Counted from the stretch's first letter, positions 1-64,000 are shown. The stretch is 64,000 nt of DNA from Diadema antillarum (GCF_040938485.1 NW_027271819.1:496001-560000); one strand, 5' to 3'. The notes: generated by a model not told the origin, from the letters alone. Numbers and translations are program-made.

Positions 1-18
1 ATCAAGATTCATTCTTAT

Positions 19-407
19 AGGTACTGTGCAGTACTGGTTGAGGTGGGGATTCATGTTTTGAACATTCCTAAGTGAGATATGAGAAACCTCTTATGAAATA
101 TAAAAGAGCATGTAATTTTAAGAAGGATTCAACGTTTGTTTGATGAAAATTGGTGTTCAAATGGCTGAGATATCCAAATAAGCCATAATAATAAAAGGCG
201 ACAGGCCACGCCTTTTATTAGAATCTCTTCGTTTCACCTTGCTTTTGGATATCTCATCCATTTCAAAGCCGATGTTCATCAAATAAACTTTTGATAGGCC
301 TACCCCTTAGAATTGCATGCTCTTTGACATTTCATAGAGTGGTTTCTGAAAATCTCGCAAAACGTTCAGAGCTAAATCCTCACCTCAACCAGAACTGTAC
401 ACACCCT
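19..407. mobile_element. Diverged Kolobok-like (TTAA) MITE
   Basis: Imperfect terminal inverted repeats (AGGTACTGTGCAGTACTGGTTGAGGTGGGGA / TCCTCACCTCAACCAGAACTGTACACACCCT), flanked by TTAT (15-18) and TTAA (408-411). No ORF. Confidence 0.55.
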
Positions 408-411
408 TTAA

Positions 412-1095
412 GTTAGGTTTCAGATTTTACTCCGTTTTCAACCCTTTGTACAAAATTTTAATTAGTTGCACAGGGGTCAGATGGTAAGTATGGGAGTGTT
501 TGTTAACACCGTGACAATGGTCTTGCACAATGGCCATTATTGGAATGCTCTATTAGATATCCATGAGAAATTCCACTATCATAGCTAGTCTTGATTCATA
601 CTGGAATGTTGTGTATGCGAGCACATAAAAACATGTGCTTGTTATAATTTTTTTTTTTTAATGTGCATGCATTTTACCCTTCATCGTGAATTCAGACTAG
701 CAGTGCCCAGGGCATGCAATCCATCATGAATTATTAATAACGGATTCATGTGCCTTGAAGCAAGAGAAGTCTAGTCGGCAGAGCTCTGAAAAGGTGGTAT
801 TCGTGGTATTTATGTCTATTGTTCATGGTCATTGCAGGCACACACTCACATAAACATCACTAGTTCCTGTGTAAACTTCAATTTTGTACAGAGGGTCCAA
901 ATTTGAACAAAATCTGGAACTTACTTCAAAATCAATCCTTTATTTAATTAAACGGATTCATGCTCTCATATTCAAATCACCTCCAAGAAAATTGTACACT
1001 ATTCAGCTGTTATTCACATCAATGCCAGTGTTATCTGATGTATAGTTTTTGAACAATTAAGCATCAAAAGTGGGAAATGTTTTTGTAACACCTAG
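412..1095. mobile_element. Tc1/mariner-type MITE relic, same family as 35165-36384
   Basis: Ends in ATCAAAAGTGGGAAATGTTTTTGTAACACCTAG, matching the TIR of the 35165-36384 element. Internal blocks match its arms in reverse complement. Confidence 0.6.
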
Positions 1096-1119
1096 CACAA
1101 ATCATTTGTTAAGTAGGTA

Positions 1120-1900
1120 TAATTAATCTGCCAATACGGCAGGATTGCATCGCACTCTATCACAGGCTCTTTGGAAATGGCAAAGCTCTTTACCGTCTGC
1201 TCAATGACGTATTACCACTAGACACTAGTATCAGTTTTCGGTGTCGCCAATTCCAATAGGTGCCGTGCGCAGAGCAGGGATTTACCGGAGACAACCGGAA
1301 GCCACAATGGCAACGAGGAATCACACAAGGCATCTGTGACTAGGCGTTTTAGCTTGCGCAGAAATTTTTCTGCGCATTGGCGATACCGAGAATTTAGACT
1401 TCACATTGTTAATTTGGAAGAGATGGATGAGTAATACACTGGGTTAGAGTTTGGGTGGGAGTGTCAGGGGTAGATGGTGGTGTCAAGCTTACCCCGGTTG
1501 ATTGGTAGACTTTAAATCAAGATTGAAATGACGTTGGATGTCGAGAGCAGTTATATCCCATATTACTGTCGATTCATTGTACGATGACTTCATGTATGAA
1601 AGCTTTTCGGATCACCTAATGAAGCTAAGCTTTGACTTTATAAGTCGGAATATAAATTATAGAGACATGCTATGCTTCCAGGACATTCTTGATTACATTT
1701 CATACTGCTTTTCTCCCCGGTTCGTATAGGCCTAGCCTATCTCTATTTTAAATGCATGGTGCCATTGGCAGTTATCGCGTCTTCTGCTGGATAGATTTTT
1801 GCAATTAGTTTGGAAAATGGGGGTAAATTATGATATATTTGGATTTAAAGCATTTAGATCAAAAGGTGACTCGTCGTTTTATCTGAATTAGAAGTTACGA
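1120..1900 (+). promoter_or_regulatory. Conserved upstream block of NAT copy 1, paralogous to 19320-20395 upstream of copy 2
   Basis: Colinear similarity to 19320-20395 (e.g. AATCTGCCAATACGGCAGGATTGCATCGCACTCT). Contains the palindrome TGCGCAGAAA-TT-TTTCTGCGCA at 1355-1376. Regulatory role is inferred only. Confidence 0.35.
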
Positions 1901-1953
1901 AACATATGATTTGGTTAATAAAGAGTTCTTGCAGACTCTTCTTCTTCCATATT

Positions 1954-1985
<32 letters not shown>

Positions 1986-2215
1986 TATATATACATACAT
2001 ATTTTCTTTTGTCTTCTTGTTTACAGTAGTCTGTTAAAATGTATTCTGTTTACAGATAGTAAGTGTGTAAATCTTCATTAAACCCGCACGGATATCGACG
2101 GTGGCACCACTACCTGAGGTAGTACATTACTCGAGCTCGACAACGTAGGCCGACTCTGCAGCAAGGTCCGACTGAAAAACATGCAGTTACAAGGACCGAG
2201 TAACCTTCCAGCAAA

Positions 2216-2218
2216 ATG
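2216..2218 (+). CDS. NAT: NAT copy 1 start-codon exon (coding part is ATG only)
   Basis: CAGCAAAATG|GTGAGC donor. Phase 0 matches the acceptor at 3052-3053. The same arrangement precedes every paralog. Confidence 0.65.
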
Positions 2219-3053
2219 GTGAGCAAATCCTCTGTGCAGAGTTGCTAAATCATTTAGAAAAAGAATTTTTTTCTTCATCATAAAATGTTGGTCTATTGAA
2301 AAGGGTGGCAGAGTTTGAACTTTTCTTTTCGAATAGGAAATAAGTTTAGAGTATTAGCGAAAGTAAGTGGATAGACCTGTAATGATCTCCAATATTTTGT
2401 CTAATCACCAGCAACTTGGTGTAGTAGTGAAAATTTGTATAAAGGTCGGCGTTTGTGGAAAAATCCTCAGTTTCTTTCCTTCCGTTTTTATTTTGCTGTT
2501 TCTGGTTGTTTCTGTTTCTCCATATAATCATTATCTGCTAATATGATATGATACGTAGAGGAAAATTTTCATGACAATACCTTGCGAGCCATTTTCAAAA
2601 TGTAGAAAAATATAGCGAAAGATATAGGCATTCTTAAATTGATTGAGTTATCCTATACTCCCACTTCCTACTTCCAACTCCTTCAAGATAAACACATGAT
2701 CTAAGCCTGCGAATTCTCTGATTTCAATATTAATCACCTCTAAACGCTCACAAACGACATTGCAAAAATCATTGTGTTGTTCCAGAATCACAATAAGTTT
2801 AATAGCAGTTTAAACAATCTTGATAGGACCTTTTCGATTATTTTTTTTTCGCCTTTTCTTTGAATCTTATATGTCGCCTGTAATTGTATGCGATTATCAT
2901 GATTGTGAAACTTTTAATGCACTACTTCATCGGAAACATGCAGGCTGGACGTTGGAGGGAAAATGCACAGGTAACACTGCTCTTTTGACAAAGGTCCCTT
3001 AGATGAGACATTAAAAGAGCCATGTCTGATATTCACAAAATTATATCTTACAG

Positions 3054-3995
3054 GGAGGGCCAAGTGATACAAGCGAGGACCTGACAATTGAAACTTTGAT
3101 GACGTCAGAAGAAGGTTTTCGATTCGTACGCGATGTTCTAGGTGTGGCGTCACCTGAAGACAAGATTGTCTCTGACCCAAAAGGACTACTAAACAATATT
3201 GTGTGTCACTGGCGTCAAGTCATCCCATACCAGACAATTCATAGTGTAGCCACGCCCAACAAAGACAGGCGTCGCCCTACACTCTTGGAGATCAAGAACG
3301 ATATATGGGCAAAATATGGTGGTCTCTGCTACCACAATAATGTGGGATGGTACATGATGATAAAAGCTCTTGGTTACCAGGCAACCCTGGTGCCAGGTGA
3401 CGTCCTTGAGACCAAAAGCTGTCACGTGATCATCATGGTATTCAATCTATCTGGAGAAGGCAGCAAGCACATGTTGGATGTAGGAACAGGAAACTTTCCG
3501 ACATTCCAGCTGATCCCGCTGGATTTTGAGAGGGAATCTCCCGAGTACCACGAGTCTTTCTTGCGCTACAAATTACTACGACAAGGAGACGTCATCTTAC
3601 GCCTCCACAACGCGGAAAGCGACCCGGTGGGATCGGCTTGTTTCGAGAAAACCTTGCAGGACGGATGGTACACTTATGTGGAGATTCATCATGAAATGCC
3701 CGTAAAGGTCTCTTATTTTGATGACGTAATGTCGATGTTATTTACCGAGATATCTGAGGAGAACCCACTTCTAAGTAATGTGTGGTGAATATTCTTTCCT
3801 AACCGCCGGCTCCTTTCGATCAGGAACACCACTCTCTTGATAGAGAATGAGAATGGGCAGGTGGAAAAATCGTAATTCCTGTCACGTGAAGAGATGATCG
3901 AAACGTTTTCTCGCTTCTTTCCTCAGTTCAGTGAAGAAGTGTTGAATGCCGCTATGGATGATGAGAACATCAAACTGGACTTCAACAGGAAGTAG
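3054..3995 (+). pseudogene. NAT: Arylamine N-acetyltransferase copy 1, probable pseudogene or null allele
   Basis: NAT motifs IPYQTI, GGLC, H and LDVG are intact. In-frame TGA at 3786-3788 (Cys in paralogs) and TAA at 3873-3875 (Tyr in paralogs). The frame then continues to the family C-terminus AAMDDENIKLDFNRK* at 3995. Acceptor TCTTACAG at 3053. Confidence 0.85.
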
Positions 3996-4940
3996 CCTGC
4001 CAGTTTCTTTGACGATTTAAATTAACTAAAATTGACGTCAGTTAGACCACCAAACTTCACCCTGCCAAAGAAAAAAAAATTTCAGATTCCAATGACTAAA
4101 TCCACAAATAATTGTCAGTTTGGAGCCCGTGAAACATATCAAATTATCAGCGATTCATTAAGAACGTATCCGTTCTTCGACTTTTAAAAGATTGTTGAAA
4201 GTGTAAATAAAAACAGTCCTCGAGTGCAACATGGAGCTACTCCGTGAACTGTATAAAAAATAGACTTGTTCCTCCAACACACGTTACTCCGGCTTTGTCA
4301 GTATATCTTGCAGAACGTTTGATCACTATATATTGTGTAGGTACCCTACATTTTGAATAAATGTACGTTTTATATACTTACTACATGTTCATTGTAAATT
4401 AGCATCATCTGAATTTGTAAATGTAGATCTATATTTGAACCTTTAAGATTTATTTCAGCGCGAGGAGAGTTGTTACCGTTCTAAAATTTGTAGTCAATTT
4501 TGTTTGCAAATTATATCCTTATATCATACAAGTTACCTAGTTGTAAGGTGTTTATATTCCTGTCCCTGTGAGACGGGCAGAGGTATCGATAAATCAATTT
4601 CATATCAATCAATAACACTGAGAAATCGTACATTGGTTCCAAGATAATGACAGAATTGACGTGGTAACAGGCTGTATCAGTGATTTGCCCATGATCTCTT
4701 AAATTCTATTTAGCCGGCCCTAATCATCATGATTCAAACCGAAAGAAAAGGCACAGTATACTTGTAATATATAGTTCTTCAAACACACACACACACAAAA
4801 TAATATAGAGACAAAATGACTATGTTTCCACGTAATTTGTATTTGAGGAGTATACATTCTTTTTCGGGTCACCAATAATGTTCACATTTATAGGTTGTTG
4901 TTTTTCTGACCAAAACTTGGCAGCAGAGATAAAAAAGGGG

Positions 4941-5560
4941 ATTCATTCATTCATTCATTCATTCATTCATTCATTCATTCATTTTATTTAATCAGGGTAC
5001 TAACATCAGCTACGGCTGTTTTTCAGTTAGTCTGTGCAATACAAACAAGTATACATGACATGATACATTGTCACAGATGCAAAGCAAATGAAAAATACAT
5101 AACACTACACAAATCAATTTACATAATTATCATAGGCAAGACACAAAAATAGGGAATACTATCGATTTACAAGAAATAGAATTGCATTTACATTAAAACT
5201 TAAAAACAAATATCTTAAAATAAGTAATTGATAACAAACAGTGAGATAAAACACAAAATTACTAAAATATACACAAAAAACACTTAAAACTGGTAGATAA
5301 CAGATTACTGTAAAACGAACACTGCACACCCCCTCTAACTATCCTAACCTGCGCGTACACACACACACACACACACACATCCACAACCCCCCCACCCCGA
5401 CCCTATATATATCTTTGAAACAAACTCTAATAACAAAATAAAGCATACAATTTAAAATATCATCTGAACAATACAAATTTCTTTGCTCTTACTTAAAGCC
5501 CAAACAAAGTTCTGGTAGGCCTGCAAAAGTTGTCAAATTTCGCTCCCAAATGTGAACGTA
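4941..5560 (-). mobile_element. Probable LINE (CR1/L2-type) 3' end with (TGAA)n tail
   Basis: The minus strand reads ...AATAAAAATGAATGAATGAA...; (TTCA)n array at about 4941-4984 next to an AATAAA signal. Only a weak GAKF-like coding remnant near 5500-5560. Confidence 0.4.
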
Positions 5561-6602
5561 TGCTTGGGAAATGTGCAGGATAACGATGTTATTACAAGAT
5601 ATTCGATGGGTAACGACGAAAATGCGAAATATTAACCAAAAAGGTTCAGTCTCAGAACTTACCCGAACGGGGTCAGGCTAAACTCGGACTTAGGGATAAC
5701 TCGGCTTCGCTTTGACGGCGGGATGAGTTATAATGGTTGTCCCTCTGATTGTACAGTGTTGTCCTATGGGAGCCGCCTGTATAAACTAGCGCTTCGTGTT
5801 CTGGCTTCTCGCAGTAATGGTCCGAGTTGCTACAACGCGCGCATCCAAAACCTCTTTTGCGCGCAAGCAAAATTAGTGTGCGCCTATCAAGCACCTCTAA
5901 AACAATCAAAGGCCCTTGATAAACAACAACAAAAACTCCAAAGACCGCGCGTCTCAGCAACTGAGGACCGCGCGCTGTCATTTTTGTTTCAAGTGTTTTG
6001 TACAGGATTACGTTAGCACGCACTTTCCTGTCCATTCAGTTAGGCCTCATTTGGTACTTTGCAGTGGCCAGTAGAATGTGGCGGTCACTTACTGCGTGTG
6101 AATTGTCTGAAGTAGGGTCGAATTTTTCCCGAGACCGAGTTAGTCTGGAGCCTTCTGGAATAAAAGTCGGTTTTCCTACTATTATTATTTTTCTCAAAAT
6201 ACTCCAAATCGACTCATCATTCCGGCAAACCGCGTCAGCCAGGTAAGTTTCTTCGTGGACTCTTTCGATATATTGCAAGTAAAAATGAAATGGTGCTAGA
6301 CGGGTTCTCCAGCACTTACCGAAACTTAGTTTTCACTTTAAACAATTTCATCATCATTTGAAAGCTACTGGTTCTATGGCAAGCCGAATTCTCGCTGTTT
6401 TCGGTATCTCTGAGAGTGAAAAATGATAACATTTTGAAAATTGCAAGGGTTGACAAACAGATCCTATATCATAATGGATTGTCATTCTATTACAAAAACA
6501 ATGACCTTTCCAATAGTATGCAAAGTAATTGACATATTTGTAACAATATTGCTGAAACTACAGATCTTAGGGGTTCCGTTCTTTCTGGGCCCCCTGTTAT
6601 AT

Positions 6603-6915
6603 ATATATGGGTCATGACACGAGAAAAGGGCCCTTAGCACCGCTGCGCGCAAACGCCAGAAAACCGCGCGGAAGTTTGACAAAGCAATACGCGCAAAAAA
6701 AAGATCAACTGGCTATAACTACGCGCACACGCAAAGACGTATCAAAAAGTGACATAATTTGGGCAAAACATGCCTTTTTTAATGTCGTAATGGGGTCATT
6801 TAGGATTGGAAATTCAGAAAAAGATTTGAATATCTAAATGCGTCAGAGTTTCTTCTACAATGTGGAGGTAAAACCTCATTTTCGGTATTTAATGCCGTAA
6901 GGGCCCTTTTCTCGC
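6603..6915. mobile_element. Inverted-repeat MITE truncated by the assembly gap
   Basis: CGAGAAAAGGGCCCTTA at about 6620 is mirrored by TAAGGGCCCTTTTCTCG at about 6897-6914, immediately before the N-run. Confidence 0.35.
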
Positions 6916-7093
6916 NNNNNNNNNNNNNNNNNNNNNNNNNNNNNNNNNNNNNNNNNNNNNNNNNNNNNNNNNNNNNNNNNNNNNNNNNNNNNNNNNNNNN
7001 NNNNNNNNNNNNNNNNNNNNNNNNNNNNNNNNNNNNNNNNNNNNNNNNNNNNNNNNNNNNNNNNNNNNNNNNNNNNNNNNNNNNNNNNNNNNN
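6916..7093. other. Assembly gap (178 N)
   Basis: Run of N bases. The ORF 6876-7310 that spans it is an artefact. Confidence 1.
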
Positions 7094-7329
7094 ACAGTAT
7101 CACTTTTGGTCGGAGCGTTGCTGTTTGGAGTGCTGCCTCTTCAGAGTTTAACATGAATAGGGGACAATGGAAACCACATCGCTGCTCCTGTTTGCTGGTA
7201 GAAATCGTCTCTCCATGTGCAAAAGGTGGTATTGAGGCACATCTCAAGAAAAAAATGGATCTTTCACGGAGACAGTTTGGTCCAGTCTGGTACAGTTCCG
7301 TTAGATTCAAGTCCCTTTAGGAGGGTCTA

Positions 7330-7530
7330 GGGCAATTACCCCCTGGGCAATTACCCCGCACCCTTCCCCTTGCCTTAATCCTAATCCTAATCCTGAACCT
7401 AATCCTAACCCTAACCCAAACTCTTAACCCTAAACCTAACCCTAACCCTAATCTTTACTCTAAACTTACCACTAACTAGTATTTAGCCCGGGGGTAATTG
7501 CCTAGCTCTGGGGGTAATTGCCCGGATACG
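7330..7530. mobile_element. Small MITE with doubled GGCAATTACCCC inverted repeats and a telomere-like (CCCTAA)n core
   Basis: GGCAATTACCCC twice on the left and GGGGGTAATTGCC twice on the right, with degenerate CCTAAT/CCCTAA repeats at about 7375-7455. Confidence 0.5.
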
Positions 7531-7559
7531 CTTTACGATGGTACCGCATGCATCCTTAA

Positions 7560-7870
7560 AGGCCCTGTTTACCTTTGGGAGCAGTGATTTTTGAAAATGT
7601 TCAAGATATCCCATTTGATGCATATGTGTAGGTCTGTTGTATCACTAAACTCCCTACCATACAGTGCCATATACATTTTTTGCAATAAAGCCTAAAATAT
7701 AAGGACATATCAGTATTTTTCTCATTAAACCATAACAGTTACTGTAGACGGTTTAGTCGAGAAACATTTTTATTAAAAAAAAATGTACACATTTTGTATA
7801 TTTATCAATACCTTACGTGCATTATACTGGTTCAAAATTTTACATTAGTTGTTTCTATCCTGAAGTCACA
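7560..7870. mobile_element. Left arm of a TTAA-type (Kolobok-like) MITE, truncated
   Basis: TTAA|AGGCCCTGTTTACC start, the same terminal style as the 45222-45789 element. No right end found. Confidence 0.35.
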
Positions 7871-7934
7871 TTTTAGAACTATTTTGAAGCACTAAAGCTT
7901 TGTTTTTGTTTCATCTGTAAATGGTAAATTATGC

Positions 7935-8480
7935 CTTTAACTGGTACATTCCTGCATAGCGATTCAACATCAAAACTGACGAGGAGATCATAACCAGAGA
8001 CCGACATTTGACAGACCTTGTCAATGAATTGTTTGGAATTCTTCACGTAATGTACATTTTGGATATCAAGGGGCTGTAGGATAGCAGCCAGATGTTGGGC
8101 CAGGGCGTAGGTGGCAGAGCCCCTGGTTGAAATGATATGTCTGAGTGGAATAGCCGGTTGTGGATCTTTGGTGCCCACAGAGTATCGGGCACATGCCCGT
8201 TGAGATGCGTAGTTTTCAGAGAGGGTTGGAGACAAAGCGTCTTTCCGCTGTAGGGAGAGGAGCTTGTCATTCACCCTTCGTTCGAGAGCTGGTGTAGGGT
8301 CTCTGGGTAGTTTCTTGTAGGTGTCGGTATCCAGCATTAATGAATCTTGGTCTCATAATCCTCTTTCTCCATCATCAAAGCTGCATTCCCCTTGTGTGCT
8401 TTGAGGATGTGGATGGAATTATCCTCTCTTAAAACAGGAGATGCTTGATTTCTCGGCTTTAGCGAGGTTAGGCAGAGTGC
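7935..8480 (-). mobile_element. Penelope-like retroelement reverse transcriptase fragment (degenerate)
   Basis: Translation ILKAHKGNAALMMEKEDY...DTYKKLPRDPT...PLRHIISTRGSATYALAQHLAAILQPL...KNSKQF...SFDVESL..NVPV matches the Penelope-like RT N-terminal pattern (ADKGN, DPT, PLRPIIS, SFDVxSLFTNVP). Contains stops. Confidence 0.8.
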
Positions 8481-9389
8481 CTGCACTGACACCGACACTT
8501 TAACCTCTAATATTTTATACCTCTTACATTCTTTTTTTTTTGTGTGTGGAATTTTTGCTTCTTACATTATCACCTGTGACATATTCACTTGGACATATAC
8601 ACATTTAACATTATTAGGCCTACGTATACCTTTTTTTTTTTATTTGACTTTATCATTTCTAAAATCTATAGTATACGCAGGTCTGAATCTGCTCGGTGAA
8701 CGAAAGAAAAACAAACAAACATACAAACAAACAAACAAACAAAACAGCGTATCAGAAAATAAAACCCGCTTTTGGTGTCTGGCCACAAGAATGCTTCTCC
8801 AATTGCTTTGGTGCATACGACCCTGGTTATATTGCACAACGGACTCCGTTGCAACGAAATCCTCGGGTCCGGCAGTTTTCTTTCGATATATCAAAGATTT
8901 TGTTATAATCCAACAAAATAAATAGTAAAAAACATACAGCGATACTGACACGACTAATGAGGCATGAAGTTAATTTGTTGTAACCGAAGTTTTGCTATAA
9001 CCGTGTTTGTTATAATTGGAGAGTACTGTAACAATATGACCTATCCTTTTGGCATGGCTATAGTTATCCTGTCATCGAAGCAGAAAAAAAAAAAACTTTT
9101 GTCAAAGTCACTGAGGTGGCAAGTATTTAAAGCTTAGTAACAAGTTTCATCTATTTTCTCACCTTCTTATGTATCTTTGTGCTCTGCGTTGCATTCATCC
9201 ATTAACCTTTCTCTCCACTCCGTTCACCGTCCTTGTCCGTAAAGGTCTTGGGACAACGAGCACGGTATAAGCATCAGTACAGTGTTCAAAGAAGCATGTC
9301 TGGTTCTGCTACAATGTCACTTCCCCTCTAATAATTTCGCTACAAAATAGATATTCATCTGGTGATTTTGGTGAGCGTAATAAACGTCA

Positions 9390-9660
9390 GGGCCACAACT
9401 ATCGAAGTAGGCCTATGTAGTAACTTCAGCTTGACGAACGAACCATGCACTGAAAGCTGACTTGTCAACAAGGGTCGTCTAAAAATTGCAGTTACAATTG
9501 ACATGGAACTCTTCAGCAAAATGGTGTGCAAATCCTTTCTTCAGAGTTATAACAGTTTGTAAAATAGATTATGATGAACTATTCATCTATCTGAATAATA
9601 GACTATTTGATTTTGAATTTATCTTTCCGAACAGGCGGTTTCTCTCCAAAAAAGTCATTG
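9390..9660 (+). pseudogene. Orphan NAT first-exon paralog with no adjacent coding exon
   Basis: Aligns to 2100-2330 and 21825-22080. CAGCAAAATG|GTGTGC with ATG at 9521-9523. No NAT coding exon seen between 9.7 and 22.9 kb. Confidence 0.7.
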
Positions 9661-9923
9661 AAATTTTTGAAAATCATGTGCAACAAATCATACGAGGCTA
9701 TATTGCCCTATAGTTTTTAAACATTTCAGAAAAAAATTGTTTGTGTGCATGGCTTTCATGATATTCATGAATTAATTAGATAATGATTATCATTACCACC
9801 TGAGTAATGACCAATTATCTGCATAGTACTTTATTTGTCTATAACTGTGACACGACATTAATTTTTTTTTCTTGTGACAATTTCCCCAATTTAATTTTCT
9901 CCAAGGATTCCAGGTTAGGGTTA

Positions 9924-11884
9924 GTGTCCGATCAAGTATTTGTTATTTTATGAAATAATGTACGTGACATGAACTAAACATGTGCAAAATATAGGGGTGA
10001 TAGGGGCTGTTTTTCTTGATTTATTGCAAAGAAAGTTGCAGAAAGAAAGAAATATCTCAATACATCGAAGATAAGCTTTAATTTCAACCAAGTTTTTTTA
10101 CGTGATCCCGACATTGTTGCATAAACAAAGGCAAATATACGATAGCCCAAAGTCTCAGCTACGACATATTAAAATCTGGGAGAAATTCACTGAAGGGTAA
10201 GTGAGCTAGTGCTCGATAAAGACAATCATGTCAATTTTCACATCTAGAAAAATTCCCTCCCATGGAGATAACACGTCATTACGAGGATAGAGAAAAAACG
10301 TCCATATGACCTTTGACCCCACTTTGCACAGACAAGATGGCATCTGAGCAAAAAGTGATTATTTTGTAAAATGATTCTTGCAACATGGTCTTTGCGCGTG
10401 CAAAATATGGGAAAGATAGGACAATGTATTCACCAAGATACAGGACAAAAACATTTATGACCTTTGAGCCTAATTTACATACCCAAGATGGTGTCTGATC
10501 AAGTAGTTGTTATCTTATGAAATAATGTACGTGACATGAACTAAACATGTGCAAAATATTGGGCTGATAGAGCTTGTTTTTCTTGAGTTATTGCAAAGAA
10601 AGTTGCAAAAAGAAATGAATATGAAAATACAGCGAAGATAAGCTTTAATTTCAACCACGTTTCGGGACATAATCCCGACACCGTACGAAAAAAGTGAAGT
10701 TCATGTAACGATAGCTCAATGTCTCAGCTACAACATATAAAAATCTGAAAGAAATTCACCGAAGCATAAGTGAGCTAGTGCTCGATAAAGACAGTCATGC
10801 CAATTTTCATTTCCAGAAAAACTGCACTCCCATAGAAATAACACGTAAACTGGTCAAATTTGACAAGATTACTTCCAATCAGTTTTTACGAGGTGATGCC
10901 GTTATCCAATCAAAATGTTGTTATACATTAATGAAAGAAAATTTAATAAGCTACAACATACTGAAATCTGGGTGAAAATTGGGAAAGGATAAGTGAGATA
11001 CGCTCGAGTGAACTTGAAATTTGATGACGTCATTTTGAAAATTTACTTTTTTTATTTTATTAAGAAATTCTATATCTTTTAATCATTTTTCCAGCATCGC
11101 CGCCCCATGAAATGACATGTACAACTCAACAGCTTTCAGACTATGTAAAGAAAATGGGGTCACCGTCCATCCTGACGAGTAAAATCGGATTAAAATTGAC
11201 GGTTTTTTTTTGCATTGTTGCACTGTATATCGCCACTGACGCGCGCGTGGAATTTCAACTTTGACGGGCCTGTATGACGTCATATTGAGTCGGATTACCT
11301 TGAAACATGGTAGAAATATTCCTTGACATTTCAGGCATCCAATAAGTGTGAAAAACGAAAAATTTCTATTCCATATGAGCTGTGCGTGTGTATGTGTGCG
11401 CGCGCGTACGTGTCCGTCCATTTTTTCAATTTTTCAAAAAAAAAACTCCAAATGGTCTAAAACGCGTGCAAAAAAAATTGAGCTCGATTTGAGCATACAA
11501 ATATATCAACAGGCGCGTACGCGCACATTTTAAGAGAAAATATTAATTTTGAGAATATCAGTAGAATGCGCATAAGTTCAAATATATGTGACGTGAATTT
11601 CATTGAAAAATTCCATTCCATTAATGAGATATGATTGAGAATGTGTTTTCATATAATGACGTTATAGTGACGTCAAGGTCGACTGATCACTATGATACAT
11701 TAGATCTGTCGTCTTTGGGACATGATACATAATAATTATGGTAGGATTTTGAAATTGATAGCAAGAGGACTTTCTGAGCTAATTGATACACAACTTTTGT
11801 CCAGAAATAAAGAAGAAGAAGAACCACCAACAAAGAATCAGTACAGATACAGAAGGTGATCCGAGAGGATACTCGGATCACATA
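9924..11884 (-). mobile_element. Helentron-associated (HINE/DINE-1-like) element, copy A, 3'-truncated
   Basis: Direct repeat of about 16269-18257. Terminal hairpin GTGATCCGAG-AGGATA-CTCGGATCAC at 11856-11881, adjacent (GAA)n, and an internal tandem unit of about 567 bp (9924, 10491). Confidence 0.6.
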
Positions 11885-12289
11885 ATGAAGAGATTATCAG
11901 ATTAACCTGATATTACGCATGGTTTACTAAGACATTCTGTCCATAATCAATGTCAATTTTCTTAGCAGTAGCATTATCTCTTGAAAAGTGAGTTGAGCTA
12001 AAAATGAAGAGTATGCAAAGGACTTCAAGTAATGAATAGAGGCATGCCTGCTGAAAACACACTTTCCCATCCATGTTATAATTCCAAACATAAGAATTAC
12101 AATGAGGAAGGATGGGACTTTTCAAAATATGAAAAACCCAAGACTTGATCGGGCCACCCATTTCCCCTCCCCCTTTTTTTTTTAGTCCTCACATGAAATT
12201 ACGGGGTGCGACTTTTTGTTGGTTTTGTGATGCACGGTCACATATCATAATCAACTTGAATTGTATAATCAGGGGTTTGTATATGTATA

Positions 12290-12292
<3 letters not shown>

Positions 12293-12332
<40 letters not shown>
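12293..12332. repeat. (AT)20 microsatellite
   Basis: Direct inspection. Confidence 0.95.
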
Positions 12333-12334
<2 letters not shown>

Positions 12335-15300
12335 TTTAGATACGTCAAATAAGTTCAGGTATCAAGTATATCTCTTACAATAAACATTGACAAAGTCCCA
12401 ATATTCATTTGTGATGGAGTATTAATATTTGAATAACTTGATCTCCAAATTAATAGTAAAATACCGTTCTAAACAAATTAAAGTAAGTCCGTGATCACAT
12501 ACAGTTAGCTGAAAAATTTCAGTGATTAACCTCATTTCTTACATAATAAGGAATATTCTTGAAGTTTTGCTCGAATCATTCCAAATGCTAGTATTTTCTT
12601 TGATTTTTTTTTCTTTAATCGCAAATAGAAACCATGCATGAATGGTTGATTATTTGCTGTTTTATTTTAAGATAGAGCAACTTGTTTAACCCTGGTCCAG
12701 AAATATGGAAGCAGGGAAAGGTAGTATGGGGAGGGATTCAATACAAATTCAGCTAATAAATTTAAACCCATCACATCTAAACAAAAGCACTTCAAAGAAT
12801 CCTAACGAGGTTTGTTGTATAAATATTCATTCTCCAAAGCGTGTGTTTTGTTTCTGTTTTTTTTTTTGATACGGATGTATGTGTGTATTGCTTATTTATG
12901 TGCAAACCTTCTCTGTGATCTCGTTCTAGTCCACGTGAGTCTTGTATCATTCACGCTCTTTGGGGTGTTTAATCCCAAGAGAAGATTTTCTAAGCATGTA
13001 GTATAGGATTGGTCATTGTATTAAATAGAAGCCATAATTTGCATTCCCTACATGCACGGCACTGATGCTTATCCTTCAGAAACCTCTTTGGCACCTGTAT
13101 GGACAGCTTTCAGTAAAGTTTCGCACACCTTAATCCATGAAAATGTCATATCACTAAAGCTTGAAAGAATACTAGGATTAGGAGAAATGCGTTATCAACG
13201 TTATTGACATGTGGAAACAGAAAAAAATCCGTATCACTTTAACTTCCTCACATGTGAAGCTATGCCATAACTTCAAGGTCTTTTGACCTCTTCTAAGCTT
13301 CCACAAAGAACAGTCAGGGAGACTACCTATTTTGAGGGAAGATTGAAATCCCCCATAGAGGGAACATTGAACCGCGAGCGGATGTTACGTAACGGAGCGA
13401 CGCGATATGGTCAGAGCGAACCGATACAGATGTTCTTTTTCCAGTCGCTATGAGAATAATTCACCGAGAGGGAGAGAGAGAAACACATGTACACACACGC
13501 GAGCGTACACACACGGCCCGGAGGGTCATCCGCATCGAGTTGGAGGACGGATCGTTGTGTGTATAAATAGCTATTCTCTCTCCTCCATCGTTGTGTTGCT
13601 GCGTACCCGTGATCAGTGATGATGCTGATAAGCAAAATCCCCAATCACTTACCTTTCGCGACCCCCATGGCAGAAAACACAAAACAGCAAGTGAATTGAC
13701 CATGCATATCGACATTGTGTTGCTGGAAGGCGGAGCATGGTCGTGCAGACCTATGTTTTGATCGAAGTTAGAGCTCGAGAAAGAGACATGCAAGTTTGAA
13801 GAACAACAAAAACCTTCACAAGACAAGACTAATAGTGAGAGGTAATTATCATCTATTAACTCTATTTCAATTTCAACTATTTTAGTTAATATCATATATG
13901 TGATTGTGACGTATTGATCAAACATTTCTAATAGAGACAAAGTGAGGGTGGATGTCGCAATATAGTTCCCTGGTTCATTACCGTGATAGTGTATGTGTGA
14001 TGTTGCGATGATCTAGATGAGGTAGCCTTGTGGTTGCATGAGGCTTGTAACTTTTAACCCAGTGAGCATGATCGCAAGAGAGCAAGAAAGCATGAGGACA
14101 CTGATGGTCATGTAGCAAAAGAAAGAACCCCAGAGCTCCGGCGGTCCGCAGTTGACGTTCGACGGCTGTGCGAGAGCTCCAGCGTCATGCAACCTATTAG
14201 AACACATACGGTGGCGGTGCCTTCCGTCTCTTGCTCTTTTCATTCGGACATTCCACAGAAATACGGGCAAACCAGGAGTTTAGGGGACCGGACTATCTAA
14301 GTACAATACCAGTTCTCACCAACTCTTGATCATTTGACGAAAAAATAACTGAATTTTTGATAGAAATATCGGCAAAAACATGACAGGCTACCACAATTCC
14401 CATAGACGTTGAAGCTCAGCGGTTACAGCGCTCACGTACGCACGGTACGTGCGTGCACTGTGTTAACGCGATTTATGCATAGCGCATTGCAGACACACAC
14501 ACAGTCCGTCCATGTGTTTCGTTGAATAATCGCTGCAAAATAAGAACGCCTTGAAAGAAACTATGACACGGAGATTCAAAAAATACACTTTGGATTCGCG
14601 TTTTCATCCTTCAATTACAAATTTTCCTCACTATATGTGAATATTGATTTTTGGAGGAGATAAACTTTATTTATTCATCTTTCATTGGGTGAAATATCAA
14701 TATCAACATTAAATGAGGATTTTTAAGGTGAATTTTTTAAAGACATGCCTGTCAAAACGATGCAGTGATAGCCATTGACTTTGTACGCGTCGAGCTTCGG
14801 CCAGAGACTGCAGAAAGGTCACGAATAATTCATTAAGTCCAACTTTCCCGATTATTGGCGAATATTTCCATTCCCTAAAAATCGGCTGTCTCCCTGACTG
14901 AAGAAGGTATTCTGACGAGAGGCTCATAAAACATGTAAAATTTACACCGTACGTCGTAACGTCGGATTCTGATTTCGTCATTGCATATGCAATATCTTGG
15001 ACACCTGATAACGACAAACAGACCATTACAACATTTATAATATAAGATTGGTTAATCATTGAAAGGTTGAATTACACTGGCGGGACGCAGATAACATTTT
15101 AAACTCGAAATGAAGAATTATTTGCAAGAACCGATAAGTCCATATTTGCCAAATGGAGATATTTGCGATTAAAGGTCAAGAAAAATAAAGAGAATAATAA
15201 GAAAATTTTTGCTTCTTTTGACCATAACTTAAACAATATACCTTTATATGTAGTGACCAATATATCATTTAAAAGGTATTATTTTGTTCTTTATGACAGA

Positions 15301-15861
15301 GATCGGACTTCAAAATCTTCAAAAATGGACTAATCGGTTTTTGCAAACAAACCCTTCAAATGATCTCTAGGAGTAAACAATGCATCAATAAAACATAATC
15401 CCTTCGAACCGAGAAATGTTCGTAACTCTGTGCCATCGGACAGTTCTTAGTCATTGTGAGTACAAGTGATCTCATAATTCTCCTGCCTAGCAAAACGTTC
15501 TTGTAACTGTCAAATTTTTCATTCGTTTGGTCATCGTTTTCTGACTGAGCATATCAACTTATCCAAACAGTCGGTGACTTTCAGGTAACACGTTGGTTCG
15601 GAAACATTGTTAATCATGTTTTTGTTTAAAGATTAAAAACATCTAATTATATCTGTAGGTCGCCTTTTGTTACTATTTTCTATCGTCCTTTTTTATCACC
15701 ATAGGTCTATTGTCAGCTGTTTACGTTCCAAAAGGAAGACAATTATAACATGTTAGCACATTCCTAAGGATGTCAAACTCCATAACTGTATGGTAAAATG
15801 CTTTTTAAGATTCACCGCTCCTATCTCTAGCATATACAGAAATATGAAATGATAGTAACAT

Positions 15862-18257
15862 AAACTAGAGATTGTAATTTGTCATTACTGACAAATTAAG
15901 GTGATCCGATTTTTTTTTAATCATATGATTCGAGTCCTAATCGCAATAGGCATGACCATACAGGTTTCATCTGTGTTTAGAGACATTGGCCGCGTGATGT
16001 TTGGATTCTCATTTAGAAAAGGGAGTCATATCTGCCATCTTTGGTACCAAATTCTGTATACACTAGACAACGAAGATACAGCAACAAATACATATGACCT
16101 TTGGGTCACCTTTACACTCCCAAGATGGCATGTGAGGAAAAAGCGGTTATTTTTTGAAATGATTCTTGCGACATCGTCTGCAAAATATGGGAAAGATAGG
16201 ACAGGTATTCGCCAAGATACAGGATGAAACATTTATGACCTTTGACCCTAATTTACATATCCAAGATGGTGTCCGATCAAGTAGTTGTTATTTTATGTAA
16301 TAATGTACGTGACATGAACTAAACATGTGCAAAATATGGGGGTGATAGAGGTTGTTTTATTTGAGTTATTGCAAAGAAAGTTGAAGAAAGAAAAATATCT
16401 CGATATTATACATCGAAGATAAGCTTTAATTTCAGCCGAAATTTTTACCGTAATCATGACATCGCATGTAAAAACGGAGGACACTTACACGATAGCGCAA
16501 AGTCTCAGCTACAGCGTATTAAAATCTGGGAGAAATTCACCGAAGGGTAAGTGAGATAGTGCTCGATAAAGACAATCATGTCAATTTTCATATCTAGAAC
16601 ATTTCCCTCCCATAGAGATAACACGTCATAACGAAGATACAGAAAAAAGTAGATATGACCTTTGACCTCACTTTGCACAGACAAGATGGCATCTGAGCAA
16701 AAAGTGATTATTTTGTGAAATGATTCTTGTAACATGGTCTTTGTGTGTGCAAAATATTGGAAAGATAGGACATGAATTCACCAAGATACAGGATAAAACA
16801 TATATGACCTTTGAGCCTAATTTACATACCTAAGATGGTGTCCGATCAAGTAGTTGTTATCTTATGAAATAATGTACGTGACATGAACTAAGCATGTGCA
16901 AAATATTGGGCTGATAGGGCTTGTTTTTCTTGAGTTATTGCAAAGAAAGTTGCAAAAAGAAAGGAATATGAAAATACATCAAAGATAAGCTTTAGTTTCA
17001 ACCAAGTTTTTTGACGTGATCCCGACACCGTATGAAAAAATGAAGGGCACATTCACGATAGCCCAAAGTCTCAGCTACAACATATACAAATTGGGGAGAA
17101 ATTCACTAAAGCATAAATGAGCTAGAGCTCGAAGAACATAGTCACGTCAATTTTCATTTCAAGAAAAACTGCACTCCCATAGCGATAACACGTAAACTGG
17201 TCAAATTTGACAAGATTACTTTCAATCAATTTTTACGAGGTGATGCCGTCATCCAATCAAATGTTGTTAGCACATTAATGAAAGACCATTTAATAAGCTA
17301 CAACATACTGAAATCTGCGTGAAAATTGGCAAAGGATAAGTGAGATACGCTCGAGTGAACTTGAAATTTGATGACGTCATTTTGAAAATTTACTTGTTTT
17401 ATTTTATTAAGAAATTCGATATCTTTTCATCATTTTTCCAGCATCGCCAACCCATGAAAGAACATGTTCAACTCATCAGCTTTCAGAATATGTAAAGAAA
17501 ATTGGCGGGGGGGGGGGGGGGGGGGGGGTGTCACCGTCCATCCTGACGAGTAAAATCGGATTTAAAATTGGTGGGTTTTTTTGGCATTGTTGCACTTTAT
17601 ATCGCCATTGACGCTCGCATGGAATTTCAACTTTGACGGACCCGTATGACGTCATGTTGTGTCGGATTGACTTGAAACTTGATAGAAATATTCTTTGACA
17701 TTTCAGACATCCGATAAGTGTAAAAAATGGGAAATTTCTTTTGCATAAGAGCTGTGCGTGCGTATATGTGTGCGCACGTACGCGTCCGTCCAATTTTTTT
17801 TCATTTTTTCAAAAAATGCTTCAAATCGTCGTGTGAGACGTGTGCAAAAAAAAATTGAGCTCGATTGGAGCATACAAATATTTCAACGCGCGCGTACGCG
17901 CACGTTTTAAGGGTATAAATACATTTTGAGACCATGCGTAGAACCAGCTTGACTTGAAATATATGTGACGTAAATTTCATCGAAAAATTCCATTCCGTTA
18001 ATGAGATATGAATGAGAATGTGTTTTCATATAATGACGTCATAGTGACGTCACGGTCGACTAATCACTATGATTGTATTTCGATTGTCGTCTTCGGGACA
18101 CGATACATTATTATACAGTGTAATTTTGAAATTGATAGGCAGAGGACTTTCTGAGCTAACCTCTACACAACTTTTGAGGAGAAAGAAGAAAAAGAAGAAG
18201 AACAAAGAATCAGTACAGATACAGAAGGTGATCCGAAGGATACTCGGATCACCTAAC
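15862..18257 (-). mobile_element. Helentron-associated (HINE/DINE-1-like) element, copy B, apparently complete
   Basis: Subterminal inverted repeats AGGTGATCCGA (15899-15909) / TCGGATCACCT (18244-18254). A third copy (18226-18236) forms a 5' hairpin. 3' stem-loop TAATTTGTCA-TTAC-TGACAAATTA (15875-15898), terminus CTCTAGTTT on the minus strand, 569-bp internal tandem units (16269, 16838), no ORF. Confidence 0.7.
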
Positions 18258-18339
18258 AAAATGAATTATGACAATTGATTTAAGCAGTACTTAACCTGTC
18301 CTATACTCCTACAGTATTACCTACTAAGTGTGAGTGCTG

Positions 18340-19175
18340 AGTTACAGCATGTGATACTTCATGTGGTATTTCTGTGGTATTCCTGTGATATTCCTGTGGT
18401 AATACTGCGGTAATCTTGTGGTAAATATTTTGCATAGCTCATGAATATTCATAAAAAGCGACCTAAATTTTAGAAAATTCATAAAATACTTCTAAATTCG
18501 AAGTATTTGTGATGAGATTTCCTTTCAACTATTGTCTAATAATGTTGTGTTATACCCAATATCATAATTTTATTATGAAAAGATAATTTCACATTCAATA
18601 ACAGTGTTATCTAATCAGTAACCATGCCTTCATGCATTAAAAATATTGATACACCTGATGACTATGTGGTAAGTGATGTGCCTAATGACTATGTGGTGAC
18701 TATCACAATGTACTGTGGTGGACTATGTGGTGACTGCCACAGTGTGGTAGACTATGTGGTGCATACATAGTGAGGTGGACTATGTAGTAAATACCATAGT
18801 GTGGTGGACAATGTGGTGACTATCACAGTGTAATGAACTATGTGTTTATAACCCTATGGTCACAGTGTGTGAGACTGTGGTTTGATTCACAGTGTATTTA
18901 ATATGTGTTTTGGACCATGTGGTAACGGTATGTTGCACAGTGTGGTGATATGACGCTGTGTTTCACACTGTGGTAAATACACAGCGTTACCACACGTCCC
19001 AAAATCACATATATTAAACACGTGTGTTCGACACTGTGTTATACACTGTGCTCCACACTGTGTTCGACACTGTGTGCCACACTGTGTGGCACACTGTGTT
19101 ACATACTGTGTGCCACACTGTGTGGCACACTGTGTTACATACTGTAGTAAAACTGTGTTCTTTCCATAAGGGTAG
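18340..19175. repeat. Degenerate CTATGTGGTG / ACACTGTG minisatellite, ending like the 28232-28539 MITE
   Basis: 12-bp period ACACTGTGNNNN at about 19030-19145. Ends in CTGTGTTCTTTCC...AGGGT. Confidence 0.6.
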
Positions 19176-19592
19176 GCTTTTATTTGTGACCAGAATTAAT
19201 GTTTGGCTTAGGGCGTAGATATTTCATACTGGCGCAAATGAATGAATCGTTCCTATGCTCTACGAAACTGTCATAACTTCTATGTGACAATCGAAAAGCA
19301 CAAATTATTGGTTATAAAGCAGGTATAATCAATCTGCCAATACGGCAGGATTGCATCGCACTCTGGCACAGGCTTTTTGGAAATGGCAAAGCTCTTTCCC
19401 GTCTGCTCAATGACGTATTACCAGTAGGCACTAGTGCCAATTTTAGGTGTCGTAAATTCCACATACAATTTTGTAGGTGCCGTGCGCAGAGCAGCGATTT
19501 ACATGCATGATGGGATAGCTCAGGGAACAAACTTGCCCCGATTTATGTTGCATATGCACTCAGGTCACGTTCTGTCTTCATCCAAGGGTATT

Positions 19593-19636
<44 letters not shown>

Positions 19637-19637
19637 G
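19593..19637. repeat. (TTG)15 microsatellite
   Basis: Direct inspection. Explains the poly-Leu in spurious ORF 19434-19664. Confidence 0.95.
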
Positions 19638-20396
19638 AAGGTTTCTTCACTTTCAATCATGTGACCAGCACACTGAAGCCTTGCAGGTAGTAAACCATGA
19701 CTCTAGTGACCGCAAAATCAATAAAATTTAGAAACTTTCAAATCCCTTGAAAACTCAATTACAGCCATGAAAAAAGGAGTAACAACGGAAAAGCAGACAA
19801 ATAACTCCATTTAATCAGATGGGAAGTTCGGAACTGTGATGCGCGCAAGACAATCGGAAGCGACACTGGCAACGAGTAATCCCTCGGTGCATCGGTGACA
19901 GGGCTCTTCAGCTTGTGCAGAAGTTTTCTGCGCATTGGTGATACCGAGAATTTAGACAAATGAATTTTGACAATGTTAAATTGGAAGAGATGAATGGATG
20001 TTACACTGGCTTAGAGTTTGTGTGGGAGTGTCAGGAGCAGATGGTGGTGTCAAGCTTACCCTCGTGGATTGGTAGACTGGAGGGTATCAAGATTGAAATG
20101 ACGCTAATTGTCAAGAGCAGTTGTATCCTATATTACCATCGATTCATTGTACAATGACTTCATGTATGAACGTGTGAAGTCAGAGTATAGAGGCATGCTA
20201 TGCGTCCAGGATATTCTTGATTACCTTTCTGTTTTTCTCTGCGGTACGTGTAGGCCTAGTCTATGTCTATTTTAAATGCACGGAGCCATTGACACCTAAT
20301 GCGTCTTCTGGCGAATACGTTCCTCAGTCATTTTTTTTTTTCAGTTGGTTCGGAAAAAGGAGGTAAATTCTTATATAACGGGGTTTAGAGTAATTA

Positions 20397-21644
20397 GTTG
20401 TAGAAGAAGTTTCTTCAATTCGATTTTTAGGTTTGATCCTTGATAATAAGCTCACCTGGAATTTGCATATTGATTCAATTTGCCGTACAATTTCTAGAAA
20501 TATCGGCGTAATCAATAAAGTTAAATTTTATTTCCCCCAAAATGCTTTATTAATGTTATATTCATCTTTAATCTTACCCTATCTGAACTACGGCATTCTC
20601 GCCTGGGTTAACACTAATTCTTACTCCTCATATCTAGAAAGAATATTATTATTGCAGAAAAAAGCTCTTCGTATTATTTGTAGAGAATCGTGGAGATGTC
20701 ATACTAATGACTTGTTTTATCAAAATAATATTTTAAAAATCAAGGATTTGTATTGTTTGAATTTAGGTCAGTTTATGTACAAATTGATAAATCATTCCCT
20801 TCCTTTTGCGTTTGACTCCATGTTTATTCAAAATAAAACTGTACATTCATACCCCACTAGACAAACCGATGAATTCAATTATAACTGTCTAGGACGATTT
20901 TTGCAAAGTCTATATTCTCCTTCGCTGGACCTAAATTTTGGAATTCAATTGACAGCAGCATTAAAGAATCTTTAAGTTTGAACACTTTTACTTTGAAATT
21001 AAAGAAAATGTTCATCAATTCTTATATCACTGGGGATTTGCATTTCAAAAGTTGCTAACTGATTTCTTTGCTGTTAATGTTTTTACGTCGTTTAATTTAT
21101 TTCATAACTGTTAATATATATTACTTATAGATAGTCCACTTCTTGGTAAGACCAAAGTCTCATGTGCCCTGGCATTGACCCTTGAACTCTTCCTCCTTTG
21201 CCCTTTTCTCTCTCTTCCTCTGTCTTCCTGTCCCCCTCTGGCCTTTGACCTCCTATTTATTCTTTCCACGCGTACGTAAGAGAGCAGTTTTGTTTTTGTC
21301 TGTGTTAGCGTTTTGTGTGCGTACTCGTTTTATGTTCTGTTTCCCGAGGACTATGTCAAATTGTCTTGTTGCATTATTACTATAATTTTCACGACTCACG
21401 AGGGGACCGCATTCTACAAGCTTGGCTTTTTAGCAGTCCCCTCCATTTCCGACCTTTTCTTTCTTATGATTCAGTCACATTTTGCCCATGTATTTCTTCA
21501 ACTAGTATGTTTATTGATTCATGTAAACAAATGACGCGTATCTAAATTTCATTTGGAAATGTAATAGTTACATTGTACTTAATTTGTTTATATGAAATTG
21601 TCATATTATATGCTTTGGCCGGAAATGAAATAAAAGTCAAATGA
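20397..21644 (+). mobile_element. 5'-truncated CR1/L2-clade LINE (ORF2 C-terminus plus 3' UTR)
   Basis: RFLGLILDNKLTWNLHI...LYSSLILPYLNYGILAW...LQKKALRII is the typical post-RT region of CR1/L2 ORF2. AATAAA near the end, candidate TSD AATTAG (20391-20396 / 21645-21650), and absent from the paralogous site upstream of copy 1. Confidence 0.85.
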
Positions 21645-21947
21645 AATTAGATAAAAAGTTAACTCATCTTTCTATCTTGATTAAACTTTGCGAAGCGGAT
21701 AGATTGGTTGATGAAGAGTACTGGGAGACCCATCTTCTACCAGTTTCTTGTACATCTTGTGTATTCCGTTTTAACAGATAGTGTGTAAATCTTCGTGAAA
21801 CGCCGAGGGATATCAACAGTGCCACCACTACCTAATGTAGGACCTATATACTTACTCGAGCTTGACAACGAATCACGAAAAGCCGTCTTTGCAGCAAGGT
21901 CCGACTGATAAACTACAATTAAAAGGACCGAGTAACTTTCCAGCAAA

Positions 21948-21950
21948 ATG
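21948..21950 (+). CDS. NAT: NAT copy 2 start-codon exon
   Basis: CAGCAAAATG|GTGAGC. Phase-0 intron 21951-22902. Confidence 0.65.
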
Positions 21951-22902
21951 GTGAGCAAAACCTTTCTACAGATTAGTTAGATAATTTAGAAAAAATGACT
22001 ATTCTTCTCTTCAACATAAATTGTTGATCTATTCAAAAGGGTGGCAGACTTTGAACTTTTTGAACTTTTTTTGAACTTTTCGAATGAGAAATCCAGAGTA
22101 AAGTACGTGAATAAAGACCTGTAATGGTCTCCAATATCTTTCAAATCACCAGCAACTTGGTGTGGTAGTGGAAAAAATGTACAAAGGTCGGCATTTTATG
22201 GAGAAAGTCTTCATTTTCTTCCCTTCCGTTTTTATATGGTAGTTTCTGTTCTACTTAAAATCTACCCTTATGACACTCCACTTTCACCTTCATCCCTTAG
22301 ACTTTGACCCTATGGCTTGCGACTTTCTCCATATAATCACTATATGCTAATTCAATACAAGGAAATTCCATAGAGAGAAATTCTCATGACGTTACTTTGC
22401 GAGCCAAGTTTAAAATATGGAAAAACATAACGAATATGCATTATTAAAGTGCTCCCACTTCCCACTATCAACTCCTTTCCAATAAACACATGCCCCAAGC
22501 TTGCGAATTTCCTGATTTCAATATTAGTCAACTGTAAACGCTCATAATCCACAAGTCAAATCCTGCATTGTTCAAGAACCAGCCTTAGTTAAGCAGTTTA
22601 AACAGTCTTAATTGGTCCTTTTTGATTATTTCTTTTTACTCCCTTTCATTGAATCTTATAGCTCGCCTGTAATTGTGTACAATTATCATCACTGCCATGA
22701 AAACTATAATGAACTACTTCATCTGAAACACGACGTGCGGGCTGGAGAAAAAAAAAAATTTCGGTAATAACTCTTGTCATGTTCATAAAACAAACTTACA
22801 GGTAACACTGTTCTTTTGACAAAGGTTCCTTAGATGAGAGGATCTATACGTTAAGATAGCAATGTACTATATCAACGATATTCACAAAATTATATGTTAC
22901 AG

Positions 22903-23844
22903 GGAGGGCCAAGTGAAACAGGCGAGGACGTGATAATTGAAACTTTGATGACGTCAGAAGAAGGTTTTCGATTTGTACGCGATGTTCTAGGTGTGGCGTC
23001 ACCTGAAGACAAGATTGCCTCTGACCCAAAAGGACTCCTAAACGATATTGTGTGTCACTGGCGTCAAGTTATCCCATACCAGACAATTCATAGTGTAGCC
23101 ACGCCCAACAAAGACAGGCGCCGCCCAACACTCTTGGAGATCAAGAACGATATGTGGGCAAAATATGGCGGTCGCTGCTACCACAATAATGTAGGATGTT
23201 ACATGGTGATAAAAGCTCTTGGTTACCAGGCAACCCTCGTGTCAGCTGATGTCCTTGAGACAAAAGGCTCTCACGTGGTCATCATGGTCTTCAACCTATC
23301 CGGAGAAGGCAGCAAGCACATGTTGGATGTAGGAACATGGGGCTTTCCGACATTTCAGCTGATCCCGCTGGATTTTGAGAGAGAATCTCCCGAGTACCAC
23401 GAGTCCTTCTTGATTTACAAGTTTGTGAGACAAAGTGACGTCATCTTACGCCTCCACAACGTGGAAAGCGACCCAGCGGGAGGGCCTTGGTTCAAGAACT
23501 CCTTGAAGGACGGCTGGTACACTTATATCGAGGTCCATGATAAAGTGCCTGTAACATTCTCTCACTTCAATGACGTAATGACGATGCTATATACCGAGAT
23601 ATCGGAGAAGAACCCACTTCTCACTAAGCTCTGGTGTATGGCCTTTCCAAACCGGCGATTCCTTGCGATCAAGAACACAACTCTCTTGGTGGAAAATGAA
23701 GAAGGCCTGGTAGAGAAATCATACTTCCGGTCACGTGAAGAGATGATCGCCACTTTTTCTCTCTTCTTTCCTCAGTTTGCTGAAGCCACGTTGACTGCTG
23801 CTATGGATGACGAGAACATCAAACTGGACTTCAACCGGAAGTAG
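22903..23844 (+). CDS. NAT: Arylamine N-acetyltransferase copy 2, main coding exon (about 314 aa with the exon-1 Met)
   Basis: Intact ORF with triad Cys 23176-23178, His 23272-23274 and Asp 23326-23328. Acceptor TGTTACAG at 22902. The track ATG at 22894 is probably intronic. Confidence 0.9.
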   Translation, partial: GGPSETGEDVIIETLMTSEEGFRFVRDVLGVASPEDKIASDPKGLLNDIVCHWRQVIPYQTIHSVATPNKDRRRPTLLEIKNDMWAKYGGRCYHNNVGCYMVIKALGYQATLVSADVLETKGSHVVIMVFNLSGEGSKHMLDVGTWGFPTFQLIPLDFERESPEYHESFLIYKFVRQSDVILRLHNVESDPAGGPWFKNSLKDGWYTYIEVHDKVPVTFSHFNDVMTMLYTEISEKNPLLTKLWCMAFPNRRFLAIKNTTLLVENEEGLVEKSYFRSREEMIATFSLFFPQFAEATLTAAMDDENIKLDFNRK

Positions 23845-26329
23845 CCGGCTAGAATCTTTTGAATGTTTGATAGTTTGACTGTCAAATTTAATCAATGAAA
23901 ACACTGTCTTTTTCGACAGTATGAATGTTGTGCCTTGGATATGATCAAATGATTGAAAATGTCCTTTTCATTCAACTCTTCCGGATCAAGTGTATTTGTA
24001 TCTAAATACAAAAATGGCAAAAGTCAGTGCCAGGTTATTTCGAGTAAACTATATAAAAAGAAATGGTAAAAATAATAGCAATAATCTTTCTCTTTATTTG
24101 TTAACGATAATGTTAGATATCGTACCGTGATGTTAAGACTACATATCGTAAAGAAAGTTAAAACCTACATAGCTATATCATGATAATAATTGGCATTACT
24201 TGTAGGGGGTCTTTTTGTTTGATGGACTTGGGTCGTCTTTTTAATCACATAGGCTTTGGTCATTCTTTGAATCATAATTTTGCATGATAGGCAATTGTAG
24301 TGATTGATCCGGTAAAAGGAATTATAATGATAGAAGTTGTCTTTTTCTTTTCTTTTTGGCTTTTCATTAGCATGGTTTGAAAATATGTAGCTTCCCAATA
24401 TTGACATGTATCCAAAAATGTACATAATAGGAATAGTAATATATATAGTGTATATATGTATACAGTGCGAGATATTGTTCCCTTCCGAAACGTACGCAGT
24501 GCCTTATCGTGGGTAGCACATAGTGAAAGAAATTAGACTTGAGGCGGACGTTGCTCTCGATCTTGTTCTCCCTTTTAATCAATCGAGCTTTCGGCCTGTC
24601 ATCAGGCCTTCATCAGGATCTACCAACAGAACATGATGTTATTTAAATCTCATAATGCACCATGATATATAATGCGATGACATATTATAATATCAGTCTT
24701 CTGAAGTATTACCTTAACGTACACAAAATCAGTATCATTCAATTCAATACAAAAATACAATCCAGCATTATCTCATCAACAGAAATATGTTATGTATCAA
24801 AAATGAAAGAAAAATCTATTGATAAAAAGTAAATCCAATTCTTAAATCAGACGTAAGTCTGATAGACGTTCTGCCCATTGTTTTCACGCAGTTCCAAGAG
24901 CATCCAAGAAACGGACCCATGACATGCTATATAAAGATCCACAACTTACTCTGTGACCATTAAACCAAATTGAATGGGGTTTTCTGTAAAATATAAGTGC
25001 GGTTTTATAAATTTAGACTCTGAAATAGCATTTAGACAGTTTAATAATATTGAAAGTTATCAATGCGGAAATCCGGTTGCCTTTTTATTTTATTTTTTTT
25101 TTTGGGGGGGGGAAGGGGGAGGGGAGGACATACTGCAAAACGGAAACAAGGGTAAGTCCAAACTACCAATACTAATTCAATATCAATTATTTTATATTCT
25201 TTTTCCCCGTTCTGATAGCAAAAGCGGGAGAGGCGGTAGGGTTGCAATTGATCTCCATAATCATAATATAGGGCTTTACAAAGTAATGCGAATTTTCATT
25301 GAAGACTGGACGGAATGGTTTTAAGATATTAATGAAAAAAAATACAATCCAGATATTTGGTGTTATCATATTGGAAATTAAAACTATGTAATTATATTTG
25401 ATCTCAATATGATTTTTTTTTTTCAATACGATCACTCACGATTAAACATAGAATTTATTTAGTTTATTTTGGGACTGACTACAGCATCGATACTATTACG
25501 GTAATAGGTCCTATTACAATGTATATTATGATATGGATATATGGTAACTTTTAATCTACTTGATAAATAATCAGCGTTTGTTTTTCTTTTTCATATTAGA
25601 ATCCGACGAGAACACCTCAAACTTCTTAAAACTTCTAAATGATTTTTTTTTCAATGGTAATGATTTATGATACATCTGATCTGATACCCACTTTAACAGC
25701 TTTCAAATATTTAGAATCTTAAAATCAACACCAAATGTATACAGATGATATATGATGATATTTTGAAGATATTAAAAAATTAAAATCAGATTTAGTCCAA
25801 GATCTTTCATATACAGATACAGATAAGGAGGAATATGCATCATTAAATAAGTTTCTTTATCATGTTACTTTAGGTAATATTACATTTTTGACTTGCTTGA
25901 TTGTGTGTTTATCTAATTCAGATAAGCAGTTCTTTGAAAGGTAAGGAGAGAATTTTCCCCCTGAAGTGAAACTATATAGGTGAGAAACTATTAGTGCAAC
26001 TCCAGTTTAAGTGAACTTTTCTACATTGAAGAAGTTTAGGAGAGCGATAACGAGTTAGACAAAGCAATCCCTACCTGGCCAATTTTTACTTCTTATCGAA
26101 TCTATCCTTATCTCATAATACTTTTGTTCTCTTCTACAATCTAACGAGTGGTCGTGACTGTCAATGCCTCATTACAAGTTTTATATGGGGGGGGGGTGTG
26201 GGGTTGCTCGCTCATGGTTTATCGTTCTCTTAATCCGGCAAAAGATAAGAAATCACATTCACAAGGTTTTGTTTCCAAAATTGTGTACCATTCGCGTTGT
26301 AAACGAGCTTACTTGCACAAACTTTTAAA

Positions 26330-26560
26330 GAGTGAGAAAAAGACCTCCTCCTCTAGATACAGTTGTATCTTCCACGTCTTTGCTGCGCATGATCCTGGTT
26401 CCTCTTCATAATATTACATGTATTACCCGGTACTGACTGAGCTTACAGCATTTTAAATACCATCTTGTATGTGCAGCAACGAACATTCTGGGTCTCTGAT
26501 TCCGCTGATTGTTTAAACTTGAGTCAACATTTCGCGTGCTGGTTCTTGTGTCCTCGTACT
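26330..26560 (+). promoter_or_regulatory. Conserved upstream block of copies 3-6 (paralogs at about 34370-34560, 42600-42800, 52810-53000)
   Basis: Shared TGCGCATGATCCTGG, TGACnnnGC (26434-26442) and TGAGTCA (26520-26526), about 230-320 bp before the ATG exon. Function is inferred. Confidence 0.35.
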
Positions 26561-26752
26561 CTACACTGCACCCACGAGGTTGCCCATGTATACTATCCGT
26601 GTCCGTGAAACACCATGTTGTTACACATTTCGCTCCAGCGTACAGTACTGTATTCATGACTCAACTCAACTACAAACAACTGGAGGCTCAGAGTAACGAT
26701 CCACTGAGGAGCTAGAAAGGCTGACTGAAGGGGACGGAACATTCCATAAGAA

Positions 26753-26755
26753 ATG
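26753..26755 (+). CDS. NAT: NAT copy 3 start-codon exon
   Basis: AAGAAATG|GTGAGT. Phase-0 intron 26756-29258. Confidence 0.65.
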
Positions 26756-27404
26756 GTGAGTGATATTTGTCAAACCAGGCTCTTAAATGAAACAACCTCT
26801 CATGAGGGGTGCCCCTCCCTCCACCCCCACCCCCACCCGATATTTTATTCCCCCTACTGGTTAGATTATATCTGTAGATAAAATTCTGGGAAGTTGGTGA
26901 AACCGGCTACAGATTAAACTGGACGCAATAAAAAATGGAGGGACTTACTGAAAAAAAAGAAGAAACATGTTATACTTCGTGTATGCACTATGCTTCCTTT
27001 GTTAAGTGCCGAAACAAAACGTGTTAAACCTTTGATCGGCTTCAGACTAAAGTTCAAATATCATGTGTGTTCACTTGAATAACATATACGTCTTGAGTGC
27101 TTTAACATGCAACGTAATTGGACTGATAATGTCGCCTCCTTGCATATCGCCCATTCGTTCGCACGTGAAAATCTCTATATTTCGTATTTGTACTTTAATC
27201 CTCCACGTAAATCATTAATAGTATTACAACAAAGCATAGGTAAAAAAAACAAACAAACTACAAACCAATAATAATTTCTACAGGCTTGCAGTTTTCATTA
27301 TCAACTAAACATCGCTTCGGAATTATTGTGCATAAATAAATGCGCCAGTGCATATTATGAGACCACCACAAAATTGCCTTATCTATATTAACAATTCTTT
27401 CTTA

Positions 27405-27942
27405 TCACCTTCACAGACATGTTGATTGAGTGAATGCAGCAATATTATCAGAACACATTAGTGAAAGTTTGCGGACAATTCGTCTCAAAGGTATTGAATT
27501 TTTGAGGTTTCTGCTCGCTCACTTCTGGGTGAGAAGACTACTACAGCTCATGATGTCACACGTGTACAACAATCTAAAAAAATATGAAGAAAATTCAACA
27601 ATAATTCACTTTTTTTTGGGGGGGGGTATAATAAAAGAGCACTTGACGTGCCCCTTTCAGAAGTTTGGGGGAATAAGCCAATGACAAGTCGAGGAAATAT
27701 GCACTTTTTTTCAAAAAAATAAAATGCTATGAAATTCTCTTTTTCTTTTCCTTTTACCGTTTTACGCATGTGACATCGCACACTTTAGATAGTAGTCTTC
27801 TCATCCGGCAGTGACTGCGAAGATACTTCAAAAATTCATAACTTTTGAAGGAATTGTCCGATTTTCCTTAAACTTTCACTGACGCGTTTTACTAATGTTG
27901 CTGCATTCACTCAATCCGCATGTATGGAGATGGACTTGTCCT
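27405..27942. mobile_element. Diverged Kolobok-like TTAA MITE in the copy 3 intron (family of 45222-45789)
   Basis: Right end GGACTTGTCCT|TTAA (TTAA at 27943-27946). Body similar to 45222-45789, left end decayed. Confidence 0.6.
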
Positions 27943-28231
27943 TTAATCAACATATAACTCATCTTACCTCATAAGAATATCGGCATTAGTGGTTTCACTC
28001 TAGGTGAGAGCTGTACAGTGTATATCATCTTCTGCTACTATTGTTATGATCGAGTATACAGTGCATATCTGTTGAAAAGTTGGAAGTGAAAACAAACAGC
28101 TCGTATGTGCAGAACATGTGTGGAGAGCTGGCTGGAGTGTACATTCACACACTGGTGTGAAAGCTTGTGATACAAACATCCACGTACGTACGTCGTGAAT
28201 ACACGCCGTCAGCGTGTAGAATCCTTGCTCA

Positions 28232-28539
28232 ACCATGCTGGAAAGAACACAGTGTCCCACAACGTGAAACACAATGTGAAACACAGTTTGAAAACAGTGT
28301 GAAAACAGTGTGAAATCTCTTCACACTGTTAAATTCGAGCATTTTAACAGTGTGAACACATTGTGAATCATCAATTTACAGTGTGAAACAGAACATTAAT
28401 ATTTAAATACCCTATAAAAGTAAAGTAACATTAGAATGTGAAATAATCTTCACACTGTTAAACTCGAGCGTTTCACATAGTGGACTTTGTGAACACAATG
28501 TGAACACACTGTGGAACGCTGTGTTCTTTCCAACAGGGT
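28232..28539. mobile_element. Unclassified MITE with ACCCTGCTGGAAAGAACACAG-type TIRs and CACACTGT repeats
   Basis: ACCATGCTGGAAAGAACACAG ... CTGTGTTCTTTCCAACAGGGT, with internal hairpin CACACTGTTAAA / TTTAACAGTGTG. Relatives at 41690-41951 and 51892-52162. Confidence 0.5.
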
Positions 28540-29258
28540 CGCCGTTGTTATTTGTAATTTATCAGTAAATTTCTTGTGGCTGTCACAAATGATAAGATGT
28601 ACCACAGAATTTGAAATGCAACTATGGAAGAAAAGTAGATAATTTGGTCTAAAAAAGGGGGAAAAAACGCTAATCGTGGGTTTGTTTTCACTCCAGCCGC
28701 CGCTAAATATCCGGAGGTCCGACCGTGAGAAAAGCCCTAACCCACTGACAGGTCAATGGTCCAACTCTTGTCCGTAGATGTGTCCAGCCTCTGCAGCTCA
28801 GCCCTGCCGACCCTCAAAGCCGTCTCTTCTGGTTATCTCTCCCTCTTGCTTCCTCTACTACTACTCTACTTCCTCTTATTCACTATCGAACATTATTGTA
28901 CACGCTTGTGAACTGCATGCCATAATTACATTTGGTTGTTTAATGACCACCTGTCGGGGTAGCATTTTTTACAGTTTTGATGGGTTGTTTTTTTCTTCAA
29001 TTTCAATCTGACTACTTTACTCCATCATGTTCTGCCTGCAACTTTTTATGAGTGTGTTTGCAAGGGGAAAAATACGTTCGATAAAACGATCAGGCGCCTA
29101 AGGATTTTTACACTGTAAGGCTTGTATTCCAAAATAGTCTGACGTAGAATGGTTGTTTTCTTTTGCAATTGCTTTATTTTTTTTTTCTAATTGCTAAGGA
29201 GTGTGTTTAAAGAATTGAGACGGTTTATTTATTATTCTTACAACATTATGTCTTACAG

Positions 29259-30221
29259 GAAGAGCAAGATATTTCAGATGGAATAAAGGATGCCTCAACC
29301 AAAGGCGTCACAATCGAATCGATGATGACGTCAGAGGAAGGATTTCGTTTTGTACGCGACGTCCTACATGTGGCGTCACCTGAAGACAAGATGACCATTG
29401 ACCCAAAAGGACTCTTAGATGATATTGTGTGTTCCTGGCAGCAATTCATCCCATACCAGACAATTCGCAGCATAGCCACGCCCAACAAAGAAAGGCACCG
29501 CCCTACACTCTTGGAGATCAAGAACGATATATTGGCAAAATATGGTGGTCGCTGCTACCATAGCAATGTCGGATGTTTCATGGTGATAAAAGCTCTTGGT
29601 TACCACGCGGCCCTGGTACCAGGTGATGTCCTTGGGCGAAAAAGCGCCCATGTTGTTGTCATAGTCTACAACTTATCTGGGGAAGGTAGCAAGCACATGG
29701 CGGACGTGGGCACAGGGGGCTGGCCAACATTCCAGCTGATCCCGCTGGATTTTAAGAAGGAATCTCCCGAGTACCACGAGTCCTTCTCGCGATACAAGTT
29801 TGTACGACGAGGTGACCTCATCTTACGCCTGCACAACGCGGAGAACGACTCAGCTGGAGCGGCGTTCTTCGAGAAAACCTTGAAGGACGGCTGGTACACT
29901 TATGCCGAGATCCATCATGAAATGCCAGTAGACGTTTCCCACTTCGATGACATCATGTCGATGTTGTATACCACGATTTCGGAGGATAGTCCACTTCTCA
30001 CACTAATTTGGTGCATGGCGTTTCCAAACAGGCGACTCCTTTCAATCAGAAACACCACCCTCTTGATAGAGAAAGAAGAGGGTCAGGTGGAGAAAACTTA
30101 CTTCCGGTCACGTGAAGAGATGATCGCCACTTTTTCTCGCTTCTTTCCTCAATTTACTGAAGCCATGCTGAATGCCGCCATGGATGATGAGAACATTAAA
30201 CTGGACTTCAACCGGAAGTAG
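29259..30221 (+). CDS. NAT: Arylamine N-acetyltransferase copy 3, main coding exon (about 321 aa)
   Basis: Intact ORF with GGRC, H and ADVG. Acceptor TCTTACAG at 29258, and the frame is open for 21 codons before ATG 29322. Confidence 0.9.
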   Translation, partial: EEQDISDGIKDASTKGVTIESMMTSEEGFRFVRDVLHVASPEDKMTIDPKGLLDDIVCSWQQFIPYQTIRSIATPNKERHRPTLLEIKNDILAKYGGRCYHSNVGCFMVIKALGYHAALVPGDVLGRKSAHVVVIVYNLSGEGSKHMADVGTGGWPTFQLIPLDFKKESPEYHESFSRYKFVRRGDLILRLHNAENDSAGAAFFEKTLKDGWYTYAEIHHEMPVDVSHFDDIMSMLYTTISEDSPLLTLIWCMAFPNRRLLSIRNTTLLIEKEEGQVEKTYFRSREEMIATFSRFFPQFTEAMLNAAMDDENIKLDFNRK

Positions 30222-31529
30222 CCTTCCAGTTTCTTTTCAATGTGTGATAATTTGGCTGTCAAATTTAATCAATGACAACACTGTCTTTGTAGAGAGAATG
30301 GATGTTGCGCCTTGTTCTTATGAGCAAATGGTTGAAAATTTCCTTTTCTTTGAACTCGCCCGGATTTAATATATAGGCTTGTGTACCTCAATATTAAGAT
30401 GGCCAAAGTCCGTGGCAGATCATTTCGAATAAACTATATGAAAAAGAAAAAATGATAATAATATTTTTTTTCATTTGTTATCAACGACAACGTTATGTTT
30501 AACTGTGATGTAACGCTTTATATTGTAAAGAAAGTTAAAATGTAGGCCCTACATACAAATGTAACTATATCATAATGAAAATTGACGTTACTCGGAGGTG
30601 ATCCCTTTGTTTGATGAACTTGCGTCGTACTTTTAATGACATGGGCTTTCTTCATTCTTTTAATCATATGCGTAATGGGCTCCTGTATTGATTGGTCCGG
30701 TAGAAGGAATAATAATATTTTGTCACAAACGCGTTAACTCCATTCTTGTTAAGTTGAGATATTTGTTATTAAAGGTGCTTAAAAACAGAGAAAATAATAA
30801 AAATATACAGGATTCTTTAATCGTAACTTCGAGAATATTCCTTGCTATGTCACAAGTGAGGTGCTTTTTGCTGCATGCTTTCATTCATACAAATTATTTA
30901 CCCGAAATCTTGTTGAACCTAACCGTTAAAACACGCTTAGCTCATGCTTGGTACATCCAACATCGACCTTATGTGGTGCAATCCTAATATCAAAAGTATA
31001 ATAACCTGTCTTGTTTTACATGGTAATTCATGTCAACTTTTATTGGAGATACATGTGACATACTTGCCTTTAACGTGAATATTGCTTGATTTCATATTGA
31101 AAAGATTTATTCTTCATCTATGACACCGTTCCTTATCTCAATTGTATCTTCGTAACTTTGTTATTGTTCCTAAACTATGATATATGAGTCTTAATGGTCT
31201 CCCCAAATACTGTACAATATTCATTTCATAGGTCCTGGGTATACATCATTCTGATTACAAAGTTCAACACCATATTTCAATCGGACATGTTATCATAGCC
31301 ACAATCTTAGTAGCTCGTGTGTTTGTGATTCATATCCTAAATCCTATTTTAATGATTTCGGTATTAATTTTTTGTTTCCTTGGGACCAATTCATGTAAAC
31401 ATAATTATCTTCTATCCTATCCTCTTTATAATCTTCATTTGAATTGTTTTAAGTAATCATTCCTGAATAAAAAAAATAAAAAAAATCTGCCAGGATTTTT
31501 CTCTAACTTGTGCGAATCATTTGTGGATG

Positions 31530-31665
31530 CGTGTGTGTGTGTGTGTGTGTGTGTACAATGTATCTGTATGTGCCCGCGTGTTTTAGGGTGTGAATGCGTG
31601 TTTGTAGTTATAAATAAGACTATGGGTATGTATGTGTCTATAATTAGTGTACTTATATGACTTGT

Positions 31666-31697
<32 letters not shown>

Positions 31698-32229
31698 TAA
31701 GGGTCATATAGGCGTGATTTCTAAAATTTTTGTGTGCATTCTTCAAATTTTTCTCCCTTCGAAAATGATTCTTTTATAATTCAATTACATATTAGCAACA
31801 ATATAAGTTTTTTTTTTCCTGTCTATTGATTTTTTTTCTTTTCATTCATATCTGATCCCTCTGTATTACTAAAGTCAAACTGCAGGTAACTGGGAGAAAC
31901 TCAAAATTTGATTCGCACAATTCTATAAATGTATGATTTGTTTTCAGGACCGCGGTGCAAATAAGAATGCTAATCGATCTATCCTATATGATAATGTTAA
32001 TAATTTTGATAACGACAAAAAATGTAAGCAATGACAAAATATTTGATCGATTATATATCAGTTGTTACTTTCAACGTGAGTAACGTGGCTTTGTAATTTG
32101 TTAAAACCTCGATTTTTCAATGTGTAACTCAGATATATCAGTATATGCTTTAAATAATTATTTATATCATATTATTGTATCTTGCACCTGAATCAGCTTC
32201 CACACGTCCATCCGCATGTTCACCTTCAG

Positions 32230-32269
<40 letters not shown>

Positions 32270-32285
32270 ACAAACACACACGCAG
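31530..32285. repeat. (GT)n and (CA)n microsatellite patches of the intergenic block (paralogs at 40822-41350 and 51027-51550)
   Basis: Direct inspection. Confidence 0.8.
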
Positions 32286-34247
32286 ACGCACAACTACACT
32301 CACATAATCACACTCTATTATATTCAAAGACCAAGACCCGAACAATTCTCATAAGGAACCTTGACATGAGTTATAGATTTAAATGATATCACTTAAATCA
32401 CAGTTAAACAACCCATGGAAAATTATTAGAATATAACACTGCGAGATTAATAACATATTTAAGACTATACTAGGCCATTATTGTCATTTGTTTATCATGC
32501 GCATGCCATTCACAATATTGTAAACCACATCGCTGGAGACCTAAGCCTTTAGCTTTATTTCATTCGAATTTCCTACCAACAACTCCGGGAAAATACCTCT
32601 CTTCAACGTTTTACTTTTTGTGCAATTGATAAACTGTTACCTTATGTCACCCACCCCGCCCCCTCCCCGCAAAAAGAAAGACCCTCAGCAACGATATCTT
32701 TAAAAATGGTAAATCAATCCATATACAATTTCAGGGTATGAAACTATATCATAATACCCACCAAATTTTTGTCCACGTCATGAAAAAACAAACAAACAAA
32801 CAAACAATTAACTACCAAAGACAAATGAGGATCTTTGAAGAGAATGTCAGAAATCTCTTCCCTCCAAGTTCTGCCCATTGTTTTCACACAGTATGCAGCT
32901 CCAAGAGAATCCAAGTGCTTTACAAGGAGCCAATATTTTCTGTGACTGCACGTAACCAAAATAAATGAGGTTTTCTGTAAAATGTAGGTAAGATATTATA
33001 TTTTAGACTCTGAAATAGTACTTAGACAGTTTTATCAAACTGAAAGTTATCAATGCTTAAATTCTGTTGTATTTCTTTTTCGGGGGGGGGGGAGGGGTAA
33101 GCCCTAACCCCCTTTCATATTCAATATAGATGCTTATTATATTCTTTCTTTCTTTGTTCTGATGGCAAAACCGGAAGAGGCGGCGGGGTTGTCATTTATG
33201 TCCATAATCAACCATACGACTTTGCGGAATAACGCGAATTTTCACTGAAGACTGGGAGAGGATTTGTTTAAAAAAGTGGATGAAAATAGTACCAAAATTA
33301 TTGGTGTTATCATAGTTCATCAAAACTATGTAGATATATTTGATCTCAATTTGATGAATTTTTCAATACGATCAATCGTGATTATAAAAACGTTTATTTT
33401 TGGGGGTAACTAAACACCGATACTAATATTACGTTTTAATATGGATATACGGTAACTTTTAATCTAATGGTTAAATAATCAACGTTAACTTTTCACTCTC
33501 ATATAAGAATCCGACGGGAACAGCTCAAACTACTATGACACTTCTAAATGATATTTTTCTAATGGAAATGATTTATGATAAATCTGATCTGATGCTCACT
33601 TTAACAGATTTCAAACATTTAGAACATTTAGAACAAATTTCTCCAGATGATATCAAATAATATTTTGAAGATTATTTTGAAAAATACGAATCAGATTTGG
33701 TCGAGTAATAGTGAGGTGTTTTTTCCTTTGAAACAGATGCAGATAAGGCGAAATTTGGATCACAAAGTTTCCCAATCATCAAATATGTTACTTTATGTAA
33801 TTATTACTTTTTGAACATGTTTGTCTCCGTGTCTATCTTATTCAGATAAGTATTCCTTCACTAATTAAGGAAGATAATTTCTCCCCTTATATGGAACCAT
33901 ATATTAGACGACAAACTATAAGTGCAACTCCAGTTTATGTGTGCTTTTCTACATTAAAGAAGTTTGGAAGCGCGAGAACGCAGCATACTTTCATTGTTTC
34001 AGTCATGAATCGAGGAAGACAGCACTGTAAATCTGCATCCTGCACTGAACTGCAAAACAGCAACCAAATCCATTCTAGCCAATAGTTCCTACTTATCAAC
34101 TCAGGTCTTATCTCATATGATACTCATGATCTCTTTTCAAACCTTACGAGTATTAGTGAATGTCGGTACCTCGTTACAGATAATTTTTTTTTTTGGGGGG
34201 GGGGATTACGCACTCATGGTCTTTTATACCCTTGTACCTGTAATCTG

Positions 34248-34281
<34 letters not shown>

Positions 34282-34752
34282 CATATTTACATGCTTTTTG
34301 TTTCCAAAATTATGTAGCATTCGTGTCACACACGTGCATACTTGCACAAACTTTTAAGGGAAAGGGGGAGAAAAATGCCCCTCCTTCCCCGTCTTTGCTG
34401 CGCATGATCCTGGTCCCTCTTCATATTACCCGCACTGACTGAGCTTACAGCATTTACCCTATCGCCGATGCGGCAACGAACATTCTGGCTCTCTGAATGC
34501 GCTATTGTATTCAAACTTGAGTCAACCTTTCGTATGCTGATTCTTGTGTCCTTGTGTTCTATGCTGTACTCATTTACCACCAGTATCCGTGAATCACCTT
34601 GCTGGTGCCCGCGTTTCACGGTAGTACGTCCATTTCTACAGGGTACTGTCTGTACTGAGAACTCAACGACAAACTGCTAGAGACTGGCAGTAACGGTCGA
34701 TTTAGGAGCTAGAAAGGCCGATTGAAGGGGTGAGGGGAACATTCCATGAGAA

Positions 34753-34755
34753 ATG
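34753..34755 (+). CDS. NAT: NAT copy 4 start-codon exon
   Basis: GAGAAATG|GTGAGT. Phase-0 intron 34756-37552. Confidence 0.65.
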
Positions 34756-34920
34756 GTGAGTAATTTGTCAGTGTATGGGGATATCTTTAAAAATGCCAAA
34801 TTTTCCAAATTTGTCGTTGTTGTTGTTTTGATAGGGCATATTCAATTCTTGCTTAGATAACATTTTGATATCAGAAGATTGAAATCAGGGTAGTCAGTGA
34901 ATAACAATGATAATGGTCTT

Positions 34921-35138
34921 CTAGGGTAGCCTCTCCAATGTTACCACTGCTCTACCATGTGGAGGGCTCTGCCATTATTATTACCCATTAATACACTTGG
35001 GTCGAGAGGAGCATGGTGGGTAAAATCATCTTGTCCAAGGAAGTAACCACTGGGATGGATTCGAATTCGGGTACTCCGATCGGGAGTCGGGAGTCTTACC
35101 CACTATGCAACACTATGCCACTATGCCACAGCGCTCCC
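34921..35138 (-). mobile_element. tRNA-derived SINE in the copy 4 intron
   Basis: The minus strand reads GGGAGCGCTG-TGGCATAGTGG (A-box) ... TTCGAATCC (B-box), followed by a CCTTGGACAAG...CGACCCAAGTGT..AATGGG body typical of CORE-like SINEs. Confidence 0.7.
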
Positions 35139-35164
35139 GGGTACAGAGAAAAAAATTGGAAGTA

Positions 35165-36384
35165 CTAGGTGTTTCAAAAAACATTTCCCACTTTTGATCA
35201 TTAATAGCTCAAAAACTATTCATCCGATAACACTGTCATTGATATAAATAATAGCTGAATAGTGTACAATTTGGTTGAAGGTAATTTGAATGTGAAAGCA
35301 TAAATCAGTTTCCTTAAATCTAAGATTGATTTTGAAGTAAGGTTTCAGATTTTGGTCAAATTTTAACCCTCTGTACAAAAATGAACTTTTCACAGGAACC
35401 AATGATGTGTATGTGAGTGTGTGCTGACAATGGCCCTGAACAATGGACATGCCTGAACCACCTGTTGACTAGGCGTCAGTCTCGCGCTCCCAGGCACATG
35501 AATGCTTAATCAATAATTCATGTAGATTGCCTTGGGCACTGCTAGTCTGGATTCATGCACGGTAAAGGGTAAACTGCATGCACATGGAAAAAGGAAGCAC
35601 ATGTTTCCATGTGCTTGCAAACACCACATTCCATTCCAGCTGGCAATCATTTTCAATTTTTGCTTAACATATCACTAAATTTGGGATATAAATAAGCATA
35701 AATGATCTAAAGTTCCTCATTTTAATACAACTGTCTACTAATTAAATAGTCTGACAAATTTTTCGCTTTTTGATAAAAAGAAATCATTTTTGGTAAAGAG
35801 TTCAGCAGCATTTATCATTGGGCCGATATGTTTCACAGTAGATTTATTTAAGGCTCCATTTAAACAAGTGTATACTCTAATTGATTTTCTTTGCTTCCTG
35901 TCACCATGTTTACGATAGAACAGAAGGTATTCATTGTAATTTCGTTTTTCAGAAGTAGGGAGAGCACTGTCGAGACCCAACGACAGTATCGGCAGGCGTT
36001 TGACTTTACACAGATACTGCCAGAGGCTGAATAAAGACTAGTTGTGATAGTGGAATTTCTCATGAATAAATAATGAAGCATTCAAACCCTAACTATTGTT
36101 TAGGACCATTGTCAGGGTGTTAACCACACACTCCTATACACACCCATTAACCCCTGTGCAAAGTGAAATTTTGTACAGAGGGTTGAAAATAGAGCAAAAT
36201 CTGGAACCTAACTGTGAAATTAATCATGGATTTCATGAAACTTATTTATGTTTTCATATTCAAACCACCTTCAACCAAATTGTACACTATTCAGCTATTA
36301 CTCATATCAATGACAGTGTTATCTGATATATAGTTTATGAATTATTAAGAATCAAAAGTGGGAAATGTTTTTTGAAACACCTAG
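35165..36384 (+). mobile_element. Tc1/mariner deletion derivative (1220 bp)
   Basis: TIRs of about 230 bp starting CTAGGTGTTTCAAAAAACATTTCCCACTTTTGAT. TA target duplication (35163-64 / 36385-86). Empty site GAAGTAGTAAG at about 44818 and 62501. Confidence 0.8.
35906..36034 (+). pseudogene. Transposase N-terminal remnant (DUF4817-like helix-turn-helix start)
   Basis: MFTIEQKVFIVISFFRSRESTVETQRQYRQAF... resembles the start of DUF4817-bearing Tc1/mariner transposases. Only 42 aa remain. Confidence 0.6.
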
Positions 36385-37552
36385 TAGTAAGAAGCAATAG
36401 GAACGGAGGTACCTGCTGAATAAAAAGAGCATAAAAAACATATTTGGACTGTGTACTAATTTGCTCTGTTATTTAAGTTGTGAAACACTTATTGTGCTGA
36501 AACCTTTCATCAGCTACAGACTAAAGGTCGTCGACTATGAATACGTTTTGACTTTTCATTATGCTTCACAATGACTTAGCCATGCAAAGTACATTTAGTG
36601 CAGCTGGTTTCATGTCTTTGCATATCTTCATTCCATCCGCACACAAATGTTTACATTGTTTTCTAATATTGAACTGAAATGCAAAATCGTAATCTGTACT
36701 TTAATGTCCATCATGAAGAGATGTAGTTGCTGCAGAGATGCGATATATACACGACGGTGATTTACAGAGGTGGTTAATTGTGCCTGCAGCTGTAAATCTC
36801 AACCCAGTATGTCTTCGGAAATGGTGTTACGTATGCCGCATTGCCCATTGTGACGTCACAAAATGATAGCCTCAACTATTAATGAAATCCGTTACATGAT
36901 CAATTGATGCGATTTCAGAAAACGAAAAGAGCTTTACATGAATTTCTCGGTATCTGGCCCAGGTAGGCTGCGTGATGTGTAAATTGAAAAATATCTAAAA
37001 CAGCATATAATTATTACATCATCTTAGTGATAGGTCACAGGTCAAGGTCAGAGGTCACTGCACCTAGGTGACAAGGTCACTCTCTTTTAGCGATATCGTC
37101 TGCTATAGAAGTGCCCTTTTGCCATATCGCGTGGTAAAAGGTAAAAACATGAGTGCTTGACATCACAAGGGATGACATTAGATTTATAGCATCTCTATTG
37201 CACCCTCCAATCAATATTAAGCAGACCACGTGTTAGATGAAATCAATTATGCCTTCCTACTGAAGTAAAGCGTATAACTTGTCACAACTCGCTACCCGTT
37301 CGGTGAGAATAGCTCTATATTTCATATTTCTTTGGTCGTTCGATAACCAGCTTCTGGGTTGTTGTTTTAGTATTGTTCTAAGCAGTTGCAATAGAATACA
37401 TGTTAGGCGACGGAGGATTCTAAAATTAAATCTTGCCTTCTCAGAAATCTCACTGGTAAGTCTCTTTGACATTGTTCACATAGATGGGTAAGGCCTGTGC
37501 TTCCGGAAATTATACACTTTATTAATTTTTCTGACAACTTTATGTCTTCCAG

Positions 37553-38524
37553 GCCGAACAAAACAATTCAGGTGGAATAAAAGACGCCTCAACCACTATG
37601 ACCAAGGACGTCAAAATCGAATCGGGGATAACGTCAGAGGAAGGATTTCGTTTTGTACGCGACGTTCTAGGTGTGACGTCACCTGAAGACAAGAGGACCT
37701 CTGATCCAAAAGGGCTTCTAGATGATATTGTGTGTCACTGGCAACAAATCATCCCATACCAGACAATTTGCAGCATAGCCACGCCCAACAAAGAAAGGCA
37801 CCGCCCAACGCTCTTGGAGATCAAGAATGATATATTGGCAAAATATGGTGGTCGCTGCTACCATAGCAATGTCGGATGTTTCATGTTGATAAAAGCTCTT
37901 GGTTACAACGCAGCCCTTGTACCAGGTGACGTCCTTGATCTAAAAGGCGCCCATGTGGTAATTATAGTCTACAACCTATCTGGAGAAGGAAGCAGGCACC
38001 TTGCGGATGTGGGCACAGGGGGCTGGCCGACATTTCAGCTGATCCCGCTGGATTTTGAGAAAGAATCCCCCGAGTACCACGAGTCATTTTCGCGCTACAA
38101 GTTTGTACGGCGAGGTGACCTCATCTTACGTCAACACAACGCGGAAAACGACTCAGCGGGAGCGGATTTCTTCAAAAAAACCTTGAGGGACGGCTGGTAC
38201 ACATATGCCGAGATTCATCATGAAATGCCAGTAGACGTGTCCCACTTTGATGACGTAATGTCGATGATGTATACCACGATTTCGGAGGACAGCACACTTC
38301 TCAGACGTATTTGGTGCATGGCTTTTCCCAGCAGGCGACTCCTTTCAATCAGGAATACCACCCTCTTGATGGAGAACGAAGAAGGCAAGGTGCAGAAAAC
38401 CTATTTCCGGTCACGTGAAGAAATGATCACCACTTTCTCTCGCTTCTTTCCTCAGTTTGCTGAAACCATGTTGACTGCTGCTATGGATGATGAGAATATC
38501 AAACTGGACTTCAACCGGAAGTAG
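37553..38524 (+). CDS. NAT: Arylamine N-acetyltransferase copy 4, main coding exon (about 324 aa)
   Basis: Intact ORF with triad motifs. Acceptor TCTTCCAG at 37552, open frame to ATG 37598. Confidence 0.9.
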   Translation, partial: AEQNNSGGIKDASTTMTKDVKIESGITSEEGFRFVRDVLGVTSPEDKRTSDPKGLLDDIVCHWQQIIPYQTICSIATPNKERHRPTLLEIKNDILAKYGGRCYHSNVGCFMLIKALGYNAALVPGDVLDLKGAHVVIIVYNLSGEGSRHLADVGTGGWPTFQLIPLDFEKESPEYHESFSRYKFVRRGDLILRQHNAENDSAGADFFKKTLRDGWYTYAEIHHEMPVDVSHFDDVMSMMYTTISEDSTLLRRIWCMAFPSRRLLSIRNTTLLMENEEGKVQKTYFRSREEMITTFSRFFPQFAETMLTAAMDDENIKLDFNRK

Positions 38525-38728
38525 CCTTCCGGTATCATTTCTATGTTTGATAGCTTGGCTGTCAAATCTATGTACAGAACGCATATCTTTTGCTGTTGAA
38601 ACACTTCAAATATTGGTTTCATTTTACATCGTTTTTTTGCTGCACGTTTTCATTCACACGAATTGAATATTGCTTGATTTCAAATTGAAAAGATTTTTTC
38701 TTGACTTATGACACCGTTTCTTATCTAT

Positions 38729-40420
38729 GGCTGCGTTTATCAACTTTCCCCTGTTTAAACGACTTTCGAAAGCCCTTTCGATAGCCCTTTCGAAAGCCCT
38801 TTCCATATCCCTTTCGAAAGCCCTGTCCACTCCCTGTACTATTAATGTGCTGCTTTTTGTCGGCTGCGTTTATCAACTTTCCCCTGTTTAAACGGCTATC
38901 GGTAGCCCTTTTGATAGCCCTTTCGAAAGCCCTTTCAATAGCCCTTTCGAGAGCCCTTTCCAAAGCCCTGACTGCCTGTACTATTAATGTGCCGCTTGTT
39001 TTCTAAGAAGGGACGGCGAAAAGCAATTACCATCATAAAGACATATCTTCCCTTGAGAGGGACGAGTCATGATACAATGCCACATGAATCAATTGTCTTC
39101 CTATCTGTGAGGCAGCTCCAGTTTAGCACATACTTCAAATATTTCTGAGTGGCGGCATGAGACATGGGATCAAAGGGAATGAGACTGTTGTTACTCTATT
39201 TCTCAAACCTTGTTGGTGAAAGAAACACCTCCTTGTTCCAAGCATAATATGCGCGCACTACACACAGCTGTATGTATACACCTGTGCACACGTACTCGTG
39301 TGCACTTTACGTGGCGCGCGTCCTTTTAGAAACCGGAAACGCATGGTTGCGTAACCGCAGTAGGGCGACCTAAAGGGCTTTCAAAACAGCTTTGCGTTTA
39401 TCAACGGCTGCGTTTATCAACTCCTTTTCTCGGCAGAAACAGGTTATCCAAACAGCTTTCAAGGAATTTTTACGAGTTGATAAACACAAAGCTGTTTTGA
39501 AAGCCCTTTAGGAAAGCCTTTTACGAAAGGGTGCGTTTATCAACTCTCCTTTCTCGGCAAACCTGTTTGTAAAAGCCTTTCGAAAGCTGTTTTGAAAGCC
39601 CTTTAGGTCGCCCTACTGCGGTTACGCAAGCATGCGTTTCCAGTTTCTGAAAAGACGCGCGCCACGTAAAGTGCCCACGAGTACGTGTACACAGGTGTGA
39701 ATACAGCTGTGTGTAATGCACGCATATGCTTGGAACAAGGAGGTGTTTCTCTTACCAATAAGGTTTGAGAAATAGAGTAACAACAGTCTCATTCCCTTCG
39801 ATCCCATGTCTCATGCCGCCACTCAGAAATATTTGAAGTACATTGTATGTGCTAAACTGGAGCTACCTCACAAATAGGAAGACAATTGATTCATGTGGCA
39901 TTGTATCATGACTCGTCACTCTCAAAGGAAGATATGTCTTTATGATGGTAATTGCTTTTCGCCGTCCCGTCTTAGAAAACAAGCGGCTTATTAATAGTAC
40001 AGGCAGTCAGGGCTTTGGAAAGGGCTCTCGAAAGGGCTATGGAAAGGGCTATGGAAAGGGCTATCGAAAGTTGATAAACGCAGCCGACGAAAACAAGCGG
40101 CACATTAATAGTACAGGGAGCAGACAGGGCTTTCGAAAGGGCTATGGAAAGGGCTATCGAAAGGGCTATCGAAAGGGCTTTTGAAAGTCGTTTAAACTGG
40201 GGAAAGTTGATAAACGCAGCCAACTTCGAAAGGCTTTTACAAACAGGTTTCTGATAACCTGTTTAGGAAACCTGTTTGGATCGTCACAAATTTGGGGCTT
40301 TCGAAAAGGCTTTCCTAAAGGGCTTTCAACACAGCTTTGCGTTTATCAACTCGTAAAAATGTCTTGAAAGCTGTTTGGATAACCTGTTTCTGCCGAGAAA
40401 AGGAGTTGATAAACGCAGCC
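38729..40420. mobile_element. Composite fold-back PIF/Harbinger-like element (1692 bp)
   Basis: TIR GGCTGCGTTTATCAACT, flanks TAT/TAA (3-bp TWA-type TSD with one mismatch), empty site near 31135. Long palindrome 38729-39393 / 39583-40221 and 12-bp GAAAGGGCTWTC subterminal repeats. Confidence 0.8.
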
Positions 40421-41311
40421 TAAGTGTATCTTCGTATAAAACGTTGTTATTGTTCCCTGACCTATAAAAAAATACGAGTCCTGATGGTCTCCCCAAATAC
40501 TGTAGAATATCCATTTAATCGGTGCTCGGTATACTTTATTCTAATGACAAGTTCAATATCATTATTTCAATCGGACATACCACTATCTTATTAGCTCGTG
40601 TGTTTGTGATTCATTTACTTAATTGTAATTAAATGATTTCAGTGTTTTAATTAATTTTTTTGTCCTTGTGACCAATTCATCTACAGATATCATAGTCATC
40701 TTGTATGTTATCCTGGTATAATCTTCATCTGAATTGTTTTCAATAACATTCCTGAAAAAGAATATCTGCCAGGATTTTTCTTTCGCACTTGGGCGCATCA
40801 TTTGTGGATGCGTTTTGCGTGAGTGTGTGTGTGTGTGTGTGTGTATGTGTGTGCGTGTTTGTGCATGAGTGTGTGAATGTGTGTTTGTAGTTATGAATAA
40901 GACTATGGGTGTGTGTCTATAATTAGTATACTTATCATGACTTGTGTATATGTGTTTAGAGTCATGTGGGCGTTGTTTCTAAAATGTTTGAGTGTATGGT
41001 TAAAATGTTTCTACCTTCCTAAATGATTCTTTCATGATTTAATTACGTTTTAGGAACATTATGATAATGTTATAATTATGTTTTTCCTGTTTATGGGTTT
41101 GTTTGTTTTTTTCAAAAATACCAATCTGACTCAAACTGCAGGTGACTGACGGAAATTGTATGTCAAATCAGAATTTGCACAACTCTATTAATTCTAACTT
41201 GTTTCTCAGGACCGCGATGCAAATCAGAATATAGATTACATAATCATTTATATCATATTATTGTACTTTACACCTGAATCAACTTCCACACGTCCATCAG
41301 CGTGTTCACCC

Positions 41312-41345
<34 letters not shown>

Positions 41346-41689
41346 ACACAGCTACACTCGCATAATCACACTCAATATTCTAAGTTCCAGGCCCGAACAA
41401 TCATTCTCGTAAGGAACTTTTGACATGAGTTATAGGTTTAAATGATGATACTTTACTCAAAGTTATCAACCTACAGAAAATATTAGAACATAATTTTGCG
41501 AGATTAATAACATTTTTACAACTACTTCAAATCAAATTTGTTAGGCCTATTTGTTAATCATGGGCATGTCAGTCATATACTGCGAACCACATCGCCGCAG
41601 ACCTGATGAATAACTTAAGCTTTAACTCACTAGAATTTCCAACTACAAAGCAGGAATTCTAATCATTAGGATTACATTCTACCTCCTCT

Positions 41690-41951
41690 ACCGGAAAGAA
41701 CACAGTATCCCACAGTGTGTTCAAATAGTCGATTATGTGAAAACGCTCGAATCAACAGTGTAAAGATGATTTCACAATGTGGTGTGGCTTTCACAGAGTG
41801 TTCACATAGTAATGCTTTGTTTCACACTGTGAATTGACGAATCACATTGTGTTCAATGTGTCGAATTTAACAGTGTGATGAGATTTCACAGTATGTTTCA
41901 CAGTGTGACTCTCACACTATATGTGGGACACTGTGTTATTTCCAGCAGGGT
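41690..41951. mobile_element. MITE of the 28232-28539 family (second copy 51892-52162)
   Basis: GGAAAGAACACAG ... CTGTGTTATTTCCAGCAGGGT ends with CACAGTGTG repeats. Confidence 0.45.
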
Positions 41952-42989
41952 CTCTTCAACATTTTACTTTTTCTGCAATTGGTTATACTGTACCGTATGT
42001 GCCCTCACAAAAAAAGGAAATAAAAAGAATACAACGGGACCCCCGGCATTGATAACTTTAAAAATCGTGAATCAATCTAAATTGCAGGGTATGAAAGAGT
42101 AAGTTATTTCCCACATTTTACAGAAAACTCCATCCGATTTGCTTCAGTAGTCGAAGAGAAATGAGGATCATTGTAGAACATGTCAGGAATCCCTTAATTC
42201 CCTCAAAGCTCTGCCCATTCTTTTCACACACAAATATGGAGTCTGAGAGCATCCAAGTGAATAACATGAAAGAAACAGACCCAGTGATACAAAAGTGACT
42301 AACAAAAGACATTGCGAGGGAACATGCAAGTTATGCAGAGTCGAGGTGAAAATGTATTCCAATGTCTTTTGTTAAACATTTCAGTACTTTAGCAATGAAT
42401 GACAGATGATGTCATCTGAGGAATATTGATTTGGAAGGATTTTTTTTTGTGGGCGTTCCCAAGTAATCTGAATAACAATAGAAGACAAAAAAGTGGAATG
42501 TTTCTAGATATTCGTTTCACCTCAAAAGTGATGTTAAGGGTATCATAAATCAACACAAATCAGCATGCATTTAGATTTCAGGGGCCCTTACAGAGGAAGT
42601 GGGAGAAAAATACCCCTCCTTCCACGCCTTTGCTGCGCATGATCCTGGACCCTCTTCATAACCCGCACTGACTGGGCTTACAGCATTTATCCTGTCGCCG
42701 ATGCGGCAAAGAACATTCTGGGTCTCTGAATGCACTATTATACACATTCAAACTTGAGTCAACCTTTCGCATGCTAAATCTTGTGGCATTGCGTTCTTCA
42801 CTGTATTCATTTACCTTCCGTGTTCGTGAAACACGTTGCTGTTACCCACTTTTCACTGAAGTGCCTTCATTTCTATAGGGTACTGTCTGTATTGATGAGA
42901 GCTCAACAACAAACTACAGGAGACTGTCGGTAACGGTCGATTTAGGAGCTCGAAAGGCTGATTGAAGGGAGTAGAACTTTCCATGAGAA

Positions 42990-42992
42990 ATG
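42990..42992 (+). CDS. NAT: NAT copy 5 start-codon exon
   Basis: GAGAAATG|GTGAGT. Phase-0 intron 42993-46788. Confidence 0.65.
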
Positions 42993-43166
42993 GTGAGTAA
43001 TTTGTCAAATCTGGCTCTTAAATGAGTCTATGGGGATGTCTTTTAAAATTCCAACGTGTTGTTATTGTTTTAATAGGGCCTATTCCTTTCTTGTTTAGAT
43101 AACACCTTTATATCTGTAAATTGAAATCAGGTACGTCAGTGAATAATAATGAAATCCTATTTACTC

Positions 43167-44800
43167 AGGGTAGACTCTTCACTGTTGCCACTGCTCTCCC
43201 AGAGGGCCCTGCCATTGTTATTACCCTAGCGTTGCCAGGCACCCATTTATACACCTGGGTCGAGAGGGACATGGTGGGTTAAAACATCTTGTCCAAGGAA
43301 GTAAGCGCTGGGCTTGATTCGAACGGTCGAATTTGGGTCCGCAGGTCGGGAGTCGGGAGTCTCAAGGGGCGATCACACATTGCCGGTCTAGATGGCGGTT
43401 CATGGCGGTTCTCAAACCGCCGTGAACCGTGTCTCAACGATGGCGGAAAGCACTTGAACGCAATGTACCTACGTTCCCAACACGTTTTGAACACGGCGCT
43501 AACGCGGATTCGCGCGGTAGTAAGACGGATCTCCCTGAAGGGTGGAGGAGTCCATACCAAGCCCTTGTAGTTGGATGCAATCTGAGCCCTTTCAATCGTC
43601 TTCAGTGGGTTACCAAGGAGGTATTGCTTTGTTAGGTACAAAAAGATAATTTCAAAAGAAATTGCGAAAAATTGTAACACCCTGTATATTTACAGATTGA
43701 CATAAGTGATGCAATAAGCAATTGTCTTCAAGTTTCAACATGCGTCTTTTCTCTCTCTTTTAACTTTTAAAATATCTGTATTAAATGTTATTAAAAAGAC
43801 ATACATGTCAAAGTAGAATCCAACATAGTTTACAAATTTCCTTTGCAGGTTTATATATATCAAGTGATGTATATGTACTTGCTTGTTTCAACATCTCTTT
43901 TTTTCTCCTTTCTTAATTAAGTTTTCACATATCCCTAACAACAGTCAATGAAAAGACATACATATCAAAGAAGAATATAGTCTATCTACATAGCTTCCTG
44001 TCTATTTACAGGTTCACGTAACATAATAATGTTTTTTTTTTTCAAGTTTCAACATCGCTTTTCCCTCTAGTCTCTTAAATTTCAACATGTCTGTATCAAC
44101 ATGTACTCTTACAAAAAGGCATACATAATCTCGAAAGCAGAACCCAACATATTTACGTAAGTCTTCTGTGTATAACTTACAGGTTCACGTAGCTGGCCAT
44201 CTTTTAAGCTATCAAGCTTTAACAAAGTTATGCACACGGCTTTTAAAGTAACTGATGTAATACTCAACAAACCTACCAACTTTTTGAATATCAAATTTTC
44301 TGTTTTACTCTATGTGTTAAAATAAAAGAGTGATAAAACTTTAGCATTTAATACAATATTTACCCGATCTAGCATTACGGGTTTATCTTTGCTTTTTTCC
44401 CCATTTTTTTATTGCTCCTCAACGAAGTGTCGCAGGAGGCATTATTCTCTTTTAAGTTCAACATTTGATTTTGCATGAAAAGTTATGGCGGTGTTGACAC
44501 GGTATTTTCATGGATCTTGCGGTGCAAACACGGAGGAGCCGTTCTTTACACGGTGGAAGGCGTTTAGAACACGGTCCATTTCAAACTGCCGAGACCGCCA
44601 CGAAAAATTAAACATGTTTAATTTTTCTGGCGGTTCTCCGCGGTTCCCAGGGTTTATGGCGGATGAGTGACGGATGACCAGGGTTTGTGTACGGTGTGAA
44701 CACGGCTTTTCCGAACCGCCATGAATCGCCATTTAAACCGGCGATGTGTGATCGCACCTTTACCCACTATGCCACTATGCCACTACGCCACCGCGCCCCC
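43167..44800 (-). mobile_element. tRNA-derived SINE split by a Harbinger-like insertion (pieces 43167-43364 and 44760-44800)
   Basis: Orthologous to the intact SINE at 34921-35138, interrupted at GAGTC-TTA-CCCACT. Confidence 0.75.
43365..44759. mobile_element. Non-autonomous PIF/Harbinger-like element (1395 bp)
   Basis: TIRs of about 47 bp, AGG(G/T)GCGATCACACAT(T/C)GCCGG..., and a 3-bp TSD TCA/TTA (43362-64 / 44760-62) against the empty site TTA. Confidence 0.8.
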
Positions 44801-45221
44801 GGGTACAGAGAAATATTAGAAGTAGTAAGAAGCGAAAGGAACGGAGGGACCTGCTAAATAAAAAAAAAACATACAAAAGCATATTTGAACTTTGTACTAT
44901 GTTGTCCTGTTATTTACCCAGCGGAACAATTGTGCTTTAAACCTTTGATCAGCTACAGACTAAAGGTCAACGATTATGAATATGTTAATACGTTCAGACT
45001 TATCATATGCGTCACAATGACTTATACATGCAAATTAGTTTAGTTGATAGTTCTTTGCATATCTTCGTTCCATCAGCACACAAATATCTATTCTTTTTTT
45101 CTTTTGTAACATGGAAATGAAACCCCACATCATAATCTCTTCTTTCATGTCAATCATGAAGAGATGTAGTCGCTGCAGAGCTGCGATAAATAACCCGACG
45201 GCGATTTCTAGAGGTGGTTAA

Positions 45222-45789
45222 AGGACAAGTTCACATTCATAAACATCAGGATTGAGAGAATGTAGCAATATTAGTAGAACACATCATTGAAAGTTTGAGG
45301 AAAATCGGACAATCCGTTCAAAAGTTATGAATTTTTGAAGTTTTTGTGCAGTAACCGCTGGATGAGAAGACTACTGCAGTGTGTGAATAACTTAGATGTC
45401 ACATGCGTACAACAATATAAGGAAAATATAAAGAGAATTTGACAAAATTTCATCTTTTGAAAAAAGTACACATTCCCCCGACTCGTTACCGACAAATGTT
45501 ATGGGTAATATTATTCCCCCTGCCTTTAGAAAGAGGCAAGTAAAGTGCTCTTTTATTATGCGCAAAAAGTGAAAATATGTTGAATTTTCTTTACATTTTC
45601 TTTATACTGTTGTACGCATATGACTCACAAGCTGTAGTAGTCTCCTTATCCAGCGGTTCCAACACAAAAATTTAAAAAATTCATAACTTTTGAACGGATT
45701 GTCTGATTTTCCTCAAACTTTCACTGATGTGTTCTTCTAATATTGTTGCATTCTCTCAATCCTTATGTTTATGAAGGTGAACTTGTCCT
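45222..45789. mobile_element. Kolobok-like MITE (568 bp)
   Basis: TTAA TSD (45218-21 / 45790-93), long TIRs starting AGGACAAGTTCAC. Empty site GGTGGTTAATTGTG at about 36771-36784. Confidence 0.85.
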
Positions 45790-46788
45790 TTAATTGTGCC
45801 CGCATCTGTAAATCTCAACCCAGTATCTCTTCAGAAACATTGTTACGTATGCAGCATTGTCCATTGTGAGGTCACAAAATGATAGCCTCAACTATTAATA
45901 AAATCCGTCCCATGATCAGTCAATGCAATTTCAGAAAAATAAAAGAGCTGTACATGAATTTCTCGGTATCTGGCCCAGGTAGGCTGGGTGAAATATTAAT
46001 GCACTGATCAAACATTCGGGGAAAATTCCTCAAGGTAAGAGAAAAAAGTCTCCTTTGCGGCAATGATATGACATTGTCATCTGAAACTTCACCAAGGAAT
46101 CTTGATAGTGAGTATATACATTGGCTGGAATGTTAGAAATGAAAAGGCATACCATCATTAATAAAATTATGAATGTTCATTAATGATGTAGGTTAATGTA
46201 GAGGACCGAAGTCTCGAGACAATATTTAAAAGAGCATAATCATATTGTATAATCTTAGTGAAAGGTCACAGTTCAAGATCAGAGGTCACTGCGCCTAGAT
46301 GACAAGGTCATTTTTGCAATGTCGTCTGCTAAATGTGCCCTGTTGCCATATCGTGGGGTAAAATATTTAAACATGAGTGCTTGACATCACAAGGAATAAA
46401 ATTAAATTCATGGCATCTCTATGGCACCTTCCAATCGACATATTAAGCAGACCACGTGTTGGAACAAATCAATTATGCCTTCCTACTGAAGTAATGCGTA
46501 AAACTTGTCTGAACTCGTTACTGCGGTCTTTGTGGGTGAGAATTGCACTACATGTCATATTTCTTTGGTTGTTTAATAATCAGCTTTTGGGTAGTACTTT
46601 TAGTGTTATTCGAAGCAGTTGTCATATGCTCAGGGGAGGGATGATTCCAAAGTTAAATCTTGTGTTCTTAGAAATCTCATGGGTATAAGATCGATCGCTC
46701 TCTTTGACATTGTTCACAAATATGGGTAAGACCTGTGCTTGCAGACATTAGACACTATTTATTCTTCTAACAACTTTATTTCTTCCAG

Positions 46789-47757
46789 GCCGAAAATACT
46801 TCAAATGGAATAAAAGACGCCTCAACCAATATGACCAAGGACGTCACTATCGAATCCATGATGACGTCAGAGGAAGGATTTCGTTTTGTACGCGACATTC
46901 TAGGTGTGACGTCACCTGAAGACAAGATGATCTCTGACCCAAAAGGGCTCTTAATTTATATTGTATGTTCCTGGCAACAAATCATCCCATATCAAACAAT
47001 TCGCAGCATAGCCACGCCCAGCAAAGACAGGCATCGACCGAAACTTTCGGAGATCAAAAACGATATATTGGCAAAATATGGTGGTCGCTGCTACCATAAT
47101 AATGTCGGATGCTTCATGGTAATAAAAGCTCTTGGTTACCACGCAACCCTGGTACCAGGTGATGTCCTTGGTCTGAAAAGCGGCCATGTAGTAATCATAA
47201 TCTACAACCTATCTGGAGAAGGTAGCAAGCACATGGCGGATGTGGGCACAGGCGGCTGGCCGACATTCCAGCTGATCCCGCTGGATTTTGAGAAGGAATC
47301 CCCCGAATACCACGAGTCCTTCTCGCGCTACAAGTTTGTACGACGAGGTGACCTCATCTTACGACTTCACAACGCTGAAAACGACTCAGCGGGAGCGGAT
47401 TTCTTCAAGAAAACCTTGAGGGACGGCTGGTACACTTATTCCGAAATCCGCCATGAAATGCCAGTAGACGTTTCCCACTTCGATGACGTAATGTCGATGT
47501 TGTATACCACGATTTCGGAGGACAGCACACTTCTCAGACGTATTTGGTGCATAGCTTTTCCTAACCGGCGACTCCTTTCAATCAGAAACACAACCCTCTT
47601 GATAGAGAACGAAGAAGGCAAGGTGCAGAAAACCTATTTCCGGTCACGTGAAGAGATGATTGCCACTTTTTCTCGCTTCTTTCCTCAGTTTGCTGAAGCC
47701 ATGTTGACTGCTGCTATGGATGATGAGAATATCAAACTGGACTTCAACCGGAAGTAG
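46789..47757 (+). CDS. NAT: Arylamine N-acetyltransferase copy 5, main coding exon (about 323 aa)
   Basis: Intact ORF with triad motifs. Acceptor TCTTCCAG at 46788, open frame to ATG 46831. Confidence 0.9.
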   Translation, partial: AENTSNGIKDASTNMTKDVTIESMMTSEEGFRFVRDILGVTSPEDKMISDPKGLLIYIVCSWQQIIPYQTIRSIATPSKDRHRPKLSEIKNDILAKYGGRCYHNNVGCFMVIKALGYHATLVPGDVLGLKSGHVVIIIYNLSGEGSKHMADVGTGGWPTFQLIPLDFEKESPEYHESFSRYKFVRRGDLILRLHNAENDSAGADFFKKTLRDGWYTYSEIRHEMPVDVSHFDDVMSMLYTTISEDSTLLRRIWCIAFPNRRLLSIRNTTLLIENEEGKVQKTYFRSREEMIATFSRFFPQFAEAMLTAAMDDENIKLDFNRK

Positions 47758-49462
47758 CCTTCCGGTATCATTTCCATGTTTGATAGCTTGGCTGTCAAAT
47801 CTATGTACAGAACGCATATCTTTTGCTGTTGAAACACTTCAAATATTGGTTTCATTTTACATCGTTTTTTGCTGCACGTTTTCATTCACACGAATTGAAT
47901 ATTGCTTGATTTCAAATTGAAAAGATTTTTTCTTGACTTATGACACCGTTTCTTATCTATGGCTGCGTTTATCAACTTTCCCCTGTTTAAACGACTTTCG
48001 AAAGCCCTTTCGATAGCCCTTTCGAAAGCCCTTTCCATATCCCTTTCGAAAGCCCTGTCCACTCCCTGTACTATTAATGTGCTGCTTTTTGTCGGCTGCG
48101 TTTATCAACTTTCCCCTGTTTAAACGGCTTTCGATAGCCCTTTTGATAGCCCTTTCGAAAGCCCTTTCAATAGCCCTTTCGAGAGCCCTTTCCAAAGCCC
48201 TGACTGCCTGTACTATTAATGTGCCGCTTGTTTTCTAAGAAGGGACGGCGAAAAGCAATTACCATCATAAAGACATATCTTCCCTTGAGAGGGACGAGTC
48301 ATGATACAATGCCACATGAATCAATTGTCTTCCTATCTGTGAGGCAGCTCCAGTTTAGCACATACTTCAAATATTTCTGAGTGGCGGCATGAGACATGGG
48401 ATCAAAGGGAATGAGACTGTTGTTACTCTATTTCTCAAACCTTGTTGGTGAAAGAAACACCTCCTTGTTCCAAGCATATGCGCACACTACAGGACAGCAC
48501 ACTTCTCAGACGTATTTGGTGCATAGCTTTTCCTAACCGGCGACTCCTTTCAATCAGAAACACAACCCTCTTGATAGAGAACGAAGAAGGCAAGGTGCAG
48601 AAAACCTATTTCCGGTCACGTGAAGAGATGATTGCCACTTTTTCTCGCTTCTTTCCTCAGTTTGCTGAAGCCATGTTGACTGCTGCTATGGATGATGAGA
48701 ATATCAAACTGGACTTCAACCGGAAGTAGCCTTCCGGTATCATTTCCATGTTTGATAGCTTGGCTGTCAAATCTATGTACAGAACGCATATCTTTTGCTG
48801 TTGAAACACTTCAAATATTGGTTTCATTTTACATCGTTTTTTGCTGCACGTTTTCATTCACACGAATTGAATATTGCTTGATTTCAAATTGAAAAGATTT
48901 TTTCTTGACTTATGACACCGTTTCTTATCTATGGCTGCGTTTATCAACTTTCCCCTGTTTAAACGACTTTCGAAAGCCCTTTCGATAGCCCTTTCGAAAG
49001 CCCTTTCCATATCCCTTTCGAAAGCCCTGTCCACTCCCTGTACTATTAATGTGCTGCTTTTTGTCGGCTGCGTTTATCAACTTTCCCCTGTTTAAACGGC
49101 TTTCGATAGCCCTTTTGATAGCCCTTTCGAAAGCCCTTTCAATAGCCCTTTCGAGAGCCCTTTCCAAAGCCCTGACTGCCTGTACTATTAATGTGCCGCT
49201 TGTTTTCTAAGAAGGGACGGCGAAAAGCAATTACCATCATAAAGACATATCTTCCCTTGAGAGGGACGAGTCATGATACAATGCCACATGAATCAATTGT
49301 CTTCCTATCTGTGAGGCAGCTCCAGTTTAGCACATACTTCAAATATTTCTGAGTGGCGGCATGAGACATGGGATCAAAGGGAATGAGACTGTTGTTACTC
49401 TATTTCTCAAACCTTGTTGGTGAAAGAAACACCTCCTTGTTCCAAGCATATGCGCACACTAC
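47519..49462 (+). repeat. Apparently exact 972-bp tandem duplication (47519-48490 / 48491-49462)
   Basis: Junction ...CGCACACTAC|AGGACAGCAC... The ORF track shows identical ORFs offset by 972 bp. Confidence 0.95.
48491..48729 (+). pseudogene. Duplicated 3' fragment of NAT copy 5 (last about 78 codons)
   Basis: DSTLLRRIWC...DFNRK* is identical to copy 5 and lacks all catalytic residues. Confidence 0.85.
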
Positions 49463-50621
49463 ACACAGCTGTATGTATACACCTGTGTACACGTACTCGT
49501 GTGCACTTTACGTGGCGCGCGTCCTTTTAGAAACCGGAAACGCATGGTTGCGTAACCGCAGTAGGGCGACCTAAAGGGCTTTCAAAACAGCTTTGCGTTT
49601 ATCAACGGCTGCGTTTATCAACTCCTTTTCTCGGCAGAAACAGGTTATCCAAACAGCTTTCAAGGAATTTTTACGAGTTGATAAACACAAAGCTGTTTTG
49701 AAAGCCCTTTAGGAAAGCCTTTTACGAAAGGGTGCGTTTATCAACTCTCCTTTCTCGGCAAACCTGTTTGTAAAAGCCTTTCGAAAGCTGTTTTGAAAGC
49801 CCTTTAGGTCGCCCTACTACGGTTACGCAAGCATGCGTTTCCAGTTTCTGAAAAGACGCGCGCCACGTAAAGTGCCCGCGAGTACGTGTACACAGGTGTG
49901 AATACAGCTGTGTGTAATGCACGCATATGCTTGGAACAAGGAGGTGTTTCTCTCACCAATAAGGTTTGAGAAATAGAGTAACAACAGTCTCATTCCCTTC
50001 GATCCCATGTCTCATGCCGCCACTCAGAAATATTTGAAGTACATTGTATGTGCTAAACTGGAGCTACCTCATAGATAGGAAGACAATTGATTCATGTGGC
50101 ATTGTATCATGACTCGTCACTCTCAAAGGAAGATATGTCTTTATGATGGTAATTGCTTTTCGCCGTCCCGTCTTAGAAAACAAGCGGCACATTAATAGTA
50201 CAGGCAGTCAGGGCTTTGGAAAGGGCTCTCGAAAGGGCTATGGAAAGGGCTATGGAAAGGGCTATCGAAAGTTGATAAACGCAGCCGACGAAAACAAGCG
50301 GCACATTAATAGTACAGGGAGCAGACAGGGCTTTCGAAAGGGCTATGGAAAGGGCTATCGAAAGGGCTATCGAAAGGGCTTTTGAAAGTCGTTTAAACTG
50401 GGGAAAGTTGATAAACGCAGCCAACTTCGAAAGGCTTTTACAAACAGGTTTCTGATAACCTGTTTAGGAAACCTGTTTGGATCGTCACAAATTTGGGGCT
50501 TTCGAAAAGGCTTTCCTAAAGGGCTTTCAACACAGCTTTGCGTTTATCAACTCGTAAAAATGTCTTGAAAGCTGTTTGGATAACCTGTTTCTGCCGAGAA
50601 AAGGAGTTGATAAACGCTGCC
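48933..50621. mobile_element. Second copy of the fold-back Harbinger-like element (partial extra left arm at 47961-48490)
   Basis: Near-identical to 38729-40420, at the same insertion site. Confidence 0.8.
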
Positions 50622-51516
50622 TAAGATGTATCTTCGTATAAAACGTTGTTATTGTTCCCTGACCTATAAAAAAATACGAGTCCTGATGGTCTCCCCAAAT
50701 ACTGTAGAATATCCATCCATTTAATCGGTGCTCGGTATACTTTATTCTAATGACAAGTTCAATATCATTATTTCAATCGGACATACCACTATCTTATTAG
50801 CTCGTGTGTTTGTGATTCATTTACTTAATTATAATTAAATGATTTCAGTGTTTTAATTAATTTTTTGTCCTTGTGACCAATTCATCTACAGATATCATAG
50901 TCATCTTGTATGTTATCCTGGTATAATCTTCATCTGAATTGTTTTCAATAACATTCCTGAAAAAGAATATCTGCCAGGATTTTTCTTTCGCACTTGGGCG
51001 CATCATTTGTGGATGCGTTTTGCGTGAGTGTGTGTGTGTGTGTGTGTATGTGTGTGCGTGTTTGTGCATGAGTGTGTGAATGTGTGTTTGTAGTTATGAA
51101 TAAGACTATGGGTGTGTGTCTATAATTAGTATACTTATCATGACTTGTGTATATGTGTTAAGAGTCATGTGGGCGTTGTTTCTAAAATGTTTGAGTGTAT
51201 GGTTAAAATGTTTCTACCTTCCTAAATGATTCTTTCATGATTTAATTACATTTTAGGAACATTATGATAATGTTATAATTATGTTTTTCCTGTTTATGGG
51301 TTTGTGTTTTTTTTTTCAAAAATACCAATCTGACTCAAACTGCAGGTGACTGACGGAAATTGTATGTCAAATCAGAATTTGCACAACTCTATTAATTCTA
51401 ACTTGTTTCTCAGGACCGCGATGCAAATCAGAATATAGATTACATAATCATTTATATCATATTATTGTACTTTACACCTGAATCAACTTCCACACGTCCA
51501 TCAGCGTGTTCACCCT

Positions 51517-51547
<31 letters not shown>

Positions 51548-53204
51548 ACACAGCTACACTCGCATAATCACACTCAATATTCTAAGTTCCAGGCCCGAAC
51601 AATCATTCTCGTAAGGAACTTTTGACATGAGTTATAGGTTTAAATGATGATACTTTACTCAAAGTTATCAACCTACAGAAAATATTAGAACATAATTTTG
51701 CGAGATTAATAACATTTTTACAACTACTTCAAATCAAATTTGTTAGGCCTATTTGTTAATCATGGGCATGTCAGTCATATACTGCGAACCACATCGCCGC
51801 AGACCTGATGAATAACTTAAGCTTTAACTCACTAGAATTCCCAACTACAAAGCAGGAATTCTAATCATTAGGATTACATTCTACCTCCTCTACCGGAAAG
51901 AACACAGTATCCCACAGTGTGTTCAAATAGTCGATTATGTGAAAACGCTCGAATCAACAGTGTAAAGATGATTTCACAATGTGGTGTGCTTTTCACAGAG
52001 TGTTCACATAGTAATGCTTTGTTTCACACTGTGAATTGACGACTCACATTGTGTTCAATGCTCGAATTTGACAGTGTGATAAGATTTCACAGTATTTTCA
52101 CACTGTGTTCACACTGTGACTCTCACACTATATGTGGGACACTGTGTTATTTCCAGAAGGGTCTCTTCAACATTTTACTTTTTCTGCAATTGGTTATACT
52201 GTACCGTATGTGCCCCCACAAAAAAGGAAATAAAAAGAATACAACATGACCCCCGGCATCGATAACTTTAAAAATGGTGAATCAATCTAAATTTCAGGGT
52301 ATGAAAGAATAAGTTATTTCCCACATTTTACAGAAAACTCCATCCGATTTGCTTCAGTGGTCGAAGAGAAATGAGGATTATTGTAGAACATGTCAGGAAT
52401 CCCTTAATTCCCTCCAAGCTCTGCCCAGTCTTTTCACACATAAATATGGAGTATGAGAGCATCCAAGTGAATAACATGAAAGAAACAGACCCAGTGATTT
52501 AAAAGTGACTAACAAAAGACATTGCGAGGGAACATGCAAGTTATGCTGAGTCGAGGTGAAAATGCATTCCAATGTCTTTTGTGAAACATTTCAGTACTTT
52601 AGCAATGAATGACAGATGATGTCATCTGAGGAATATTGATTTGGAAGGATTTTTTTGTGGGCGTTCCCAAGTAATCTGCATAACAATAGAAGACAAAAAA
52701 GTGGAATGTTTCTAGATATTCGTTTCACCTCAAAAGTGATGTTAAGGGTATCATAAATCAACACAAATCAGCATGCATTAAGATTTCAGGGGCCCTTACC
52801 ATGCTTACAGAGGAAGTGGGAGAAAAATACCCATCCTTCCACGCCTTTGCTGCGCATGATCCTGGACCCTCTTCCAAACCCGCACTGACTGGGCTTACAG
52901 CATTTATCCTGTCGCCGATGCGGCAAAGAACATTCTGGATCTCTATATGCGCTATTATACACATTCAAACTTGAGTCAACCTTTCGCATGCTGACTCTTG
53001 TGGCATTGTGTTCTTTACTGTATTCATTTACCATCCATGTCCGTGAAACACATTGCTGTTACCCACGTTTCACTGAAGTGCCTCCATTTCCAGGGTACTG
53101 TCTTTATTGATAAGAGCTCAACGACAAACTACTGGAGACTGTCGGTAACGGTCGATTTATGAGATCAAAAGGCTGATTGAAGGGAGTAGAACTTTCCATG
53201 AGAA

Positions 53205-53207
53205 ATG
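53205..53207 (+). CDS. NAT: NAT copy 6 start-codon exon; coding exon expected just beyond the window
   Basis: GAGAAATG|GTGAGT. The downstream intron is colinear with the copy 5 intron up to the window end (64000 corresponds to 46325). Confidence 0.6.
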
Positions 53208-55902
53208 GTGAGTAATTTGTCAAATCTGGCTCTTAAATCGTCGGCGTTTTCACGAACCGACACTATATCGTTTTTGAGCGAAAATGCAGTTCTGAGAAAA
53301 TCGCGTTTAAAGATCTCACAAGTTTTAGACAACGTTATCAATGACTTTTCCTGTCTTGTGTGTGAAAATTTTGACAGGGTGATGAGAGTGGAAGTTGTTC
53401 TTCATATCCATAGTGTAATTTTAGTGTGAATTCAAAAAATCTACGAGATTTCTGTCTTCGAACTCACTGCGTCGGTTCGTAAATCCATCGTTTCTTGCGC
53501 GCACCATAGGCTATGTACTTAAGCGCGGGTCTCACGAACCGACGTAAGTTGTATTACGCCGGTTCGTGAGACCCGCGCTGTAGGGCCTGTACAATAGGTA
53601 ACGTGCAATACGCGTGTATTTACGAACCGTCGCTATTTCATTTTCGTATGTGTTTACATACAAATACTATTGGGGCTATACCTGCTTATCAACAATAACC
53701 TTATTAATTGAAATTAATTGTCATGTAATGATTGTTGTGATGATTACAATACATTTAGTGATAATTAAGATGATAATACAAGCCAGTTTCTCTTAATTGT
53801 TCTAAAAAAAGAGTGTTATTGTTTTCATCTTCATTTAGTACACGCATGTATTGTTATTATAGCTGTGGTTGATCGTTCCAAAGATTTCTTTGCCCCCCCC
53901 CCCCCCTTTTTTGTGGATATATTATTTAACACTTTTGCACGTGGACATCTATCATTTGGTAATACATGTACTCGGTATACTGTGTTTCATATTTTTTTAC
54001 TTTTTACTTTTTTTTTAACTTTTTTAACTTACTTTTTTATTTTTTCACATTATTTTTAATTCAAATTCAGTTCACTTCTTTCATAATAATTATGAATGTT
54101 TGTTCTAAGATGAAGGATACCGCTAAATCTTGGGAAAAAGACGTGCCAGTCAGTAATAATTACTTGTATTTACTCATCTTTCATACTCATGCATGCACTC
54201 TGTTATTTCTTTCTCTGAAATAATCTATTAATTTCTTTATTTCTTATTATTCCACATATTTGTGACATTTACTTTGTCACAATTTTTATCAGTGTCATTA
54301 TTGTCATTTGGCTCGCATGCGAATTCACTCATAATTCCTCATTTTCCATCTTTCTCTTTCCTGCTCAACAGATTCTATGATAGCTGCACCTGATCATATA
54401 AAAACATAAAACTCATCCTGCATGCACTCTTCGAAACTGATAAACTCCTAAAAATACATAAATATCAACACTATCAGAATTTCAAGCTTCATTTTAAATA
54501 TTTAATAATGGTCATGTTTAATTATGCCTTTTGCAGCAATATATTGAAGAGGTACATTATGTAATCGAAGAAACATAGGTCCTCAATAAAATATCAAATT
54601 TGAATTATTCAGAGATGAGTAATGACAATGGGAAGGATAACAATTGTGGAAGAGCTCCATAAATCAATACATATCTAATGGCAAATGGAGATGGAATCAA
54701 GATTCAAGAATATGTGTAATTCAAGTTCATTATTATGTCAGTTCTTGTGTGTTCACAAAAAGAGGAACACAGTTCGAACATGCACACCAAATCTTACATC
54801 GTACATTTACATCTATAGAGTGCGGACGGAACATATACAAGAGAAAGAATAACATTCTCAAATCAATATATCAAGCATAACTATGTATATGAACACAAAA
54901 AGATGTTGCTGCGTATGCATGAAGCTTGAGAGTGCTGCAACACCCATATGCTCAGATAAAAACTTGATGTATATCATACAAAAGAGAAGAGGTACTGCAT
55001 GTACATGTAGTTACACTATTCACAGGACAGTAGAGAAAAAGCACGAGAGAGAGAAGGAAATGGGTGTCTAAAATAGGTCGATGTAAGGAGTGCCAAGCCA
55101 ATTAAGTCTCTAATAGAAGTCATACATATATAAGGAAACAAATTAATCACAACATAAATGATCGTGCTCATGTTAACCAATAATTAGCATCTAAAAATGT
55201 GTGTAGAAAGCCCATAATATCAGCCTTTCGCCCCGTAGGCTTGTTACATATGAGAAAAGAGAAATTTTGGCCGACCCCCCCCCCCCCTCCCTGTGAATCC
55301 TTGATCCACCAGTACTACATGTATAAACACATTCTGAGAATGTGTTTTAGTACATGTACTAGCAAATTCACCAGAGGGGTGGGGAAATTCGGCCAAAATT
55401 GTGTGTGGCTAAAATAATTAAAAAGAAAGGTCATCAGCAAAACTACGGGGTGGATGCAGACGAATTTTCATGTGATGACTAAAAAAAATGCAGCTAAAGG
55501 AAAAAAAAAGACGGCGGAGAGGGGCCAAGGCTAATTTGACTCCCCTCCCCCCCCCCCCCCCCCCCCCACCAAAAAACAAACAAACAAACAATCACCACTG
55601 TTTTACAGCACCTTTAAAGGACTCTTAATTTTTTGTTTGTTAAAAACAAACGTCTCGAAGTAAAGAATTCCATATTGTAGGCAAAATGTAGACCGATACA
55701 GTGTATAAAGTGTACATCCCAAGCTATTAAAGAAAAAAAAAAACAGATTATGAATATCATTTAAAGTAAGAATTTCAGTGTGTTTAATCATCTTTAGTTG
55801 AGTTGCAAATGACATGTACATATTTAATAAGAGCAGTAAACTTCGAAGCGCCCCCAAGCCCTTCTATACTTAATTATTCATGTGTAAAGGTAGCGCCAGG
55901 GC

Positions 55903-55975
55903 ACTTCGGTGGTCTAGTGGTTATGACGCTGGTCTAGTAATCCAGAGGTCGTGGGTTCGAATCCTGCTTGGGCTG
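55903..55975 (+). pseudogene. tRNA-like sequence (Thr-AGT-like anticodon loop); tRNA pseudogene or SINE head
   Basis: A-box TGGTCTAGTGG, anticodon loop CTAGTAA, B-box GGTTCGAATCC, and an oligo-T tract at about 55983. Acceptor and T stems pair poorly. Confidence 0.6.
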
Positions 55976-56789
55976 CCTGTGATTTTTTTTTTTCACAGCA
56001 GCCTACAAACTGCACACTGCAGTTGCGTGCGTTACTACGGATGGAGACAAATGAATAATCTATTATTTTAATATACAATGTTTGACATCCTTATTGCAAT
56101 CACTTTCTTTAATTGTAAATTTAGAGACATAATGAATTATTATTAAAAGAAATCATATTTCTGTATTTTGTTGTGAGTTTGCATGGGAACATACACGTAT
56201 CATAATTTACAATTTTAGTTAAATAAAGAACATCTTATAACAGAACTGTCTAGTGATGGTTGAATAATTATGTCAATTTGTTATAAGTCCTATCAGTTAC
56301 ATGGAGTGCATGTTCCCATGTTTATAAGAATCATACGTGACACATTCAAAGTGGGTTGAAGACAACAAAATAATAAATAAAAGAATAAAGGAGAATAGAA
56401 CTTAATCTGATTACAGCATCATCTAAATATTGCCAATGTGCACTTAGAAATCTATCAAGATTTATCACAAGGTTATGATTACCACACAAAACCTTCAAGA
56501 TTTATTATCATGAAATACATACCAATGAACACTTAAAAAAATCTAACATTCCATATCCACATGAAGCTTTCCTTGATATAAATGTCTCTCTGTAGTGTTA
56601 TTAAAGTGTAGCAAAATTGTAATTACGACATCACAGAATGGAATGCATTGTTTTCACCTTCAATCTTAGGATCTCCTTTCATGTTTCCACTTTACAATCA
56701 CATTTCACTATAGATATACCGTCCTTATGTTGTCGCCCTTCATCCCAATTTCTCCCTTCTATCCTATCTGTAGATTGTCTTCTTTCCTA

Positions 56790-57895
56790 AGCCATTGTAT
56801 TCACATTCCTTGATGATCAGCACGATGCTGTACTTTTTTCTTCTTCTCTGAAACAGTCCAGCTCTTCGCTACTGCATGGCATCAGTCATCTGAAAGAAAA
56901 GACAGAAATTAAGAACTTTCGATTAAAATCAAACATCATGATACAAGATACAACTGTCATTTTGAGAAAAAGAAATCAGCCAACTAAACTGTAGTTGAAA
57001 TTATTTTGCTCTATTTATATTAAACATAAAACAAAACGGTATACAGGATCAAAGAATGTCAAAAAAATACTGCTGTTCGTCTTTGATGCATATTCAAATT
57101 GTCTCGCCTTTTACATATTTTAATGATGCAAGATCTTATGTCTAGCACTTAGTAAGTCTCATGTAGAATTTAAATTATTATTCACATGAATAAATCTACA
57201 TGTCCTTGTAAACAAGGCATTGCTTTGAAAAAGCTGAATATTACTAACTGCATTTGGGAAACAGTCTACGACAATCAAACTTGTTTATTATCAGAGACTT
57301 TAACATCTTAATTAGACCTAGACTCTACATTACCATTGTATTCACATCCGTTGGTGATGTACACGACCCTGTACTTTTCCTTTTCTTTTCTGAGACAGTC
57401 CAGTTCTTCGCTACTACATGGCACCAGTCATCTGAAAGAAAAGAAAGAAATTAAGAACTTTTGATTAAAATCAAACATCATGGTACAAGATACAACTTTA
57501 ATTTTGAGAAGAAAAAAAAAATCAGCCAACAAAACTGAAGTTGAAATTATTTTGCTCTATTTATATTAAACATAAAACAAAATGGTAGGCCTATGCAGGA
57601 TCAAAGAATGTCAAAAAATGCTGCTGTTCGTATTTGATGCATATTCAAATTGTCTCGTCATTTACACATTTTACTGATGCAAGATATTATGTTTAGCACT
57701 TAGTAAGTCTCATGTAGAAATTGAATTATCATTCACATGAATATAAATCTACATGTATTTGTAAACACGGCATTGCATTGAAATAGCTGAATATAACTAC
57801 ATGTACCTGCATTTGGGAAACAGTCTATGACAATCAAACCTGTTTCTTATCAGAGACTGTAACATCTTAATTAGACCTAGACTCTACATTATCAT
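56790..57895. repeat. Diverged tandem duplication of about 550 bp inside the Sola1-like element
   Basis: AGTCATCTGAAAGAAAAG at 56884 and 57426; GACTCTACAT at 57321 and 57880. Confidence 0.85.
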
Positions 57896-60277
57896 TCAGC
57901 TTTTAAAGGTATTAACCATTCACCTATAAAACACTGGCATTGTCATGTGCATCATATTTCTTTGATACTGCACATATTTTCATGAAGTCTGTGCAAGAAT
58001 GCAAATGAAACACGTCTGCTGTTTGGTATTTATGAAAAAAAAAATATCACTAACCCGGAAGTCCTTGGCCTTAGGAATAACACGTGGCGAGTTAGTAGGA
58101 ATTGACGTTAAAATAGAATAAGAATAGATCTACTAAATAGGCCTTTGCCTCATGAATGTCTGGTCTAATTATAGACTAAGTGAAGTCTAGACCTTTCACT
58201 TTTAAGTTACCAGTGGCACACAGAATTTATATTATAGATCTAGACTACATCTAGATCTAGACATCTAATACTATTAGATCTTGGCAACTTTTGTCTTTGT
58301 GACACGAAATTAACACGTCACGGATGATATTGCGGCGATATCCAACAGGATGACAGTACCACTATTACTGAATCAGTAAGTTGACATAGATAACTAACAT
58401 CAACTTGTTAACGTACGTTAGAGATGGCACCATTATACAATAACCGGTGACACTGACACTGACAGATCTAACGACTACGTTTAGACTAACGTTAAAGAGT
58501 TAGACTCGCCATCTCAGTAAGTCGGCCAAAGACAAAGTCAATACAGGGCTAAGTCAGTGTTACTGTTATGTTAGGCCTAACAAACGTTAACGGTTGCTCG
58601 GTTAGGTTAGGTTTACCAGGACTCAAGAGTCCTGGTTAAATCAGTCGAGGGACATTTCTTAGAAGTCCTTCGATTCCAAGAATAAAAAGGGTGAAAGAAC
58701 AAAGGGAAAAAAGGAAAGAAGAAAGGACAAAAGATTATGTATGGCTGCTGTGGAAATCGACAGCGCTACTGTATCACTATCAATCACGCGTAAATATGTA
58801 AACGCCATTTGGTTGGGCCGCATTCACAAGTTTTAGGGAAAAAAAGCCCCACCGCTGTGCTTCAAAGGTACTCCACTCGAACTAACGTTAGACATAATGT
58901 CACATATCTACACACAGTACGGTACTAGGGCTGAATTCACAAGTATACTAACACTGCACTGTACAGGAAAGCCACCTAACCTGTAAACTACTCGTAGTGT
59001 TTAGGTAGTATCACTAGACCACATACTGTCATAGATGACATCTACACCAACGCTGCACACTGGCACTGGTCCGACGGTCCCTGACCAGGAAAAATCACTG
59101 TTGGACACTGACCAGTAACTTTTTCAGGAATGGACCAGTAAAAATTTGGGGAAAAAATGGGTGGACTCTACCTACTATTACCACTAGTCTAGATGTAGAT
59201 CTAGAGCTAGACTATAGACTCTGTGTTAATTTGACTTGGTCTTAGACTTCAGCTGATCTTAGTTTTAGTAACTGGTATTACAAGTAAAGTCTTAACTTAG
59301 ACTTAATAGTTAAACTTGAAAGTTAAAGTCTAACATGTCTAACTTTATTCTTTACTCTTCCTTTGAGTTTTACTTTTAGACTTTTTACTTTTTGTTTAGT
59401 TCAGTAGGCCTACTTAGTCAATCTCATGATTTCATTTTCAACTCAAGTCAAGGCATAGCCATGAGTGTCTTCGAGACTTTGACATCTTGCATGTCTTGCA
59501 CACAGACGTTACGACTACAGTACTCAGTAGTCTCAGAAGTAACGACATAAGTTGAAAAGAAACTATAAATAATATGATTTGGGATCTAATTTGAAATTGG
59601 ATGGCGTTTACAGACTAAGCTTCATAAGCATCACGCGATTGAATACATGGGACTACACTCTACCGCAATTAATGGTTATGGTAGTCCAACTGAAACTGTT
59701 ATTTTGAGCATGATTTTAATAGGATTATAGCTTACCATTCACTTCACTCGTGGACAGTGGGCTGGCTTAGGTCGTCATTCATCTTTCAGAAGGTTTGGTT
59801 CTCACTCTGAGATCTGGATTAGGGCCAAAACCTAATTCTAGGCCAGTAAGTTGAACAAAGCTCAAAATAATGCAACTGCGACGGTTCGTAAAACCCGCAT
59901 TGCTCTTCACCCTAGCAATTCGGGTTTCACGAACCGGCGTATCTTTCCTGCGTCGGTTCGTGAAACCCCTTTTTCTCAATTTCTCGATATTTCGAGTACC
60001 GTCGTTTTTTTCTTTCTTTGATAAAATTAAGACTAATTAATTTTGTGATCTAAAATTTGGGGATTTGGTAGAGTTTTGAAAGCACTTTCATTTGGTACCA
60101 ATATCTCGATTTTGAAAATTTTGACCAAAATCGAAATAGCGTCGGTTCGTGAAAACACCGACGAAATGAGTCTATGGAGATGTCTTTTAAAATTCAAATG
60201 AGTTGTTATTGTCTTAATAGGGCCTATTCCTTTCTTGTTTAGATAACATCTTGGTATCTGCAAATTGAAATCAGGTA

Positions 60278-61119
60278 GGGGAGAGCGGGGTGAGTTGGGA
60301 CGCGGGTCAAGTGGGACACGTCCTCTGAATCAAAAACTGTTCAACCAATCAGCGATTGGCTAATATCTACAATAAGTCCCTAGCAACCATACATCACATT
60401 AAGAAAGCCATGCAGTTCGGCAAATTCTAAGTGTGCATAAATTGCTATTGAAAATTTTCCCCCAAATATGATTTTTTTTTTTTTAAATCAGGTTAATTAA
60501 CCTGTTGTCTTTGTATTCATGATTTCAAGGGCACAATTGAAGCTGGTGGTGAGCCTTATTGATATGCAACTAATATAACTTGTTTTTGACAAATGCCTGC
60601 ATGGTTACTGAGCAGTTGTACATATCTATGTATATGCCATGTGAGGGACAGTTGGGACAACGTGTCCCATTTGTCCCTCATAATAGCATTACATGTAAAA
60701 CAGTTCAGATTTTCAAACATGTTGTTCAAACTTGTTTTGTTGAAATAAAGATCATTTTAAAGCATGTTTGACTGTTTTCATTACCAATGTTTCATTACGC
60801 CTTCAAACTTTGACTTTTCCGACATGTTTATAGGATGTCACACTTTACCCCACTTTACCAACACCGTCCCATTTCTCCCTTGCCGTTGTCCCACTTTACC
60901 CACGGGTGGGTCAACTTCTCCCCCAAAATAAGGTTTTTTCTTTTCATTAACTGCAGAAAATTGAGAACAGTGCCACCCCCAGTTTATAGCTCTTTATGTA
61001 ACCTACCGTATGAACCTTCATGCAAGCCCGCAAGGAAATGTAATCATCTCTTTTATAAAAAGATATCAGAAGAAAATCGGCGAACTTGAAATAATGTCCC
61101 ACTTCTCCCCGCTCTCCCC
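60278..61119. mobile_element. 842-bp MITE with TA target duplication (probably Tc1/mariner superfamily)
   Basis: TIR GGGGAGAGCGGGG...TGGGAC / GTCCCA...CCCCGCTCTCCCC, TA at 60276-77 and 61120-21. Empty site CAGGTACGTC at about 43128. Confidence 0.8.
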
Positions 61120-61352
61120 TACGTCAGTGAATAATAATGAAGTCCTATTTACCCAGGGTAGACTCTTCAGTGTTGCCACTGCTCTCCCAGAGGGCCCTGC
61201 CATTGTTATTACCCTAGCGTTGCCAGGCACCCATTTATACACCTGGGTCGAGAGGGACATGGTGGGTTAAAACACCTTGTCCAAGGAAGTAAGCGCTGGG
61301 CTTGATTCGAACGGTCGAATTCGGGTCCGCAGGTCGGGAGTCGGGAGTCTCA

Positions 61353-62441
61353 AGGGGCGATCACACATTGCCGGTTTAGATGGCGGTTCATGGCGGTTCT
61401 CAAACCGCCATGAACCGTGTCTCAACGATGGCGGAAAGCACTTGAACGCAATGTAACTACGTTCTCAACACGTTTTGAACACGGCGCTAACGCGGATTCG
61501 CGCGTTAGTAAGACGGATCTCCCCGAAGGGTGGAGGAGTCCATACCAAGCCCTTGTAGTTGGATGCAATCTGAGCCCTTTCACTCGTCTTCAGTGGGTTA
61601 CTAAGGAGGTATTGCTTTGTTAGGTACAAAAAGATAATTTCAAAAGAAATTGAGAAGAATTGAAACACCCTGTATATTTACAGATTGACATAAGTGATGC
61701 AATAAGCAATTGTGTTTTTTTTTTCAAGTTTCAACATCGCTTTTCCCTCTAGTCTCTTAAGTTTCAACATGTCTGTATCAACATGTACTCTTACAAAAAG
61801 GCATACATAATCTCGAAAGCAGAACCCAACATATTTACATAAGTCTTCCGTGTATAACTTACAGGTTCACGTAGCTGGCCATCTTTTAAGCTATCAAGCT
61901 TTAACAAAGTTATGCACACGGCTTTTAAAGTAACTGATGTACTTTTCAACAAACCTACTAACTTTTTGAATATCAAATTTTCTGTTTTACTCTATGTGTT
62001 AAAATAAAAGAGTGATAAAACTTTAGCATTCAATACAATATTTACCCGATCTAGCATTACGGGTTTATCTTTGCTTTTTTCCCCATTTTTTTATTGCTCC
62101 TCAACGAAGTGTCGCAGGAGGCATTATTCTCTTTTAAGTTCAACATTTGATTTTGCATGAAAAGTTATGGCGGTGTTGACACGGTATTTTCATGGATCTT
62201 GCGGTGCAAACACGGAGGAGCCGATCTTTACACGGTGGAAGGCGTTTAGAACACGGTCCATTTCAAACCGCCAAGACCGCCACGAAAAATTAAACATGTT
62301 TAATTTTTCTGGCGGTTCTCCGCGGTTCCCAGGGTTTATGGCGGATGAGTGACGGATGACCACGGTTTGTGTACGGTGTGAACACGGCTTTTCCGAACCG
62401 CCATGAACCGCCATTTAAACCGGCGATGTGTGATCGCACCT
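61353..62441. mobile_element. Second copy of the Harbinger-like element (1089 bp) inside the split SINE 61155-62482
   Basis: Same TIRs and same TCA/TTA flanks as 43365-44759. 306 bp shorter owing to an internal deletion between AAGTTTCAACAT repeats. Confidence 0.8.
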
Positions 62442-62899
62442 TTACCCACTATGCCACTATGCCACTACGCCACCGCGCCCCCGGGTACAGAGAAATATTA
62501 GAAGTAGTAAGAAGCAAAAGAAACGGAGGGACCTGCTTAAAAAAAAAAAAATACAAAAGCATATTTGAACTTTGTACTATGTTGTTCTGTTATTTACCCA
62601 GCGGAACAATTGTGTTTTAAACCTTTGATCAGCTACAGACTAAAGGTCAACGATTATGAATATGTTGATACGTTCAGACTTATCATATGCGTCACAATGA
62701 CTTATACATGCAAATTAGTTCAGTTGATAGTTCTTTGCATATCTTCGTTCCATCAGCACACAAATATCTATTTTTTTTCTTTTGTAACATGGAAATGAAA
62801 CCCCACATCATAATCTCTTCTTTCATGTCAATCATGAAGAGATGTAGTCGCTGCAGAGCTGCGATAAATAACCCGACGGCGATTTCTAGAGGTGGTTAA

Positions 62900-63467
62900 A
62901 GGACAAGTTCACCTTCATAAACATAAGGATTGAGAGAATGTAGCAATATTAGTAGAACACATCATTGAAAGTTTGAGGAAAATCGGACAATCCGTTCAAA
63001 AGTTATGAATTTTTGAAGTTTTTGTGCAGTAACCGCTGGATGAGAAGACTACTGCAGTGTGTGAATAACTTAGATGTCACATGCGTACAACAATATAAGG
63101 AAAATATAAAGAGAATTTCACAAAATTTCATCTTTTGAAAAAAGTACACATTCCCCCGACTCGTTACCGACAAATGTTATGGGTAATATTATTCCCCCTG
63201 CCTTTAGAAAGAGGCAAGTAAAGTGCTCTTTTATTATGCGCAAAAAGTGAAAATATGTTGAATTTTCTTTACATTTTCTTTATGCTGTTGTACGCATATG
63301 ACTCACAAGCTGTAGTAGTCTCCTCATCCAGCGGTTCCAACACAAAAATTTTAAAAGTTCATAACTTTTGCATCGATTGTCCAATTTTCTTCAAACTTTC
63401 ACTGATGTGTTCTACTAATATTGTTGCATTCTCTCAATCCTTATGTTTATGAAGGTGAACTTGTCCT
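62900..63467. mobile_element. Second copy of the 568-bp Kolobok-like MITE
   Basis: TTAA TSD (62896-99 / 63468-71), same site as 45222-45789. Confidence 0.85.
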
Positions 63468-64000
63468 TTAATTGTGCCCTCATCTGTAAATCTCAACCCA
63501 GTATCTCTTCAGAAATATTGATACGTTTGCAGCATTGTCCATTGTAAGGTCACAAAATGATAGCCTCAACTATTAATAAAATCCGTCCCATGATCAGTCA
63601 ATGCAATTTCAGAAAAATAAAAGAGCTGTACGTGAATTTCTCGGTATCTGGCCCAGGTAGGCTGGGTGAAATATTAATGCACTGATCAAACATTCGGGGA
63701 AAATTCCTCAAAGTAAGAGAAAAAAGTCTCCTTTGCGGCAATGATATGACATTGTCATCTGAAACTTCACCAAGGAATCTTGATAGTGAGTATATACATT
63801 GGCTGGAATGTTAGAAATGTAAAGGCATACCATCATTCATTCAATTATAAATGTTCATTAATGATGTAGGTTAATGTAGAGGACTGAAGTCTCGAGACAA
63901 CTATCTAAAACAGTATATATTGTATAATCTTAGTGAAAGGTCACAGTTCAAGATCAGAGGTCACTGCACCTAGGTGACAAGGTCATTTTTGCGATGTCGT

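What the first reader, a model, noticed from the sequence alone, without database searches (positions are those of the whole stretch)
2216..64000. Lineage-specific tandem expansion of a divergent arylamine N-acetyltransferase family (at least 6 copies, 7 first exons)
Seen: five same-strand NAT coding exons (four intact, one with two stops), a sixth gene running off the window, and an orphan first exon, all sharing the invariant tail AAMDDENIKLDFNRK. Two subgroups are evident (copies 1-2 and copies 3-6). Known: NATs use a Cys-His-Asp triad to acetylate arylamines and hydrazines, and vertebrates typically carry only a few copies. Inference: an actively expanding detoxification or natural-product acetylation array in a marine invertebrate, probably uncharacterised.
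Basis: partly seen in the sequence, partly recalled or inferred. Interest (0 to 1): 0.7.

Follow-up and report, generated by a model that had tools for sequence, protein, structure and literature searches.

The report
Sea urchin NAT-like acetyltransferase gene array

Summary
The window (Diadema antillarum, contig C931:496001-560000) carries five same-strand NAT-like coding exons: four intact, plus c1 with two in-frame stops. A sixth intact gene starts 511 bp past the window end. There is an orphan first exon and a 79-codon C-terminal fragment.

All copies pass Pfam PF00797. They keep Cys87-His119-Asp137. The predicted structure (pLDDT 95) matches only NAT-family structures.

The window is a slice of an array of about 15 loci spanning about 250 kb. 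The uncollapsed assembly holds about 44 intact single-exon copies, roughly half that per haplotype.

The subfamily itself is old. Named members were found in four of the five echinoderm classes, a hemichordate and a horseshoe crab. The clade holding the window copies is Diadema-only (100% support). Most duplications predate the D. antillarum / D. setosum split.

Paralogs are under purifying selection (dN/dS 0.1-0.3).

The two assembled haplotypes differ. One lacks a 21.9-kb segment holding c2. It also has one c5-type gene where the other has three, with switch points inside the coding exon. This indicates unequal crossing-over.

No RNA evidence was obtained, and substrate and function are inferred. 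I class this as an ordinary kind of system (birth-and-death NAT array) at unusual scale, in an uncharacterised invertebrate NAT clade.

The parts
2040..2218 (+). c1 first exon (5' boundary approximate). It ends in the start codon ATG 2216-2218, followed by the donor GTGAGC.
   Evidence: Exact 13-mer CAGCAAAATGGTG at 2209-2221. The region is conserved with the upstream regions of c2 and the orphan exon. No RNA evidence.
3054..3995 (+). c1 coding exon, a pseudogene. It has in-frame TGA at 3786-3788 and TAA at 3873-3875, and no frameshift.
   Evidence: PF00797 E=7e-8 on the first 230 aa. The allele on the other haplotig also carries a TGA.
5089..27026 (.). A 21.9-kb segment present on this haplotig (C931) and absent from the other (C863). 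It holds the N run, the orphan first exon, repeats and c2.
   Evidence: Haplotig alignment. The junction is clean and lies in contiguous sequence on both sides. c2 has no allele above 86% identity anywhere in the assembly.
6916..7093 (.). Run of 178 N (assembly gap or masked stretch). It is intergenic with respect to the NAT genes.
   Evidence: No NAT homology on either flank. Not filled, and continuity is untested.
9388..9523 (+). Orphan first exon (5' boundary approximate), with ATG at 9521-9523 and donor GTG. No coding exon follows it.
21760..21950 (+). c2 first exon (5' boundary approximate). It ends in ATG 21948-21950.
22903..23844 (+). c2 coding exon, intact. It has a long branch and a Gly-to-Trp change four residues after the catalytic Asp. 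It is hemizygous in this assembly.
   Evidence: (PF00797 E=5.9e-10).
29259..30221 (+). c3 coding exon, intact (first in-frame ATG at 29322). It is a 1:1 orthologue of the D. setosum protein P0004.
   Evidence: Its first exon was not located.
36774..36961 (+). c4 candidate non-coding first exon (5' boundary approximate), with the donor ...GGCCCAG|GTAGGC.
   Evidence: The 22-mer is exact at three sites, against 0 expected by chance. It is conserved among c4, c5 and c6. Inferred, with no RNA evidence.
37553..38524 (+). c4 coding exon, intact (ATG at 37598; 308 aa). This is the protein that was modelled and searched.
   Evidence: It is identical in protein to its allele on C863.
45790..45977 (+). 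c5 candidate non-coding first exon (5' boundary approximate).
46789..47757 (+). c5 coding exon, intact (ATG at 46831). It is a mosaic: c5-type up to about nt 800, then 99-100% c4-type through the 3' flank.
48490..48726 (+). C-terminal fragment of 79 codons. It is part of a 973-bp tandem duplicate that is 100% identical (47519-48491 = 48491-49463) and is not an independent gene.
   Evidence: Whether the duplicate is real or an assembly error is unresolved (one search was uninformative).
50424..64000 (+). Duplication unit C, about 96.6% identical to unit B (40223-50500) and interrupted by an insertion of about 8 kb at 53238-61120. It leads to gene c6.
63468..63655 (+). c6 candidate first exon (5' boundary approximate). 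The c6 coding exon lies just beyond the window, at window-equivalent 64511-65434.

Best explanation
The window is a slice of a large same-strand tandem array of two-exon genes in Diadema antillarum. The genes encode cytosolic-type enzymes of about 300 aa with the arylamine N-acetyltransferase (NAT, PF00797) fold.

Shown:
- The proteins pass the NAT family model, keep the Cys-His-Asp triad and are predicted to adopt the three-domain NAT fold.
- The copies belong to a Diadema-only clade within an old, uncharacterised NAT-like subfamily found in echinoderms, a hemichordate and a chelicerate.
- Paralogs are under purifying selection. One copy is a pseudogene.
- The two assembled haplotypes differ in gene content, with breakpoints inside the coding exon or at clean junctions.

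Inferred:
- The enzymes work by the NAT ping-pong mechanism. An acyl group moves from acyl-CoA to the catalytic Cys and then to an amine or hydrazine acceptor.
- The array evolves by birth and death through unequal crossing-over and gene conversion.
- The many paralogs widen substrate range for dietary or environmental amines, or for endogenous ones.
For: Family and fold:
- PF00797 scores 38-40 bits against a cut-off of 22.8 for all four intact copies.
- A profile of the subfamily hits only NAT-family chains in the PDB, down to E=4.6e-17, including human NAT1 at 2.9e-11.
- The AlphaFold model has pLDDT 95 and pTM 0.92.
- The top 40 Foldseek matches are all NAT-family chains, with query TM-scores of 0.54-0.72. 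The next hit has E=0.04.
- Cys87 is invariant, and His119 is invariant in A1 and over 90% in A5. Asp137 is over 90% conserved in A1. The three residues align with the catalytic residues of B. anthracis NAT C.

Array:
- There are five coding exons in the window, and 12 full-length plus 3-4 broken loci between 329 and 578 kb of the contig.

Lineage:
- Only Diadema proteins exceed 42% identity.
- The Diadema-only clade has 100% support, and S. purpuratus groups elsewhere.
- D. setosum orthologues have consecutive accession numbers, which suggests a syntenic array.

Selection:
- dN/dS is 0.09-0.33 in all 15 pairs with non-zero dN. dS between paralogs is 0.06-0.6, against 0.010-0.015 between alleles.

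Turnover:
- C863 lacks window 5089-27026 at a clean junction, and has one c5-type gene where C931 has three.
- c5 and its allele switch donor type at about nt 800 of the coding exon.
Against: - No expression evidence was obtained. The runs found were DNA contigs, plus one doubtful RNA run that covers only repeats.
- Identity to any characterised NAT is only 12-18%.
- The Arg of the canonical R-G-G-x-C motif is replaced, by Tyr in these copies.
- NAT-fold enzymes with other chemistry exist and match about as well. Examples are the malonyltransferase 7qi3, the amide synthase GdmF and the N-acyltransferase 8k51. So neither acetyl-CoA nor arylamine substrates are established.
- The assembly retains both haplotypes and has about 11x coverage. 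Some structural differences could therefore be assembly errors, above all the 973-bp perfect duplicate.
Confidence: 0.8

Rival explanations
1. The copy number is largely an assembly artefact. The published D. antillarum v0.4 assembly retains both haplotypes, so alleles may have been laid side by side or joined across the N run and counted as paralogs.
For: - The assembly is 1.75 Gb against a haploid estimate of about 0.7-0.9 Gb, and 84% of BUSCO genes are duplicated.
- Contig C863 mirrors this contig.
- The 973-bp duplicate is 100% identical.
- An N run lies inside the segment that the other haplotig lacks.
Against: - Copies on this one contig differ by dS 0.06-0.6, against 0.010-0.015 for true allele pairs c3/c3h and c4/c4h.
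- The flanks of c1 and c2 are only 70-76% identical.
- D. setosum, an independent chromosome-level assembly, has separate orthologues of several subclades.
- Both breakpoints of the 21.9-kb indel lie in contiguous sequence away from the N run.
- The artefact reading can at most remove the fragment at 48490-48726 and perhaps one of c5-c7.
Confidence: 0.07
2. The genes are NAT-fold enzymes with a different chemistry. They may use another acyl-CoA (malonyl, propionyl or longer), or act as amide synthases on endogenous metabolites such as pigments or signalling amines. On this reading they are not xenobiotic arylamine acetylation enzymes.
For: - Foldseek matches malonyl-, acyl- and amide-forming NAT homologues about as well as classical NATs.
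- Identity to characterised NATs is very low, and the motif Arg is lost.
- The subfamily is conserved across echinoderms, a hemichordate and a horseshoe crab, which suggests an old endogenous role.
Against: - The large, polymorphic, lineage-specific tandem expansion with pseudogenes is the pattern typical of environmental-response families. It matches vertebrate xenobiotic NATs (PMC3601968).
- Nothing in the sequence specifies the acyl donor.
Confidence: 0.3
3. The array is mostly a decaying relic. The open frames persist by chance or recent duplication, and few or none of the copies are functional.
For: - c1 has two stops, and its allele also has one.
- Further broken copies lie at 432 kb and 483 kb of the contig.
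- c2 has a long branch, a Gly-to-Trp change next to the catalytic Asp, and is absent from one haplotype.
- No RNA evidence was obtained.
Against: - dN/dS is 0.09-0.33 across pairs that diverge by up to dS 0.6.
- The triad is kept in every intact copy.
- Open frames of about 300 codons are kept in 11 of about 15 loci on this contig, and in the D. setosum orthologues.
Confidence: 0.05

Closest known systems
Vertebrate xenobiotic arylamine N-acetyltransferases (NAT1/NAT2 and paralogs; Pfam PF00797)
   Same: - Same Pfam family, the same Cys-His-Asp triad and a predicted three-domain fold.
- The protein is about 300 aa and is encoded essentially on one exon, with a small upstream exon.
- Copies sit in tandem clusters that evolve by birth and death, with pseudogenes and lineage-specific duplications (PMC3601968).
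   Different: - Only 12-15% identical to human NAT1/2 in the structural alignment.
- The Arg of the R-G-G-x-C motif is replaced.
- In c1, c2 and the orphan exon, the start codon is the last three bases of exon 1.
- About 15 loci lie in one array, and roughly 20 or more intact copies per haploid genome. Vertebrates have 1-2, rarely up to 5.
Bacillus NAT homologues: (BACAN)NAT C (3lnb), (BACCR)NAT3 (4dmo), YvcN-like
   Same: They are the best sequence-profile matches among solved structures (E=1e-15 to 5e-17) and align over nearly the whole length, including the triad. NCBI named one Diadema paralog 'acetyltransferase YvcN-like'.
   Different: Identity is about 16%. The Diadema genes are animal genes with introns and animal orthologues, so nothing points to recent transfer. 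One relative of unknown taxon (P0017) has Glu at the Asp position, as does B. cereus NAT3.
Uncharacterised NAT-like proteins of other echinoderms, Saccoglossus and Tachypleus (UniProt auto-name 'arylamine N-acetyltransferase')
   Same: They belong to the same subfamily, with profile E-values of 1e-113 to 1e-57 for the named examples, similar length and architecture, and several paralogs per species.
   Different: They are 27-43% identical to the window copies. The clade containing the window copies has no member outside Diadema in the databases searched.

Membership tests
Arylamine N-acetyltransferase family (Pfam PF00797, Acetyltransf_2) | Score above the curated Pfam gathering threshold over most of the domain | tested here: met
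   c2-c5 score 38.0-39.8 bits against a cut-off of 22.8 and cover up to profile positions 5-231 of 240. The first 230 aa of c1 score 33 bits.
Arylamine N-acetyltransferase family (Pfam PF00797, Acetyltransf_2) | Catalytic Cys in the G-G-x-C motif | tested here: met
   Cys87 (c4 numbering) is invariant in 38 subfamily sequences. It aligns with the catalytic Cys of 3lnb, 4dmo and 2bsz.
Arylamine N-acetyltransferase family (Pfam PF00797, Acetyltransf_2) | Catalytic His and Asp completing the Cys-His-Asp triad | tested here: met
   His119 is invariant, and Asp137 is at least 90% conserved, in the 19-sequence alignment. Both align with the His and Asp of 3lnb.
Arylamine N-acetyltransferase family (Pfam PF00797, Acetyltransf_2) | Three-domain NAT fold | tested here: met
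   The AlphaFold model has pLDDT 95. All Foldseek matches with E<=1e-9 are NAT-family structures, with query TM-scores of 0.54-0.72. The next match has E=0.04.
Arylamine N-acetyltransferase family (Pfam PF00797, Acetyltransf_2) | Conserved Arg preceding G-G-x-C (partner of a conserved Glu in canonical NATs) | tested here: not met
   The window copies read K-Y-G-G-R-C where 3lnb has K-R-G-G-L-C. The subfamily consensus also lacks Arg at this position. The Glu partner was not examined. This is a feature of canonical NATs, not a Pfam membership criterion.
Arylamine N-acetyltransferase family (Pfam PF00797, Acetyltransf_2) | Acetyl-CoA-dependent N-acetylation of arylamines or hydrazines | not testable with these tools
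   This needs recombinant protein and enzyme assays.
Tandem gene family evolving by birth and death | Same-strand tandem paralogs with graded divergence and pseudogenes | tested here: met
   Seven consecutive + strand genes, c1 to c7, have dS 0.06-0.6. c1 is a pseudogene, and further broken copies lie on the contig.
Tandem gene family evolving by birth and death | Lineage-specific clades rather than 1:1 orthology across distant taxa | tested here: met
   The Diadema-only clade has 100% support, and S. purpuratus groups with another subfamily. Caveat: no other diadematoid or cidaroid genome was available in the searched collections, as far as could be seen.
Tandem gene family evolving by birth and death | Ongoing copy-number change by unequal recombination | tested here: inconclusive
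   The two haplotigs differ by 7 against 4 genes over the same interval, with a clean junction and intragenic switch points. The assembly has low coverage and no spanning reads could be examined.

The most novel reading that the evidence does not exclude
The Diadema-specific NAT-like clade comprises roughly 20 or more genes and includes presence/absence and 1-versus-3 copy polymorphisms segregating within one individual. It may be a rapidly diversifying, previously undescribed branch of animal phase-II metabolism, with substrates unlike those of classical NATs, for example algal or cyanobacterial amines in the diet of this keystone grazer, or endogenous aminated pigments. Copy-number variation could then underlie individual differences in chemical tolerance.
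Probability: 0.2. Interest if true: 0.6.

Novelty: new member of a known kind. Interest (0 to 1): 0.4.

Why it matters
NATs are textbook drug- and carcinogen-metabolising enzymes. They have been studied almost only in vertebrates and microbes, where copy numbers are small.

This locus shows that an uncharacterised invertebrate branch of the family can expand to dozens of genes in one genus, stay under purifying selection, and vary in gene content between the two chromosomes of a single animal.

It offers a tractable case for asking what NAT-fold enzymes do in marine invertebrates. It also adds a candidate family to the echinoderm 'chemical defensome' of an ecologically important reef herbivore.

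It is a practical warning as well. Gene-family counts from the uncollapsed D. antillarum assembly must be roughly halved and checked locus by locus.

Tried and rejected
- RNA evidence. Laid on 45500-49800, these covered the genes only with short DNA contigs. The RNA-labelled run covered only high-copy repeats. There is therefore no evidence on transcription, splicing, or the 973-bp duplicate.
- First exon of c3. No homology to the c4-c6 or c1/c2 first exons was found in 27026-29258.
- Pfam scans of six ORFs between c1 and c2 gave nothing. Two of them looked like retroelement remnants by eye, but that is not supported by a tool result.
- A relaxed tblastn (E up to 50) found no degraded NAT exon after the orphan first exon or elsewhere.
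- Another Cys-His-Asp fold was considered and rejected. No non-NAT structure scores better than E=0.04.
- Recent horizontal origin from bacteria was considered and rejected, because of introns, animal-wide relatives and echinoderm phylogeny.
- The more distant two-exon subfamily on contigs C16 and C1823 gave no PDB hit and mostly no Pfam hit on its large exon alone. It was not pursued.
- The third large protein search was not used. The first two already addressed the absence of close relatives outside Diadema.
- Spliced models were not joined.
- The N run was not filled or looked up.


Full report
**What is in the window**

The ORF list and a tblastn of the window with the copy at 37598-38521 find five full-length matches on the + strand, plus one 79-codon C-terminal fragment. 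I name the copies c1 to c5.
- c1 spans 3054-3995, c2 22903-23844, c3 29259-30221, c4 37553-38524 and c5 46789-47757.
- c1 has two in-frame stops, TGA at 3786-3788 and TAA at 3873-3875, and no frameshift. The other four are open.
- Each coding exon is preceded by a conserved acceptor (TCTTACAG|G or TCTTCCAG|G). Each starts in phase 0 and is open from the acceptor.
- All five end with AAMDDENIKLDFNRK followed by TAG.

**The N run**

The only N run is 6916-7093. It lies 2.9 kb downstream of c1 and 2.4 kb upstream of the orphan first exon. No NAT-like sequence lies on either flank, even at E=50. It therefore interrupts no recognisable exon.

Continuity across it could not be tested, and I did not fill it. 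An 'ORF' listed at 6876-7310 on the minus strand merely runs through the N letters.

**First exons**

The exact 13-mer CAGCAAAATG|GTG occurs upstream of c1 (2209-2221), upstream of c2 (21941-21953) and at 9514-9526. All three share flanking homology. In these three, the start codon forms the last three bases of exon 1.

NCBI gene models of Diadema paralogs that begin 'M|GEPSES...' have the same structure. The copy at 9514-9526 has no coding exon behind it, so it is a genuine orphan.

Upstream of c4, c5 and the gene leaving the window, a different conserved block ends in CTCGGTATCTGGCCCAG|GTAGG. It matches at 36946-36967, 45962-45983 and 63640-63661, three exact matches where none is expected by chance. 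In phase 0 this block carries a stop and no later ATG, so it would be non-coding. NCBI's D. antillarum models of this type start at the internal MTKDV.

No first exon could be found for c3. Six of the seven claimed first exons are therefore supported, by sequence conservation only.

**What the proteins are**
- All four intact copies pass Pfam PF00797 at 38-40 bits against a cut-off of 22.8.
- A single-sequence search of solved structures is weak. The best hit is B. anthracis NAT C at E=6e-4.
- A profile of 38 subfamily members hits only NAT-family chains, 22 distinct sequences in all. The best are 4.6e-17 and 1.2e-15 for the two Bacillus NATs. Human NAT1 scores 2.9e-11 and human NAT2 1.6e-8.
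- An AlphaFold model of c4 built on that alignment has mean pLDDT 95 and pTM 0.92.
- The top 40 Foldseek matches in the PDB are all NAT-family structures: classical NATs, the Fusarium malonyltransferase, a Streptomyces N-acyltransferase and the GdmF amide synthase. E-values run from 4e-14 to 1e-9, query TM-scores 0.54-0.72 and identity 12-18%. The next match has E=0.04.
- Cys87 is invariant, His119 is invariant or nearly so, and Asp137 is at least 90% conserved. The three residues align with the catalytic residues of 3lnb.

One canonical feature is missing. The Arg before G-G-x-C is Tyr here. This agrees in part with another first-stage note on this window (s1-217920).

**Whose genome, and the haplotype problem**

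The closest proteins are annotated in Diadema antillarum and D. setosum. The assembly statistics (1,754,659,819 bases, 2,963 contigs) match the D. antillarum hifiasm v0.4 assembly. Its authors later showed that this assembly retains both haplotypes, with 84% of BUSCO genes duplicated (PMC13511894).

Contig C863 is the reverse-oriented second haplotype of this region. Genome-wide counts must therefore be roughly halved. Paralogs on the same contig are not alleles:
- dS between window copies is 0.06-0.6.
- dS between the allele pairs c3/c3h and c4/c4h is 0.010-0.015.

**Extent of the family**

A six-frame search of the assembly gives 119 matches. On this contig, NAT-like loci run from 329 kb to 578 kb: 11 intact full-length copies, the c1 pseudogene and 3-4 broken copies. 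Just beyond the window lie c6 (560511), c7 (568123) and c8 (577362).

By my count of near-full-length matches without stops, the assembly holds about 44 intact single-exon copies, so about 22-25 per haplotype. A more distant two-exon subfamily, with about 30 matches on C16 and C1823, comes in addition.

Vertebrates mostly have one or two NAT genes and at most five functional ones (PMC3601968).

**Is the expansion lineage-specific?**

A profile search of 1.84 billion representative proteins finds 591 relatives at E<=1e-3 and 144 at E<=1e-30. Named examples come from:
- the sea urchin S. purpuratus;
- the sea stars Acanthaster and Asterias;
- the sea cucumbers Holothuria and Apostichopus;
- the crinoid Anneissia;
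- the hemichordate Saccoglossus;
- the horseshoe crab Tachypleus.

All are 'uncharacterized' or auto-named. The subfamily is therefore old.

The word-based search of 5.8 billion proteins finds nothing outside Diadema above 42% identity. In the tree, all window copies fall in a Diadema-only clade with 100% support. Its sister is another Diadema cluster (C748/C124). The S. purpuratus proteins group with a third Diadema subfamily on C578/C134.

Within the clade, D. setosum has orthologues of c3 (P0004), the c5 type (P0201), c8 (P0217) and the c0/c1 type (P0213, P0214), among others. Their accession numbers are consecutive, on one 31.8-Mb scaffold.

The expansion is thus specific to the Diadema lineage as sampled, but it mostly predates the split of the two species.

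**Selection**

Pairwise Nei-Gojobori dN/dS is 0.09-0.33 for every pair with non-zero dN, including pairs with dS of 0.3-0.6. This indicates purifying selection on most copies.

c2 has the longest terminal branch (0.17) and a Gly-to-Trp change four residues after the catalytic Asp.

**Turnover between haplotypes**
- C863 aligns to window 1641-5088 and then jumps directly to 27026. The junction is clean and lies in contiguous sequence on both sides, away from the N run. That haplotype therefore lacks 21.9 kb holding the orphan exon, repeats and c2.
- c2 has no allele anywhere in the assembly. Its nearest DNA relative is 86% identical. Since c2 is an old paralog, deletion on C863 is the simpler reading.
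- Further on, C863 has one c5-type gene where this contig has c5, c6 and c7.
- Sliding identities show that c5 is c5-type for about 800 nt, then 99-100% c4-type through 730 bp of 3' flank. Its allele on C863 switches at the same place to the c7-type 3' end and flank.
- Unit B (40223-50500) and unit C (50424-64000) are 96.6% identical, apart from an insertion of about 8 kb.

These mosaics are what unequal crossing-over between misaligned paralogs produces.

The 973-bp perfect tandem duplicate (47519-48491 = 48491-49463) creates the C-terminal fragment. It may be very recent or an assembly error, and the contigs laid could not decide.

**Mechanism and function**

It is shown that these are NAT-fold proteins with an intact triad under selection.

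It is inferred that they use the NAT ping-pong mechanism: acyl-CoA acylates the Cys, and the acyl group then passes to an amine or hydrazine. The acyl donor and the acceptor are unknown, because NAT-fold enzymes with malonyl, longer acyl and amide-synthase chemistry match equally well.

The pattern of a large, polymorphic, lineage-specific tandem family resembles other environmental-response families and vertebrate NATs. This favours a role in handling dietary or environmental amines, but that remains a hypothesis.

No expression evidence was obtained.

**Literature**

Full-text searches found no description of NAT expansions in echinoderms. The two D. antillarum genome papers do not mention acetyltransferases. 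One vertebrate study mentions three invertebrate NAT sequences that cluster with atypical fish and lizard NATs (PMC3601968).

**Verdict**

The interpretation needs the corrections given above. This is a known kind of system at unusual scale, in an uncharacterised clade, and of moderate interest.

Noticed in passing
window 47519-49463: A 973-bp tandem duplication that is 100% identical (47519-48491 = 48491-49463). It covers the last 79 codons of c5 plus the 3' flank. The perfect identity suggests either a very recent event or an assembly artefact.
   Followed up: partly
window 27405-27949, 45218-45793, 62896-63471: A palindromic element of about 570 bp (self-complementary, MITE-like) is inserted upstream of c3, c5 and c6 but not c4. 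Logan contig depth over 45500-45930 is in the 10^5 range, so it is a very high-copy repeat.
   Followed up: partly
window 21000-21650: A block of about 650 bp is 93-96% identical to at least 30 other contigs of the assembly. It appears to be a young, high-copy interspersed repeat just upstream of c2.
   Followed up: no
window 53238-61120: An insertion of about 8 kb in duplication unit C relative to unit B. It has no ORF of 90 aa or more on either strand and an internal 545-bp tandem pair (56792-57337 / 57333-57896, 88%). Its nature is unknown.
   Followed up: partly
window 38728-39393 / 39583-40222 and 48932-50423: The 3' flank of c4 and of the fragment forms large inverted repeats (83-88%). 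These contain a 117-bp tandem repeat (39975-40188, 50176-50389). The region 47960-48395 has back-joins in DNA contigs, as if it were tandemly arrayed elsewhere in the genome.
   Followed up: no
window 23300-23330 (c2, residues after the catalytic Asp): c2 reads DVGTWGFPTF where most paralogs read DVGTGGWPTF. c0 and c1 read DVGTGNFPTF. This loop follows the catalytic Asp and differs systematically between the two subgroups.
   Followed up: no
G000 contigs C16, C1823, C15, C286, C1289: About 30 further matches at 27-34% identity are split over at least two exons. This is a more distant NAT-like subfamily, also tandemly arrayed. Its large exon alone mostly fails Pfam and gives no PDB hit.
   Followed up: partly
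protein P0017 (Logan contig, taxon unknown): This relative has Glu in place of the catalytic Asp (LVEVGCG). That is the Cys-His-Glu variant described for Bacillus cereus NAT3 (PDB 4dmo).
   Followed up: no
window 37553-37597, 46789-46830, 29259-29321: In c3, c4 and c5 the frame is open from the splice acceptor to the internal ATG (14-21 codons). The D. setosum c5-type model P0201 translates through this stretch from an upstream coding exon. The true start codon of the c3-c6 type is therefore unresolved.
   Followed up: partly
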